A DNA stretch of 64,000 nt from positions 3,968,001 to 4,032,000 of the forward strand of contig CM038998.1 of assembly GCA_017499595.2 (NCBI GenBank), read 5' to 3'. Source of the DNA: Psilocybe cubensis. Lineage: Eukaryota. A program made the translations under genes and the position numbers. The notes under the pieces were generated by a model that had not been told where the DNA came from, made no database searches, and saw only the letters and a list, made by a program, of their open reading frames with translations. Of the stretch, positions 1 through 64,000 are shown piece by piece (within the stretch, counting starts at the first letter, position 1; every line of letters begins with the position of its first letter).

Positions 1-10
1 TTTTCCAAGT

Positions 11-2167
11 TCAGGAATCGTACCTACTTTTCCCTTCAAACATTGCATTTAAGCACCTCATATCCTCCTTCATGGCGATATCATCTGGGTATCGGTATTC
101 GGCACTGTCGAAGTCGGTGATGAAGGCATTACCATTCGAGTCAATCGTTAGATTGTCGGCTCTGATATCGTTATGAAAGACCTTGGCCAATCGGAGGCTT
201 TCTACTATACGCCTAAAAACTTCTCTGAAAAATAGTCGATCAGACGGTGCATGGACTCAGCATATACATTGCATACCTCTCTTTCGGAGTGGTAGTCACC
301 TTGTCAGCGTAAGACCCTGTTCGCCCCATCTCTCGTTTTTGAAGGGAATTACCTCCATCTGCCATCAGCAAGCCCATTGTTTTCGATTCCGCGTCATAGA
401 AAAGACCATGGACATCGAGAATCCCTTCAATTCCGTCGACTCGAGACATATGACAATAAATATCAAATTCATTCCTCAGTTTTTCTTGATTTTTTTCTGT
501 GAATGCGAGCTTGAAAACCAGTCTCTCCCTTAGCACCTCTCCAGACTCTAATTTAACTTCGGCCAGAGCAGAGTGGGCGGTTCCAATCGCACCATTGCCA
601 AGTGGGGCAAGCAATGTGAGAGTGAAGTATTCCTTGGATTCGAACTTGTTCTGTTCAAATGCATCCTTTGTCCAATCTGTTTCCTCCCTTGAAGATATCC
701 GCTTGCATGATTCTCCGATTCGAATAAACGAAGAAGGCACAGAGGAAGACAGTGCGTCATAGTCCAAGCTAACAAGAGCAAGCTTACGATCAACCAAGTG
801 TTTCCCAATCTAAGTACAGGAAATTAGCACGGAACCAAGCATTCAGTAGGGCTGCTCACATTACTAGGTATATAAGTTGGAACCATTGCGTCCCCTGCTC
901 GACGGCGCTTTTTGGATCGGAGAATATCTTGATATTCGAGACTATCTGAACCACGCTTCTTTCCTTTTGATCCCAATTTCTGTTGGACAATGTCCTGAGA
1001 TCTTGTTCTTTCCAGAGCATCTTGATATATCGCAATGTGAAGCCCGACATGAATCTTCTGGTAATGTGGATCTTTGATGTTGACCGTATCAATGACTTCA
1101 GAAAGATAGAGCGTCTGCGATGCTCTATGTCGGATCCCAATACGCTCATATCGCCCACATTGGAAAGTCATGAATGTCGTATCGTGAATGGCCGCTTGCG
1201 CCCAAGCCTTTCAGAAGTGGTCAATAACTGTCGTATCCATTCTGCGTGCATCGCAAATACTTACATGCTCCAAGTAATGCCGTAGACTAGGGCGATATCT
1301 ATTTCTCTCTGTAGCGAAAGGTGGAGATATGGTCTTTTTTACTCGAGCGATACTCTTTCTATTTGATGTACTTCTTCTGACTGAAAGGCCTTTCCCAGTG
1401 GTTCCGAGAGCACCGTTGAGCTTTTCAGCCAGCATTTGCGAATCTGGAGGTGGAATGGTCTGGGTTATGAAGCGATATCCAGCAGTACGGGACTCGCGGC
1501 CCCATGAACGGATATCTGGTGCTATATTTTGCAACATTGTCGTAAACGTATCAACCATGGGGAAGTGATACCACATTGCCAACCTAGGAAACCTTTTCAG
1601 AAGCGCTAGGAGTTCATATTCGGTCGATTGTGATAAACCTTCCTTGAGCTCATCATCTAGATGGATCCCTCCAGAGTGGTCCTCGTACAATGTCAAATAC
1701 GCTTTCGAAATGTAAAATGACTTTGGTTCGTTGACAATGTGTGAGGTATACGAAAAGGGTGAATTCCCAGTTTCTGAATCAGGATTAACGCAGAGTTTGA
1801 AGAGATATGCTCGAGATATGGCCCCAATGTGGATATTATAGAACACGTTAACAGAGCGGGCATCGCTGAATCTAGCCTGTGCCATATCTAAACAGCGTTC
1901 AAATACTTGTGAAGATATTGCATGGCCGTTCGCCAAGAATTCCTGAACGGTAGAGTCGCAAATTTTGGATAAGAGGTGCGGGATGGATGGAAGAAGTACA
2001 ACGCGCTGCAAGCTGTGATTGGATCCAATATGGAGGTCGTAAAACTTGAAAGGAGGCTCTATTGGACTATCTGGCCGTACGTCTTTTTGGTATAGGCCAG
2101 GAGGGTAATTAACTTTGAAAGACTTGTCCAGAAGCTGCCGTAGTAATTCTTCTTCCGCAAGTGGCAT
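11..2167 (-). CDS. Multi-exon protein with a C-terminal protein-kinase-like domain (atypical fungal kinase family, distinct from the FunK1 array)
   Basis: Joined from ORFs 1211-2245, 824-1171 and 240-797 plus a last exon read manually (VFHNDIRADNLTIDSNGNAFITDFDSAEY...DS*, TGA at 11-13). It shows a Gly-loop LGNGAIG, LVFK lysine, alphaC-like KLRNEF, HxDxxxxN catalytic loop and DFD metal-binding motif. ATG at 2167; GTAAGT donor at 1264. Confidence 0.75.
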
Positions 2168-3847
2168 AATTGTGCCCCCAACAATGCTGAGAACGAAGAG
2201 GGGTTTGAGGGTGTTGGCCTGAAGGAAGAAGAGTGAGGGGGACAAGGCGCAATATATTTTCAGACACCTGACCTTGTTTGCTATTAGTACAAGTAATCAA
2301 CCAACATTCATTCGTTTTGATGGTCGATTCTTGACAGTCACACATGTTTTCCAATTCCAAGGTTCCAAGTCAGAGGGTTCAGGGATTTTGTGAGAGAAGA
2401 GATGGTAGCAGCAAGTTGTATTGTAGGATGAAGACAAGTGGGAGTGATTAATGAGGGCAGAAAAGGAGTTGAAAGAGAAAACTGCGAGTCAGATCTGAAT
2501 AGAGAGACGCGTCACACGTGATCTTGTTGGGTCCTGGGCGTGTGTTTTTGTTCTGAAAAGCGAACGGAGATTCAGAGTTCGCAGTCCTCCGTACTCATCC
2601 TTAATAATTGAATATGCTCGACTGCATAAAACCCTATAAAACCTCACTGCGTACAATGACTGCTACCGATATTGGAAATCCGAAGAGACATAAGTCCAAT
2701 GCGACGTTGGATACCACCATGGACATGTATTTATTCGTCAAGCAGAATTGGGTACGTTAAGTATGTAATATGGCAAATTTGGCCCTGACTCTTCTGGTTT
2801 AATAGGGATGCATGCCTTAATCTTCAGAAAAGAATACAACAAGTCCAAGATAATATACCAGTCACAATGAACAATCAAATTTTAGAATCCATCGAAATCT
2901 TGGAGCTTATGTAGCGGGATGATATAGCCAATGTGATGTAGATTGAAAAATTTGCGAACAAAAATATTTCGCGGTGAAGATATCCAATTAATCTTTGTAG
3001 ATCGTCCGGAACTCCGGCTCCAGGAAAGTCGCAACAGGTAGAGGTTCAAGTGCCCAACGTTGAGCTTCTTGGCTAGAGTAAAGATTTAGTATGATGTTCT
3101 CCTTGCAATGACTTGCTTACTTGGATAGACAAACGAAGGGTCACTCCCGCGTTCCTTGCATTGGCATCCCATATCTGTCCCCACCAGTGCGAGCCGCCCT
3201 ACGATTAAGCCTGTCCGATGCTCCCAAAGTCTTCGGATATTTCACTCTCAACTTCTCTAGGGAAACCTGCTCCCATCCTCGTTGTATACGAGCTCCAGTG
3301 CAATCATTTTTATTGTAATTGAAGGGTGACGAAACGTGTATCGAGATTATGGAAAACAAAGATGAACGGATATTTGTGACTATTGCCATTATCGAGCTCA
3401 TATGCTCGCATGCCACATATGAGAGATGCAAAGAAATTACTGAAAGGTTGGTTTGTGGAACAGGCAGAGGGTTTAAATTTGCCTGGATTTCGCAAAACAT
3501 TAGCTGTAATATGTGCTATAACCCCTGAATGTGAACATACCTAATGTCGAGGTGCCATTTACCTTTTTTGCGTACTCCGCTAATTAAGCCATATATAATG
3601 CAATCATGCATTCCGTGGGTAGGTGATTTGACAACACTCTACCTTATTGTCGCGTCAAGAATTAGGTTCTACCTTGTTTGCCGCATCTGATCAATAGCCT
3701 ATCACATTGAAAAACCTTCCTCGGATAGCCGAAAGAGCATGGTGATATACAAGGATGGGCCTTTAGTCGTGTTAATAAATGAAGTACATACACCGTGATT
3801 TACAAGATCCAACCAGCCAAAAAGTCAAGGTTGATTGATAAATATCA

Positions 3848-5465
<1,618 letters not shown>

Positions 5466-8400
5466 CTAAATTTTACAGGTGGCACAACAGCGTTTATCGG
5501 TAAAGTGACGAGATTGTCATTAAAGCGCCGGCTAGGTGAAAGCTTTGTTTGTGATAGAAGATAAACCAAACAAATGAACAGCCACATCGTCGGAGCTGTA
5601 CGTTTGAACCTTGTTTGAACCTTCGACATCATTAACATTGCTTTCTCTCGAATACGAGAGGGAACCAATGCCAATGCAGTACATCTCCGCATTGCCTCTG
5701 AAATGACATAACTCACAACTATGCTATGATGTTACTCGAAACTAATGAAATTTCTTCATTGGGTCAAATCACGAGGCTCTAACTCACAGTATGTTACAGT
5801 TCTTGTATTTGCCTGGTATTAGTAGTTCAATGCTCCGTCACTATGAAACTCATGTATTCAATTTATTTGCTTATCGTGGCCACAGTGATTTCCATTATTT
5901 GTGTGCTTGCCACTCAACTTGTTTCATGATTTCGATAACGTTGTTCATGCCAGGCGAATGCATCGTCGGTCTCACGAGCAGCGGGGAGATTTGGCTAGAC
6001 TCTCATATAGAATAGCAACTTCAGCAGCCGGCGCGACAGGCATAGTGCCGACTTTGGCTTGCGCTTTCTTCTGACAATGTTTGCCATGACTTGCATGTTC
6101 ACGTCTTCGATTCCTATGAGAGCTGGGTACCCACCACCTGAACTCCCAAGGCGAGTTCCCAGTGGTTAACGTCGACATCGCTTTCAACGAGGATGTAAAA
6201 GATCTGTCTCACAGATAGATCATTTTCTTCTGAATCAAGTAAAATGCCTTTGAGATCAACTTGATATTCTTAAGCATAATTACTGTGCCTCTTTTGGACA
6301 CGATCGATCAGCTAAATATCAGTCTTCACAATCAAGTGTTCTTCATTGTACATATGCCTCTGCTTATAGTCAACTCGGTGCCCAAGGTTGAAAATACTAC
6401 CAGTCTACTGTGGCATCGTAGCCTGTGCGCGCAGTGAGTCCTGACCAAGGACTATGTCCCAATTGCCACTTCTGGTAATCAGAAAACTAAATTTAGCCTG
6501 GACACGCCCTGTAAGCAATGTAAATCAAGGCAATCTCGAATGTGAAAAGAGAACCCCTTCTTTTGGAGTCTACAGGGTTGAGGATTGGCAGCGTCAATGC
6601 AATGGTTACAATATGTTCGCGTTTTTCTAAAAGATAGGCGCACCATATTGGTGGTACCAACAGGCCAATACCATTGCTGCGCACGGATATCGATTCCTTT
6701 GTAGATTGATATCAGTGATACCGGATAAATTGCTCAGTCTACAAAGTAGTCAATTCAATACTAAAATAAATCATTTAATAGATTGTGGATAATGCCCAAA
6801 GGGGCTTCTCTACGTTGCTAAAATATACCATGGACTGACTTGGACGGACCATTCGTATTTTTGTCGACCAACTTCCAAACTCCGCGAGTAATGCCTCGGA
6901 ACTTGTTTTGTAAAGGTGATAACAAAGGGTCTGATACACTTCAAGAATTCCAAGATTAAGTTTGCGTGAGAAAGAAGGCAAACCAAGTACTGCCTTCCCC
7001 ACCCCCGAGCCATTGGCGGTGTTTCCGTGAGCCTCGTTGTTTGACAGAAATAAATTATACTCCGGGATACTTTGTCTTCATCTACATTACAGAGCCGACG
7101 TAGACATAGCGGGATCCTATTTAATCTACAGCTTGATTACTTTGGGGCAGTCAGAGACTTGTTCAACTCTACGGCTCATACATGTGATGCCCTCGCAAAG
7201 ATTCGCGCAGCAATGCTTTGACAAACGCACAAGACTATATTACCCAGTGATTCGTATAAGAATATAGTCCAGGGATGAGTCAGACTGTACAAACCGATCA
7301 AATTTTTGTATACCAGTGTGGGAGACGAAGAAGCAGTTCAGACTTCAATGCGCTATACTTATCATTAATCCGCACGCTTCTAAGAAGCTGTAGCATCTGC
7401 TAGGATACCCGGAAACGCACGTTATTTAAACTGTTCTTTGAAATTTCACGAAAATCCTTGTCGTCATATGGTGATGAATGCTTGAAATTAAGCGCCCGTA
7501 TTAAGCTGTATCTCCCATCAATCACCTCAGGCAATCAGATTTTCGACGATATCATCGTGTAGTTCTCTCCCATGAGTATCACGTTATGCTTCGTGGGATG
7601 CACCAGGGTAGATGATGATGCAAATATATTTTACCACCCATGTCCACAGTAGCTATTGTAAGGTCAAAGTATGGTAAACTCGGCTCCTTCTGGCCAAAAT
7701 TAAGGCTGCCCAGCTTTCATACAGGAAAGGCTGATAGATACATAGATACACTTTGCCAAATTCGTCCCTCTCAGTTAGTGTTATGTGTCGGAGATATGCT
7801 GAACATAACTTGCCATTTAAACGCAGATTGTGCCCCACTGACGACATCTAGGCAATATGTTGAAATTATGAGTTAATTTTAGTCTAGCCAGCTTCTCGGA
7901 ACACCAGTACTTCTTTCTAAATGGAAAATTGTCAAGTATCAAGAACTGCGTGCATTTTCGCATTGGACCACACGAAGTAGTGTTTTCCAAGTCTCAATGC
8001 GCGTATTGGGACGTTTTTCCAGTGCTTCTTTCGGACGATATCGATCCGGCAAGCAGTACTATTCGTCAGATACGTCTTCTAGTTTGGTATTTGTGTATGC
8101 GATACTATACAATAGCTGTACACATGATCCAACCGATGGAGCAAGAAAATTTGCAGAATGTATACATTACCTTTTGCAGGGTCTCCCTGTTCTATCAACC
8201 AAATTATCTATCGGGATTTTCATTCTAATCACAATGCCGGAGAATAGGCGTAACCCGAACGCTTCTTTCAAACATGGGACCATGGACAGCTTGTTTTGAA
8301 CTGAGATATGTGATACTGAAGGTCGCTTGAGTCTAAGGTGTCTATTTCCAGGGAAATATATGGGCACATCATTTGACCTTAACAGCATATGCAATACTTA

Positions 8401-8794
8401 GAATCAGGGTACAAAAACAAGCTTCAGATTTCCAAGAGTTTGAAATTGATCGGGCATTCGCTTGGAAAAGTTGTCTTCTTATCTAATCTTGATGATCATG
8501 GATCGCTTGCCTTCGCTTGCCTAAATTTCCGTTGATATGATGAACGACGATGGACGACTCAGCACAGGGAGCCCCGCAATGGTGAACTATCAAGAGGAAG
8601 AAAAGAAAATTGATACATAGCGAAAACATTGCACACGAAAACAATATCATACACAGTGAGGAGGTTGGTATAGCACAGATGAGGGAGAACAGAAACTTGA
8701 AAGAGAAACTAAAACAGAAAACCTAAGCCCAAGCCCAACTAAAATGTGATATCTATGTGAGATGACGAAAAACGGAACCAAAGAAAAAGTGAAA

Positions 8795-9413
8795 TTAGTT
8801 GATTCTCATCAACTCAACCTCAAATTTGAGCGTTGAATTTGGAGGAATGGTGGGAGGGAACCCACGTGGCCCGTATGCCTGATTTAAATGGTCAAGTCAA
8901 TCAAATTTTCATAAAAGAAAACATAGGCCACGAACGAAGTCCGGGGTTGCTGTGAGGACAGCTATCTGTCCTAAGGACAGTTGCATGACACCTGATTATG
9001 CTTAAAGTGTAAGCTATAAATCAAGTGGACATAGATGCTGTACGGCGTACCTACATCCCAGCCCTTAATAACCTTTCCTGTGCCAATTTCTATCTCGAAT
9101 GGCTTGCCACTACATCGAGGAGTCAATAGTGTATCTGCGAGGGCGAATGTAGAAAGGAGAATAGCTGCTTACCGATCCCGGCTTGAGTCAAATTTTTTTC
9201 CATCAGTGAGAGTTCCAACGTAGTGAATGGTCACTTTGTCTGCGGTCAAAAATTCAGATTTTTCGTTCGCAAACATTAAGCGCGCATTCACTTACCTCCT
9301 CTTTTAGGATAGTTAACACCGTCTCCAGGAACAATAGTTTCAACAGTAACGCCCTAAAAAATCACTGAACTGTTAGAGAAATACGCATAGATTGTAGGTG
9401 AACGACATACCAT
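8795..9413 (-). CDS. FPR1: FKBP12-type peptidyl-prolyl cis-trans isomerase, six short exons (absent from the ORF track)
   Basis: Manual splice: [108 protein letters not shown]. All introns are GT..AG; the ATG alone forms the first coding exon. Confidence 0.95.
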
Positions 9414-12400
9414 TATGTTAAAGAATGTAGAGATTAAACGAAGAGAATGTTGCAGGATAGCTATGTAGCCAGAGACATTTATAGGAAGCGGAAAACAGGC
9501 GGGCCGCGGATCTTGATCCGATGAATCTGGGATCATCCAACCTCGATCTACTTCGAACAAGATGAATCGCAACATTCGAAATCTTTGCGGCCTCGTTATC
9601 GATGCCAGACGACGAAGTGAGGACTGCAGAATGAGAGTGCATTTACGGCACACTTCGGCAATATTAAGGGCCTCCATGTAAATCGCAGTGGCATACTGTT
9701 TCTGATCGATTCATAAAAGTTCGAGGTGCACGCCGGGGTGGTCTTTCGAAGAAGGAGAAAGGGCAACCATATATGTGCTGTGCTAATTTAGCGAATTCAG
9801 CATAACGCCAACTCATTGACGTACAAAGAAAGAATCAGCAAAGAAAGTCCGGATTAGCGAATGGACATAAGCGGCCGGTCTGAGTCTGGAGAGTTCAAAA
9901 AGCCTAAACGATAAAAAAAAGGACAGAAAAGCAAAATTAAAACCATACTAAAAACGAAAGAGTAAAAATCCCCAGTATGAACAGCTGATGACTCAAAAGA
10001 ACCGCTCGGTTATTTACCGAACAAGTTTTTCCGCCCTCATGTTCAAGAAATTGTAACAGTGCCCGAGAAATAGACGTAGCCCTCTGGTGTAAACAGGATC
10101 TCTCCAGCTTCTCTGCCTAACGATCGCTGAGTGCAAATAAATAAACAACATGGTACTGCACGTACGTTTCTTCCTTCCTTCCTTTTGACAAATCGTGGAT
10201 ACCGTGAGCCCGCGGAAGACCTAGAGTGAATGATGCAAGAATAAAATGCATAACATTGCACGATAGGAAGGAGTAACTTATCAAAGACCAAAGATGTTGC
10301 CCCGAGGTAAGTTTCATAGCCCATCTATAGACGTCCTTTGTCTGCAATGGGGCAGAATTCATGGACCGGAGAGCGACGCGGACGAATTCGAATCAGACGA
10401 GGCAATTAACCAGAATTTTGGCTCCCAGAAGCATTGGATGAAGCGAGGGTCCCTAGAGCATGGCCGATCAGAACTCTGAAGTTCGAACTTGACCTGACAA
10501 ATAGATATGCAAGATGTTAGAGACATCGGATGATGTACCGGTCGACGAAAGAAACGAATACAGGATAATGACGACCCTGACGATTAAGTAGAGTTAGGAA
10601 GACAATCTTGCAGGGTGCAGTGGTCTTAAAGCCAAAAGTGAGTGCTGTAATTAATATATTTAGCATTCCACGACAGCAAAAATGAATGTTATCTTGAATA
10701 CCCCTACCTCTTTCAAAGCGTAAATGTGACAAGCAAAGGCGGCAAAACTGCAGGATCAACGGAGCTCCTGTTGGGGATGAAGTATGAAGTTAGCACCCCA
10801 AATTTCACCCCTTCTGCGGCAGCAAATCCTGGACGCTCGTGGTCATACTTGGCACAGAGGTGTTATTAGACAAGAGTTTGCTGCGAATCATCACTGAAGG
10901 AACATGTTGCAGTGCTACTATTGCACGCGGGGGTAATCGACACATACACGTATTTCGCAAACACATGCCGAGGAACAAAAACACATTTGGGGGAAGATTA
11001 TAGATCTTTCTATTTAAAACGATCGAGGAAGAAGTAAGTCGTTTGTGGTCAAAAGGTCAAAAAGAAGGCAATCGGAGGAATCAAGATGTGGAGGAATTCT
11101 GTTGATAAGATCGAAGACGTACAAGACATGAAGAGGGCCAGGAACGTTCAACACCGTGATGTAGAAATAAAACAGCGATCGGGCAAGATAAATGCCAATC
11201 TCGAATTTTATCGTCTATCTTGCACATTGAGCATATTATCGAAGAGATGAACAAGGTGGCATGTATTCGAAGGTATTGCAAGAAAAGATTCTGTGACGAA
11301 ATCGGAGCCGCAGCCTGCATGCAACAAGGGGGATTACCGGATTGTACCGATTACTGTCCATAGAAGCTTACATGCATGGGTCAGCAACGAAGACAGGCCT
11401 GGGTAAACGAAGGGAGACTGGCCATGTCGTAATAGATGCCGACCTTCCAAAGAGGACGGTAGATACGGATACTATCGGGAGTAAAGAAATTAATAAGAAA
11501 AAAGGGTTCGAGTTGTGGCAGGCTTCATGTACAGGAATACAGCTACAAGGTATATCCAACCTCTAAAAGGGTCCGTGGGGGTGGTAGAAGCGCTTCATCG
11601 GATCACAGGCCATAGACTGCCTCGCACTGATACATTAACCGAAACAGCACAGAGCTGAGCAGCAAAGAGAGCTACAAGGACCCATGAGGACTAGCATATG
11701 TGTGGGCACAGAGTTAACTCATTAGGCAAACTGAAAGAGGAGTACGCGGGAAAGTGGCAGAACATGTGCACTGGATCCGTAGAGAAGCGAACACCCAATG
11801 CTTGCTTGATGTGAGGTTTGGCAATCTCCACAACATTCTGGGGCAGCAGGAGCAGCACATAGATGATGTAAAAATTAAGAAAGCAAGCTCCACCACCAGA
11901 AAGATTCTGAGTAAGTGCCGCAAGCATACGTTCTCAACAGAGTCTCGGATTCAGCCAAGGTAATGGGGCACCAGGTGGGGTGCTCGTACACGAGCCATAA
12001 GCGACTATAGGATTAACTGAAGGTGTTCCCCGAGGTCCAGGCTTGTCCGCACGGAGGGTCCAATGGCTGTTCCCATGTAATGACCGCTAAAAGGTGTCAG
12101 TATCAATAATACTGGCTAGTTGCTAACTTGCCAGTACCGCAGCCTCTAAATCGTTAACAGGAGAGTGAAGAGGGGAGGGAAAGGTAGTAAGAATGATAGT
12201 GACGGATCCTTCCGCCTTTTAAGAGCTAGAAATGCCCTTTACCCCAGCAGAGCATGCGGCTACATCCCAACCCGTAATGGACTCGTACCTAGCTTTTTTT
12301 GCAATGATTCACATTTCAAAGTTCACAATCGGTCCGAGGATTTGTTACATGTTAATTCTCATCACGTGATATGAGTGCAATACCGCGTCGCGAGTCGCGA

Positions 12401-13245
12401 GGCACTACTCAGTCAGGTGAACCTTTCTAGAAGGACGTGCGCATTAGGCGCGTACGTAAATGAACCACAGGGCAATGGAGATAAATTGATCCGTGTATTG
12501 TATACAGTAATCCACAGATTCAAGAAGCATTCACAATCTTATTACATTGCCTCCCACTGGCATTGAATGGCTTTCGCAAGTCTACTACCGGGACCTCGTC
12601 ACGTCTCCAATAAAACAGAGACAGCTTTATAGATGGTCCTATAATAAATTAAATGATGTTCTCGTGTTGAAAAGATTCCAAATGCTATGTATGGGCACCT
12701 CCGCGGTTGGCAGAATATATAAGTGAGAAAATGTTGTTCTATATACTCTGTGATAAGGCTTTAATATTCTGATAGATAAGGTGACTTACCCGGCAATTTT
12801 TAATACATATTACTCCACCTATGCTGAAAAGCAAGTCACAGCAATGCCACGTTTCCTTAAATGGGCCGTTTACTAAGACGTCGTCTCTTATAGAGAGGCA
12901 CACTCCTTCCAGAATGAACTGAATTCCGGTTAACTATCGTCTTAGGGAATAGTATCCAGCTTTCCGTGGATGTGTATGCATATGAGTCCATCGCCAACGC
13001 ATGGCAACGGGCGTCAATCAACTCAGTGCTCCGGCTAATTTAAGATCTTCTCATGCGTGTTTGTAACTAACAGAGTTATGATTAACTACTAACATACATA
13101 CAACACCTACAATCTACAAAATGAGGAATCATTTAATCCAGTATGGTGGATTGGATCTTGTGAAGAGTCGTGGATATTTTACATGGATACTTCGTTGAAA
13201 ATTCGTGCTCAGTTATCCTCCAATGTCATCGGTCTTTTAAAGACT

Positions 13246-15268
13246 CTAAAGCGTGTAATAAAAGTCTTCCTGGCCTTCCAAAGGTCCGACTTTACCTTCC
13301 CTGCGAAGTCTGTTCCGACGCGTGAAAATAAAGGTTGTTACAGCTAAAAGTATTATCATGAGAATTTGTAGGCCAACGGTAGCCCACAAGCCGTTAAGAT
13401 ATCTTGTTTAAAAAGTCAATCGAAAACCCAAGAAAATCTCACTCGCATAATAGCTCACCTAGGAAAGTCTTGCTGTCGGAAGATAGTCGTGGCCATAATA
13501 CCTCCAATGCCACCAGCTGTAATGATGAAGGCAGTTTGGACAGACCGTTTGGTGTGGGTTGTTATATTGTTCGCACTCTGAGAAGTTAGATGTTGACATA
13601 AGGAAATGATGAATTGACTACCACTCAGAGAAGCACCCACATAAGCCAAAACACCGGGTACACATCCCGTCGCTCCCGCATTGACAAGGAAAAGGCCAAA
13701 GTACCGCACAGGATTGCTTGTAGCATAAGCGGTCAAGAAAAGACCAATAATACAGATAAAATTCTGTAAGACCATCCATATGGCACGTTTTTTAGTCCTG
13801 TCGGACAGCCAAGCAAAGAAGAAGCATGAAACGCCCTTGATATCAAGGAGTCAAATGAAGATCGGCGGAGAAAACGACTGAATTTAGCTGATTCTTGACT
13901 TACAGCAAAGGCACCGGGCGGAGCAGTCAGCAAGAGGGCGGCTTTCTCCGAGTAGCCCATCCCTTTGATGATGATAGTGGAGAAAAACGCAATTGCGTAT
14001 GCGGGCATTGTAGTGGCAATGAACATAAGTGCTATATAACACAGCATCAGTAACTCATGAGGTACGTTAAAAAGATCAGAGACTTACCATACATATACAC
14101 CAAGGGGTCCTTCAGATGTAGGATGACCTTTGCCCCCGTCATTTCATCCGGAACCGAGTCTCCTCTGTCTTCCTCTACACGAGCCAAAATCATCTAGAAT
14201 GACGGTTCAATATATTAACCCAAAAAGAAGCAGAATCATAATTGCCAGTAACGCACCGCACGTTGTTTTTCATTGATAAAGCGGCTCTTATCAGGGAAGT
14301 CAGGTATGTAGAGCCATGTAAGGATGCCCAGCACGATTGTGAAGATTCCTTCTAAAAGAAAAATCCACTGCCATCCATTGAGATCCGCTTTCCCCTTTAG
14401 CTTGGTAATTCCGTAAGCTGATATATTAGCCCCAGATCAGCCCAACATCGTGCAGAAAAATGACTCGCAAACTTACCGATGATTGAACTGAAGCTGTTGA
14501 CCACGATGGAACTTAGGTAAAAGATTGCGAGTCTCTTTTGAACCTCGTAGCGTGTATACCACGTCGTAATAATAAACGCTACAGAAGGGAATAATCCCGC
14601 CTTAAGAAAGAAAGGTCAGAAACAGCCACGAGTATAGGTATACAGAAAGTGTACCTCGAAAGCACCAAGGAAAACGCGGGCGATAGAGAGCTCGCCCCAG
14701 TTTGTCACAAAGGCCATGCCCAATTGTGCAGCACCCCACCCAACAACGCATATGGTCAGCCATGCACGAGCACCTATCATTCTGAGAATAATGTTTCCAG
14801 GAATTTGACTACATTCGAGGAGTCAGTAAACATTCGAAAGAGGCTCTATGAATTACGTACAACAAGGTATATGGAAAAAAATAGACCATGGAGGCGATAC
14901 TATAACGCTCGCCTATGTCGAGTCTCTGTAAGCATTTTTAGTCAATCGGAACGCTGACTGATACAACGGTCATACCAGGTCTTCCTGCATTCCTGCGGTG
15001 CGAGCAACCCCAAGGTTGGTTCGATCAACGAGGGCGACAGAGTATACCAAACCGAGCAACGGTAACATCCTCCAATCGATTAAGCGACTGTAAACGATTT
15101 GAAAACAAGAAACGCGCTAGCAAATAGAAAGGCTAACATCGTTTTCTTGATAAAAGCGGCCCCATATTCCTCCTGGACGGTTTTGGGTTCGAATTTCTCA
15201 GAATCGCCTCTGAAGTCCCGTTCATCCTTGAGATCATCGATGCTTTGCTTTGAACCAGTGGAGGACAT
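13246..15268 (-). CDS. MFS transporter, anion:cation symporter (allantoate/nicotinate permease-like) family, multi-exon
   Basis: DWRMLPLLGLVYSVALVDRTNLG, RVFLGAFE, WYTRYEVQKRLAIF, GWQWIFLLEG, ANNITTHTKRS and IFRQQDFPR motifs across many TM exons. Ends FYYTL* (TAG at 13246-13248). Confidence 0.88.
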
Positions 15269-17434
15269 GGCAGAAAGGAGGAAGGCGATGCTGTATCTGT
15301 GCCTTTCGGATGCTCTTTAAAGTATATGAAGGCGAAGGTACCCTCTGCATACTCCGAGACGAGATGCGGACAAGTTGCCGGTACGAAAATGGCCAAATAT
15401 CTGTCCGCGTGTTACAGGAACATCACGACATGATAGGATGATAGACGGGTCTTGCGCAAGTGTCCGGTACCGTACCGCAGAGATCGCTGTCATCTATTCA
15501 GTAATGGGAATTGGGAAGATCAAGAAACGAGTCCCGGCGGCAATTTCCTGTCAAACCACCAAAAAGAAACAGCCGAATAAAGATGAAGAAATCAGGAACA
15601 GGAGTTTGATTGAAAGTGGGGAGCGTACTGTTATGAATGCCAATAAACAGCTTTGAAAACAGGCAGATGTATCGGAGAACCATAATGTTAATAGAGTCTT
15701 CAACATTCAACCCCCATTGCCCTACACGCTGATGCTTTGTTGGGTGAGTTTGAACGTTTCATTCTAGAGAATTACAAATGTCCTCTAGAATTGGAGCTTT
15801 CCTTTGCTACAGTTCGGGGCTGGGCAGTGTACATTCGCATGGCTATCGTGATGAAGGTGGGTCAGCATCTATTTTTCGTACAAGAGTATAACAATAGAAT
15901 TCGAAATGGGACTACCTCTGTATCAGTAGATTCCCACTAATCAAGAAACCAGGTATTTGTTGACAGCCTTACTTTCTGATCTAACAGTCTCTCATGCCCT
16001 TCCATTATCGATATTTCTGTCCTGAAGGGTCCCCAATTGATTTAATTTTATCGATTTTGTCAAATTTTTTTTTCGTGGTCTTCAATGCATGGTCTGATAG
16101 CCGGCGGTGAAAAGTTCTTGACGACTTGAATCTGTGGTCGTAACGTAGGCGTAACTTGGCCCGGCGGTGAAGCTGGTTTCGATCCTAATCCATGCAAGGG
16201 TACAACATCCTTGTGGAAAACCTTAGGAGAAACCCTTTTGAAAATTGCATCTGTTGAACTTGCCAGTGCGCGTGATCCAGTCTCTCATAATGCTGACTAA
16301 GCTTCGAGATTTCGTCCAACTCGAATGGCATATCACTACCATTACTGTTGAACATAGTGCACAGTGCACACTGCCTTCATTCTCAAAGAGCTCGTGGCAG
16401 CCGTCGGACTTGCATATAAGGGGACTATTTGCGGAGATTCATGCTCCCCAGATCTGTCGACGGCATACACAGGCTGCACCCCCGAGCTATAAATAGACTT
16501 AGAAAACCATGAAAATTAGTTTAGATTTTACTTGCGAGGATCAGCTCAGAGTCTCTGAGCGCTAGAGCGTATATCAATATCTTTGGTGAAAGCCACGCCA
16601 CTAACATGAATTGCCATATTTGTCCAATTACCCGAAGGATCAGGGTACATTATAACCTCAAATTCCCTTATTTCCTCGGATATGTCGCTCTAACATACGC
16701 TATCTCAACACTTGTACCTCAACACCTCGGATCCGAGTCAGAATATTTACCATATGGATCAACGCACGTTATTGTCATTACTAGGCGTTGTCTCTACGCT
16801 TTAAGAATTGGTCTTACATCTGTAACTTCTTGGAAGTTAATGACCATTGCGTTCGAGGGCAGTCTGAGTGTGTCGGGAATAAACACCATACCATACAGTT
16901 GTAAGCATTCGTCCGTTTCCAATACTATCTATCTATGAGGTCTACAGTGTTATCAGGACTGTCACGATAGAATATATGCTCCGCTAAAATTTTCAGTGCC
17001 CTCGGAGTCCGAGCCTTTCAGTTTACCGAGTGTGAGTCGCTTGCAAGTTGCTGGACCACCCTCGGTACGGCCACAAGTTTGATGGAGTTTGGATACATTT
17101 ATTTAAGTTGCCGCAGATCAGCTACACCGGCGGCATCTATTAATTACCGTTTTGCTAGTTAGTTATCGAACACGTACAACAAGTCACGGACGTCCAAACT
17201 TATGATGGCCACATCCTCTTGGGTTGCCCCACTGAGCAATGGAGGTATCGCATAAAAATATGAAAGCTGGACTTGGTTGCTCAACTAAATAAACAGGTTA
17301 ACTAGACATACAGTCAACTACAAATCGGATATGTCTTCGAGATACAAATCACTGTTACAAATTGTTCAATCTACAGTAGCTTTTACAATACATATTATAT
17401 TGGATACAGAAATAAGATAAATACTTAATTATAA

Positions 17435-20390
17435 TCACCAATAAGGACCCTCTGCCTGGTAAAGCACCTTTGTGGCAGACCTGAACATCGAGGCGCTTGT
17501 CGTCGACTTGGAATGCGACCATCTTATATCTGCAGATGGTTTTGAATCCCGAGCGCTTAACAAGATCCTTTTGGAATCTTGATCAACATTCGACAATGGC
17601 GAAGAATTACCGCAGAAATTTGTTTGCGAATTTGGACTCGTCGGTACGTCAGTAGTGGGCGTAAGGAATCCAAGCGAAGAAACTAGGGCCTGTGAACGAA
17701 GAAGCATTAGAAACGGAGCGCTCCCCTCCCCTTGACGGAGAAAAACGAAAAACGAAAAACGAAAACGCACATAAAAGTTCTCTCTTTGGTCCTCCGTCAT
17801 CAACTTAGACATATTGCCCAATTGCTTCCCCCAAAGAGGGCCCGGAATTGAAGCATCGTTGACATCGTCGGCAGCGTCTATCAGATCTACGTCGAGCTTG
17901 GAAGATACTTCTTTTTCTATTCTCGCAGAAAGGCCTTCACCGGCGATATCCATACCCATGCTGTCTCCATCACCTTGTTCCGCCTTATCCAAACAGGCAT
18001 TTGCCATATCCTCGAATGCATCACGGAAGGGCTCAGCTGCGACAAAATGCTGGGCATACAAAAATAGTGTATTCGAACACGCGCGTATGGCCTTATTTGC
18101 CGATGCACGAGTAACGACGCGGGGATCGAGGTGTAAGCAATGCAAAAGGGTCAAACCTGACAGAAAGACTGAGTGGAGGGCAGAAAGGGAGAGGCTGACT
18201 GGTGGGACTTGGTGGAGTTTGCGTTGGGCCTAAGGGAAAAGTATTGTTAGCCCATGTAGCCTGTGGAGATTGTGCACCCGAAACGATACCTCAAGAGAAC
18301 CAGCAGCGGCATGAGCACAACGTGATAGTAGCGGGTCAGAGGAGTCGGCATTGATCGTGAGAGGCCTCAGCAAAAATAAAGTCGCCTCGTAGTACCGCCA
18401 CAAAAACCATTCAGGGGTGCAGCACGGTGGAGAAGGTGGGTCGAGACCCTCAATTTTGCGTGGGATGTTGGCCTTCCAGCTAATCAATGACAATCAGAAA
18501 TACGATCCTATTTCAAGTTGGTTAGGGAAAACAGTCTCACCGGTCTAATCTGGCCAAAATTCTGGCAACCTCATTCTCCATCTCAGGGGGAGTCTCCACT
18601 CGGTCTACCCGATACATTAGTCGCTGTATCTCGCTTTCAATCTGTCGACACTTGATGATATGCAAGGCAGACGTCATCGTAGTAATAGGTTTTGCTATAC
18701 GAAATTGTTCCTCGGAGGGAGATGGTGCCGTGGATGCATGCAATTCCTTCTCTGACATTTCCCTCAACGCAGTGTCGTCGCTTTCGGCGAAGTCGATGTC
18801 CATGGGAAGCTAAATATAAGCCTCAGGTTTCGAAGACCATTAAAGTTCAGAGGCTTACCTCCACATCAATATCAGCGTCCTGAATTCCGAGGGGGCGACC
18901 CATGTTGAGAGCCATGAATCTGTCCAAGCCGTAGGCAGACCAAAATATTCTGCGCCGCAGTTCAACGGTATACGGATCTCTTAACCTTGCTTGTCGACTG
19001 GCTTTCCGATGAAGACCCAGTTCAATTGACCTAAACCGCCATAGGTTAGGCCAAATAGACAACAGATGCTCAAAACTTACAGCCTCAACGCTATACCTAC
19101 AAGGTGCCATACACTTGGCCCTTCTGTACACCGTAGTGAGTACACAGCTAGAAGTAAGAACGCTACATTCAAATCAATGACATGGAACGGTTGGTGAGAA
19201 ATGTTTGATCACGCACCCTGGATATTGGCAAGATTGTGAAGAGTGACAATGTTGTCCAAATATTCCATCGCTTTCGCGTAATAAACCTCAGGTGCATGAA
19301 GCCCTGGCAATGCAGTAGATTGAAGCAAGCGAGCTCCAGTGGCATACATCAGCCTTCCAGAAAGAAAATTCAACGCTTTTATCATGTATAAACATAGAAA
19401 CACTGACCAAATGAAGAAAGCAGCTGTCCGGTCGCTCTCCACTTTGTGTTCCTCTACAAGATACCTATCTCTATCGGCATGCCAGGCGTTAAAACTTCGC
19501 CAACATTGGAAAGGATACCGCGCCTGAATATGTTCATAGACAGCTCGGATTAAAATATCTGCAACGGCAGGTGAGGGTATGCAAGGCAGGCCGGACGTCG
19601 GAGTTGCCTTGCGCTTATTTCTGAAGTCGGGAAGATCACGAAATCGGTGTATGTGGGCTCTGTTTGAGGAGAGCCGATTAGGTTCTAGCGTCCTAAACAA
19701 ACATCAAGCTCGATGAATTGACATCTACAAATGTTACCCACCCTAGAACTGTCTTCGCCCACGACCACCCACTACTAGCTCCGACATAATGAGGTTCTGC
19801 GGCACCATGGAGGGAGAGAAGTGCAATTCCTCGTGCAACTTGTTCTTCTTCATCACCGCCGTCATCAGTCGTTGATTCCCATCCCCTTGATGCAATGGGG
19901 GATGAAGAAGTAGAATTGGCAGATTGATCCCAGTGATCATTGCCGTAGCCGCCAGATGGGTTCAAAGCCTGTAGGTGACTCTCCAAATCAGCCACCCGAG
20001 TTTCTAGACTGTGAACGTCTAGAGAGAAATTATATGAACGTGTCCAAAGTAATTAGACACGCACTCACAGTCATCGGGGTATGCTGACTTTTTCACCTTT
20101 TCGGTGACTAAACATTCTGGGTACTTCGTTAATCCTCACAGTACAGATGAAGGAAGAATTAACTTACCAACATTGGACTTCCTACAAGCACGGCATGGTC
20201 CATGATCGAATTCCTGCAAATCGCATCGTTGCTTCCTTGCCTTGCATCTTACACAAGCGTTGACCGTTCGCCTAGGCCGTTTCCTCCCATTCAATCTTTC
20301 CTCCCTTTCTGAGTCCGTTTCGGCGATCGCAAATGTTGACTGCATAGTACCGAGAAGGGATGAAGACGCGACGGAGCTTTGAACAGACAT
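17435..20390 (-). CDS. Zn(II)2Cys6 transcription factor with fungal middle-homology domain (PPR1/UaY-like), multi-exon
   Basis: CVRCKARKQRCD...CRACRKSNV|C zinc cluster, YVHSLETRVADLE coiled coil, HYVGASSG motif, and ELRRRIFWSAYGLDRFMALNMGRPLGIQDADIDV (Fungal_trans). Confidence 0.9.
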
Positions 20391-21381
20391 CAAGTTGCTG
20401 TGAACCCTGGCGTTTCATAATATATAAGGAGAGATAACAAATAGAAGACATATAGATACCAGATACTAGATAGCCAGCGATAGAGAATGAAGAACCAATT
20501 ACAAATCTATTGCCCCAGGCCAATCATATCTCCACACAGTGCCAAGGTGTTTGTTTTGGTGTAATTAATCGCTTGAACTGTGCTTGAACAGCCGTTTCTT
20601 TTATCTGCAATTGAAAAGGGGTTATTGCAAAAGTGATAAGAAGAACAAGCTTGCATGAGAATGCTGTAAGAATGCATCATGATATAGGCGTCTAGAGAGA
20701 ATTGAAGTGTAATCATACCGGATACGCTGAAACTGCTAGCAATTTGTGAGGTGAGTCGACACATAATTAGCTTTTGGAAGTTTATCCTGTACATCAATCG
20801 GAAAAGTAAAAACCCGTTTCTTTAGTAGGCAGAAGAAAGTCGAGGATTGGCCTGGAAATATATGTATATGTCCGTGGAATCAAGGTGCATTTGTGAGTTC
20901 AATAGTGTAGCGTGAACGTTTAAATCTTTCGTGGCTTCCAGTAAAACGAGTCCATTAATCAACGTTGACGTAGGTTGACGTTCGATGGCCACCGCCAGGA
21001 TCGTCCCGAGGATTCAGATGACAAGTCACGTGTATTTAAACTCCGATTTGAAGTTTGCAATTTCAAATGTATAAAAGTTGGGAAGTTCCATTGAGCGACG
21101 CATTTGGGTCAAACTTGATTTTGTTAGCTCTGCATGGACTTTGATAGACAACTCCAACGTATCTTCAAGACCAAACTCAATATACTTCTCAATGATCGAT
21201 AGATTGTGTCTGTGAACACTCAGCCGGCACGGTTTTATTTGCTTTGAACACAACGGAATGGACATCCGACCGAACGACGGACTAACCTGCCGACAGTATC
21301 AATTATAAACCTCTGAAAAGACGGCGATGGGGAGTGCTTTCGTACCTCTCTGCTCCTTTACTTTTCTTGATTTCAAACATC

Positions 21382-23678
21382 ATGGTGGAGATACAAGACC
21401 AGACATCGCGACTAACCGGCATACAGTTGCTCATTGTGAGTATAGAAAACCAGTATGCGTTCTTCGATTGAAGCTTATGAACACTGACAGGTCTTTCTTG
21501 GACTCAATCTGGCTCTTCTAATTAGTTTTCTTGATTCCACTTCCGTTTCAACTGCGCTGCCGGACATTGCCAGCGATCTCAAAGCTGGAAATAGGTTAGT
21601 CTCATTCCGTATTTATGCGTGCGCTCTGAGTGCTGAAGATATAACGCGAAATTTCCAGTATAAGTTGGACTGGAACATCTTTCCTCGTTGCAAACACTGG
21701 TTTCCAAATTATAACGGCACGCCTAAGCGATATTTTTGGGAGGAAAGCTGTGTTGATATCCTGTGTTCGTTCAGCTCGTTTTTCACAGTCATAATTAAAC
21801 TAAAAACCTTGACTACTACTTATATCAGCTATTTTTGTTTGGATTTGGAGATCTTCTTTGTGGATTTGCAACATCCGAAGCTTGGTTATATGCTTGTCGC
21901 TCCATCGCTGGAATAGGCGGCGGTGGAATTAACTCACTTACGGTATGTAGCAAGTTTTCGATCCAGTCCGGTCTATTCCATCCATTAAACCGATCCACAA
22001 GATGATAATTTTATCTGACATTGTCAGTATCGAAAAACGCGCAAAATATCAGGGCCTTTTGGGAATCTCAATTGCTCTTGGTTCTGGAATCGGGCCTCTC
22101 ATAGGAGGTTCCCTCGCAGAGAAAGCGTCATGGCGGTGGACATTCTGGTTCACCGTGCCGTTGACATTGTGCACTATTCTCGTGATTGGAATTCTTCTCC
22201 CTCTAAAGCACGTCAAAGGTGGCGCAAAGGTAGCGTTGATTCTGCATCGTTCGAATGTTTGTGGTTTGAGCAGCCAATATTTTCAGGAAAAATTGAAGCA
22301 GATCGATTGGCTCGGGTCGATGTTGAGCCTCGCTGCCATCGTGATGATCCTTGTACCTATTTCTGGAGGAGGAACCTTGTATGAATGGGTGTCCCCTACG
22401 TTCCTTGTGTTGTTGATAACCGGCTTGACCCTGGCGGTCATCTTTGTCCTGGTCGAATTCAAATATGCTAAATTACCTGTGATGCCATTACACATGTACG
22501 TGTAAACTATTCCATCAGCAGGGTTGAAAAAGCTGACTGTAATATCTTGCAGGTTCCGAGTACCCACCGTATCCCTAATCCTAATGCAGACATTTTTTGT
22601 TGGTATGATTTTCTATGGTGGAATGTTCTTTACACCTATGTACGTCTTCGTTGCACAATTAACTTTGAAAATTCTCAACAAAAACCGAACTTCTAGCTAC
22701 CTGCAGAACGTATTGGGGTACTCTCCCATCATGTCAGGCGTCCTTATTCTTCCCCTGGTGCTCATTCAAGTCTTCTCAACCTCGGCCATGGGGTTCATCA
22801 CTGAAAAAACGGATAGCCTCAAACCGTGGATTATTTTGGGATTTAGCATCTGGCTTGTAGGCCAGGCCGCCCAGACGGTGTTCGATCGCACAACTAGCGT
22901 AGCAAAAATTGTGGTTATTCTCTTGATTCAAGGCATTGGTGTAGGCGGAACACTTCAAAGTGCGTGTCTTTCCTCTTGGGAAATTTAGTCTTATTGACGA
23001 ATTACCACAGCGAGTGCGTTCAAATGTCATTTATGATATTGTCATCTGTGAGAATAATAGTTTTGATCTAGCCCTTGTACTTGCCCAAGCTTCTGCGCCT
23101 CCACTCGACAGAGCCGTCGTCACTGGTACAAGAAAGTAAGCATCATTTACCAATGGTTAGGTTTCTACGGTAACACGTAAATAATTAGCTTCGCCCGCAC
23201 GAGTGGAGGCGCTCTAGGCCTCGCAGCCTCAAACGCAATCCTGAACAATCTCTTCAGCAAAAACCTCCCAGAATCTCTTTCACCGTCCTTGCGGACGGGT
23301 CTTCTCGAAAGCATTTCTAATATGCCGGCTGACCTGGACGCGCAAACTCGTGATGCGATTCTGAACGCCTACAATGACGCTATTCATTGGGTATTTGTGT
23401 ACTTCGCGCCTGTCATTGGCCTTTGCCTGTTCTTGTCTTTCTTCATGACCGTGAGTTATCTTGGATTAATTTAAAAGGCTCCAATCGCATCTAAATTTTC
23501 AACACAGGACCAGCATCTACGACGTCGAGGGTCTAACGACGACAGCAAAGTATCTGCGGCAAAAGGAGACCATGAACAGGGCACTATCGACGAAAAGCAT
23601 TCTGCAAAGAATAAGGAAAATGCCATAAGCAACGTAACGACAATGTTCGTTGTCTCTCGATCGCCATCTCGCAGTTGA
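21382..23678 (+). CDS. MFS drug:H+ antiporter (DHA2, 14-TM type), multi-exon
   Basis: MVEIQDQTSRL...SFLDSTSVSTALPDIASDL, RLSDIFGRK, IILSDIVSIEKRAKYQG, GPLIGG, WRWTFW, KLKQIDWLG. Last-exon TGA at 23676-23678; the 3' end is approximate. Confidence 0.88.
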
Positions 23679-23880
23679 TGAGTGCATTACGACCCAACAT
23701 TACTCTTATTTGACGCCCAGAACGACGACTCGAAACGATTGTGCACTAACAAAAAAATGTAATATACATACATATACCACCGCTTATAGATTTACATCAG
23801 ATCATTTTCTAAAAGAAATCGTTGCCGTGAGTCTACTTTACGTTCCCGCGGACCGTCTATGCAGTATACTCTACCATCGC

Positions 23881-26354
23881 TCAACCAAAAATTCTCTTCT
23901 TAATTTCCTGACGCGCCCTGTCGCGCTCATGTTGGGCGTTCCCGTCGCCCAGCACAGATTTGTTCTCAATCGCGCGGCGACTGAGGTAAGGCATTACCTA
24001 CATACAGGTCAATGGATTTGATTTCTATACAGATGAAAATAATTTGTGAAACTTACGTCCGCTAAAGCACCATACGGGACATATCTAAAGCATGATCAGA
24101 ACTACAAAGCACTCAATGTAAACTCGCACATGAACTTACTTGATAACAAAAGGAGTGCTAGATGATATTCTATTGACAACCCAGTCTGTCAAGTCGTCGC
24201 TCATTCCTAGAAAACATAATAAGGTTAGAAAACTCCGAAAAGAGTCGATTGGTTTTTCCCGACCGTATAGTTGCCCAATGGCCACTCTCTCCACGACTTC
24301 TTCCTGAACGGTGATCCTTCCAATGGACTCTGAAACGGACCCCGAATCTTCTTCCACGCCCAAGCCATTTCGAACCAGCTCTTTTAGAATCAAAGCGCAA
24401 CTGTCCCAGTTGTGCGTCCCAAAAAGTACCCCAATTCGTGGCGTAGCATTCATGCTGGTAGTCCTCTGCTCCTCTTTGGATATGGAATAAACAGGACTAG
24501 AGCCAGCACCAACAATGCTATATATCCGTCCTCTTAAGTAAGAGAAGTTACTTGAAATATCACCCATCGTCGTAAGCTGAGCATCTGTGGCATTTGAAGG
24601 CCTCCTCTTCTTCGACCTCGTAACATCTTCTTTGATGGCCTCGATAAGCACCTTCACACAGGCATTATATCTCTCATCTGTATCCCTCTTCTCCGTCCAC
24701 ACTGGAGGCTCTATATCAGGTGATATTGAAAGGGACGGTCTGCGCTGCATGGTCGCGACACGATCGAAACTCGAATCAGCAGCCCCATGTGCGCGGTCAA
24801 ACTCCAGTGCTGCCTCATGCGCGGAGATTTCGTGAGGGTGGTACGCGCCTCTTACAAGCTTAACTCCAAGAGCATAGTTATGTGCGCGTGCATCTGCAAG
24901 GGCAAGCGACAGTTGCTGAGGTGTCCTAAATGCGGCGGAAAGTGGCGTAAGTATTAAAGTAGAGAATAACCATATAGAAATGTATACCTCCTGAGGTATG
25001 CCTGGAATGTGTTATACACCAAAGGTTGTATAAGGGCAGAGCCTGACTGCTTCTTATCGAGGGAGTTGAATTCTCGCATTAGCGCCAACGTGAGCGCGTC
25101 AATCGCTGGTTGATACCAGCTACAACGAAAAATATGCTACTTCAGTTAAGCACATGGAAAAAATGCTTCAGTACACGCACCTGTATTCAGCGTCAACGAT
25201 AACCTTCACTCCGCGTTCCTGCGCCTTTATGCATATCCTCCTCAGGTTTGAGTATAGCTCCCTTAGCTCACGGATCTGTGAAGCCGATATAACGGGTGCC
25301 CGGGCCGCATCATCATCACCAGAGATAGGGGCAGGTGAAGCCAATGAAAGCACACCCAAGTCCTCAATCTTCGCAGCCCCAGGAAACGGGATTGCATCCT
25401 CAGGGAGAGAGGACCCAAGGAACTTTGATTTTGAACGCGACTTGGAGGCGACGATGTGTGAGGAGAGCGCGATCAGAGCGTGCGCGTCTGGAAGCAGGGC
25501 GGTCATCTTGACGGCAACCCATGTTCGTTTCCCCCGGTTGGTCTCCTTCCAGCCATGAACGCCGTTACTCCTGTCGTATACGCCGTCTTCAAAGTTTGCT
25601 GCGACGTCAATACAATGTATCATCTCGTCTACAATGCGTTTGTACGGCGGGGCTTTCGGTATCGATTCTGAACCTGGTCCTGCGTGTTGTTGTCCAACAG
25701 AGGAAGAAGCAAAAGAGGTAGTAGGTAAGTCCACGGTCTCAGCAGAAGAAGAAGAAATAGAGGCACCGGTTGCCTCATTCTCGTCTACTTCCACGGAGTA
25801 CGCGAACAGGACGCCTCTGTTTGCCGCGCGCATGGTGCGTAGTAACGGAATGGCTTCTTCTGCGCTATCTGCTCCTACAAACTACCCATCAGAAAAGCAT
25901 TGATAAGTACAGTGATACCTTGCAAGGGTACAAACTGACGTACTTGGTCGAAGAAAGTCGCTCTCACGAACGCCTCAGTAACCTGTCTAACACCAGGAAC
26001 AGAAGAAAGCACGGATAGAATCTTCGGAGAGGCATCGACGAGGGACGGAACAGAGCACATCGAGTACACAGCGTACGCACGGATCAGGGATCCCAATGAC
26101 GTCGGTGGCGGCGGGGGAGCTTTCTCATCGGAGGATTCATGGTCGGCGTATATGGACTTTGCTAGCAAGATGGAAGACCCCGCCGCAGCGATTGTAAAAA
26201 GAGTCGTTCGTGCCAACACGTTTCCCGTTAGCCACGCATTCCTAGAAGGCGGGGAGGTGCTGTATGTTCTTTGAGTAGGGTTCCAGTTCCTCTTGGTGGC
26301 TGGCGAAAGGCGTAGGCGAAGTCCGATTTTAGAGAGATGACTAGTATGGTGCAT
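23881..26354 (-). CDS. PUT1: Mitochondrial proline dehydrogenase (proline oxidase), multi-exon
   Basis: Arg/Ser-rich presequence, VRATFFDQ|FVGADS, AVKMTAL, VIVDAEY, YNTFQAYLR, GVKLVRGAY, FGTHN, GQLYGM, KYVPYG, VMPYLSRRAIENKS. Ends RIFG* at 23881. Confidence 0.93.
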
Positions 26355-27069
26355 GAAGATGTGGGGGGACCAGTAGATGACAAAATTAGGGAGATGGTGA
26401 ACCGATGCAAGTCGGAACTCCCATTATAAACAATATCGCGAGCAGGTTGGAACTTGCAAGGGCGGATCTTGAGCCATGAGAATCCAGTTCGGTAGCAGGC
26501 CCGCTTTTTGATTATTCGGGTAATCACATCCCGTGATATGGTAATGCTACCTACCAAAGGACCCCAATCGACTAACCACTCATTTGCCGTAACCCAAAAC
26601 TGTCTCGATAACAGAAATAAAAAAGCATGTTGTCAGACAGATTACATGTATAAGAAAGGAAGCAAGCAGTAAAGAAATACAGCGAATGTTCATTTATGTT
26701 GATAACCTTGGATGATTGGTTGAGGTGCCGTGAATACAAAGGGGTTCGTAGACCACAACGGGTACTCAGCACAATAAATTATGCACGCAAGTTATCCATA
26801 TCGAAGACAGTAGATAAGCTTTTTCTCGATGGCCAGAACGCTGATGTTGATCATGTCCACGATATTATTGCCGGTATGGTATTATTTTTGGGTCGTAGTG
26901 TTGCAAAGCGTTGGCGACAGGGCTTTGAGGACGCTATGCGAATGACTTCAAGGTCACGAGAGCTGCGCCCAAGGTGTCCAAAACACAATATCCGATAAAA
27001 TGGTTGAACATTCATTAGATCCGAATGAGAGCAGTGCCCGTCGTCGCTGCCCATGCCATCGAAAACGTA

Positions 27070-28229
27070 TCACTGGGCTCCTTTCCCAAGGGAGAAAACA
27101 TCGTCCATTCTTGCTCCGAGTTCTCTCAGCATCTCGCCCCCTCCGGGTACGAGAATGATGCGTCCTCGAACATCAAGACCGAATGTGTCATGCTTTCGCT
27201 CTTCCTGGATAAGTGGTGGTAAAGGAGCAACGTAAGGGTAATTCAACCAGTGCTGAGCGGACTGTTAAAAAGCATCAGATTTTTAACAACATGAGAAAAG
27301 AAGCAAAATATGCCAAAGAATCGGACTTTTATAAGGATATCATCTTCCGGGTGGTAGGGGTATATTCCATCTGCAGGTCTCGCCATGGCATTCTCCTCGT
27401 GAGGAGGACGGTGCTTTTTCTGCTTTTTCGAGGAGTTGTCGCGTCTGTTGGAGGCGGTGTTGGCGAGTATAGCTTCTTCCTCTTCAGTGAGGTGGTATAC
27501 ACGAGAAATGAACAACAGATGCGTAAATTGATACGGCTCTCCCTAAAAATACTGTTAGCATCGAGGGTGAATATACCGAGAAATTCCACGCACATCTGCA
27601 TTAGCCCATTGAACCTCATTCGCCAGCATCTGGTACATTGGGGGGACGACTTGCACGGGAAGATTTTTCAACCGCTCACAGAGCACCAAGCCTACGTGCG
27701 CCTGGGATTGTGAGAACAGGGCTTTGAGAGTTGCGTGGAACGCCGGATCGTGCGCCTCCGTCACGGCCAACAAGTAGTTGGCGATGGCCTTGATAGAAGT
27801 ATTTTGCTGCAAAAGTCCAGGTCAACAGACAGCATTAGTTCCGTCCATCAGTGAAATGGTCTAAATACAAAAAGTACACACATGATGGAGATGCATATTG
27901 AGCACCGTGAAAAGTGCCATCGGGTCGCTTTCCAATCCGTCCGTTTTGATGGTCGTACCAACCGTGGGTTGCGAGAGCACAAGTTCGGTGAGTTCATGTG
28001 TATGTAGCTGTTCCACATCCCGCTGAAAGAGCTGCTTGAACAAAAGCTTTATCGCATGGTAGTCGATCTTGGGGTTGGGGTCGTAGAATTCAAAGGAAAC
28101 CTCTACAGTGCTCTGGAGCGTCACAATAGCATCAGTAAACTGCATATATATATATTACAAACTAATTACAATGTCTGACGACGAAGATTCGTTTCCATCG
28201 TCGTCTGAATCTTGTTTTCTCTTGGGCAT
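27070..28229 (-). CDS. BCP1: Bcp1/BCCIP family protein (60S ribosome biogenesis), multi-exon
   Basis: MPKRKQ-acidic N-terminus, VSFEFYDPNPKIDYHAIK, VGTTIKTDG, LVLCERLKNLPVQVVPPMY, YPYHPEDD. Last exon ends LGKGAQ* at 27070. Confidence 0.88.
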
Positions 28230-28479
28230 GGTTTGGGTAAGGGAAAGAGACTGTTTAAAATATTATCACCGAGAAAAAGTTCTGTGATCGTTATCTTATC
28301 TTATCTTTTAGCTCAGTTTGATTAACCGAAGCGAAGGGAATAGAACTTTGAAGATATTCCAGTGGTTGTGGATTTGAGAAATGTGTATAGTATATACAAA
28401 ATCGTACAAAATGAATGAACTACCGTGAAAACATGTGCCGTGAAATCATGAAATGTCAAAATAGAGAGTTACGAGCCAT

Positions 28480-28950
28480 GATCTCCAGTCTTCGACCAAC
28501 TCAGCCCTGTGTTAGGTTCAACCTGCGTTTTGAAGCTCCTAGATCTTCAGTGTGCTTGGTAGTTTCAATGTCGTCGTCCGAGCCGCCCGTACGTGGTAGG
28601 AAAAGTTTGAAGGTGAGGATTTGCAATCGTTTAAATAAAAAAAATTCAACTGAGGAGCGGAGGGAAATGAAAAGACACAGCTATAGTAACCACCAGAGCA
28701 GCCCCTTGTTGGACAGATTCAGGGTCATAAGTGGCGGGGGACGCTCGTCACAAGCTTTCCTTCCATGAGGAAATTTTAAACATGCGGAACATTTGGAAAC
28801 AGCGATGAAAGAGGTCCGCGATTCTAGCATAGGACGACAGGTCTCTGAGCTTTTCTACGTATACACGCTCTGAGTAAGTAATGTTCATGATGACCTTTAT
28901 TAATAAGACGCCCACAATGTAGCTAAGAGATGCAATGTATGGAAGCATGT
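28480..28950 (-). pseudogene. Degenerate 3' relic of a sixth FunK1-type kinase copy
   Basis: ORF 28748-28948 (MLPYIASLSYIV...MNITYSER...LRDLSSYARIADLFH) aligns by eye with MLPSISVLRYIV...MNIAYSER...LRDPLSYAIIVNLFH of the intact copies. 28500-28610 resembles their acidic/basic tail. Broken by stops and indels. Confidence 0.75.
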
Positions 28951-29201
28951 TATTTTTCAGGGCCCAATGCTCTCCATCATGATTGTCAGGCTCCTACTAA
29001 ATAGTAAGTCGCCGCTTTGATTGCATGCAAATGTATAACATTGAATCAACTAGTAATTTAATTTCTTTTCGACGTTTGGCCGAGGAGGAAGATTTGTTCC
29101 CACAATCTCCATTGCAGGAAATGGATATAGTGCATAAAATGATACAAAGTGAAGATATCAAAAGAGAGATTGAGGGCGTTATTTATCTCCATCAAGATGA
29201 A

Positions 29202-32200
29202 CTACGACCCCCCGGTTTTCGACCTAGTGCCCGACTTGAATTGACGCCCTGTCGTCAAAGTTCCTGGTGTTGGATTGTCTCCGGCATCTGAGCCACCGCC
29301 TGAGATAGGATCATCTTGCGTTTTCACGCGCTTACATCTTTGCCGGTCAAGAGTAGCTTCGATATCTTCGTTAGTCGGGCCTGGTCGAAAAGATTCTGAG
29401 GGTGCTGTCTGACCAATATTTGGATAGGGTCTCTTTCGACCTGGGATAAGAGAAGGAGCAACAGACACGGCTGGAGACCCTGGGGCGGTAGGGGCGTCCA
29501 TGGGTTCGACAGAGTTAGGGCCATCACCGGGGACGCTCGGTAGAAGAGGAGTGCCTTTGAAGGAATCGAGAAAATTCTGGAGTGGTTGGAAAGCGGAATG
29601 AAAGAGGTTTACAATGATAGCATAGGACAAAGGGTCTCTGAGCATATAACCCCTTTCACGTTCTGAATAAGCGATATTCATAGCTTCTCTGAGCGCGTCC
29701 ACAATGTACCTTAGAACTGAGATTGAAGGGAGCATGATACGTTGCAGATCTTGCGCGTTTTCGTCAGGATCCTCACAATAGGGCCGCAGAAAATTTAGCC
29801 TCGCAGAAGTAGGTACGTCGTTATGTTGAAAAATTTGTTTGGCCCACGTCCTGGAAGGTTGGTGGTCGACACGTGCAGTTAGAGACCACACTAAGACCCA
29901 CCAAAGCGACTCTAAATCATGTTGGAAGTTATAGACTACCGAGACAGCGGTCCGCTTGCGGTTCTTAGTCTGTTTCCGCTGGGTGAGATGTCTGAGCATT
30001 ACCTCCTTCAAGCCCCACACGCGCGATACTGCTTTGCTGTAGGTTTTTGTCTTAGGATAAAGATAGGTGTTTTGCATTATCTCGACAGGCATAAAGAAAG
30101 GAGTACCCTGGAATTTGGTTGAAACAGTAAGGCCAATAGAAGAGGAAAATAATAAAGTACCGTTTTGGGATCAACGCTACCTTCATGATCTTTAGGTAGC
30201 GGAAACTTCTTGGCATATTCAAAGTCTGACAGTTTAGCCCGCAAGACGGAGCCTACTTCATGGGCAAGAATGTTCCCCGAGCTTATATCTCTGTGTACCC
30301 AGCCAGCACAGTACAGGAGCGAAAGAGCTACAAAGTATACATAAGTAAATGTAGAAATTTAATCGAGGTTGGAGCTTACGAATAAGAGTTTGTTGGATCA
30401 CATCAAGCACCTCCCCCAAAGTCGGGAGATTACCCACGGGTTCGCAGACTTCTTTGAAGATGACGCGATATTGTTTACGGGGGGTAAATGTTCGCTTGCA
30501 TTGCTGTCCACTCTTTATAAAAGGTGTCGATCCCACCGATGGAATAGAATTTTCGTTCAAAGATGCGATCCTATTTGCATGGGCGTTCTGAAACAAGCGT
30601 GTGACGGGAGCACATCCCTCCAAAACAGCTTTGGATGGCTTGCCAGCATGATCACTTTCAATTTCGAGGAAATACTGTTTGTATTCGCCAGATTTAACGA
30701 GCTCGGCATTTCGCATCTTGATAGCATTGAGAGCATCCTGAGGAGAATCTTCAGGAGGATCCGATGCCAGGTTGTAATCTGGCTTATCGGGGTGACAGTA
30801 TTTTTCGATATCTGCAAAGATGGCCGTCTGGATCTCCTTTTCAGTGAGAGTATTTACGGAGAGCCAGACGTCTTTCAAGACGCAAGGCGGGCCAATTTTA
30901 TTGCCTTCAGAATCAACCCGATCGACCAACCATACACGCGCCATGCGACCAGAGATGTTGTTCGAGGGGTATTCAGAAAGTACCTTGACAGTGCGGTAGA
31001 ACTTGGCCGATTTCCCATCAGAACTGGGGATTTTGAAAGTGTACTGACGCTTTTTGCCTTCGACCAGAGTGACGTCGGGATTGTAGCCGAGTTCTTCGTC
31101 TGTTGCAAATAGAAATGATAGGAACACCTTGACAAGTAATCTGGGATTCTAAAGTGATTATTAAATCAGTAATGTTGGCCAATTCAAAAGAACCACACCA
31201 GCGTACCTCGACAAAGTTAAATTGTCTCGAAACAGCAGAATGAGAGCGACAGTGATACCACAGCGTCGCCTTATCGCCTTCAAACGTCATCTGAAACCAA
31301 TAAAAGTGAGAAATATTCCGTTTTGCAGAGTCTGTTTCTACGTACCCCATAGGTGAACATTCGCCGCACGTCATCGTTCATGATTTGAACATTTGCTGAT
31401 ACTACCCGACGGTTGTTCTTAAAGGAAAGGTCGGCAAAAAGCATGTGTAAAAGTGTTGCATAACACTTACTGAATCCCTGTCGGCGGCGGAGACGTTCTG
31501 CTCAATAGGTACAGCAATATACTTGGTGTGGAAATCACTTCCTCCATTGGAAAAGCAGGCATCTATCCTGCTTTTAGAGTTCCCTATATCCGATGAAATG
31601 ACTGCCTGCGGACAATGGAGATACTGGAAATTGTTGCGAGCCCTGCCGTCACATGTCTCGCTATAGCTCCCAATGGCATCAGCAATAGTCTTCAAGGGAG
31701 CAAATACTGTCTTTTCCACAGAGCCGTGGCTACCAGGCCGTTTCATGTAGTCGGTGAATCGAAGACCAGGAGTATCCGGGTACCCAACCGTCGGCACAAC
31801 TTCCGACAATACGGGGTGGCCTGTGTTGTCGTCAAGTTTATGAAGTGGGTTAATCCGTGCGCATCGTCTAGGCGTTATAGGAGCCTGTTTGGGACGGAAA
31901 CCCTCACCAGCGTCCCCATTAGGAGCATAATCCTTGCAGAGAAGTCTCAGGACACATTCTTCAACAGCTGCTTCTGAAGGCTCAAATGGAAGGTAATGCT
32001 TGAAGAAAACATCGACGCTGCACTCGATGAACTCGTCATTCATTTCTAATGCGATTTGTGACCGAAGGGTGGAAAGATTTTCGGTTGTATTATCCGTGCA
32101 ATTGGTTTGGGGCGCTTTCGGGGGTCTATATGAAGTCTTGTCATGCTGAAGAACCACACACCTCGGCTCATTGGAGTCGGCATCCACTTTTGTTTCCAAA

Positions 32201-32409
32201 GCAGCATCTGCGTAAATCTTGGATGCTGTGACTCCTTTAGCGCTTGTAGAGTCATTTGAGCCGTTGTTGATGGCGTGTTCTACCACAAAGCCTGCATCAG
32301 GGGTGGTGCTAGTATATGTAATTGTTGAAGGTGCGGCAGCAATGGCACCGTCGTGATTTAAACCTGTTGCAGACAACGTGCTGGTAGAGGTACCCTCAGA
32401 GGTAGACAT
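29202..32409 (-). CDS. Fungal-type protein kinase (FunK1/Pkinase_fungal), copy 1, head A + tail X
   Basis: MNDDVRRMFTYG|MTFEGDKATLWYHCRS, VLKDVW, GWVHRDISSGNIL, KLSDFEYAK, T|GTPFFMPVE and YNFQHDLESLWWVL. Introns are conserved with the other copies. Confidence 0.85.
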
Positions 32410-32954
32410 AGGAAAGAATGAACGGGAATATTACTGTTATGTGCTGGATACTTATTCAAGGGGAGAGGAGACGCGTAGAGTTGCCAGTGCCTGTTTGGTT
32501 TAGTCTGAATCCCGTGACGGCGCAAACCAGGTGTCAACGAAATTTCTCGGTGTTTCTTGCCTCCTCCGACAGCGAGACAGTGAAATACCGTTTATGCCCA
32601 CTTTCAACGTTCCAGTTCTAATCATACCACCACAATGTATTTTGTTGGTTTATCTGTATTGTCGTTTTAAGTCACTGCTCTGACTTCATGTCAATGTAAT
32701 AAACTAGCTGAGGTCCAGGCGGTCGTTTCAATGGGGATAAGAGAAGGAGCAACAGACACTCAGCAGGTTGGGTTTCTTCCTTCCAAGTCCCTTCGATATT
32801 TTCGCTTTATTGCAGCTAGAACACTATCTGTGTTGAAGTGGTTAGCTATTGGTAAGACCCTCAACCTATTCCATTTCAAACTAAAAAGCCACTAAATCAA
32901 CTTGTCCTAATGTACAGTCATTATTAACAACTTTCTACACTTCACATCCACTCG

Positions 32955-33955
32955 TTACTTGGCTTGCACATTCTTCCCTTCCTTAAAGAATTCAAGCAGT
33001 GTGTGCTTCCCGACAAAGAGGCGGCCTTTTGCAGCGGCCTCCGCATCATTAAACACAGCCTCTTCAGTCCCTGTAGCCACATCTGCGTCCAAGGCTGCCA
33101 ATAATTTGGCATAATCGGCTGGAGCCCCGACTTGGGTGTACAAGGCCGCTTGTTCTTCGATAGTGTTGCGTTTGTAAGTGATCGTTCGGCCCAGCACAGA
33201 AGATATGATTTTTGCAGCCTGTTTTCAGAGGGATGATATGATTAGCACCAGTAGATTGCTGACAAGTGCAAGAAACTCACATCTTCGTAGGTGAGGAGCT
33301 CGGGACCCACGACGAAGATACTGTCGTTTGGACTTTTCTCCGCTGTTAAACCCTCGAATACCACTTGGGAGATATCCTCTGTCGAGACGAAAGGTACTTT
33401 CCCATCTTGCGCCGCTGAGAATATAGTGCTGAAATTCGTGATGCCCAAGTTATCAAAATTCTCTACAGGTTCAAAGCGGGAGGCAATGAATATACATGAT
33501 TAAAATTTGTCACTATAGGAGAGAGAAACGATGTGTTGCTTACGAATGAACCAAGTAGGCCTCACTACCACAAAGTCGACACCAGCATCAATCAACTGCT
33601 GATGCACGACACCAGCCGGGAACGGCGAGTTCGCATCTGGCCCAACGACAGTGGCCGACATCAGCGCGAAGCGCTTCACACCTTTCGATATTGCAAGCTC
33701 GACGAACTTGGTGTGCAACGCGACATCGGTGCTCGCAGGCGGGCCGACGATGTACACCTGGTCGACCGGGGGATCAGCGGTGTCGAACGCGGCTTCGTGC
33801 GTCGATGCGTCGTTCCAGTCGAATTTGACGGCTTTGAATGGCGCGGGGGCGACCCCTGTGCGTGTCGCGATGAGCACTGGGTAGTTCGCGGCGTGCAGAA
33901 GCTTTGCGAGGCCCAGTCCAGTCCTGCCAGTTCCGCCTGTGATGAGAGTGGTCAT
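32955..33955 (-). CDS. NmrA-like NAD(P)-binding atypical SDR (EasG/agroclavine-dehydrogenase-like family), three exons
   Basis: TLITGGTGRTG Rossmann motif, VKFDWND, GVKRFALMSA, VVVRPTWF|IENF, DGKVPFVSTEDI, GPELLTYED. Two GT-AG introns near 33464-33544 and 33220-33280. Confidence 0.88.
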
Positions 33956-34047
33956 GGTCGTAGGTTTTAACGTTGATGATATTGCTTGGTTTGCTTGGAG
34001 GTAGGGGCTGATGAAGATGGGGTTTAAATTGGCTTAAGCCAGATGTA

Positions 34048-34054
34048 TTTTATA
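34048..34054 (-). promoter_or_regulatory. Candidate TATA box (TATAAAA) of the NmrA-like gene
   Basis: Minus strand reads GCTATAAAATAC about 95 bp upstream of the ATG at 33955. Confidence 0.45.
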
Positions 34055-34855
34055 GCTCGCGGAGTGTGAGGCAAGCACAACATTTGCGCGATCGCGTTTA
34101 TGCGATGACAAATTCATATATGGTTCCGTTCTCAACAAGCTTCCCTGTCGGTTGAATTGCTCGATAAGCACGTAGGCCATACGACTGCGAATTGCATGAT
34201 CTTGATAAAACAAACAAACAAGCAACACTTGAAATGGAAACTAAACATCGACCATAGATTCCGCATGCGCAGAAGAGCATTTTATGTTCGTCACAACGTT
34301 TCCTGTCATCCGTATGCAACTCGCAGTTTCGTGGCTGTTACAGTCTGTTACAGTACCCTTTGCATGGCGCTCCGAGATGCAGACCTCGACGTCCGACCCC
34401 GGGCCCTCACGCTCAATCAAATCAAAAAGGCTTACTCACCCATCAACAGTTACGTCGAATTGATAGGAGAAGGTTGAAGCTGCGGTGAGAGTTGCCCAAA
34501 GCTTACAGATGCATCAGGTACTAATGAGTAATTGAGGGTGGATAATTTTAGATTTATCGGACTAAATGTGGATACCGTAGATACAACCCTTAGGCAGATT
34601 AAGCGCTGAGGGTACTCAAATAACTCAACTTCAAAGTCAATTGCCAACCATGCCATTGCACATTGGGAAAAGTTCAAGAAAAAACTGAGATTAATTGAGA
34701 TGCCTGCAAAGGGAGGTGTTGATGAGCATGTTGTGCAGGGTCAACTTGATGTGAAGCAAACTTTATTGCAGGAAATGGATATAGCGCATAAAATGATACA
34801 AAGTGGCGATATCAAAAGAGAGATTGAGGGTGTTATCTATCTGCATCGAGATGAA

Positions 34856-37800
34856 CTACGACCTCCCAGTTTTCGACCGAGTGCCCGACTTGGATCGGCG
34901 CCCTGTCGTCGAATTTCCCGGTGCTGCATTGCCTCCAGCATTTGAACCGCCGCCTGCGTTAGGATCATCCTGCGTCTTGATGCGCTTAGATCTTTGCCGT
35001 TCCAGGGTAGCTTCTACGTCTTCGTCGACCGGGCCCGGTTGAAAAGATTCTGAGGGTGCTGTCTGACCAGTATTTGGATTGGGTCTCTTTCGACTGGGGA
35101 TAAGAGAAGGAGCAACAGACACTGACGGAGCCCCTGGGGCAGTAGTGACGTCAACGGGTTGGACAGAGTTAGGGCCATCAACGGGGGCGCTCGGTAGAAG
35201 AGGAATGGATTTCAAGTAGTCCAAAGAATTCTGGAGTGTTTGGAAAGCGAAATGAAAGAGGTTTACAATGATAGCATAGGACAAAGGGTCTCTGAGCATA
35301 TTACCGCTTTCACGCTTTGAATAATCGATATCCATAGCGTCTCTGAGCGCGTCCACAAGGTAGCTTAGAACTGAGATTGAAGGGAGCATGATACGTTGCA
35401 GATCTTCCACGTGTTCGTCAGGATCCCCACGATAGGGCCGCAGAAAATTTAGCCTCGCAGAAGTAAGTACGTCGTCATGTTGAAAAATATCGTTGGCCCA
35501 CATCCTGGAAGGTTGGTGGTCGACACGTGCAGTTAGAGACCACACTAAGACCCACCAAAGCGACTCTAAATCATGTTGGAAGTTATAGACTACCGGGGTA
35601 GCAGTCGGTTTGCCGTTCGTAGTCTGATTGTCCTGGGTATGATGCCTGAGAATTGCCTCCTTCAAGTTCCCAACGAGCGATATTACTTTGTTGTGGTTTC
35701 TCGCCTTAGTATGAAGATAGGAGTTTCGCATTATCTCAACAGGCATAAAGAAAGGAGTACCCTGGAATTTTGTTGAGACAGTAAGGCCAATAGAAGAGCA
35801 AAATAATAAAATACCGTTTTGGGATCAACGTTGCCTTCATGATCTTCAGGTAGCGGAAACTTCTTGGCATATTCAAGGTCTGAAAGTTTAGCCCGCAAGA
35901 CGGAGCCTACTTCATGGGCAAGAATGTTCCCCGAGCTTATATCTCTGTGTACCCAGCCAGCACAGTACAGGAGCGAAAGAGCTACAAAGTATACATGAGT
36001 AAATGTAGAAATTTAATCGAGGTTGGAGCTTACGAATAAGAGTTTGTTGGATCACATCAAGCACCTTCCCCAAAGTCGGGAGATCACCCACGGGTTGGCA
36101 GACTTCTTTGAAGATGACGCGATACTGTTTACGGGGGGTATATGTTCTAATGGAAGGCTGACGAGTCTTTGACAAACCTGTCGATCCCACCGGTCGAATG
36201 GAATTTTCGTTCAAAGATGCAATCCTATTTGCATCGGCGTTCTGAAACAAGCCTGTGACGGGAGTACATCCCTCCAAAACATCTTTGGATGGCTTGCCAG
36301 CATGATCACTTTCAATTTCGAGGAAATACTGCTTGTACTCGCCAGATTTAACGAGCTCGGCATTTCGCATCTTGATAGCATTGAGAGCAGCCTGAGGAGA
36401 GTCTTCAGGAGGATCCGATGCCAGGTTGTAATCTGGCTTATCGGGATGACAGTATTTTTCGATATCTGCAAAGATGGCCGTCTGGATCTCCTTTTCAGTG
36501 AGAGCATTTACGGCAAGCCAGACGTCTTTCAAGATGCACTGCGGGCCAATCTTGTTGCCTTCAGAATCAACCTGATCCACCAACCATACACGAGCCATAC
36601 GACCAGAAATGTTGTTCGAGCGATATTCAGAGAGAACTTTGACAGTGCGGTAGAACTTGGCCGATTTCCCATCAGAACTGGGGATTTTGAAAGTGTACTG
36701 ACGCTTCTTGCCTTCGACCAGAGTGACGTCGGGATTGTAGCCGAGTTCTTCGTCTGTTGCAAATAGAAATGATAGGAACACCTTGACAAGTAATTTCGGA
36801 TTCTAGAGATTATTAGATCAGTAATATTCATCAATTGAAAAGAAGCACACGAGCATACCTCGACAAAGCTGAATTGTTTCGAAATAGCAGAATGGGAGCG
36901 ACAGTGATACCAAAGTGTTGCCTCATCGCCTTCAAAGGTCATCTAAGGTCAATGGAGGTCAAATTCTTTCCATTTTTCAGAGTCAGTTCTTATATACCCC
37001 ATAGGTGAACATACGCCGCACGTCATCGTTCATAATTTGAACATTTGCCGATACTACCTGACGGTTGTTCTTGAAGAAAAAATTGGCTAAAAGCATGTGC
37101 AAAAGGTTGCATGACACTTACTGAATCTCTGTTGGCACCGGAGATCTTTTGCTCAATAGGTACAACAATATACTTGGTGTGTAGGTCACTCCCTCCATTT
37201 GAAAAGCAGGCATCTATCTTATTGTTTGAGCCCCTTATGTCCGACGAAATGATTGTATCCTGGCAATTCAGATACTGAAAACTGTTGCGAGTCCTCCCGT
37301 CACAGGTCTCGCTGTAGCCTCCGACGGCATCAGCGATAGACTTCAAGGGGGCAAATAACGTCTTCTCCACTGCCTCTTGTTTACTAGGGCGTTCCATATA
37401 GTCGGTGAATCGAAGACTCGCAGTGGTTTCCTCCAGTATGATTTCCGACAATATCGGCTCTTCTTCGTTATAGACAGGTTTGTGAAGCGTCTTTAAGCGT
37501 GCGGATCGTCTGAGTGGTTCTGCGGCCTGTTGGACACTGGGGCAGCCTTCAATAGCATCGTTGGTGGGAGCAGGATCCTTTCCAAGAAGTCTCAAGATAC
37601 ATTCTTCGACAGCTACTTCAGAAGGCTCGAATGGAAGGTAATGCTTCAAGAAAACCTCGACGCTGCACTCGACGAATTCGTTATTCATTTCTAAGGCAAT
37701 CTGTGATCGAAGACTGGTGAGTTTCTCAGTTTTTCCATCCGTGCGATTGGCTCGGGGTGTTTCTGAGGGTCTTTGAGATTTCTCGTCATGCTCAAGGATG

Positions 37801-38110
37801 AACCAGTAATCGTTTAAGTTACACACCTCGGCTTATTGGAGTTGGCATCAGCTGGTGGGTTATTGGAATTGGTATCAGCTGTTGTTGCCAAAGTACCATT
37901 TGCGTTAGTCTCGGATGCTGTTGCCCCTTCAGCGCTTGTGGAGGCAACTGAACCATTGTGGGTGCTAGGTTCTTCCGCAGATCCTGCATCAGGGGTTTTG
38001 CAAATAGTGCTGGCATCTGCAAATGAGGCAGGTGTGGCAGCAATGACGCTATCGTGATCTGAACTGGTTGCGGGCATGGCGTTGCTACAGTCACCGTTGG
38101 AGGTAGACAT
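34856..38110 (-). CDS. Fungal-type protein kinase (FunK1), copy 2, head B + tail Y
   Basis: Same kinase motifs (ILKDVW, HRDISSGN, SDLEYAK, GTPFFMPVE, HDLESLWW). N-terminus MSTSNGDCSN; full-length tail. Confidence 0.85.
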
Positions 38111-39463
38111 GGAGAGAAGAGTTAACGTGGGGGCGCTATTGTGCTGGATCCTGATGTAGGAGTAGTATCAGAACATAGGTTTGTTATAAAGGTAGAGGAG
38201 ATGTACAGACTTGGCAGCGCCATTTCAACGCATTCACCTGGTCTGTGACGGTGTTATAGCTACTTTCATATCGATAGGCCTACTATAGGTGATCAGTTGT
38301 TCGGATTGGACATTCACTCGAATTGGTGTTCGCTTACCAGCAAAAATTATAACTCCGAATCGTGCCGACCATACGATCGCTTATAGAAATGCCATGCCGC
38401 TTAGTAACTCAGATTGATGTCTATGATGGGAGGTGATGGGAAGTCGGTTTGGACATTCATTCGTACTACCCATTTCGCATTCGTTTTCTGTAAAAAATTT
38501 TTACTTTCATGCAGATAGTATATATTAGAGCGTATGTACCAATTTTTATGAGGAACGGAGGACAGCACCTCGCTGTTCACAATGAGCTCAAAATAGAAAC
38601 ATAGCCGAAATGACTCAGTTCAAAGTCCGCCTGTATGTGTATATTTTCATTTTAGGTCTACAACTGTAACATATTCTCACGGTATGTTCATTGTCTTCCC
38701 GGCAACTTCCCGGCTTGCTTCCGATCGTTTAGATCTAAAAATAGCGAAGAGACAATGAACCGAGGACTGTTCAATTCTTTTGAGAAAAATGCAATGATGG
38801 TTTAGGACAAACGAAACCATGTTAAGTGGAATAGAAAGTTATCGCTCTTCACGTTAAAACTTCATTGAACTTTTATCTAAGAGTTGTGCAGGTACTTAAC
38901 ACTAAAGTTATATCCCCATGAAGACCACGCTTTGGAGAACCCTTTCCTGGCCCAGTAGCCCGGGGGTCCTCAACTTAAGTCGGTGAGATGGAAATAATCA
39001 AAAGCTTTGAATTCATATTTGGCGTTTGAATGCTTCCATCAAAATGGTCCTGGCCTTGGGATTTCCATTGTCCTCCTAAGTCGCCGGCTCTGCTTTCATG
39101 CCAATACATGCGGAGAAAGATTGATTGCGTCTTTGTTCGAGGAGAGAAATTCGCATGCACCGTCGTCTGAATCACTATGAGCCCTGAGGTTTAGACATAG
39201 AAATGCTTTGGCTTATAACCGCTGAGAAAAAAGTGGTGCCATCGTCAATGAATTTATTGATTAACATGCTAGCTACCAAATAGTATAAGGTATTATGATA
39301 TATGAACACTGTAGAAGTACGGCCTGTAAAACCACGAGATATCAAAAGAGATATCGAGGGCGTTATCTATCTGCATCGAGATGAACTACGACCTCCCAGT
39401 TTTCGACCGAGTGCCCGACTTGGATCGGCGCCCTGTCGTCGAATTTCCTGGCGTTGGATTGCC

Positions 39464-42400
39464 TCAGGCATTTGAGCCGCCGCCTGCGTCAGGATCATCG
39501 TGCGTTTTGATGCGCTTAGTTCTTTGCCGTTCGAAAGTAGCTTCGACATCTTCATCAGCCGGGCCTGGTTGAAAAGATTCTGAGGGTGCGGTCTGACCAA
39601 TATTTGGATTCGGTCTCTTTCGACTGGGAATAAGAGAAGGAGCAACAGACACTGATGGAGCCCCTGGGGCGGTAGTGGCGTCAACGGGTTGGACAGAGTT
39701 AGGGCCATCACCGTGGATGCTCGGTAGAAGAGGAGTGCCTTTCAAGTAGTCCAAAGAATTCTGGAGTGTTTGGAAAGCGAAATGAAAGAGGTTTACAATG
39801 ATAGCATAGGACAAAGGGTCTCTGAGCATATTACCGCTTTCACGCTTTGAATAATCGATATCCATAGCGTCTCTGAGCGCGTCCACAAGGTAGCTTAGAA
39901 CTGAGATTGAAGGGAGCATGATACGTTGCAGATCTTGCACGTTTTCGTCAGGATCCCCACGATAGGGCCGAAGAAAATTTAGCCTCGCAGTAGTAAGTAC
40001 GGCGTCATGTTGAAAAATATAGTTGGCCCACGTCCTGGAAGGTTGGTGGTCGACACGTGCAGTTAGAGACCACACTAAGACCCACCAAAGCGACTCTAAA
40101 TCATGTTGGAAGTTATAGACTACCGGGGTAGCAGTCGGTTTGCCGTTCGTAGTCTGATCGTACTGGGTATGATGCCTGAGCATTGCCTCCTTCAAGTTCC
40201 CAACTAGCGATATTACTTTGTTGTGGTTTCTCGCCTTAGTATAAAGATAGCAGTTTTGCATTATCTCGACAGGCATAAAGAAAAGAGTACCCTGAAATTT
40301 GGTTGAAACAGTAAGGCCAATAGAAGAGCAAAATAATAAAATACCATTTTGGGATCAACATTGCCTTCATAATCTTCAGGTAGTGGAAACTTCTTGGCAT
40401 ATTCAAGGTCTGAAAGTTTAGCCCGCAAGGCGGAGCCTACTTCATGGGCAAGAATGTTCCCCGAGCTTATATCTCTGTGTACCCAGCCAGCACAGTACAG
40501 GAGCGAAAGAGCTACAAAGTATACATGAGTAAATGTAGAAATTTAATCGAGGTTGGAGCTTACGAATAAGAGTTTGTTGGATCACATCAAGCACCTTCCC
40601 CAAAGTCGGGAGATCACCCACGGGTTGGCAGACTTCTTTGAAGATGACGCGATACTGTTTACGGGGGGTATATGTTCTAATGGAAGGCTGACGAGTCTTT
40701 GACAAACCTGTCGATCCCACCGGTCGAATGGAATTTTCGTTCAAAGATGCAATCCTATTTGCATCGGCGTTCTGAAACAAGCCTGTGACGGGAGTACATC
40801 CCTCCAAAACATCTTTGGATGGTTTACCAGCATGATCACTTTCAATTTCGAGGAAATACTGCTTGTAATCGCCAGACTTAACGAGCTCGGCATTTCGCAT
40901 CTTGATAGCATTGAGAGCAGCCTGAGGAGAGTCTTCAGGAGGATCCGATGCAAGGTTGTAATCTGGCTTATCGGGGTGACAGTATTTTTCGATATCTGCA
41001 AAGATGGCCGTCTGGATCTCTTTTTCAGTGAGAGCATTTACGCCAAGCCAGACGTCTTTCAAGACGCATGGCGGGCCAATCTTGTTGCCTTCAGAATCAA
41101 CCCGGTTGACCAACCATACACGCGCCAAACGACCAGAAATCTTGTTCGAGCGATATTCAGAAAGTACCTTGACAGTGCGGTAGAACTTGGCCGATTTCCC
41201 ATCAGAACTGGGGATTTTGAAAGTGTACTGACGCTTCTTGCATTCGACCGGAGTGACATTGGGATCGTAGCCGAGTTCCTCATCTGTTGCAAATAGAAAT
41301 GATAGGAAGACCTTGACGAGTAATCTGGGATTCTAGAGTGATTATTAAATCAGTAATGTTGGCCGATTCAAAAGAACCACACAAGCGTACCTCGACAAAG
41401 TTAAATTGTCTCGAGACAGCAGAATGAGAGCGACAGTGATACCACAGCGTTGCCTTATCGCCTTCAAACGTCATCTGAAAGCAATAAAAGTGAGAAATAT
41501 TCCGTTTTGCAGAGTCTGTTTCTACGTACCCCATAGGTGAACATTCGCCGCACGTCATCGTTCATGATTTGAATATTTGCTGATACTACCCGACGGTTGT
41601 TCTTAAAGGAAAGGTCGGCATAAAGCATGTGTAAAAGCGTTGCATCATACTTACTGAATCCCTGTTGGCGGCGGAGACGTTCTGTTCAATAGGTACAGCA
41701 ATATACTTGGTGTGTAAATCACTTCCTCCATTGGAAAAGCAGGCATCTATCCTGCTTTTAGAGTTCCCTATATCCGATGAAATGACTGTCTGCGGACAAT
41801 GGAGATACTGGAAATTGTTGCGAGCCCTGCCGTCACATGTCTCGCTATAGCTCCCAATGGCATCAGCAATAGTCTTTAAGGGAGCATATACTGTCTTTTC
41901 CACAGAGCCGTGGCTACCAGGCCGTTTCATGTAGTCGGTGAATCGAAGACCAGGAGTATCCGGGTACCCAACCGTCAGCACAACTTCCGACAATACGGGG
42001 TGGCCTGTGTTGTAGTCAAGTTTATGAAGTGGCTTAATTCGTGCGCATCGTCTAGGCGTTCTAGGTGCCTGTTTGGGACGGAAACATTCACCAGCGTCGC
42101 CATTAGATGCATGATCCTTGCGGAGAAGTCTCAGGACACATTCTTCAACAGCTGCTTCTGAAGGCTCAAATGGAAGGTAATGCTTGAAGAAAACATCGAC
42201 GTTGCACTCGATGAACTCGTCATTCATTTCTAATGCGATTTGTGACCGAAGGGTGGAAAGATTTTCGGTTGTATTATCCGCGCAATTGGTTTGGGGCGCT
42301 TTCGGGGGTCTATATGAAGTCTTGTCACGGTGAAGGAAGAAAGAGCAATGGTAGAAGCCACACACCTCGGCTCATTGGAGTCGGCATCCACTTTCGTTGC

Positions 42401-42613
42401 CAAAGCAGCATCTGCGTAAATCTTGGATGCTGTGACTCCTTTATCGCTTGTAGAGTCATTTGAGCCGTTGTTGATGGCGTGTTCTACCACAAAGCCTACA
42501 TCAGGGGTGGTGCTGGTATATGTAATTGTTGAAGGTGAGGCAGCAATGGCACCATCGTGATTTAAACCTGTTACAGACAATGTGCTGGTAGAGGTACCCT
42601 CAGAGGTAGACAT
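39464..42613 (-). CDS. Fungal-type protein kinase (FunK1), copy 3, head A + tail Y, tail about 26 codons shorter than copy 2
   Basis: Kinase motifs intact (GTLFFMPVE variant). The 56-nt intron at 42310-42365 restores the frame. TGA at 39464-39466 where copy 2 reads Gly. Confidence 0.82.
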
Positions 42614-43043
42614 AGAAAAAAGAACGGGAATATTATTGTTATGTGCTGGATACTGATTCAAGGGGAGAGGAGACGCGTAGAGTTGCCAGTGCCCTTGTTT
42701 AGTCTGAATCCCGTGACTGTACCAACCAGGGGGCACCCACTGGAGCTTACCGAGAAAACAACCCCTCCCTGGAGCTTAACGCAGTGGCTGTGTTGCCGTG
42801 GGGCGATTACCACAACGTGATGGCAGTGTGACATCGTGAAATAACAAAGACATTAATACTGCTTGTTGAAGATCCTTGAGAAATACGATATATTTTAGTG
42901 TCCAGAATATGTCAAGCTGTGTTATATATGTCTACATAGGTCCTTCCTCTCTTTTGAGATGTCTCCACACAGATCAGTGATGGTGACATTAGTGTGACCA
43001 TCAGCGTTTGCCGCCCCGGCATTATAGCTCGCGGGGGGCATTA

Positions 43044-43929
43044 AAGGACCCTGGGCATTTGGCTCAGAGGACGTTTCAAAACGGGACAAAAATAACGACT
43101 GATTTTGAGCAAAATGTCGTTCCAGAAATACGGACAAGTTGCAGGACCGCCGAGGTCTAGTCTCGGCCTCCCATCCTCTTTCGGATCGGTTACCCAATAT
43201 GGGTAACCCATCGTAAGTTACCCATATTGGGTAACCGGATGGGAGGCCGAGACTAGCCGAGGTCGATCCACAAGCCGGACATATATTCGGATGACGACCA
43301 AAAAAATATAATCCAAAGGCTAGCGTATAGGTAAAATGTGTAAGTATTTTCCGCCTTTCGTCTTGCGTCAGGTTGGTGTTTCAAGCCACGGTGTGGCATT
43401 TCATTTTGCCCTTTATAAATCCTTAGTTCAAGAGAATCCGTCAAAATAACAACACAATCTAATGAAATTTTACACATTATGAATTGGGCTACTGTCGATC
43501 AGCTAACACCTTTCCTTCCATTCACTCTCCTCTATCATAACCCTTTGTCTGTCACTCCAACGGGTTTTGAGGCTCACGCGCAATATATCTCATCTTACAG
43601 AACACTGTTTGACGGAGTAGGAAGCATAAAAAGGCGATGAAAATGTCTTCAAAGCGAAATTTAGATAGTATTACATAGATTGTCGCATTTTACATTCGCA
43701 TTATACATTCATTTGTAGTTATATAGTGCTACCAGCAGCTTTTTTTCGATGATAGGTGTTCTCAAAATGGTTCTGATTGCGGGCGCAGCAGCGAAAAAAT
43801 CGATTTTTGAGCCTGTCCGGACACAAATTGGGCCTCTGGAGGGTCGTTCCCAAATTCCGGAGACGGACAAAAATCCCATAAATCGACCTTTTTTGGGAAC
43901 GTCCTCTGGGCCAAATGCCCAGGGTCCTT
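43044..43929. mobile_element. Non-autonomous DNA transposon (MITE-like), about 0.89 kb, with roughly 33-bp terminal inverted repeats
   Basis: The left end AAGGACCCTGGGCATTTGGCTCAGAGGACGTTTC matches the reverse complement of the right end AAGGACCCTGGGCATTTGGCCCAGAGGACGTTCC. GGGGCA occurs in both flanks. The paralogous empty site is at about 34051-34080. No transposase ORF. Confidence 0.8.
43158..43255. mobile_element. 98-bp fold-back mini-element nested in the TIR element, flanked by a 9-bp direct repeat
   Basis: Perfect 19-bp outer arms TAGTCTCGGCCTCCCATCC / GGATGGGAGGCCGAGACTA and 21-bp inner arms (43187-43207 / 43217-43237). GCCGAGGTC at both 43149-43157 and 43256-43264. Confidence 0.82.
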
Positions 43930-43932
43930 GGG

Positions 43933-44315
43933 GCAAGCACAACATTTGCGCGATCGCGTTTATGCGATGACAAATTCATATATTGTTCCGTTTTCAACAA
44001 GCTTCCCTGTCGGTTGAATTGCTCGATAAGCACGTAGGCCATAAAGACTGCGAATTGTGATAATTTTAGATCTATCGGACTGAATGTGGATACCGTAGAT
44101 ACTTGGACAGGTTAAGCGCTGAGGGTAGTCAAATTTCTTAACTTTAAAGTCTTTTCGATATAGCGGAGTGAATGTGGATACCGTAGATACCACCTTTAGG
44201 TAGATTAAGCGCTGAAGATACTCAACTTCAAGGTCAATTGCCAACCATGCCATTGCACATTGTGAAAAGTTCAAGAAAAAAATGAGATTAATTGAGATGC
44301 ATGCAAAGGGAGGTA
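43933..44315. repeat. Duplicated copy of the region upstream of the NmrA-like gene (about 34071-34195 and 34540-34718)
   Basis: Near-identical blocks GCAAGCACAACATTTGCGCGATCGCG...GACTGCGAATTG and GATAATTTTAGAT...GTCAATTGCCAACCATGCC...GCAAAGGGAGGT. Confidence 0.85.
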
Positions 44316-45140
44316 TGGGTATACTGTACAAAATAAGATGAAGGGTAGCTTAGTAGTGCTAATGCTAATGCTAAGTAGGCAGCGGTATAAATGCGATGAT
44401 GATCGATGACGGTAAAAACTTAAAAAAGAGAGAGGCGGATTTTAGTGACTATGAGATTCGAGTATCAGATCAATAGAGTAAAAATTAAGCGATATACAAG
44501 CAAGGAAAGGAAAGGAAGGAGAGTGTGGAATATTGTTCACAGGCGTCAAAAAAAAGAAGAAATGCGACGGAAGTAGAGGTTGGTATAATACAGACGTTTC
44601 TTACAATTTTGCGGATCGACGAAAGCAAAAAGAAGCTAAAAAATGAGAGGCGATGAGGTGATCTGAATCCAATGGCATGGCAATTAAAGAAAAAAAGAAA
44701 AGGAGAAAACAAATGATTGTACATGTGCATGAAGCGTCGAAACAAAAAAGCAAAGGGAAGAAAAAAGGAGAAAAACAGACCAAGCCCGGAAATTCACAAC
44801 CCCACACCACGATCCGCATCAACATCCACATTCACCTCCACATTCACCTCCACATCAACAATCCACATCCAACATCCACCACTCACTCCCACGAACTAAC
44901 AACATCCCAGTCAACGCACTCGTAAAGCTCGACCGCGTGCTATAATACTCCCCCGAAAAACTCGAGTCGGAAAATTACACGTCGTTCGAGCTGCTGACCA
45001 CGCTGAGCACCGAGTTGCGCTGGGAATGGATAGTACGGAACGACGTTGGCGAGGGCGAGGGCGACGGGAACGGGGATGGAGACAGTGCTGGAAGAGTCTG
45101 CGGCGTAGTCATATTCATAGCCGTAGTCGTAGTCTTTGTG
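44272..45140 (-). pseudogene. Duplicated 3' end (about the last 85 codons, stop at 44883) and downstream region of the large low-complexity gene; source about 52560-53460
   Basis: Collinear near-identity, e.g. CACTCCCACGAACTAACAACATCCC...TAATACTCCCCCGAAAAACTCGAGTCGG...CACGCTGAGCACCGAG. No 5' part, and a 1-bp deletion near the stop. Confidence 0.88.
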
Positions 45141-45323
45141 GCAGTTCCTGTAAAACCATGCGAAATGAAAAGAGAGATTGAGGGCGTTATTTATCTACAT
45201 CGAGATGAACCACGACCCTCCAGTTTTCGACCTAGTGCCCGACTTGGATCAGTGTCCTGCCGCCGAATTTCCCGGTGCTGGATTGCCTCCAGCATTTGAG
45301 CGGCCGCCTGAGTTAGGACCAGC

Positions 45324-48300
45324 CTACATTTTAATGCGCTTAGGTCTTTGCCGTTTCAGGGTAGCTTCTACGTCTTCGTCAGCCGGGCCTGGTTTAAAAG
45401 ATTCTGAGGGTGCCGTCTTCCCAATGTTTGGATTGGGTCTCTTACAACCAGCAAAAAGTGAGGGAGCACTGGGCACTGCTGTAGCGGCATCAGCAGGTTG
45501 AACAGAGTTGGGGCCATCAGCGGGAATGTTCATCACAAGAGGTGTTTCCTCCCAAGGGGAGCCGGAGACACTCTCGAGTAGTTGAAAACAAAAATGGAAG
45601 CGGTCTACAATGATAGCATAAGATAGCGTGTCTCTGAGTGTGTCGTCCCTTGCTCGTCCTGAATACGCAATATTCATGGCAGATCTTATGTAGTCCACCA
45701 TGAGATGCATAAATGAGATTGATGGGAGCATGATATCTTCAAGCGAGATGCTGGACAAAGCCCTCAGAAAGCGTATCCTCTCAGGAGTAGGCACGACATC
45801 ATGTTGAAAAACTTCGTTGGCCCAGGTCCTGGAAGGTTGGTGGCTGACACGTGCGGTTAGAGACCACACTAAAACCCACCAAAGCGACTCGAGATCATGT
45901 TGAAAGTTATAGACAACCGAGGTATAAGACATACGCGAAGTATTTTTCCGGGGGGCACCAAGCTCGGCGAGTTGTTTTTTGGCGACAAAAAGAGACGGAT
46001 CGCGAATTGCAAATGCTATGTCGTTTTTGTTGTCGATTCGATTATATATATAAACGTCTTGCATTATTTCGATAGGCATGAAAAAAGGAGTACCCTGGAA
46101 TTTTGTTGAGACAACAAGACCCATAGAAGAATGAAATAACAAAGTACCGTTTTGGCATCACCGTTGGCTTTATGATCTTCAGGTAGAGGGAACTTCTTGG
46201 CATATTCAAGGTCTGACAATTTGGCCCGCAAGACGCTGCCTCCTTGATGAGCAAGAATATTCCCCGAGCTTATATCTCTGTGTACCCAGCCAGCACAGTA
46301 CAGGAGCGAAAGGGCTACGAAGCTATACATGAGTAAATGTAGAAATTGAATCGAGGTTGAAGCTTACGTATGACAGTTTGTTTAAGTATATTAAGCACCT
46401 TCCCCAAAGTAGGCAGATCGCCCACAGCCTGGCAGACTTCTTTGAAGATGACGCGATACTGTTTACGGGGGGTATATGTTCGCTTGTGTTGCTGTCCACT
46501 GTTTATAAAAGGTGTCGATCCCACCGGTCGAATAGAATTGTCATTCAAAGATGCAATCCTATCTGCATCGGCGTTCTGAAACAAGCCTGTGACGGGAGTA
46601 CATCCCTCCAAAACATCTTTGGAGGGCTTGCCAGCATGATCACTTTCAATTTCGAGGAAATACTGCTTGTACTCGCCAGACTTAACGAGCTCGGCATTTC
46701 GCATCTTGATATTATTGAGAGAGGCCTCGGGAGAGTCTTCAGGAGGATCCAATGCCAAGTTGTAATCTGGCTTGTCGGGGTGACAGTATTTCTCAATATC
46801 TGCAAAGATGGCCGTCTGGATCTCCTTTTCAGTGAGAGCATTTACGCCAAGCCAGACGTCTTTCAAAACACATTGCGGGCCAATCTTGTTGCCTTCAGAA
46901 TCAACCCGATCGACCAACCATACACGCGCCATGCGACCAGATATGCTGTTCGAGGGGTATTCAGAAAGTACCTTGACAGTGCGGTAGAACTTGGCCGATT
47001 TCCCATCAGAACTGGTGATTTTGAAGGTGTACTGACGCTTCTTGCCTTCGACCGGAGTGACATTGGGATCGTAGCCGAGTTCTTCGTCTGTTGCAAACAG
47101 AAATGATAGGAACACCTTGACGAGTAATTTTGGATTCTACAGAGATTATTATATCAGTAATGTTCATCAATTCAAAAGAACCACACGAGCATACCTCGAT
47201 AAAGCTGAATTGTTTCGAAACAGCAGAATGGGAGCGACAATGATACCAAAGTGTTGCCTCATCGCCTTCGAAGGTCATCTAAGGTCAATGGAAGTCAAAT
47301 TCTTTCCATTTTTCAGAGTCAGTTCTTATATACCCCATAGGTGAACATACGCCGCACGTCATCGTTCATAATTTGAACATTTGCCGATACTACCTGACGG
47401 TTGTTCTTGAAGAAAAGATTGGCTAAAAGCATGTGCCAAAGGTTGCATGACACTTACTGAATCTCTGTTGGCACCGGTGACCTTTTGCTCAATAGGTACA
47501 ACAATATACTTGGTGTGTAGGTCACTCCCTCCATTTGAAAAGCAGGCATCTATCTTATTGTTTGAGCCCCTTATGTCCGATGAAATGATCGTATCCTGGC
47601 AATTCAGATACTGAAAACTGTTGCGAACCCTCCCGTCACAGGTCTCACTGTACCCTCCGACGGCATCAGCGATAGACTTCAAGGGAGTAAATAATGTCTT
47701 TTCTGCTGCCTCTTCATTACTGAGGCATTCCATATAGTCGGTGAATCGAAGAGCAGTGGTTTCCTCTAGTATAATTTCCCACAATATCGGCTCTTCTTTG
47801 TTATAGAGAGGTTGATGAAGCGTCTTGAAGCGTGCGGATTGTCTGAGTGGTTCTGCGGCCTGCTGGAGACTGGGGCAGCCTTCAATAGCATCGTTGGTGG
47901 GAGCAGCATCCTTTCCAAGAAGTCTCAAGATACATTCTTCGACAGCTACTTCAGAAGGTTCAAATGGAAGGTAATGCTTCAAGAAAACCTCGACGCTGCA
48001 CTCGACGAATTCGTTATTCATTTCTAAGGCAATCTGTGATCGAAGGGTGGTGAGTTCCTCAGTTTTTCCATCCGTGCGATTGGCTCGGGGTGTTTCTGAG
48101 GGTCTTTGAGATTTCTCGTCATGCTCAAGGATGAACCAGTAGTCGTATAAGTTACACACCTCGGCTTATTGGAGTTGGCATCAGCTGTTGGCTTATTGGA
48201 GTTGGTATCAGCTGTTGTTGCCAAAGTACCATTTGCATTAGCCTCGGATGCTGTTGCCCCTTCGGCGCTTGTGGAGGCGACTGAACTATTGTGGGTGCTA

Positions 48301-48443
48301 GGTTCTTCCGTAGATCCTGCAACAGGGGTTTTGCAAATAGTGCTGGCATCTGCACCTGAGGGAGGTGTGGCACCAACGACGCTGTCGTGATCTGAACTGG
48401 TTGCGGGCATGGCGTTGATAGAGTCACCGTTGGAGGTGGACAT
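45324..48443 (-). CDS. Fungal-type protein kinase (FunK1), copy 4, head B + tail Z, tail truncated by TAG
   Basis: LSLLYCAGWVHRDISSGNILAH...AKLSDLEYAKK in ORF 46064-46330; GTPFFMPIE and HDLESLWW. N-terminus MSTSNGDSIN; ends KRIKM*. Confidence 0.83.
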
Positions 48444-49257
48444 GGAGAGAAGAGTCAACCTGGGGGCGTTATTGTGCTGGATCCTGATGTAGGAGTAGTA
48501 TTAGAACATAGTTGGCAGTGCCATTTCAACGCGTTCACCTGGCCCGTGACGGTGCAACAAATTCTCACGGTATGTTCACTGTCTTCCCGGCAAATTCCCG
48601 GCTTGCTTTCAATCAAAAATAGTGAAGAGACCAATGGACCGAAAACTGTTCAATTTTTTCTGAGGAAAATGCAATGATGGTTTAGGACAAATGAAACCAT
48701 GATAAGTGGAATAAAAAATTATTGCTCTTCACGTTAAAACTTCATTGAACTTTTATTTAGTAGTTGTACAGATACTTAACACTAATTATAAATTTATACC
48801 TCCATGAAGACCGCGCTTTGGAGTGAACCCTTTCCTGGCCCAGTAGCCCGGGGGTCCTCAACTTAAGTCAGTGAGATATAAACAATCAACAGCGTTGAAT
48901 TGATCTTTGGCATTTGAATGCTTCCATCAAAATGGGCCGTGGCGTTGGGTTTTCTATTGCCCTCCTAAGTCGCTGGCTTTGCTTTCATGCCAATACATGC
49001 AGAGTAACTTTAGTACTGAGAAAAAAGTTGTGCCATCGTCAATTAATTTATTGATTACCATACTAGCTACCAAACAATATAATGTATTATGATTTATGAA
49101 CACTGTAAAAGTATGGCCTGTAAAACCGTGAGATATCAAAAGAGAGATTGAGGGCGTTATCTATCTGCGTCGAGATGAACTACGACTCCCCAATTTTCGA
49201 CCTAGTGCCCGACTTGGATCGGCGCCCTGTCGTCGAATTTCCTGGCGTTGGATTGCC

Positions 49258-52200
49258 TCAGGCATTTGAGCCACCGCCTAAGTTAAGATCATCCTGCGTC
49301 TTGATGCGCTTAGTTCTTTGCCATTCCAGGGTAGCTTCTACGTCTTCGTCAGCCGGGCCTGGTTTAAAAGATTCTGAGGGTGCCGTCTTCCCAATGTTTG
49401 GATTGGGTCTCTTACAACCAGCAAAAAGTGAGGGAGCACTGGGCTCTGCTGTAGCGGCATCAGCAGGTTGAACAGAGTTGGGGTCATCAGCGGGGATGTT
49501 CATCACAAGAGGTGTTTCCTCCCAAGGGGAGCCGGCGACACTCTCGAGTAGTTGAAAACAAAAATGGAAGCGGTCTACAATGATAGCATAAGATAGCGTG
49601 TCTCTGAGTGTGTCGTCCCTTGCACGTTGTGAATACGCAAGATTCATGGCAGATCTTATGTAGTCCACCATGAGATGCATAAATGAGATTGATGGGAGCA
49701 AGATATCTTCAAGCGTGATCCTGGACAAACCCCTCAGAAAGCGTATCCTCTCAGGAGTAGGCACGACATCATGTTGAAAAACTTGGTTGGCCCAGGTCCT
49801 GGAAGGTTGATGGCTGACACGTGCGGTTAGAGACCACACTAAAACCCACCAAAGCGACTCGAGATCATGTTGAAAATTATAGATCACCGAGTTATAAGAC
49901 ATATCGTTCTGCGAAGTATTTTTCCTGGGGGCACCAAGCTGGGCGAGTTGTTGTTTGGCGACAAAAAGAGACGGGTCGTGAATTGCAAATTCTATGTCGT
50001 CATTGTTGTCGATTCGATTATATATATAAAATTCTTGCATTATTTCGATAGGCATGAAAAAAGGAGTACCCTGGAATTTTGTTGAGACAACAAGACCCAT
50101 AGAAGAGTGAAATAACAAAGTACCGTTTTGGCATCACCGTTGCCTTTATAAGCTTCAGGTGGAGGAAACCTCTTGGCATATTCAAGGTCTGACAATTTGG
50201 CCCGCAAGACGCTGCCTTCTTGATGAGCAAGAATATTCCCCGAGCTGATGTCTCTGTGTACCCAGCCAGCACAGTACAGGAGCGAAAGGGCTACAAAGGT
50301 ATATATGAGAAAGTGTAGAAACTCAATCGAGGTTGAAGCTTACGTATAACAGTTTGTTTAAGTATATTAAGCACCTTGCCCAAAGTAGGCAGATCGCCCA
50401 CAGCCTGGCAGACTTCTTTAAAGATGACGCGATATTGTTTCCGGGGGGTAAATGTTCGTTTGTGTTGCTGTCCACTCTTTATAAAAGGTGTCGATCCCAC
50501 AGGTTGAATAGAATTTTCGTTCAAAGATGCAATCCTATCTGCATCGGCGTTCTGAAACAAGCCTGTGACGGGAGTACATCCCTCCAAAACATCTTTGGAT
50601 GGCTTGCCAGCATGATCACTTTCAATTTCGAGGAAATACTGTTTGTACTCTCCAGATCTAACGAGCTCAGCATTTCGCATCTTGATATTATTGAGAGAGG
50701 CTTCGGGAGAGTCTTCAGGAGGATCCAATGCCAAGTCGTAATCTGGCTTGTCGGGGTGACAGTATTTCTCAATATCTGCAAAGATGGCCGTCTGGATCTC
50801 TTTTTCAGTGAGAGCATTTACGGAGAGCCAGACGTCTTTCAAGACACATTGCGGGCCAATTTTGTTGCCTTCAGAATCAACCCGATCGACCAACCATACA
50901 CGCGCCATGTGACCAGAAATGTTGTTCGAGGGGTATTCAGCAAGTACCTTGACAGTGCGGTAGAACTTGGCCGATATCCCATCAGAACTGGGGATTTTGA
51001 AAATGTACTGACGCTTCTTGCCTTCGACCGGAGTGACGTTGGGATCGTAGCCGAGTTCTTCGTCTGTTGCAAATAGGAATGATAGGAACACCTTGACGAG
51101 TAATCTGGGATTCTAGAGTGATTATTAAATCAGTAATGTTGGCCAATTCAAAAGAAGCACACAAGCGTACCTCGACAAAGTTAAATTGTCTCGAAACAGC
51201 AGAATGAGAGCGACAATGATACCACAGCGTTGCCTTATCGCCTTCAAACGTCATCTGAAACCAATAAAAGTGAGAAATATTTCGTTTTGCAGAGTCTGTT
51301 TCTACGTACCCCATAGGTGAACATTCGCCGCACGTCATCGTTCATGATTTGAACATTTGCTGATAATACCCGACGGTTGTTCTTAAAGGAAAGGTTGGCA
51401 AAAAGCATGTGTAAAAAAACGCGTTGCATCATACTTACTGAATCCCTATTGGCGGCGGAGACGTTCTGCTCAATAGGTACAGCAATATACTTGCTGTGTA
51501 AATCACTTCCTCCATTGGAAAAGCAGGCATCTATCCTGCTTGTAGAGTTCCCTATATCCGATAAAATGACTGTCTGCGGACAATGGAGATACTGGAAATT
51601 GTTGCGAGCCCTGCCGTCACACGTGTTGCTATAGCTCCCAACGGCATCAGCAATAGTCTTCAAGGGAGCAAATACTGTCTTTTCCACAGAGCCGTGGCTA
51701 CCAGGCCGTTTCATGTAGTCGGTGAATCGAAGACCAGGAGTATCCGGGTACCCAACCGTCAGCACAACTTCCGACAATACGGGGTGGCCTGTGTTGTAGT
51801 CAAGTTTATGAAGTGGCTTGATGCGTGCGGATTGTTTAGGCGTTGCAGGAGCCTGTTCAGGACTAGGAAAATTATCAACAGCGTCGCCAATGGGAGAAGT
51901 ATCCTTGCAGAGAAGCTTCAAGATGCATTCTTCAACAGCTGCTTCTGATGGCTCAAACGGAAGGTAATGCTTGAAGAAAACATCGACACTGCACTCGATG
52001 AACTCGTCTTTCATTTCTAATGCAATTTGTGACTGAAGAATGGAAAGATTTTCGTTTGTATTATCCGCGCAATTGGTTTGGGGCGTTTCCGAGCGTCTAC
52101 TGAAGTCTTGTCACGCTGAAGGAAGAAAGAGCAATGGTTGAAGCCACACACCTCGGCTCATTGGAGTCGGCATCCACTTTCGTTGCCAAAGCAGCATCTG

Positions 52201-52399
52201 CGGAAATCTTGGATGCTGTGACTCCTTTAGCGCTTGTAGAGCCATTTGAGCCGTTGTTGATGGCGTGCTCTACCACAAAGCCTGTATCAGGGGTGGTGCT
52301 AGTATATGTAATTGTTGAAGGTGCGGCAGCAGTGGCACCATCGTGATTTAAACCAGTTACAGACAACGTGCTGGTAGAGGTACCCTCAGAGGTAGACAT
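49258..52399 (-). CDS. Fungal-type protein kinase (FunK1), copy 5, head A + tail Z
   Basis: Kinase motifs intact. The 55-nt intron at 52097-52151 removes the apparent stop and keeps the frame (EPR|RSETPQ). Ends GGGSNA* like copy 3. Confidence 0.83.
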
Positions 52400-52804
52400 A
52401 GAAAAGAATGAACGGGAATATTATTGTTATGTGCTGGATACTGATTCAAGGGGAGAGGAGACGCGTAGGAGTTGCTAGTGCCTGTTTGAACCCCTTGTTT
52501 AGTCTGAATCCCGTGACGGCGCCAATGACACTTGATCGACCCATCACATTGCTGAAAGCTCAACAAAAATAAGATTAATTGAGATGCATGCAAAAAGAGC
52601 TATGGGTATACTGTACAAGATAAAATGAGGGGGTAGCTAGTGCTAATGCTAATGCCAATACTAATGCTAATGCTAAGTAGCAGCGGTATAAATGCTATGA
52701 TGATCGATGACGGTAAAAAGAGAGAGAGAGACGGATTTTAGTGACTATGAGATTCGAGTATTAGATCAATAAAGTAAAAATTAAGCGATAAACAAGCAAG
52801 GAAC

Positions 52805-52836
52805 GGAAAGGAAAGGAAAGGAAAGGAAAGGAAAGG
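52805..52836. repeat. (GGAAA)n pentanucleotide microsatellite
   Basis: About six units here versus about two at the paralogous site near 44504-44515. Confidence 0.85.
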
Positions 52837-53189
52837 AAGGAGAGTGTGGGATACGGTTCATACGCGTCAAAAGAAAAAAAAAAAGAAGAAATGCGACGAC
52901 GGAAGTAGAGGTTGGTATTGGTATAATACAGACGTTTCTTACAATTTTGCGGATTGACGAAAGCAAAAAGAAAGCCAAAAAATGAGAGGCGGTGAGGTTA
53001 TCTGAATCCAATGGCACGGCGATTAAAGAAAAAAAAAGGAAAAGGAGAAAACAAATGATTGTACATGTGCATGAAGCTTCGAAACAAGAAAGCAAAGCGA
53101 AGAAAAAAAGGAGAAGACACAGACAAAGCACGGAAATTCACAACACCACACCACGATCTGCACCAACATCCACATCCAACATCCACCAC

Positions 53190-56100
53190 TCACTCCCACG
53201 AACTAACAACATCCCCAGCCAACGCACTCGTAAAGCTCGACCGCGCGCTATAATACTCCCCCGAAAAACTCGAGTCGGAAAAGTACACATCGTTCGAGCT
53301 GCTGACCACGCTGAGCACCGAGTCGCGCTGGGCATGGACAGCGCGGAACGACGTCGGCGAGGGCGAGGGCGAGGGCGACGGGGATGGGGATAGCGCTGGC
53401 AGAGTCTGCGGCGCAGTCATAGTCGTAGTTGTAGTCGTAGTTGTAGTTGTAGTGTTTGTAGTCATTGGCTGCTGCTGCTGCTGAGAAGATACCAAAACCA
53501 CCTTCGACAATCCCGAAACCGGAGAGAGCGCCGTGGGCGTAACCTCCGCAGACGACACAGACGCAGCCGACGAAGTCGACCGCATCCTGTGTAGATTGCC
53601 TGTCCCACTACCACTACCACTAGCACTAGCACGAGCACTAGCACGAGCACTAGCAGCCGCAGACGACGAGGTGTCGATCCGCAACGTCGCGGTCGAGTTC
53701 AGCCTGCGCGCGCGCGAGACCGGCGCAGCCAGCATCGTCGTTCTCGCCGTCCTCGCCGTCATTGTGGTGTTTATGTTTAGAGAATCGCCGAAGACCTCCA
53801 CACTGCGCAACACTGCATTTTTAGGCGGCGGCTCGTCGACGCCTGGTAACACACCGCACGACTTGGTATGTCTCAATCCACCAGCACCAGCACCACCACC
53901 TCCTGCTACTCCTGCAGCAGCACCACCACCACCACCCGCAATCCCAAGCCCAAGCCCCATAATCGACGGCGTCCGCAAAATCATCGCATTAAACTTCTCC
54001 AGGTCCTTCTCGAGCTTATGCAGGCTTTCCAGGTTCATCGTCATCGTCATCGCCCCATTCACACTCAAATTCAAATTCGAATTCAAATTGTGCACATTCC
54101 GCTCTCTCGGTGCAGTGCCGATGGACGAGTTGTCATCGTCCTCGTCATCGTCCTCGTCGTCGTTGTCGTCGTTGGGTTTGAGGAGAGAGACGGATACGGC
54201 GCTGCTGGTGTTGATCCCGCTCCCGACGGATACGACGCGCGGGACGCAGATCTCCGCCGCTGCTGCTGCCGCGTTGTTGTTGTGCCCTCCTTTTCGACTA
54301 GCACTAGTGTCACCTATGGCACCTGCACCTGCACCTGCAGCAGCAGAAGCAGTAGAAGTCGAGGACATCGCGATCGCGGTTACAGATACACCAGGAGCTT
54401 GCGTCGCCGCCTCCGCAGCAGCAGCAGCGGCGGCGGCGGCTTTGATGAACGACTTTTTGTTTCCTAGGCCAGGAAGCAGCAGCGTCCAGTCCTGCACGCC
54501 CGATCCACCAGGAACAGGAGCAGCAGCAGCAGCAGCGTCGGATGTGTTCTTGACGCGAAGCGCCGACTCTGACTTTGTCCTCATACGCTCTACACCACCA
54601 CCACCCGCATTTCCACCCACACATCCACCTCTCCCCATGGCCGTCGGCACACTCAACATCCTCCCCGCCCCCGCTGCGGCTCTACCCATACCCACACCCA
54701 CACTCCTCCCCTTCTTCTTCACCTTCTTCTCCCCACCCTCCTCCACATCCAACACATCCTCATCACTCGCGCCTAACAAAAGCGTCCACTCGCCCACACC
54801 GTCCTCTCCGACCCGCTTCGGTGTCCCGCGCCGCACGATCTGTCTGCCGACGCCTATCAGCGGCACAGGCGCGGGGGCGGGGGTGGGGGTGGGGGTAGGT
54901 AGTGGAAGATGATGAGAAGGATAAGGAGGAAGAGAGATTTTGTGTGTCCCGGTGACACTCGTCCTGTCTTGGTTTACATTCAAAGTCGCGTTGGCATTCG
55001 CGTTGGCGTTGACGTTGGCGTTGGAGAGTGTATTAGCCGCCAAAACGCGCACACCATCCTCCTGCCCCTGCCCCTGCTCCTCTACCACCCCCTGCTCCTG
55101 CTCCATCCCCTGCTGACCCTCCTCCTCCTCCTCCTCATCATCATCATCCCGCGCCCAAAAAGACGACCCATCCGAAATAGACGCTTCCCTCTCCCTCTCA
55201 GTCGTTTTCGACACGACCGTCCTTTCCCCCCCAACACCAACACCCCCACCAACACCACCACCAGCAACAGCACCCGCGCCAACCGCAACACCCGCACGCG
55301 CAACCGAGCTGGACGAAAGCGACGCCGAGCGCGCGCGCGAGGCCCACATCGCCATCGCCATCGACGCCGACATCGACGCCGACATTGACATGTACGCAGA
55401 GGACGACGACGACGACGAGTTGGCGGAAACGACGGAAGCGCGGGAAGCAGAGGCGGAAGCGAACGACGCCGACGCGGAGGACGAGGACAAGGGCAGCGAG
55501 AGCGAGAGCGACGAGCGCGCTGTCAATGCTACTGGGAATCCGGTGCTCGATACCGTCGACGCGCTATTTCTCCGCTGTGCCTGCGTCTGAGTATGTGGTT
55601 GACTCTGCGTCTGCGTCTGATTCAAATTCACATTGGAAGCCACCAACGAAGGCGAAAGCGACGTGCGTCTCTGCTCCCTCTGCTGTTCCCGCTGCTGCTG
55701 TTGATGCAAAAGAGGCGGCGGCAAAGGCAACGGCCCCATAGGCGGCGGCGACAGCGGCACAGCGGCATGTACGGCCATACTCTGTCTCGAGCGGGTTTTG
55801 ACTCGTTTCAGCGAGTGCGCTTTTGCTTGCGTTTGTGTGGATGTTTGTGCTTGTGCGTGTGCGTGTGTGGAGGTTTGTGGTGAGGTTTGGGTTTGTGGTG
55901 AGGATGGCGGGGACGCTGTACAGGCGTTTGCTTGTTGGTGTGATTGTGATTGAGATTGAGATTGAGTTTGTGGTTGAGTTTGGTGTTGGACAGACGGAGC
56001 ACCCGAGGGATCTAAAGCTAGGGCAGGGCTAGCCGTAGCCGTAGCCGTAGAGGTACGCGCCGCAAAGAAATGCTGCTGTTGCTGTACCGTCGGCGACGCA

Positions 56101-59100
56101 GACGCAGGTGGAATCGCGAACGCAATAGGCCGCGACACCCCTATCTGCCTAGCCTGCTAGAGAAGTAGGAAAAAAAAATATAATGTCAGCTTTTGAATCT
56201 ACTTCTTCTTGATAGAGATGATGATGAAAGAGGTGGAATGGAAGTAGGATAAAGTAGAAATGGAACGAGAGAGAGAGAAAACGAAGAGAGAGAAAGAAAG
56301 GAAAAGAAGGAAAGACTAACTTTCACAACAGCCTCAGATTCATCCTCCAAACTCAACCTCACGCGCCTTACTCCATCCCTGTGCCCATCTCCATCCCCGT
56401 GCCCATGCCCACCTCTACCTCTATCCAATTTCCTCTCTCCTCCACCCACTCGACCACCCACCACACCCACCTCCCCCTCCTCCTCCTCATCTTGGTCGTC
56501 GCCTACACAATCTTTCCCCTGCACAGCACGCGAGCTCCGTCCATCCGCATCCGTAATAACGAACAATGGCGTACACGGTGTAACAGGCGCCCCGCTCTCT
56601 GTGCTTGATACGGAGAGAGAGCGTGAGAATCTTGGTGGGAGCTGCTGCTGCTGGTGCGGCTGGTGGTGGTGATGCGGCTGGTGGTGGTGATGCGGCTGGT
56701 GGTGGTACTGTTGTTGGAGTGGAAGAGCAGTTGGACTTGTAGGCGAAAGCCACGGCGAAGGCGAAAGCGGTGGCGAAGGAAGGATAGGGGACGATGGCGC
56801 TGCTGCTGCTGTTGATAACAGTGGCAATGGTAGTGGTAGAGGCACGTTTGCGCGTCTTCGCCGTGAGGACGCCGACACCGATGCGGACGCTGGTGATGGT
56901 ACTGGTGATGGCGACAAAGACGAACGCGTCGACTTCACCGACATCGACATGGACGCCCTCTTCATATCCCGCGCCTGCACCTGCGCGCGCTCGCGCTCGT
57001 GCTGGATAACGAGCGGGACGTACGGCGTGAACGTGTTCGCGTTTGCATTTGAGTTTGACATCCCGCCTTCTTCGATTTGTTCCACAGAGCCAGCGCCTAG
57101 ATCTTCATACTCCCCACCTCCACCTCCACCCGAAGGCGAAGGCGAAGAAGATACCCCAAACTCGGCTCCAAATTCCCTCGCCGCATCCTTCCTAGCGCGG
57201 AGCGCAACAAAATACGAGCACGACGAGCCGATGAGGGAGTGTGCGTCGTCGAGCTCCTCCTCGTCTCCTTCATGTTCGTGTTCGCGTTGGTATTCTTGTC
57301 GGTGATGGTGTGCACTGTCCTCCTCTGCCTCGCCATTTACACCCCCACCCACACCGACAACCTCATCCATTCTCACAGCACTCTCACACGAATACACCGA
57401 CGGCGACTCGTCCCCCTCCCACTCTCCCTCTCGCTCCCCATCCCCCTCCCACTCTCCCTCTCGCCCCCGCTCCAGCCCCGGCTCATCAGAGACATTCGAC
57501 CCCGACCCCGACTCGTACCCGCGCCCATCATACTCATAATCCCTCTCATACGGCGCATACCCATTTTTGACGTTTTTGAAGGTTTTGAAGCCGAAGATGG
57601 CGCCGTCGAGTGCGCGTGGGGGGAGCGTTGTCGTTGTCTTTGTCGTTGTCTTTGGTGTTGTAGTGGTGGTGGGTGTGGTGGTAGTAGTAGTAGTAAAAGT
57701 AGTGGTTGGATGTTGTTGGTGCTGTTGATGCGAGAGCGAGAACGGAGAGCCAATATCGATAACCGCGTCCGCGCGTGGAGCGTATTTGCCTCCGCCTCCG
57801 CCTCCGCGTGCGTGTGCGTGTGCATTTTCACGTGCGCTTGCACCTGCACTTGGATTTGTATCTCCATATCCATCTCTTCCACCTCCTCCATCCCTTTCTC
57901 TTCCTCTTCCTTCATCCCCTTTCTCCTCACGATCCTCTATACCACCCCCACCCCCACCGCACCCACCCCTACCCCGCCCCTTACTCCTCCTCCTACTGCG
58001 CAACATCCCACCTCTCGAAGTCGACATTGACACGTCCGACGCTGAAGCTGAATTTTCATGTGCATGGGTAGGAAACGGGATCGGTGATATGTCTTTCTGT
58101 TCTTGTTCTTGTTCTTGACCACGCGTTGGTGCTGGTGTTGAGGATATTGCGGCCGTCGACGCTGAAGCAGGCCCAGACCTGGTCCCAGTCCCAGTCCCGG
58201 ATGTCAGCGCTGTAGATACCACCGGCAAATGCGAAGCCAAAGCCAAAGCAAAATCCGGCGAAGGCAAAGACAACGCAAAAGACGGCGAAGAAGGCGAAAC
58301 CGAAACCGAAGGAGAAGCGGGAAGCTCGAACTGATACTCGAACGCCGTGTCGTGTTTATACTCCAGCGCGAGTTCGAGCTCGAGCTCCTGCTCCTGCTCT
58401 TGTCCATCCTCCTCCTGTTCCTGTTCCTGTCCATCCGCAACCTTCTGTTCATCCTTACACACACGCACGCTCGAGGCAGACCCAGACCCAGACTTAAATC
58501 CAACCCCCGCCCCCGAGCCTCCTCCCATCACCACCAATCCCGCAGCCTGACCCAATCCCGCCTGACCACCACCACCACCAGCAGCAGAAAGGTTAAGGGT
58601 ACCCCTCGAAAGCTGCTTTTTGATGCGCGCGAAGAGCGCTAGCGATTTCGCTGCCGCTGTGTTGGGCGAGTTGGGCGAGAGCGGCGACACAGGCGATGAA
58701 GGTGAGAGTGGTGATAATGGTGATAATGGGGCGTTGGATGTTAGAGGCGTGCTAGGTGAGAGAGGCGTGTTAGAGTTGGCGCTGGAATTGGCACTGGCAC
58801 TGGCGTAAGACTTTAACGGCGAAGGGATCTTGAGATTCAGATTCAACTTTGACGACGCTTTGTGTACGGTTGGGACAGATCGTTCATCCGTCTTTTCATT
58901 CGCCTTTTCTGTTGTCTTTTCTGTTTCCGTTGCCATTACCTTGTCGGCTTTCTTCGTCTTTGACTTTGTTTTTGTCTTTCCCGTTTTCTTTCCTTTCGTT
59001 TTTCCTTTTGTGTGTTTAGTTGACGAAGACGAAGGCGACGGCGACGGCGAAGCGGACGCAGAGCCAAACCCAGACCCAGACCCAGACCCAGAAGACGAAG

Positions 59101-60976
59101 AGGAAGGGGACGGGTACGCGGCAACAGCCAACGGAGTAGGCGTAGGCACGCGCGCTCTGGCTCGTGGGGGCGTTAGCATCGTCGTCGACATCGTCGAGAT
59201 GGAGGTAGACGGAGATGAGGATGAGGACGGTAACGGTAACGGTGGCGCGGACACCCGACCAGATACAGATGCAGGTACGCGCAGCGTATCGCGGGGCGGC
59301 TCAGCGCGCGTGCCCGTGCGCGTGCGCTCCCTCTCCTTCCCTTGTTCCTTCGACCTCTCCCTCTCCCTCTCTCTTTCCTTATCCTTATCCCTCTCCCTCT
59401 CCCTCTCCTTATCCCTCGACCTATCCCTCACCCCAACCCCCACCCCAGCCCTCTCACGACTCCTCGACACCCCCCGCTCCCTACTCCCCCCGACACACCC
59501 GCTCACACCCTCGAACCCGAACCCAAACTCGAACTCTAGACATCCGCCCTGCGCCCCGTCCCTGTCCCTGTCTCCGAGTCCGACTCCGGTGTTTACACCC
59601 GGTGTGATGGGCAGCGGTGCGTTCGCTAGTAGACGGGGTGATGGAGGAGGTGGTGGTGGTGGGGGGGCGTATAAGAGCGGCATGGTATCGCCGCTGTCGT
59701 TGTTATTATAATTGTTGTGGTTGTGGTTGTGGTTGTGATTAGAATGATCTTGAAATTTATTTTTATTTTTATTTCTATTATCGTCGTCGTCGTTGTTGTT
59801 GTTGTTGGCGCTGGTGTTGGGGTTGGTGGGTTGAATATGAATAGCGCGAGCGGCGCCGAGAGGGATGTATTCTGGGATAGGAGGCGGTGGGGGGATAGGA
59901 ATTTGGTGCGATAGTGCGAATTTGACGCGGGGCTCGGGTGTGGGTGCGGGTGCGTCGGTGTTGTTTGTGTTTGAGGATGGGGGAGTGATGAGCACGGTGG
60001 GCGTTGGCGTTGGCGTCTTCGCTGCTGCTGGGGTTGTGCGGGGAAGGTGGGAGGCAGACCGAGTTAGTTGCGCGTCATGAGCCTGGGTTGTCGTGTCAGT
60101 TTGTGGTTGTGATTAATATTGATGTTGATGTTGATATTAAATTTTGATATGCGTATGCGTATTAGAAGCGGATGGGTGGGTGGGTGGGTGGAAATACGCA
60201 ATGCAAACGACAATGAAAACGACAACGACACCGACACAGAAGACACAAAGAAAACAGAAAACAAAGAAACAAGACAGAGACAGAGAAGAAAAAAAGAAGA
60301 GAAGCGCGTACGTATACAGTGCGGTGCGGTGAATAACAAATCAAACCAAATCAAAAAAAGAAAAAGGAAAAAAGGGACGAACATTTTCGTTAACGTTGAC
60401 GTTCAAGTTGCGCCGGCCGCTTGGTGCTGGGTCTGGGTCTGGGTCGCTTTCGCTTTCGCCGCCTTCCTCTTCGTCTTCGTGATCCTGGATCCACGGCAGA
60501 GTCAACTTGGCCAAGCGTACGCGTGGCGACGCCTTCGACATCGATATCTTCGGGATCATGATCATTGTATAAATTAATTCAATTTAAATTTAATTTAGAT
60601 TTAATTTAGTTTAATTTACCCGATGTGATGGGGACGGTGTGCTCACCTTGGATGTTTCTGAGTCTGCGTTGAGTTTGTGATCCCAGCGCGCATCCGAATA
60701 TTGCGCGTCGTTGGGACTGGATGTGGATTTGGATAGCGCCGGCCGCGCTCTGGACCCTGAACGTGAACTTGACCATGCGCTTGCGCTAGGAGTAGCGCTC
60801 GGACTAGGAGCAGGACTAGGACAGCTCCGATGGGGATGGGGATGAGGATGGGGATCAAGCGCGGCGGACACGAGGTCCGCGAACTCTTCTAGCGTGAACG
60901 GGGATGACACCGACACCGACAGAGGCCCTGACGCTGGTGCTGGCTCAGGCGCTGGTGCTCGCGCTGGTGACCACAT
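53190..60976 (-). CDS. Very large low-complexity, probably disordered protein of unknown function (about four exons, roughly 2,400 aa)
   Basis: Stop-free frames of 982 and 1269 codons separated by a pyrimidine-rich intron-like gap (about 56150-56320). Upstream exons at about 60385-60550 and 60647-60976 (MWSPARAP...SETSK|GTGAG). No recognisable domain; the 5' structure is tentative. Confidence 0.62.
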
Positions 60977-61639
60977 TATGCTGTTATTCCAGTGGGTGTT
61001 GCGTAACTTTTTTTTCTGCTTCTTCGTTTTTTTTTCTGCTGCTTCTTCTTCGTTGCTTCTTCGTTTTTTTTTTTTTTTGGATGGAATTCTGGAAATTAGG
61101 TGATGATTCAGATCAGAATCAGGATGCTGTAAGGACAGGGCCAAGGCTAAAGGATGTGAGTAACCGTAAACCGTAACGTTGAATTCAACGCTCACTGTAC
61201 TGTACTTACAGGATAAGGCCGAAGCGGTGAGCAACCGTAACCGTTACGTTGAATTCAGCGTTCACGTTCAGCGTTCAGCGGCAGCCAGGGGTTGGAATTT
61301 AGTTAACGAACGGCTTTGGCCTTTGTTCTTTCCTTTGGCCTTCCTTTGGATTTTGGCGTCGGTATCAGCGTAGGCGCAGGTTTGAGAAAGACTGTAACTG
61401 TAGAGACAGCGGTTAGGTGGAGGGAGAGCTCGCTACTCAAATAATAGGAGAGAGTTCAGACTCTCTCCTCAAATAATGAAAGAGTTCAGAGAGTAGGAAA
61501 GAGAGCGTGCAGAGATTAGGAAGGAGGAAAGGGGGAGGAAGAGAGAGAGACTCGAGGAACGAGTATCTACGCGCACCGAGCATCGAGCATGCCTACTTCC
61601 TACTTCCTGCCTAGCTCTACAATTACATGCATCTACATC

Positions 61640-62980
61640 TCCACCTGCATCGACATCTGCATTCTCCACCTGTATCGACATCGACATCTACATTCTCCAC
61701 CTGCATCGACATCGACATCGACATCTGCATACAAGCATACAAGCATACAAGCATACACATTCACTGACTTGTCACCTACACTTACACTTACACATGCACA
61801 CGCCGCCCAAATTCGAATCTTCAATGTATGGTACATTGCTAGCCAGGTAGCAAGGTAGCGAGCAGCTAAGTATGGAAATCCGCATTCCCATTCCCTTTCC
61901 TGTTCCCGTTCCTCTGAGACTTCGGACGGCAGACTGTGGCAGACTTCGGACTGCAGAGCTCCAGCCTGCAGAGCGCCAGATTGCAGAGCGCCAGAGCTCC
62001 TGCTCCTCACTCGTCAGATTTTTTCAAGTTGACGGTGGCTGATACTACAGAGGCAGAGACAGGCAGAGACAGATGCATGGTATGACATTGCATTGCATTG
62101 CATGGCATGATCGCGAATCGTGAATCCCTCCGTGACTCCGATGGTCCGTGGTCGTAGTGGTCCGTGGATGTCCATGCACGTTCGGTAGGTTCTTGATGAA
62201 GGAAAGAAGGAAAGAAGGAAGGATACTTGCTAGTTACGCTGGGATAGTAGGAGACGGGATAGGAGTTTCCCTTTCCCTTTCATTTCCTTAATCTTTTCCT
62301 TTACCTGACTCGCCGTATGGCGTTGGCGCTGGCATTGGCGCTGGCATTGGCATTGGTATTGGCGCGCCACTTCATACGCATGCGCGTGCACATACGCAGC
62401 ATCGTCTCGTTTCGCGTTTCGCGTTTCGCGTTTCTAATTTCTCGATTTTAATTTCTAATTCATGCGTTTACGCGTTCGCGTTTCTCGTTTTTAATTTCTC
62501 GATTTTAATTTCTAATTTCCCGTTCACGCGTTTCTCTCGTTCTCGTCCGCGCGCTATGTTAATGTGTAAATGTGTAAATGTGTTAATGTAGCTCACCATC
62601 TCGACGACGCGACGACGCGACATTACACCCAACATCCAACATCCAACATCTAGCATCTAACATCTAACATCTAACATCTAACATCCCATCAACGCTTGAC
62701 TTCATCACGACCACACTGAGCCTTTGCTTACACCTTTTTGCTTGGCAACAAGTACGAAGTATGAAGTACGAAGAGCGAAGTACGAGAAACGAAGAACGAA
62801 GAACGAAGAACGGAAAAGAAGTATGAAGTATGAAGTATGATTATGACAGGAATTGATTGATTAGATGAGTTAATTTCAATTAAACTGCTCAGCTGTCATT
62901 GACGCGACTCGCGACTCGCGAGACTGAGAACTGAGAAGAGGAGAGGAGAGGATACGAAAGGAAAGGAGAGGAGAACAGAT
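61640..62980. repeat. Non-coding field of mixed short tandem repeats
   Basis: (CATCGA)n, (GCATACAA)3, (CATTG)3, (GGAAAGAA)n, (TTTCGCG)n, (AACATCT/AACATCC)n, (GAAGTAT)n, (GAAGAAC)n. Confidence 0.8.
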
Positions 62981-63469
62981 TTTTTTCTCCACTCCAGGCT
63001 TACGGTTGGCGGGTGACTTCAGGTCTGTATATGGAAGGCAAACGCTAATGTCCGAGGGGTGTTAGTGGGAGTTGGCACCGCTTCGCAGAACGAAATGAAG
63101 ATATCTGCAATGTGTGACAGTGTGCCACTGAGGTGACCCCATGGCCATCGCCGTTATGTTGCCATTGCATGGGGTTTCAGTATCTTCATCTTTCCCCCAC
63201 AATGTCCAATGATCCATGTTGGATCCATGCCAACTTTGCACAATCATATGACCGGTTACTCTCCAGAGTTTTATGACATAATCCCGGGACCAACACCAGC
63301 ATTGACTTGCAAAATACGTCATTTCACTGCATATCATCCAAACGGCCTATAGGGACCAAGGCGCATTAACCTCAGTGTTGCTTTTTTGTGGTAGTCAGAA
63401 CGTTATACATTATTTAATATTCATCGACTGTCAGTTTACTATAGATTATCCCAATCTATTAGGTTATCT

Positions 63470-63782
63470 AGGTTTGTTGTCATCCAACCGGGTATTGTGT
63501 GTGACGGATCCTCTACAAACTCCAAATGGCATGATGTGACATGTCCGCGTCATGTTGTCAGATATGTTTGTTTATGCATTCACGTTCAGCCCAATCTTCT
63601 CGAATCTCTCCGTCGTCGCTGCTGGGGTGGTTCCCCTCGTGAACAACACCCTCATATTCTTTGCGATATCTTGGAGCTTAGCAAAAAACTCTCTGCACCA
63701 TCTGAATTTCCAAGTTGGGTTCCGGGTCATTGTGTTTGGTGACTACATGCCAGTGTTCTCGAGGTCGTTGCTGCAGGCCTAG
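63470..63782 (+). pseudogene. Possible fragment of an agaric-type multi-pass membrane protein gene
   Basis: PLVNNTLIFFAISWSL...FRVIVFGDYMPVFSRSLLQA* resembles, from memory, the DTLVFLAISW...GDYLPAFSxxLLQDG segment of hypothetical agaric membrane proteins, but stops early. No coherent 5' exons found. Confidence 0.4.
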
Positions 63783-64000
63783 GACGCTCTCCCTCCCCTC
63801 CTCTGACCAATTTTCTCCTTTAGGCTGTGGCCAACTTTCGACGTGTCTTGTAGATTTGTCACAACCCAAACTAGGTCAGCTGGTTTAATTTTCTGCGAGT
63901 TGTGACTGACACCTATACAACTATGCAAGACGCGGATACAAGGCTGCTTGAATTGGAATGGGCGTTGGATGGGATTACGGATGGGATAGAACGATAGAGA

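Follow-up and report, generated by a model that had tools for sequence, protein, structure and literature searches.

In plant NLR clusters and in primate KIR and MHC clusters, tandem paralogues undergo interlocus gene conversion and unequal crossing-over. The genes het-d, het-e and the NWD family are NLR-like allorecognition genes whose WD repeats show concerted evolution. Stajich et al., in PNAS in 2010, reportedly located the FunK1 paralogues of Coprinopsis in parts of chromosomes that recombine strongly. According to the accessible part of a report on mushroom-forming fungi, FunK1 is significantly expanded in this group, where it accounts for 4-33% of the kinome (bioRxiv 10.1101/349894), and a second report, in its accessible part, describes independent expansions, enriched in non-syntenic regions, in Paracoccidioides and Coccidioides (PMC3203195). 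These expansions, in Agaricomycetes and Onygenales, concern the same Pfam family and the same species-specific multiplication as the cluster described here. As far as their accessible text goes, the reports give gene counts and whole-gene trees and do not describe head/tail mosaics, which are seen here. The literature searched held no paper on "FunK1" together with "gene conversion"; a search for "FunK1" with "recombination" gave none on FunK1 exchange, judged by title or abstract, and one for "Pkinase_fungal" gave none that was relevant, judged by title.

The window analyzed here is a 64,000-nt stretch of Psilocybe cubensis contig CM038998.1. It contains five FunK1 genes, c1 to c5, whose 5' parts (heads, type A or B) and 3' parts (tails, type X, Y or Z) have been re-assorted, a result that is statistically overwhelming. 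The features of the locus are as follows.

29202-32409, minus strand: c1, FunK1 gene JR316_0001354 (966 aa), A head and X tail; exact match to protein P0005
32942-34033, minus strand: NmrA-like / NAD(P)-binding gene between c1 and c2, from Pfam matches and adjoining ORFs
34856-38110, minus strand: c2, FunK1 gene, B head and Y tail; exact match to protein P0002
38665-39118: spacer S' between c2 and c3, homologue of spacer S (48553-49007)
39464-42613, minus strand: c3, FunK1 gene JR316_0001357 (940 aa), A head and Y tail; exact match to protein P0001
41066-41325, minus strand: switch zone in c3, lying between the last A/B-diagnostic and the first XY/Z-diagnostic sites, where exon 5 begins; the same columns lie at 30882-31141 in c1, 36536-36795 in c2, 46870-47129 in c4 and 50846-51105 in c5
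42730-44256: sequence of ~1.5 kb upstream of c3 and not upstream of c5, delimited by blastn homology
44256-45133: F1, relic copy of the 0.9-kb flank F2 (blastn)
45324-48443, minus strand: c4, FunK1 gene JR316_0001358, B head and Z tail; exact match to protein P0003
48553-49007: spacer S between c4 and c5
49258-52399, minus strand: c5, FunK1 gene JR316_0001359 (936 aa), A head and Z tail; exact match to P0006
52545-53441: F2, flank upstream of c5, homologue of F1

The earlier note on this DNA had described five same-strand FunK1 genes with intact catalytic motifs, and this description is borne out. All five lie on the minus strand within 29202-52399; position 28480, where that note began, is ~700 nt past the c1 stop codon. 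The central exon of c1 matches PF17667 (FunK1 / Pkinase_fungal) with 44.2 bits, against a gathering cut-off of 24.1, and the exon-6 and exon-7 pieces give subthreshold matches to successive profile positions, as expected of fragments. On the full-length proteins, the match is precomputed for all eight paralogues of the contig. With harmonized seven-exon models, every gene of the cluster has an open frame with a single terminal stop, and the five annotated P. cubensis proteins match the window letter for letter. The motifs (V/I)LKDVW, TEKE, HRDISSGN and SD(L/F)EYAK are found in all five genes; we take them to represent the β3 Lys, the αC Glu, the HRD Asp with its Asn, and the DFG-equivalent Asp. 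Across 51 family members, K445, E456 and D644 are invariant and H621, R622, D623 and N628 nearly so. The AF2 model of c3 (pLDDT 71.1, pTM 0.72) has a predicted protein-kinase fold, with Foldseek matches in the PDB to Sky1p/SRPK1, VRK1/2 and TTBK1/2 (E values 5e-6 to 4e-5) and target TM scores of 0.28-0.58 overall (0.35-0.58 for these kinases and 0.28-0.31 for IRE1 matches). Judged by their sequences, c1 to c5 are catalytically intact FunK1 kinases. The central exon is 84-100% identical among the eight paralogues, the closest protein of another species reaching 41-43%.

Three deposited gene models are corrected by this analysis. Exon 3 of c2 (37069-36998) is intact and has AG/GT flanks but is absent from the deposited model; it is identical to exon 3 of c4 at 72 of 72 nucleotides. 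The deposited intron 7 of c4 (45829-45879, 51 nt, in frame) is unlikely to be real, since the frame runs through it and its residues are conserved in all paralogues. Intron 1 of c1 is just 36 nt long and in frame, and the stop codon of c4 is early relative to that of c2. One contig of run X10 skips intron 1 of c3 exactly (42310-42365, GT..AG on the gene strand), a joint that is absent from three DNA runs, giving a hint that c3 is expressed.

The neighbors of the locus are housekeeping genes (Vps4, an MFS transporter and proline dehydrogenase, by Pfam on the scanned ORFs). Between c1 and c2, the ORF at 33500-34033 matches NAD_binding_10 (4.9e-8), Epimerase and NmrA, and the ORFs at 33242-33499 and 32955-33224 adjoin it on the same strand. 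F2 reaches the 3' end of the long low-complexity ORF that comes next (53190-56156, minus strand). Neither of the two ORFs of the ~1.5-kb insert, nor several flanking ORFs, had a Pfam match. In part, the insert acts like a dispersed repeat: three DNA runs have a high word depth at 43109-43275, several loose ends fall at 43075-43217, and an opposite-strand joint starts from 43075 in one DNA run (X8).

MSTSEGTSTST opens c1, c3 and c5 (type A) and MSTSNGD opens c2 and c4 (type B), the two head types named in the earlier note. The 5' parts (promoter and exons 1-4) form two deep lineages, A (c1/c3/c5) and B (c2/c4), and the promoter-proximal flanks group by head type. The 3' parts also form two deep lineages, with another membership: Z (c4/c5) and X/Y (c1/c2/c3). 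The tail reads YL(H/Y)TKARNHNKVISLVG in c2 and c3 (Y), begins YIYNRIDN in c4 and c5 (Z), and is a variant of its own in c1 (X). The three tail variants that had been proposed thus exist, but three deep types are rejected by identities and trees, in which X is the sister of Y: X and Y tails share 81-97% of nucleotides in 200-nt windows and 73-76% of amino acids, versus 50-72% and 47-54% for Y and Z. Therefore, c1 and c3 share a combination at the deep level, and the claim that no two genes do so holds for the labels A-X, B-Y, A-Y, B-Z and A-Z but not for the lineages behind them.

Informative sites and trees built separately for the two parts carry this result. Alignment columns 0-1799 contain 240 of the 248 sites that group c2 with c4 against the rest, columns 1800-3599 contain none, and the remaining 8 fall in the poorly aligned 3' flank; 190 of the 195 sites grouping c4 with c5 lie in columns 2000-3599. 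The maximum likelihood (ML) 5' tree joins c2 and c4 with a support of 100 and keeps the A copies together, while the 3' tree is (c1,(c2,c3)99,(c4,c5)100). Each half rejects the tree of the other (delta lnL 611 and 472; AU p 8e-8 and 3e-5), and over the rejected alternative topologies AU p is 8e-8, 1.5e-7 and 3e-5, all at or below 3e-5. Introns and silent sites agree: K in introns 1-4 is 0.04-0.06 within a head type versus 0.31-0.33 between types, and in introns 5-6 it is 0.03-0.08 within a tail group versus 0.12-0.18 between groups. Head dS is ~0.6 between types versus 0.05-0.13 within them, and tail dS is ~0.68 between lineages versus 0.016-0.10 within them, showing that the A/B and XY/Z splits are about equally old (dS ~0.6-0.7). 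Three further paralogues on the same contig, analyzed as proteins only, are re-assorted as well (g1374 is A-Z', g1367 is B'-Z and g1366 is C-W); their head and tail trees conflict (AU p <= 2e-6).

The switch was said to lie in the highly similar central exon, which might be the place of exchange, and the data agree on both counts. The last A/B-diagnostic site is 7 nt inside exon 5 (c3 41325), which starts NP(R/K)LLVKVFLSFLFATDEELGY, and this boundary falls at the identical nucleotide in all five genes; the XY/Z boundary is a gradient with no sharp edge. Site-likelihood segmentation over 15 topologies locates the principal breakpoint at column ~1905. Its calls within the XY clade contradict the ML tree of the segment and were discarded, as a single set of branch lengths had been imposed on the full alignment. 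The center (exons 5-6) is far more uniform (dS 0.1-0.3) and is a mosaic of short tracts, with the genes, by number, split 12 versus 345 (columns 1756-1824), 145 versus 23 (1921-1945 and 2344-2396) and 15 versus 234 (scattered). The switch zone also holds private substitutions of single genes (1245 versus 3, 1345 versus 2, 1235 versus 4 and 1234 versus 5). We regard the conserved central exons as the exchange site because of the sharp exon 5 boundary and the short patches in exons 5-6. The Hudson-Kaplan Rm of 37 was rejected as a count of events, since multiple hits among diverged paralogues inflate it.

The arrangement can be traced to a unit of ~8.3 kb (B gene, spacer S, A gene and 0.9-kb flank F) that was duplicated in tandem, unit 1 being 34806-45133 and unit 2 being 45147-53441. 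S' matches S at 86% over 465 nt (blastn; K(JC) = 0.106), and F1 matches F2 at 81.6% over 942 nt (K(JC) = 0.097). The homology of c3 with c5 stops at 42730/52525, and the F repeat begins at 44256/52545. F1 ends 14 nt short of the 3' flank of c4, whose homology with c2 and c5 begins at 45147-45162; F1 abutting this flank therefore marks the tandem-duplication junction. Head dS is 0.127 for c2-c4 and 0.126 for c3-c5, and the unit duplicated at a neutral divergence of ~0.10-0.13. Within units, tail dS is 0.016 (c2-c3) and 0.06 (c4-c5); these 3' parts are less diverged than the duplicated unit, which points to later gene conversion between neighbors. Indeed, c3 is c5-like (84-97%) from column 300 to ~1900 and again at 3500-3700 (88-91%), and between them it is c2-like for ~1.5 kb (columns ~1900-3500; 93-100% in columns 2000-3300). 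On either side, this tract gives way to sequence resembling c5, the positional homologue of c3, as expected of a conversion tract. In c4, the homology ends at the 3' side of the converted tract, blurring its boundary. Head introns of c2-c4 and c3-c5 have a K of 0.042 (~220 nt each), below the ~0.10 of the spacer and flank, and therefore the heads may have been converted after the duplication too, or the small sample may mislead.

In the mechanism that we propose, the cluster would have grown by segmental duplication as a lineage-specific FunK1 tandem array, after which it would have been re-patterned through its conserved central exons, by interlocus (ectopic) gene conversion or by unequal exchange. 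Each gene has three modules. The head (promoter, exons 1-4 and introns 1-4; A or B) encodes a disordered N terminus and an N-terminal domain, the conserved center (exons 5-6) the kinase N-lobe as far as the catalytic and DLE loops, and the tail (exon 7; XY or Z) the rest of the C-lobe with the hypervariable loop between subdomains VIII and IX and a disordered C terminus. Conversion between neighbors ~1 kb apart, following the duplication, may have equalized the 3' parts of each unit, yielding B-Y, A-Y, B-Z and A-Z. The first gene, c1, whose 3' flank resembles that of c2, could be a further recombinant or duplicate, with its A head and Y-like tail. Promoter and N-terminal modules would thereby be re-paired with C-lobe modules, which probably set substrate docking, as a by-product that selection may or may not use. 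We consider it likely that one tandem duplication with conversion between neighbors, an ordinary mechanism, explains the mosaic. The conversions may have run in either direction and in different numbers, and an A-Z-like gene (g1374) and a B-Z-like gene (g1367) lie elsewhere on the contig; therefore, several histories fit the data.

That the cluster is a recognition locus under selection to generate diversity, serving allorecognition, somatic incompatibility or defense, with new head/tail pairs giving new specificities, is unlikely in our judgment. The earlier note had proposed a kinase-diversifying locus for non-self recognition or somatic incompatibility, a role that finds no support here, as duplication and neighbor conversion suffice. 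All four deep head and tail combinations are indeed present among the five genes, and at least four head and at least four tail variants occur in varied pairings across the eight contig paralogues. However, a single segmental duplication followed by neighbor conversion yields such an arrangement without selection; tandem arrays with a conserved core tend to exchange, and therefore no dedicated diversity mechanism is needed. HET, NACHT/STAND and HeLo domains were absent from the 25 ORF pieces scanned with Pfam (9 + 16, a subset of the ORFs of the window), and the neighbors are housekeeping genes. In favor of a recognition locus, FunK1 genes were listed among the positively selected genes of Schizophyllum commune, according to the accessible part of that study (PMC9156946).

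The tail is the least constrained or most diversified part of these kinases. Replacement-to-silent (N:S) counts in aa 691-880 are 56:10, 52:12, 18:2 and 22:7 in four comparisons, versus 133:99, 56:40, 116:96 and 124:102 in the matching head and center (Fisher p 2e-5, 0.003, 0.002 and 0.045). Pairwise tail omega is 0.90-2.63, with 1.81 for c1-c2 (bootstrap 1.04-4.40) and 2.63 for c2-c3, an excess that would suit a recognition locus; however, the bootstrap interval excludes 1 for c1-c2 only, no pair reaches significance for omega > 1 (one-sided Fisher p 0.08-0.69), and relaxed constraint produces this pattern as well. The C-lobe excess thus fits either relaxed constraint or diversifying selection. 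The omega of 1.4-2.6 in recent tail comparisons is not predicted by a purely passive reading, and selection could be using the re-assortment. The region between subdomains VIII and IX faces the substrate in kinases generally, and the most variable stretch (residues 699-718) is predicted to be a surface loop there, disordered in the AF2 model of c3, as recognition might demand. However, the consensus of 51 sequences shows that this loop is variable family-wide, and therefore it is not special to this locus.

Contigs of four sequencing runs were compared with the window over 38600-43600. They differ from it by 0-3%, with paralogue cross-matching possible, and runs X5, X6, X7 and X8, which share one organism label, contain 0.27-0.54 of the 31-mers of the stretch, a figure that includes cross-matching paralogues and has no control region. 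In one X8 contig, a c2-like Y tail is linked to a c5-like intron 5. The window has no such junction, which would suit a recognition locus, but it comes from a single contig of short reads that crosses a conserved exon, and could be a chimera. That the cluster is a recognition or adaptive-signaling locus which selection continually re-assorts seems improbable. If this were true, gene conversion in the core would repeatedly pair promoter/N-terminal modules with fast-evolving C-lobe docking modules, and strains would carry different mosaics, as the X8 contig hints. In a bolder variant, each unit would be a cognate A/B kinase pair whose C-lobes are kept matched by conversion.

It is very improbable that the mosaics or units are assembly artifacts, with dikaryon haplotypes stitched within genes or laid out as a false tandem. 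The units (K ~0.1) are similar enough to be very divergent haplotypes in principle, and no contig bridges head to tail in the four runs over 38600-43600, where the longest listed pieces are 555-607 nt. However, the copies differ throughout (18 replacement and 2 silent differences between the c2 and c3 tails, 22 and 7 between those of c4 and c5), so that no copy merely repeats another, each gene has private substitutions in the switch zone, and the A/B boundary nucleotide is the same in all five, unlike random misjoins. Moreover, unit 1 carries the 1.5-kb insert and a truncated relic of its neighbor's 3' end, as a real duplication would, and the window belongs to a 4.68-Mb contig. Runs of two studies (X1 and X5) yield pieces that match c3-specific sequence with 0 differences, although one may be the source sample. 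The accessible part of a report on a P. cubensis HiFi assembly, which may not be that of the window, gives a read N50 of 13.9 kb, exceeding any gene here, and only 15,963 variants when the assembly's own reads were mapped back (PMC8220353). Finally, it is barely credible that no exchange took place and that unequal rates or convergence under selection mimic re-assortment: divergence is indeed greatest in disordered or loop regions, which evolve quickly in any protein, but introns 1-4 (K 0.04-0.06 versus 0.31-0.33), dS and the promoter-proximal flanks carry the same grouping, which is therefore not a rate artifact and contradicts this reading.

By itself, the cluster does not reveal a new mechanism. 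In mushroom-forming fungi, FunK1 ranks among the largest kinase families, and no function is known for it; the cluster provides a clean natural domain-swap series that joins one conserved catalytic core to either of two N-terminal modules and to one of several C-lobe modules. It shows which parts of FunK1 are free to vary, namely, the disordered N terminus, the VIII-IX loop, the stretch following helix F and the C-terminal tail. It also shows how such a family multiplies, by segmental duplication and then conversion between neighbors, and that whole-gene trees of such families mix histories.

Duplication with neighbor conversion would place this locus beside known clusters of exchanging paralogues. 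By analogy, it resembles the NLR, KIR and MHC clusters in its tandem same-strand paralogues, duplication units, incongruent mosaics and apparent exchange via conserved stretches, and its variable parts, as in those clusters, may face ligands or substrates. Those clusters have recognition roles, allelic hyperpolymorphism and significant positive selection, whereas here omega > 1 is not significant. Similarly to het-d, het-e and the NWD family, the cluster appears to consist of fungal paralogues recombining among highly similar units, a process that generates new specificities there. While het-d, het-e and NWD genes shuffle short internal repeats in HET/NACHT STAND proteins, the scanned ORFs of this locus contain no such domains, and whole kinase modules, promoter and N-terminal on one side and C-lobe on the other, are re-assorted.

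The deposited proteins of the five FunK1 kinase genes of the array (c1 to c5) map letter for letter onto the minus strand of the window.

29202-32409, minus, c1 coding sequence
34856-38110, minus, c2 coding sequence
39464-42613, minus, c3 coding sequence
45324-48443, minus, c4 coding sequence
49258-52399, minus, c5 coding sequence

The central exon of c3 is 100% identical to that of the annotated P. cubensis gene JR316_0001357, on a 4,675,579-bp contig. Introns of c1 to c5 have GT..AG ends and sizes of 36 to 58 nt, the sole exception being a deposited 179-nt intron of c2. The deposited models of c1, c2, and c4 look imperfect and need repair. The c2 model lacks exon 3 (36998-37069), which is intact, with AG/GT flanks and 72/72 nt as in c4; the c4 model has a 51-nt in-frame “intron” (45829-45879) that takes out residues conserved in every paralogue; and intron 1 of c1 (32126-32161) is in frame and only 36 nt long; compared with the other copies it has a 20-nt deletion, which makes it unusually short. 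Under harmonised seven-exon models, all five genes have open frames. The stops of c3, c4, and c5 (39464-39470, 45324-45330, and 49258-49264) lie 26 to 38 codons before those of c1 and c2, and through these earlier stops the basic C-terminal tail (...GRQFKSGTRSKTGGS) has been lost from the three proteins. The stop position is common to c3 and c5, that of c4 being earlier still.

Membership in FunK1, as assigned in the earlier note, is borne out by the central exon, which scores 44.2 bits against Pkinase_fungal (PF17667; cut-off, 24.1), and by PF17667 matches on all full-length proteins. The catalytic motifs (Lys of (V/I)LKDVW, HRDISSGN, and D(L/F)E) are indeed kept in all five copies and are invariant or nearly so among 51 relatives. 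An AlphaFold2 model of c3 (mean pLDDT, 71.1; pTM, 0.72) matches SRPK/Sky1p, VRK, and TTBK kinases (E ~5e-6), leaving residues 1-98, 148-189, 542-570, 699-718, 778-783, and 858-940 disordered.

Alignment identities, site patterns, and separate trees confirm that heads (promoter and exons 1 to 4) and tails (exon 7) are re-assorted among c1 to c5. In columns 300-1600 of the five-way genomic alignment, the copies with an A head (c1, c3, and c5) are 80 to 98% identical to one another and those with a B head (c2 and c4) 77 to 98% (87 to 98% from column 400), versus 50 to 88% between the two groups. In columns 2700-3400, identity is instead 90 to 98% between the Y tails of c2 and c3, 89 to 97% between the Z tails of c4 and c5, 81 to 94% between c1 (tail X) and c2 or c3, and 50 to 76% between X or Y and Z copies. 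Informative sites uniting c2 and c4 fall in columns 0-1799 (240/248), with 0 in columns 1800-3599, while 190/195 of those uniting c4 and c5 fall in columns 2000-3599. The 5' maximum likelihood tree sets (c2,c4)100 against the A copies, and the 3' tree is (c1,(c2,c3)99,(c4,c5)100); as expected for exchanged halves, the two are incongruent, each data set rejecting the other's tree (delta lnL, 611, 123, and 472; AU p, 8e-8, 1.5e-7, and 3e-5). X, proposed as a third tail type, is not a third deep lineage: it is sister to Y, from which it nonetheless differs by 24 to 27% at the protein level.

The switch does lie in the central exon. The last A/B-diagnostic site is 7 nt into exon 5 (c3 41325); sites separating X and Y from Z appear first at c3 41066 and regularly from 40991, and their deep divergence starts near c3 40375, the end of exon 6. 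A rough site-likelihood segmentation places the main break at about column 1905. Rate variation as the source of the grouping is ruled out, since silent sites group the same way, which argues for exchange: dS is 0.59 to 0.64 between A and B heads and 0.66 to 0.71 between XY and Z tails, and merely 0.11 to 0.30 in the centre, while K is 0.04 to 0.06 within head types versus 0.31 to 0.33 between them in introns 1 to 4, and 0.03 to 0.08 within tail groups versus 0.12 to 0.18 between them in introns 5 and 6.

Stitching of haplotypes during assembly would also yield mosaics. The available text of PMC8220353 describes a HiFi assembly of P. cubensis with a read N50 of 13.9 kb and few variants on self-mapping; if the window derives from that assembly, stitching would be unlikely. 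Part of 38600-43600 is contained in 12 of 14 sequencing runs from four studies, none recorded as RNA. Contigs of four runs were compared over this interval, all of them too short to link a head to a tail; some pieces, from runs of two studies, agree fully with sequence specific to c3. In run X10, a single contig lacks precisely intron 1, whose ends read GT..AG on the strand of the gene; this joint is absent from the DNA runs examined. In run X8, a contig with a Y tail and mostly c2-like states runs into the letters of c5 intron 5 (1 mismatch in 30); this contig is either chimeric or a hint that another strain carries a different mosaic.

The spacer between c2 and c3 (38665-39118) is 86% identical to that between c4 and c5 (48553-49007) by self-comparison, and a 0.9-kb flank downstream of c4 (F1, 44256-45133) is 82% identical to one upstream of c5 (F2, 52545-53441). 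F2 continues into the next long open reading frame, and F1 ends 14 nt before the c4 3' flank. From these matches and the abutment of F1 on c4, the array consists of c1 and two tandem copies of a duplicated unit of ~8.3 kb.

34806-45133, unit 1: B gene, spacer, A gene, flank, with an extra 1.5 kb at 42730-44256
45147-53441, unit 2: B gene, spacer, A gene, flank

The neutral distances of spacers (K, 0.106), flanks (K, 0.097), and heads (dS, 0.127 for c2-c4 and 0.126 for c3-c5) agree on one duplication event. The Y and Z lineages are old, yet the tails within a unit are far closer to each other than the age of the unit would give (dS, 0.016 and 0.06). Moreover, c3 is c5-like on both sides of an ~1.5-kb c2-like stretch, and in c1 an A head and promoter are joined to a tail resembling Y and a 3' flank resembling that of c2. 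The simplest reading is that the tandem duplication would have come first, followed by gene conversion between neighbouring genes inside each unit. Short patches inside exons 5 and 6 with other groupings (c1 and c2 against c3, c4, and c5; c1, c4, and c5 against c2 and c3; c1 and c5 against c2, c3, and c4) show several further small tracts.

Three paralogues on the same contig, known here as proteins only, extend the mosaic pattern: g1374 has an A head and a Z-like tail (74 to 77% to Z), g1367 a B-like head and a Z tail, and g1366 a head and tail of its own, and with them head and tail trees are incongruent (AU p ≤ 2e-6). The nearest proteins of other species reach 41 to 43% identity in the central exon, and the subfamily is therefore specific to P. 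cubensis among the proteins in the database searched.

The earlier note also raised the idea that the cluster is a recognition or incompatibility locus. In its favor, omega in amino acids 691-880 (the C-lobe after GTPFFMP.EIM) is 1.81, 1.36, 2.63, and 0.90 in recent pairs, the excess over 1 being non-significant (one-sided p, 0.08 to 0.69), with a bootstrap interval that excludes 1 for c1-c2 only; the one doubtful X8 contig is the other point, and beyond these two there is no positive support. Elsewhere omega is 0.29 to 0.61 (head) and 0.21 to 0.38 (centre), and residues 691-880 have a significant N:S excess over head and centre (Fisher p, 2e-5 to 0.045). The most variable stretch, the loop between subdomains VIII and IX, is disordered in the c3 model and variable family-wide.

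Other features of the window are as follows.

3879-4875, Vps4-type AAA ATPase, upstream neighbour
21951-22505, MFS transporter, upstream neighbour
24136-25011, proline dehydrogenase, upstream neighbour
32942-34033, minus, NmrA-like/NAD(P)-binding gene, inside the array between c1 and c2

The upstream neighbours (240-26423) are ordinary housekeeping genes, and a transposon-rich or subtelomeric setting is not obvious from scans of them. In Schizophyllum commune, the FunK1 and NmrA families are listed as co-expanded in the available text of PMC9156946. The 1.5-kb stretch at 42730-44256 lies upstream of c3, with none upstream of c5, and two open reading frames in it gave no Pfam match. Within it, word depth rises several-fold at 43109-43275 in three DNA runs, many contigs have loose ends there, and in X8 position 43075 is joined to 43600 on the opposite strand; 43075-43275 resembles either a dispersed repeat or what remains of a transposon. 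Two very long GC-rich (0.56 to 0.60) open frames of 988 and 1308 amino acids, packed with Ser/Ala/Thr/Gln runs, occupy 53190-60112 on the minus strand; the 1308-residue frame, the one of the two scanned, has no Pfam match. F1 is a partial copy of the 3' end of the 988-residue frame, made when the kinase unit was duplicated.

Stajich et al. (2010) reportedly described FunK1 expansion by lineage-specific duplication. Such duplication expands the family according to the available text of PMC3203195, bioRxiv 10.1101/349894, and PMC9156946. Head/tail mosaics in FunK1 were not found in the literature on FunK1 with gene conversion or recombination (the latter by title and abstract). The mechanism is a familiar one, common to tandem paralogue clusters and the FunK1 array, and the cluster illustrates a known process cleanly and with good resolution.
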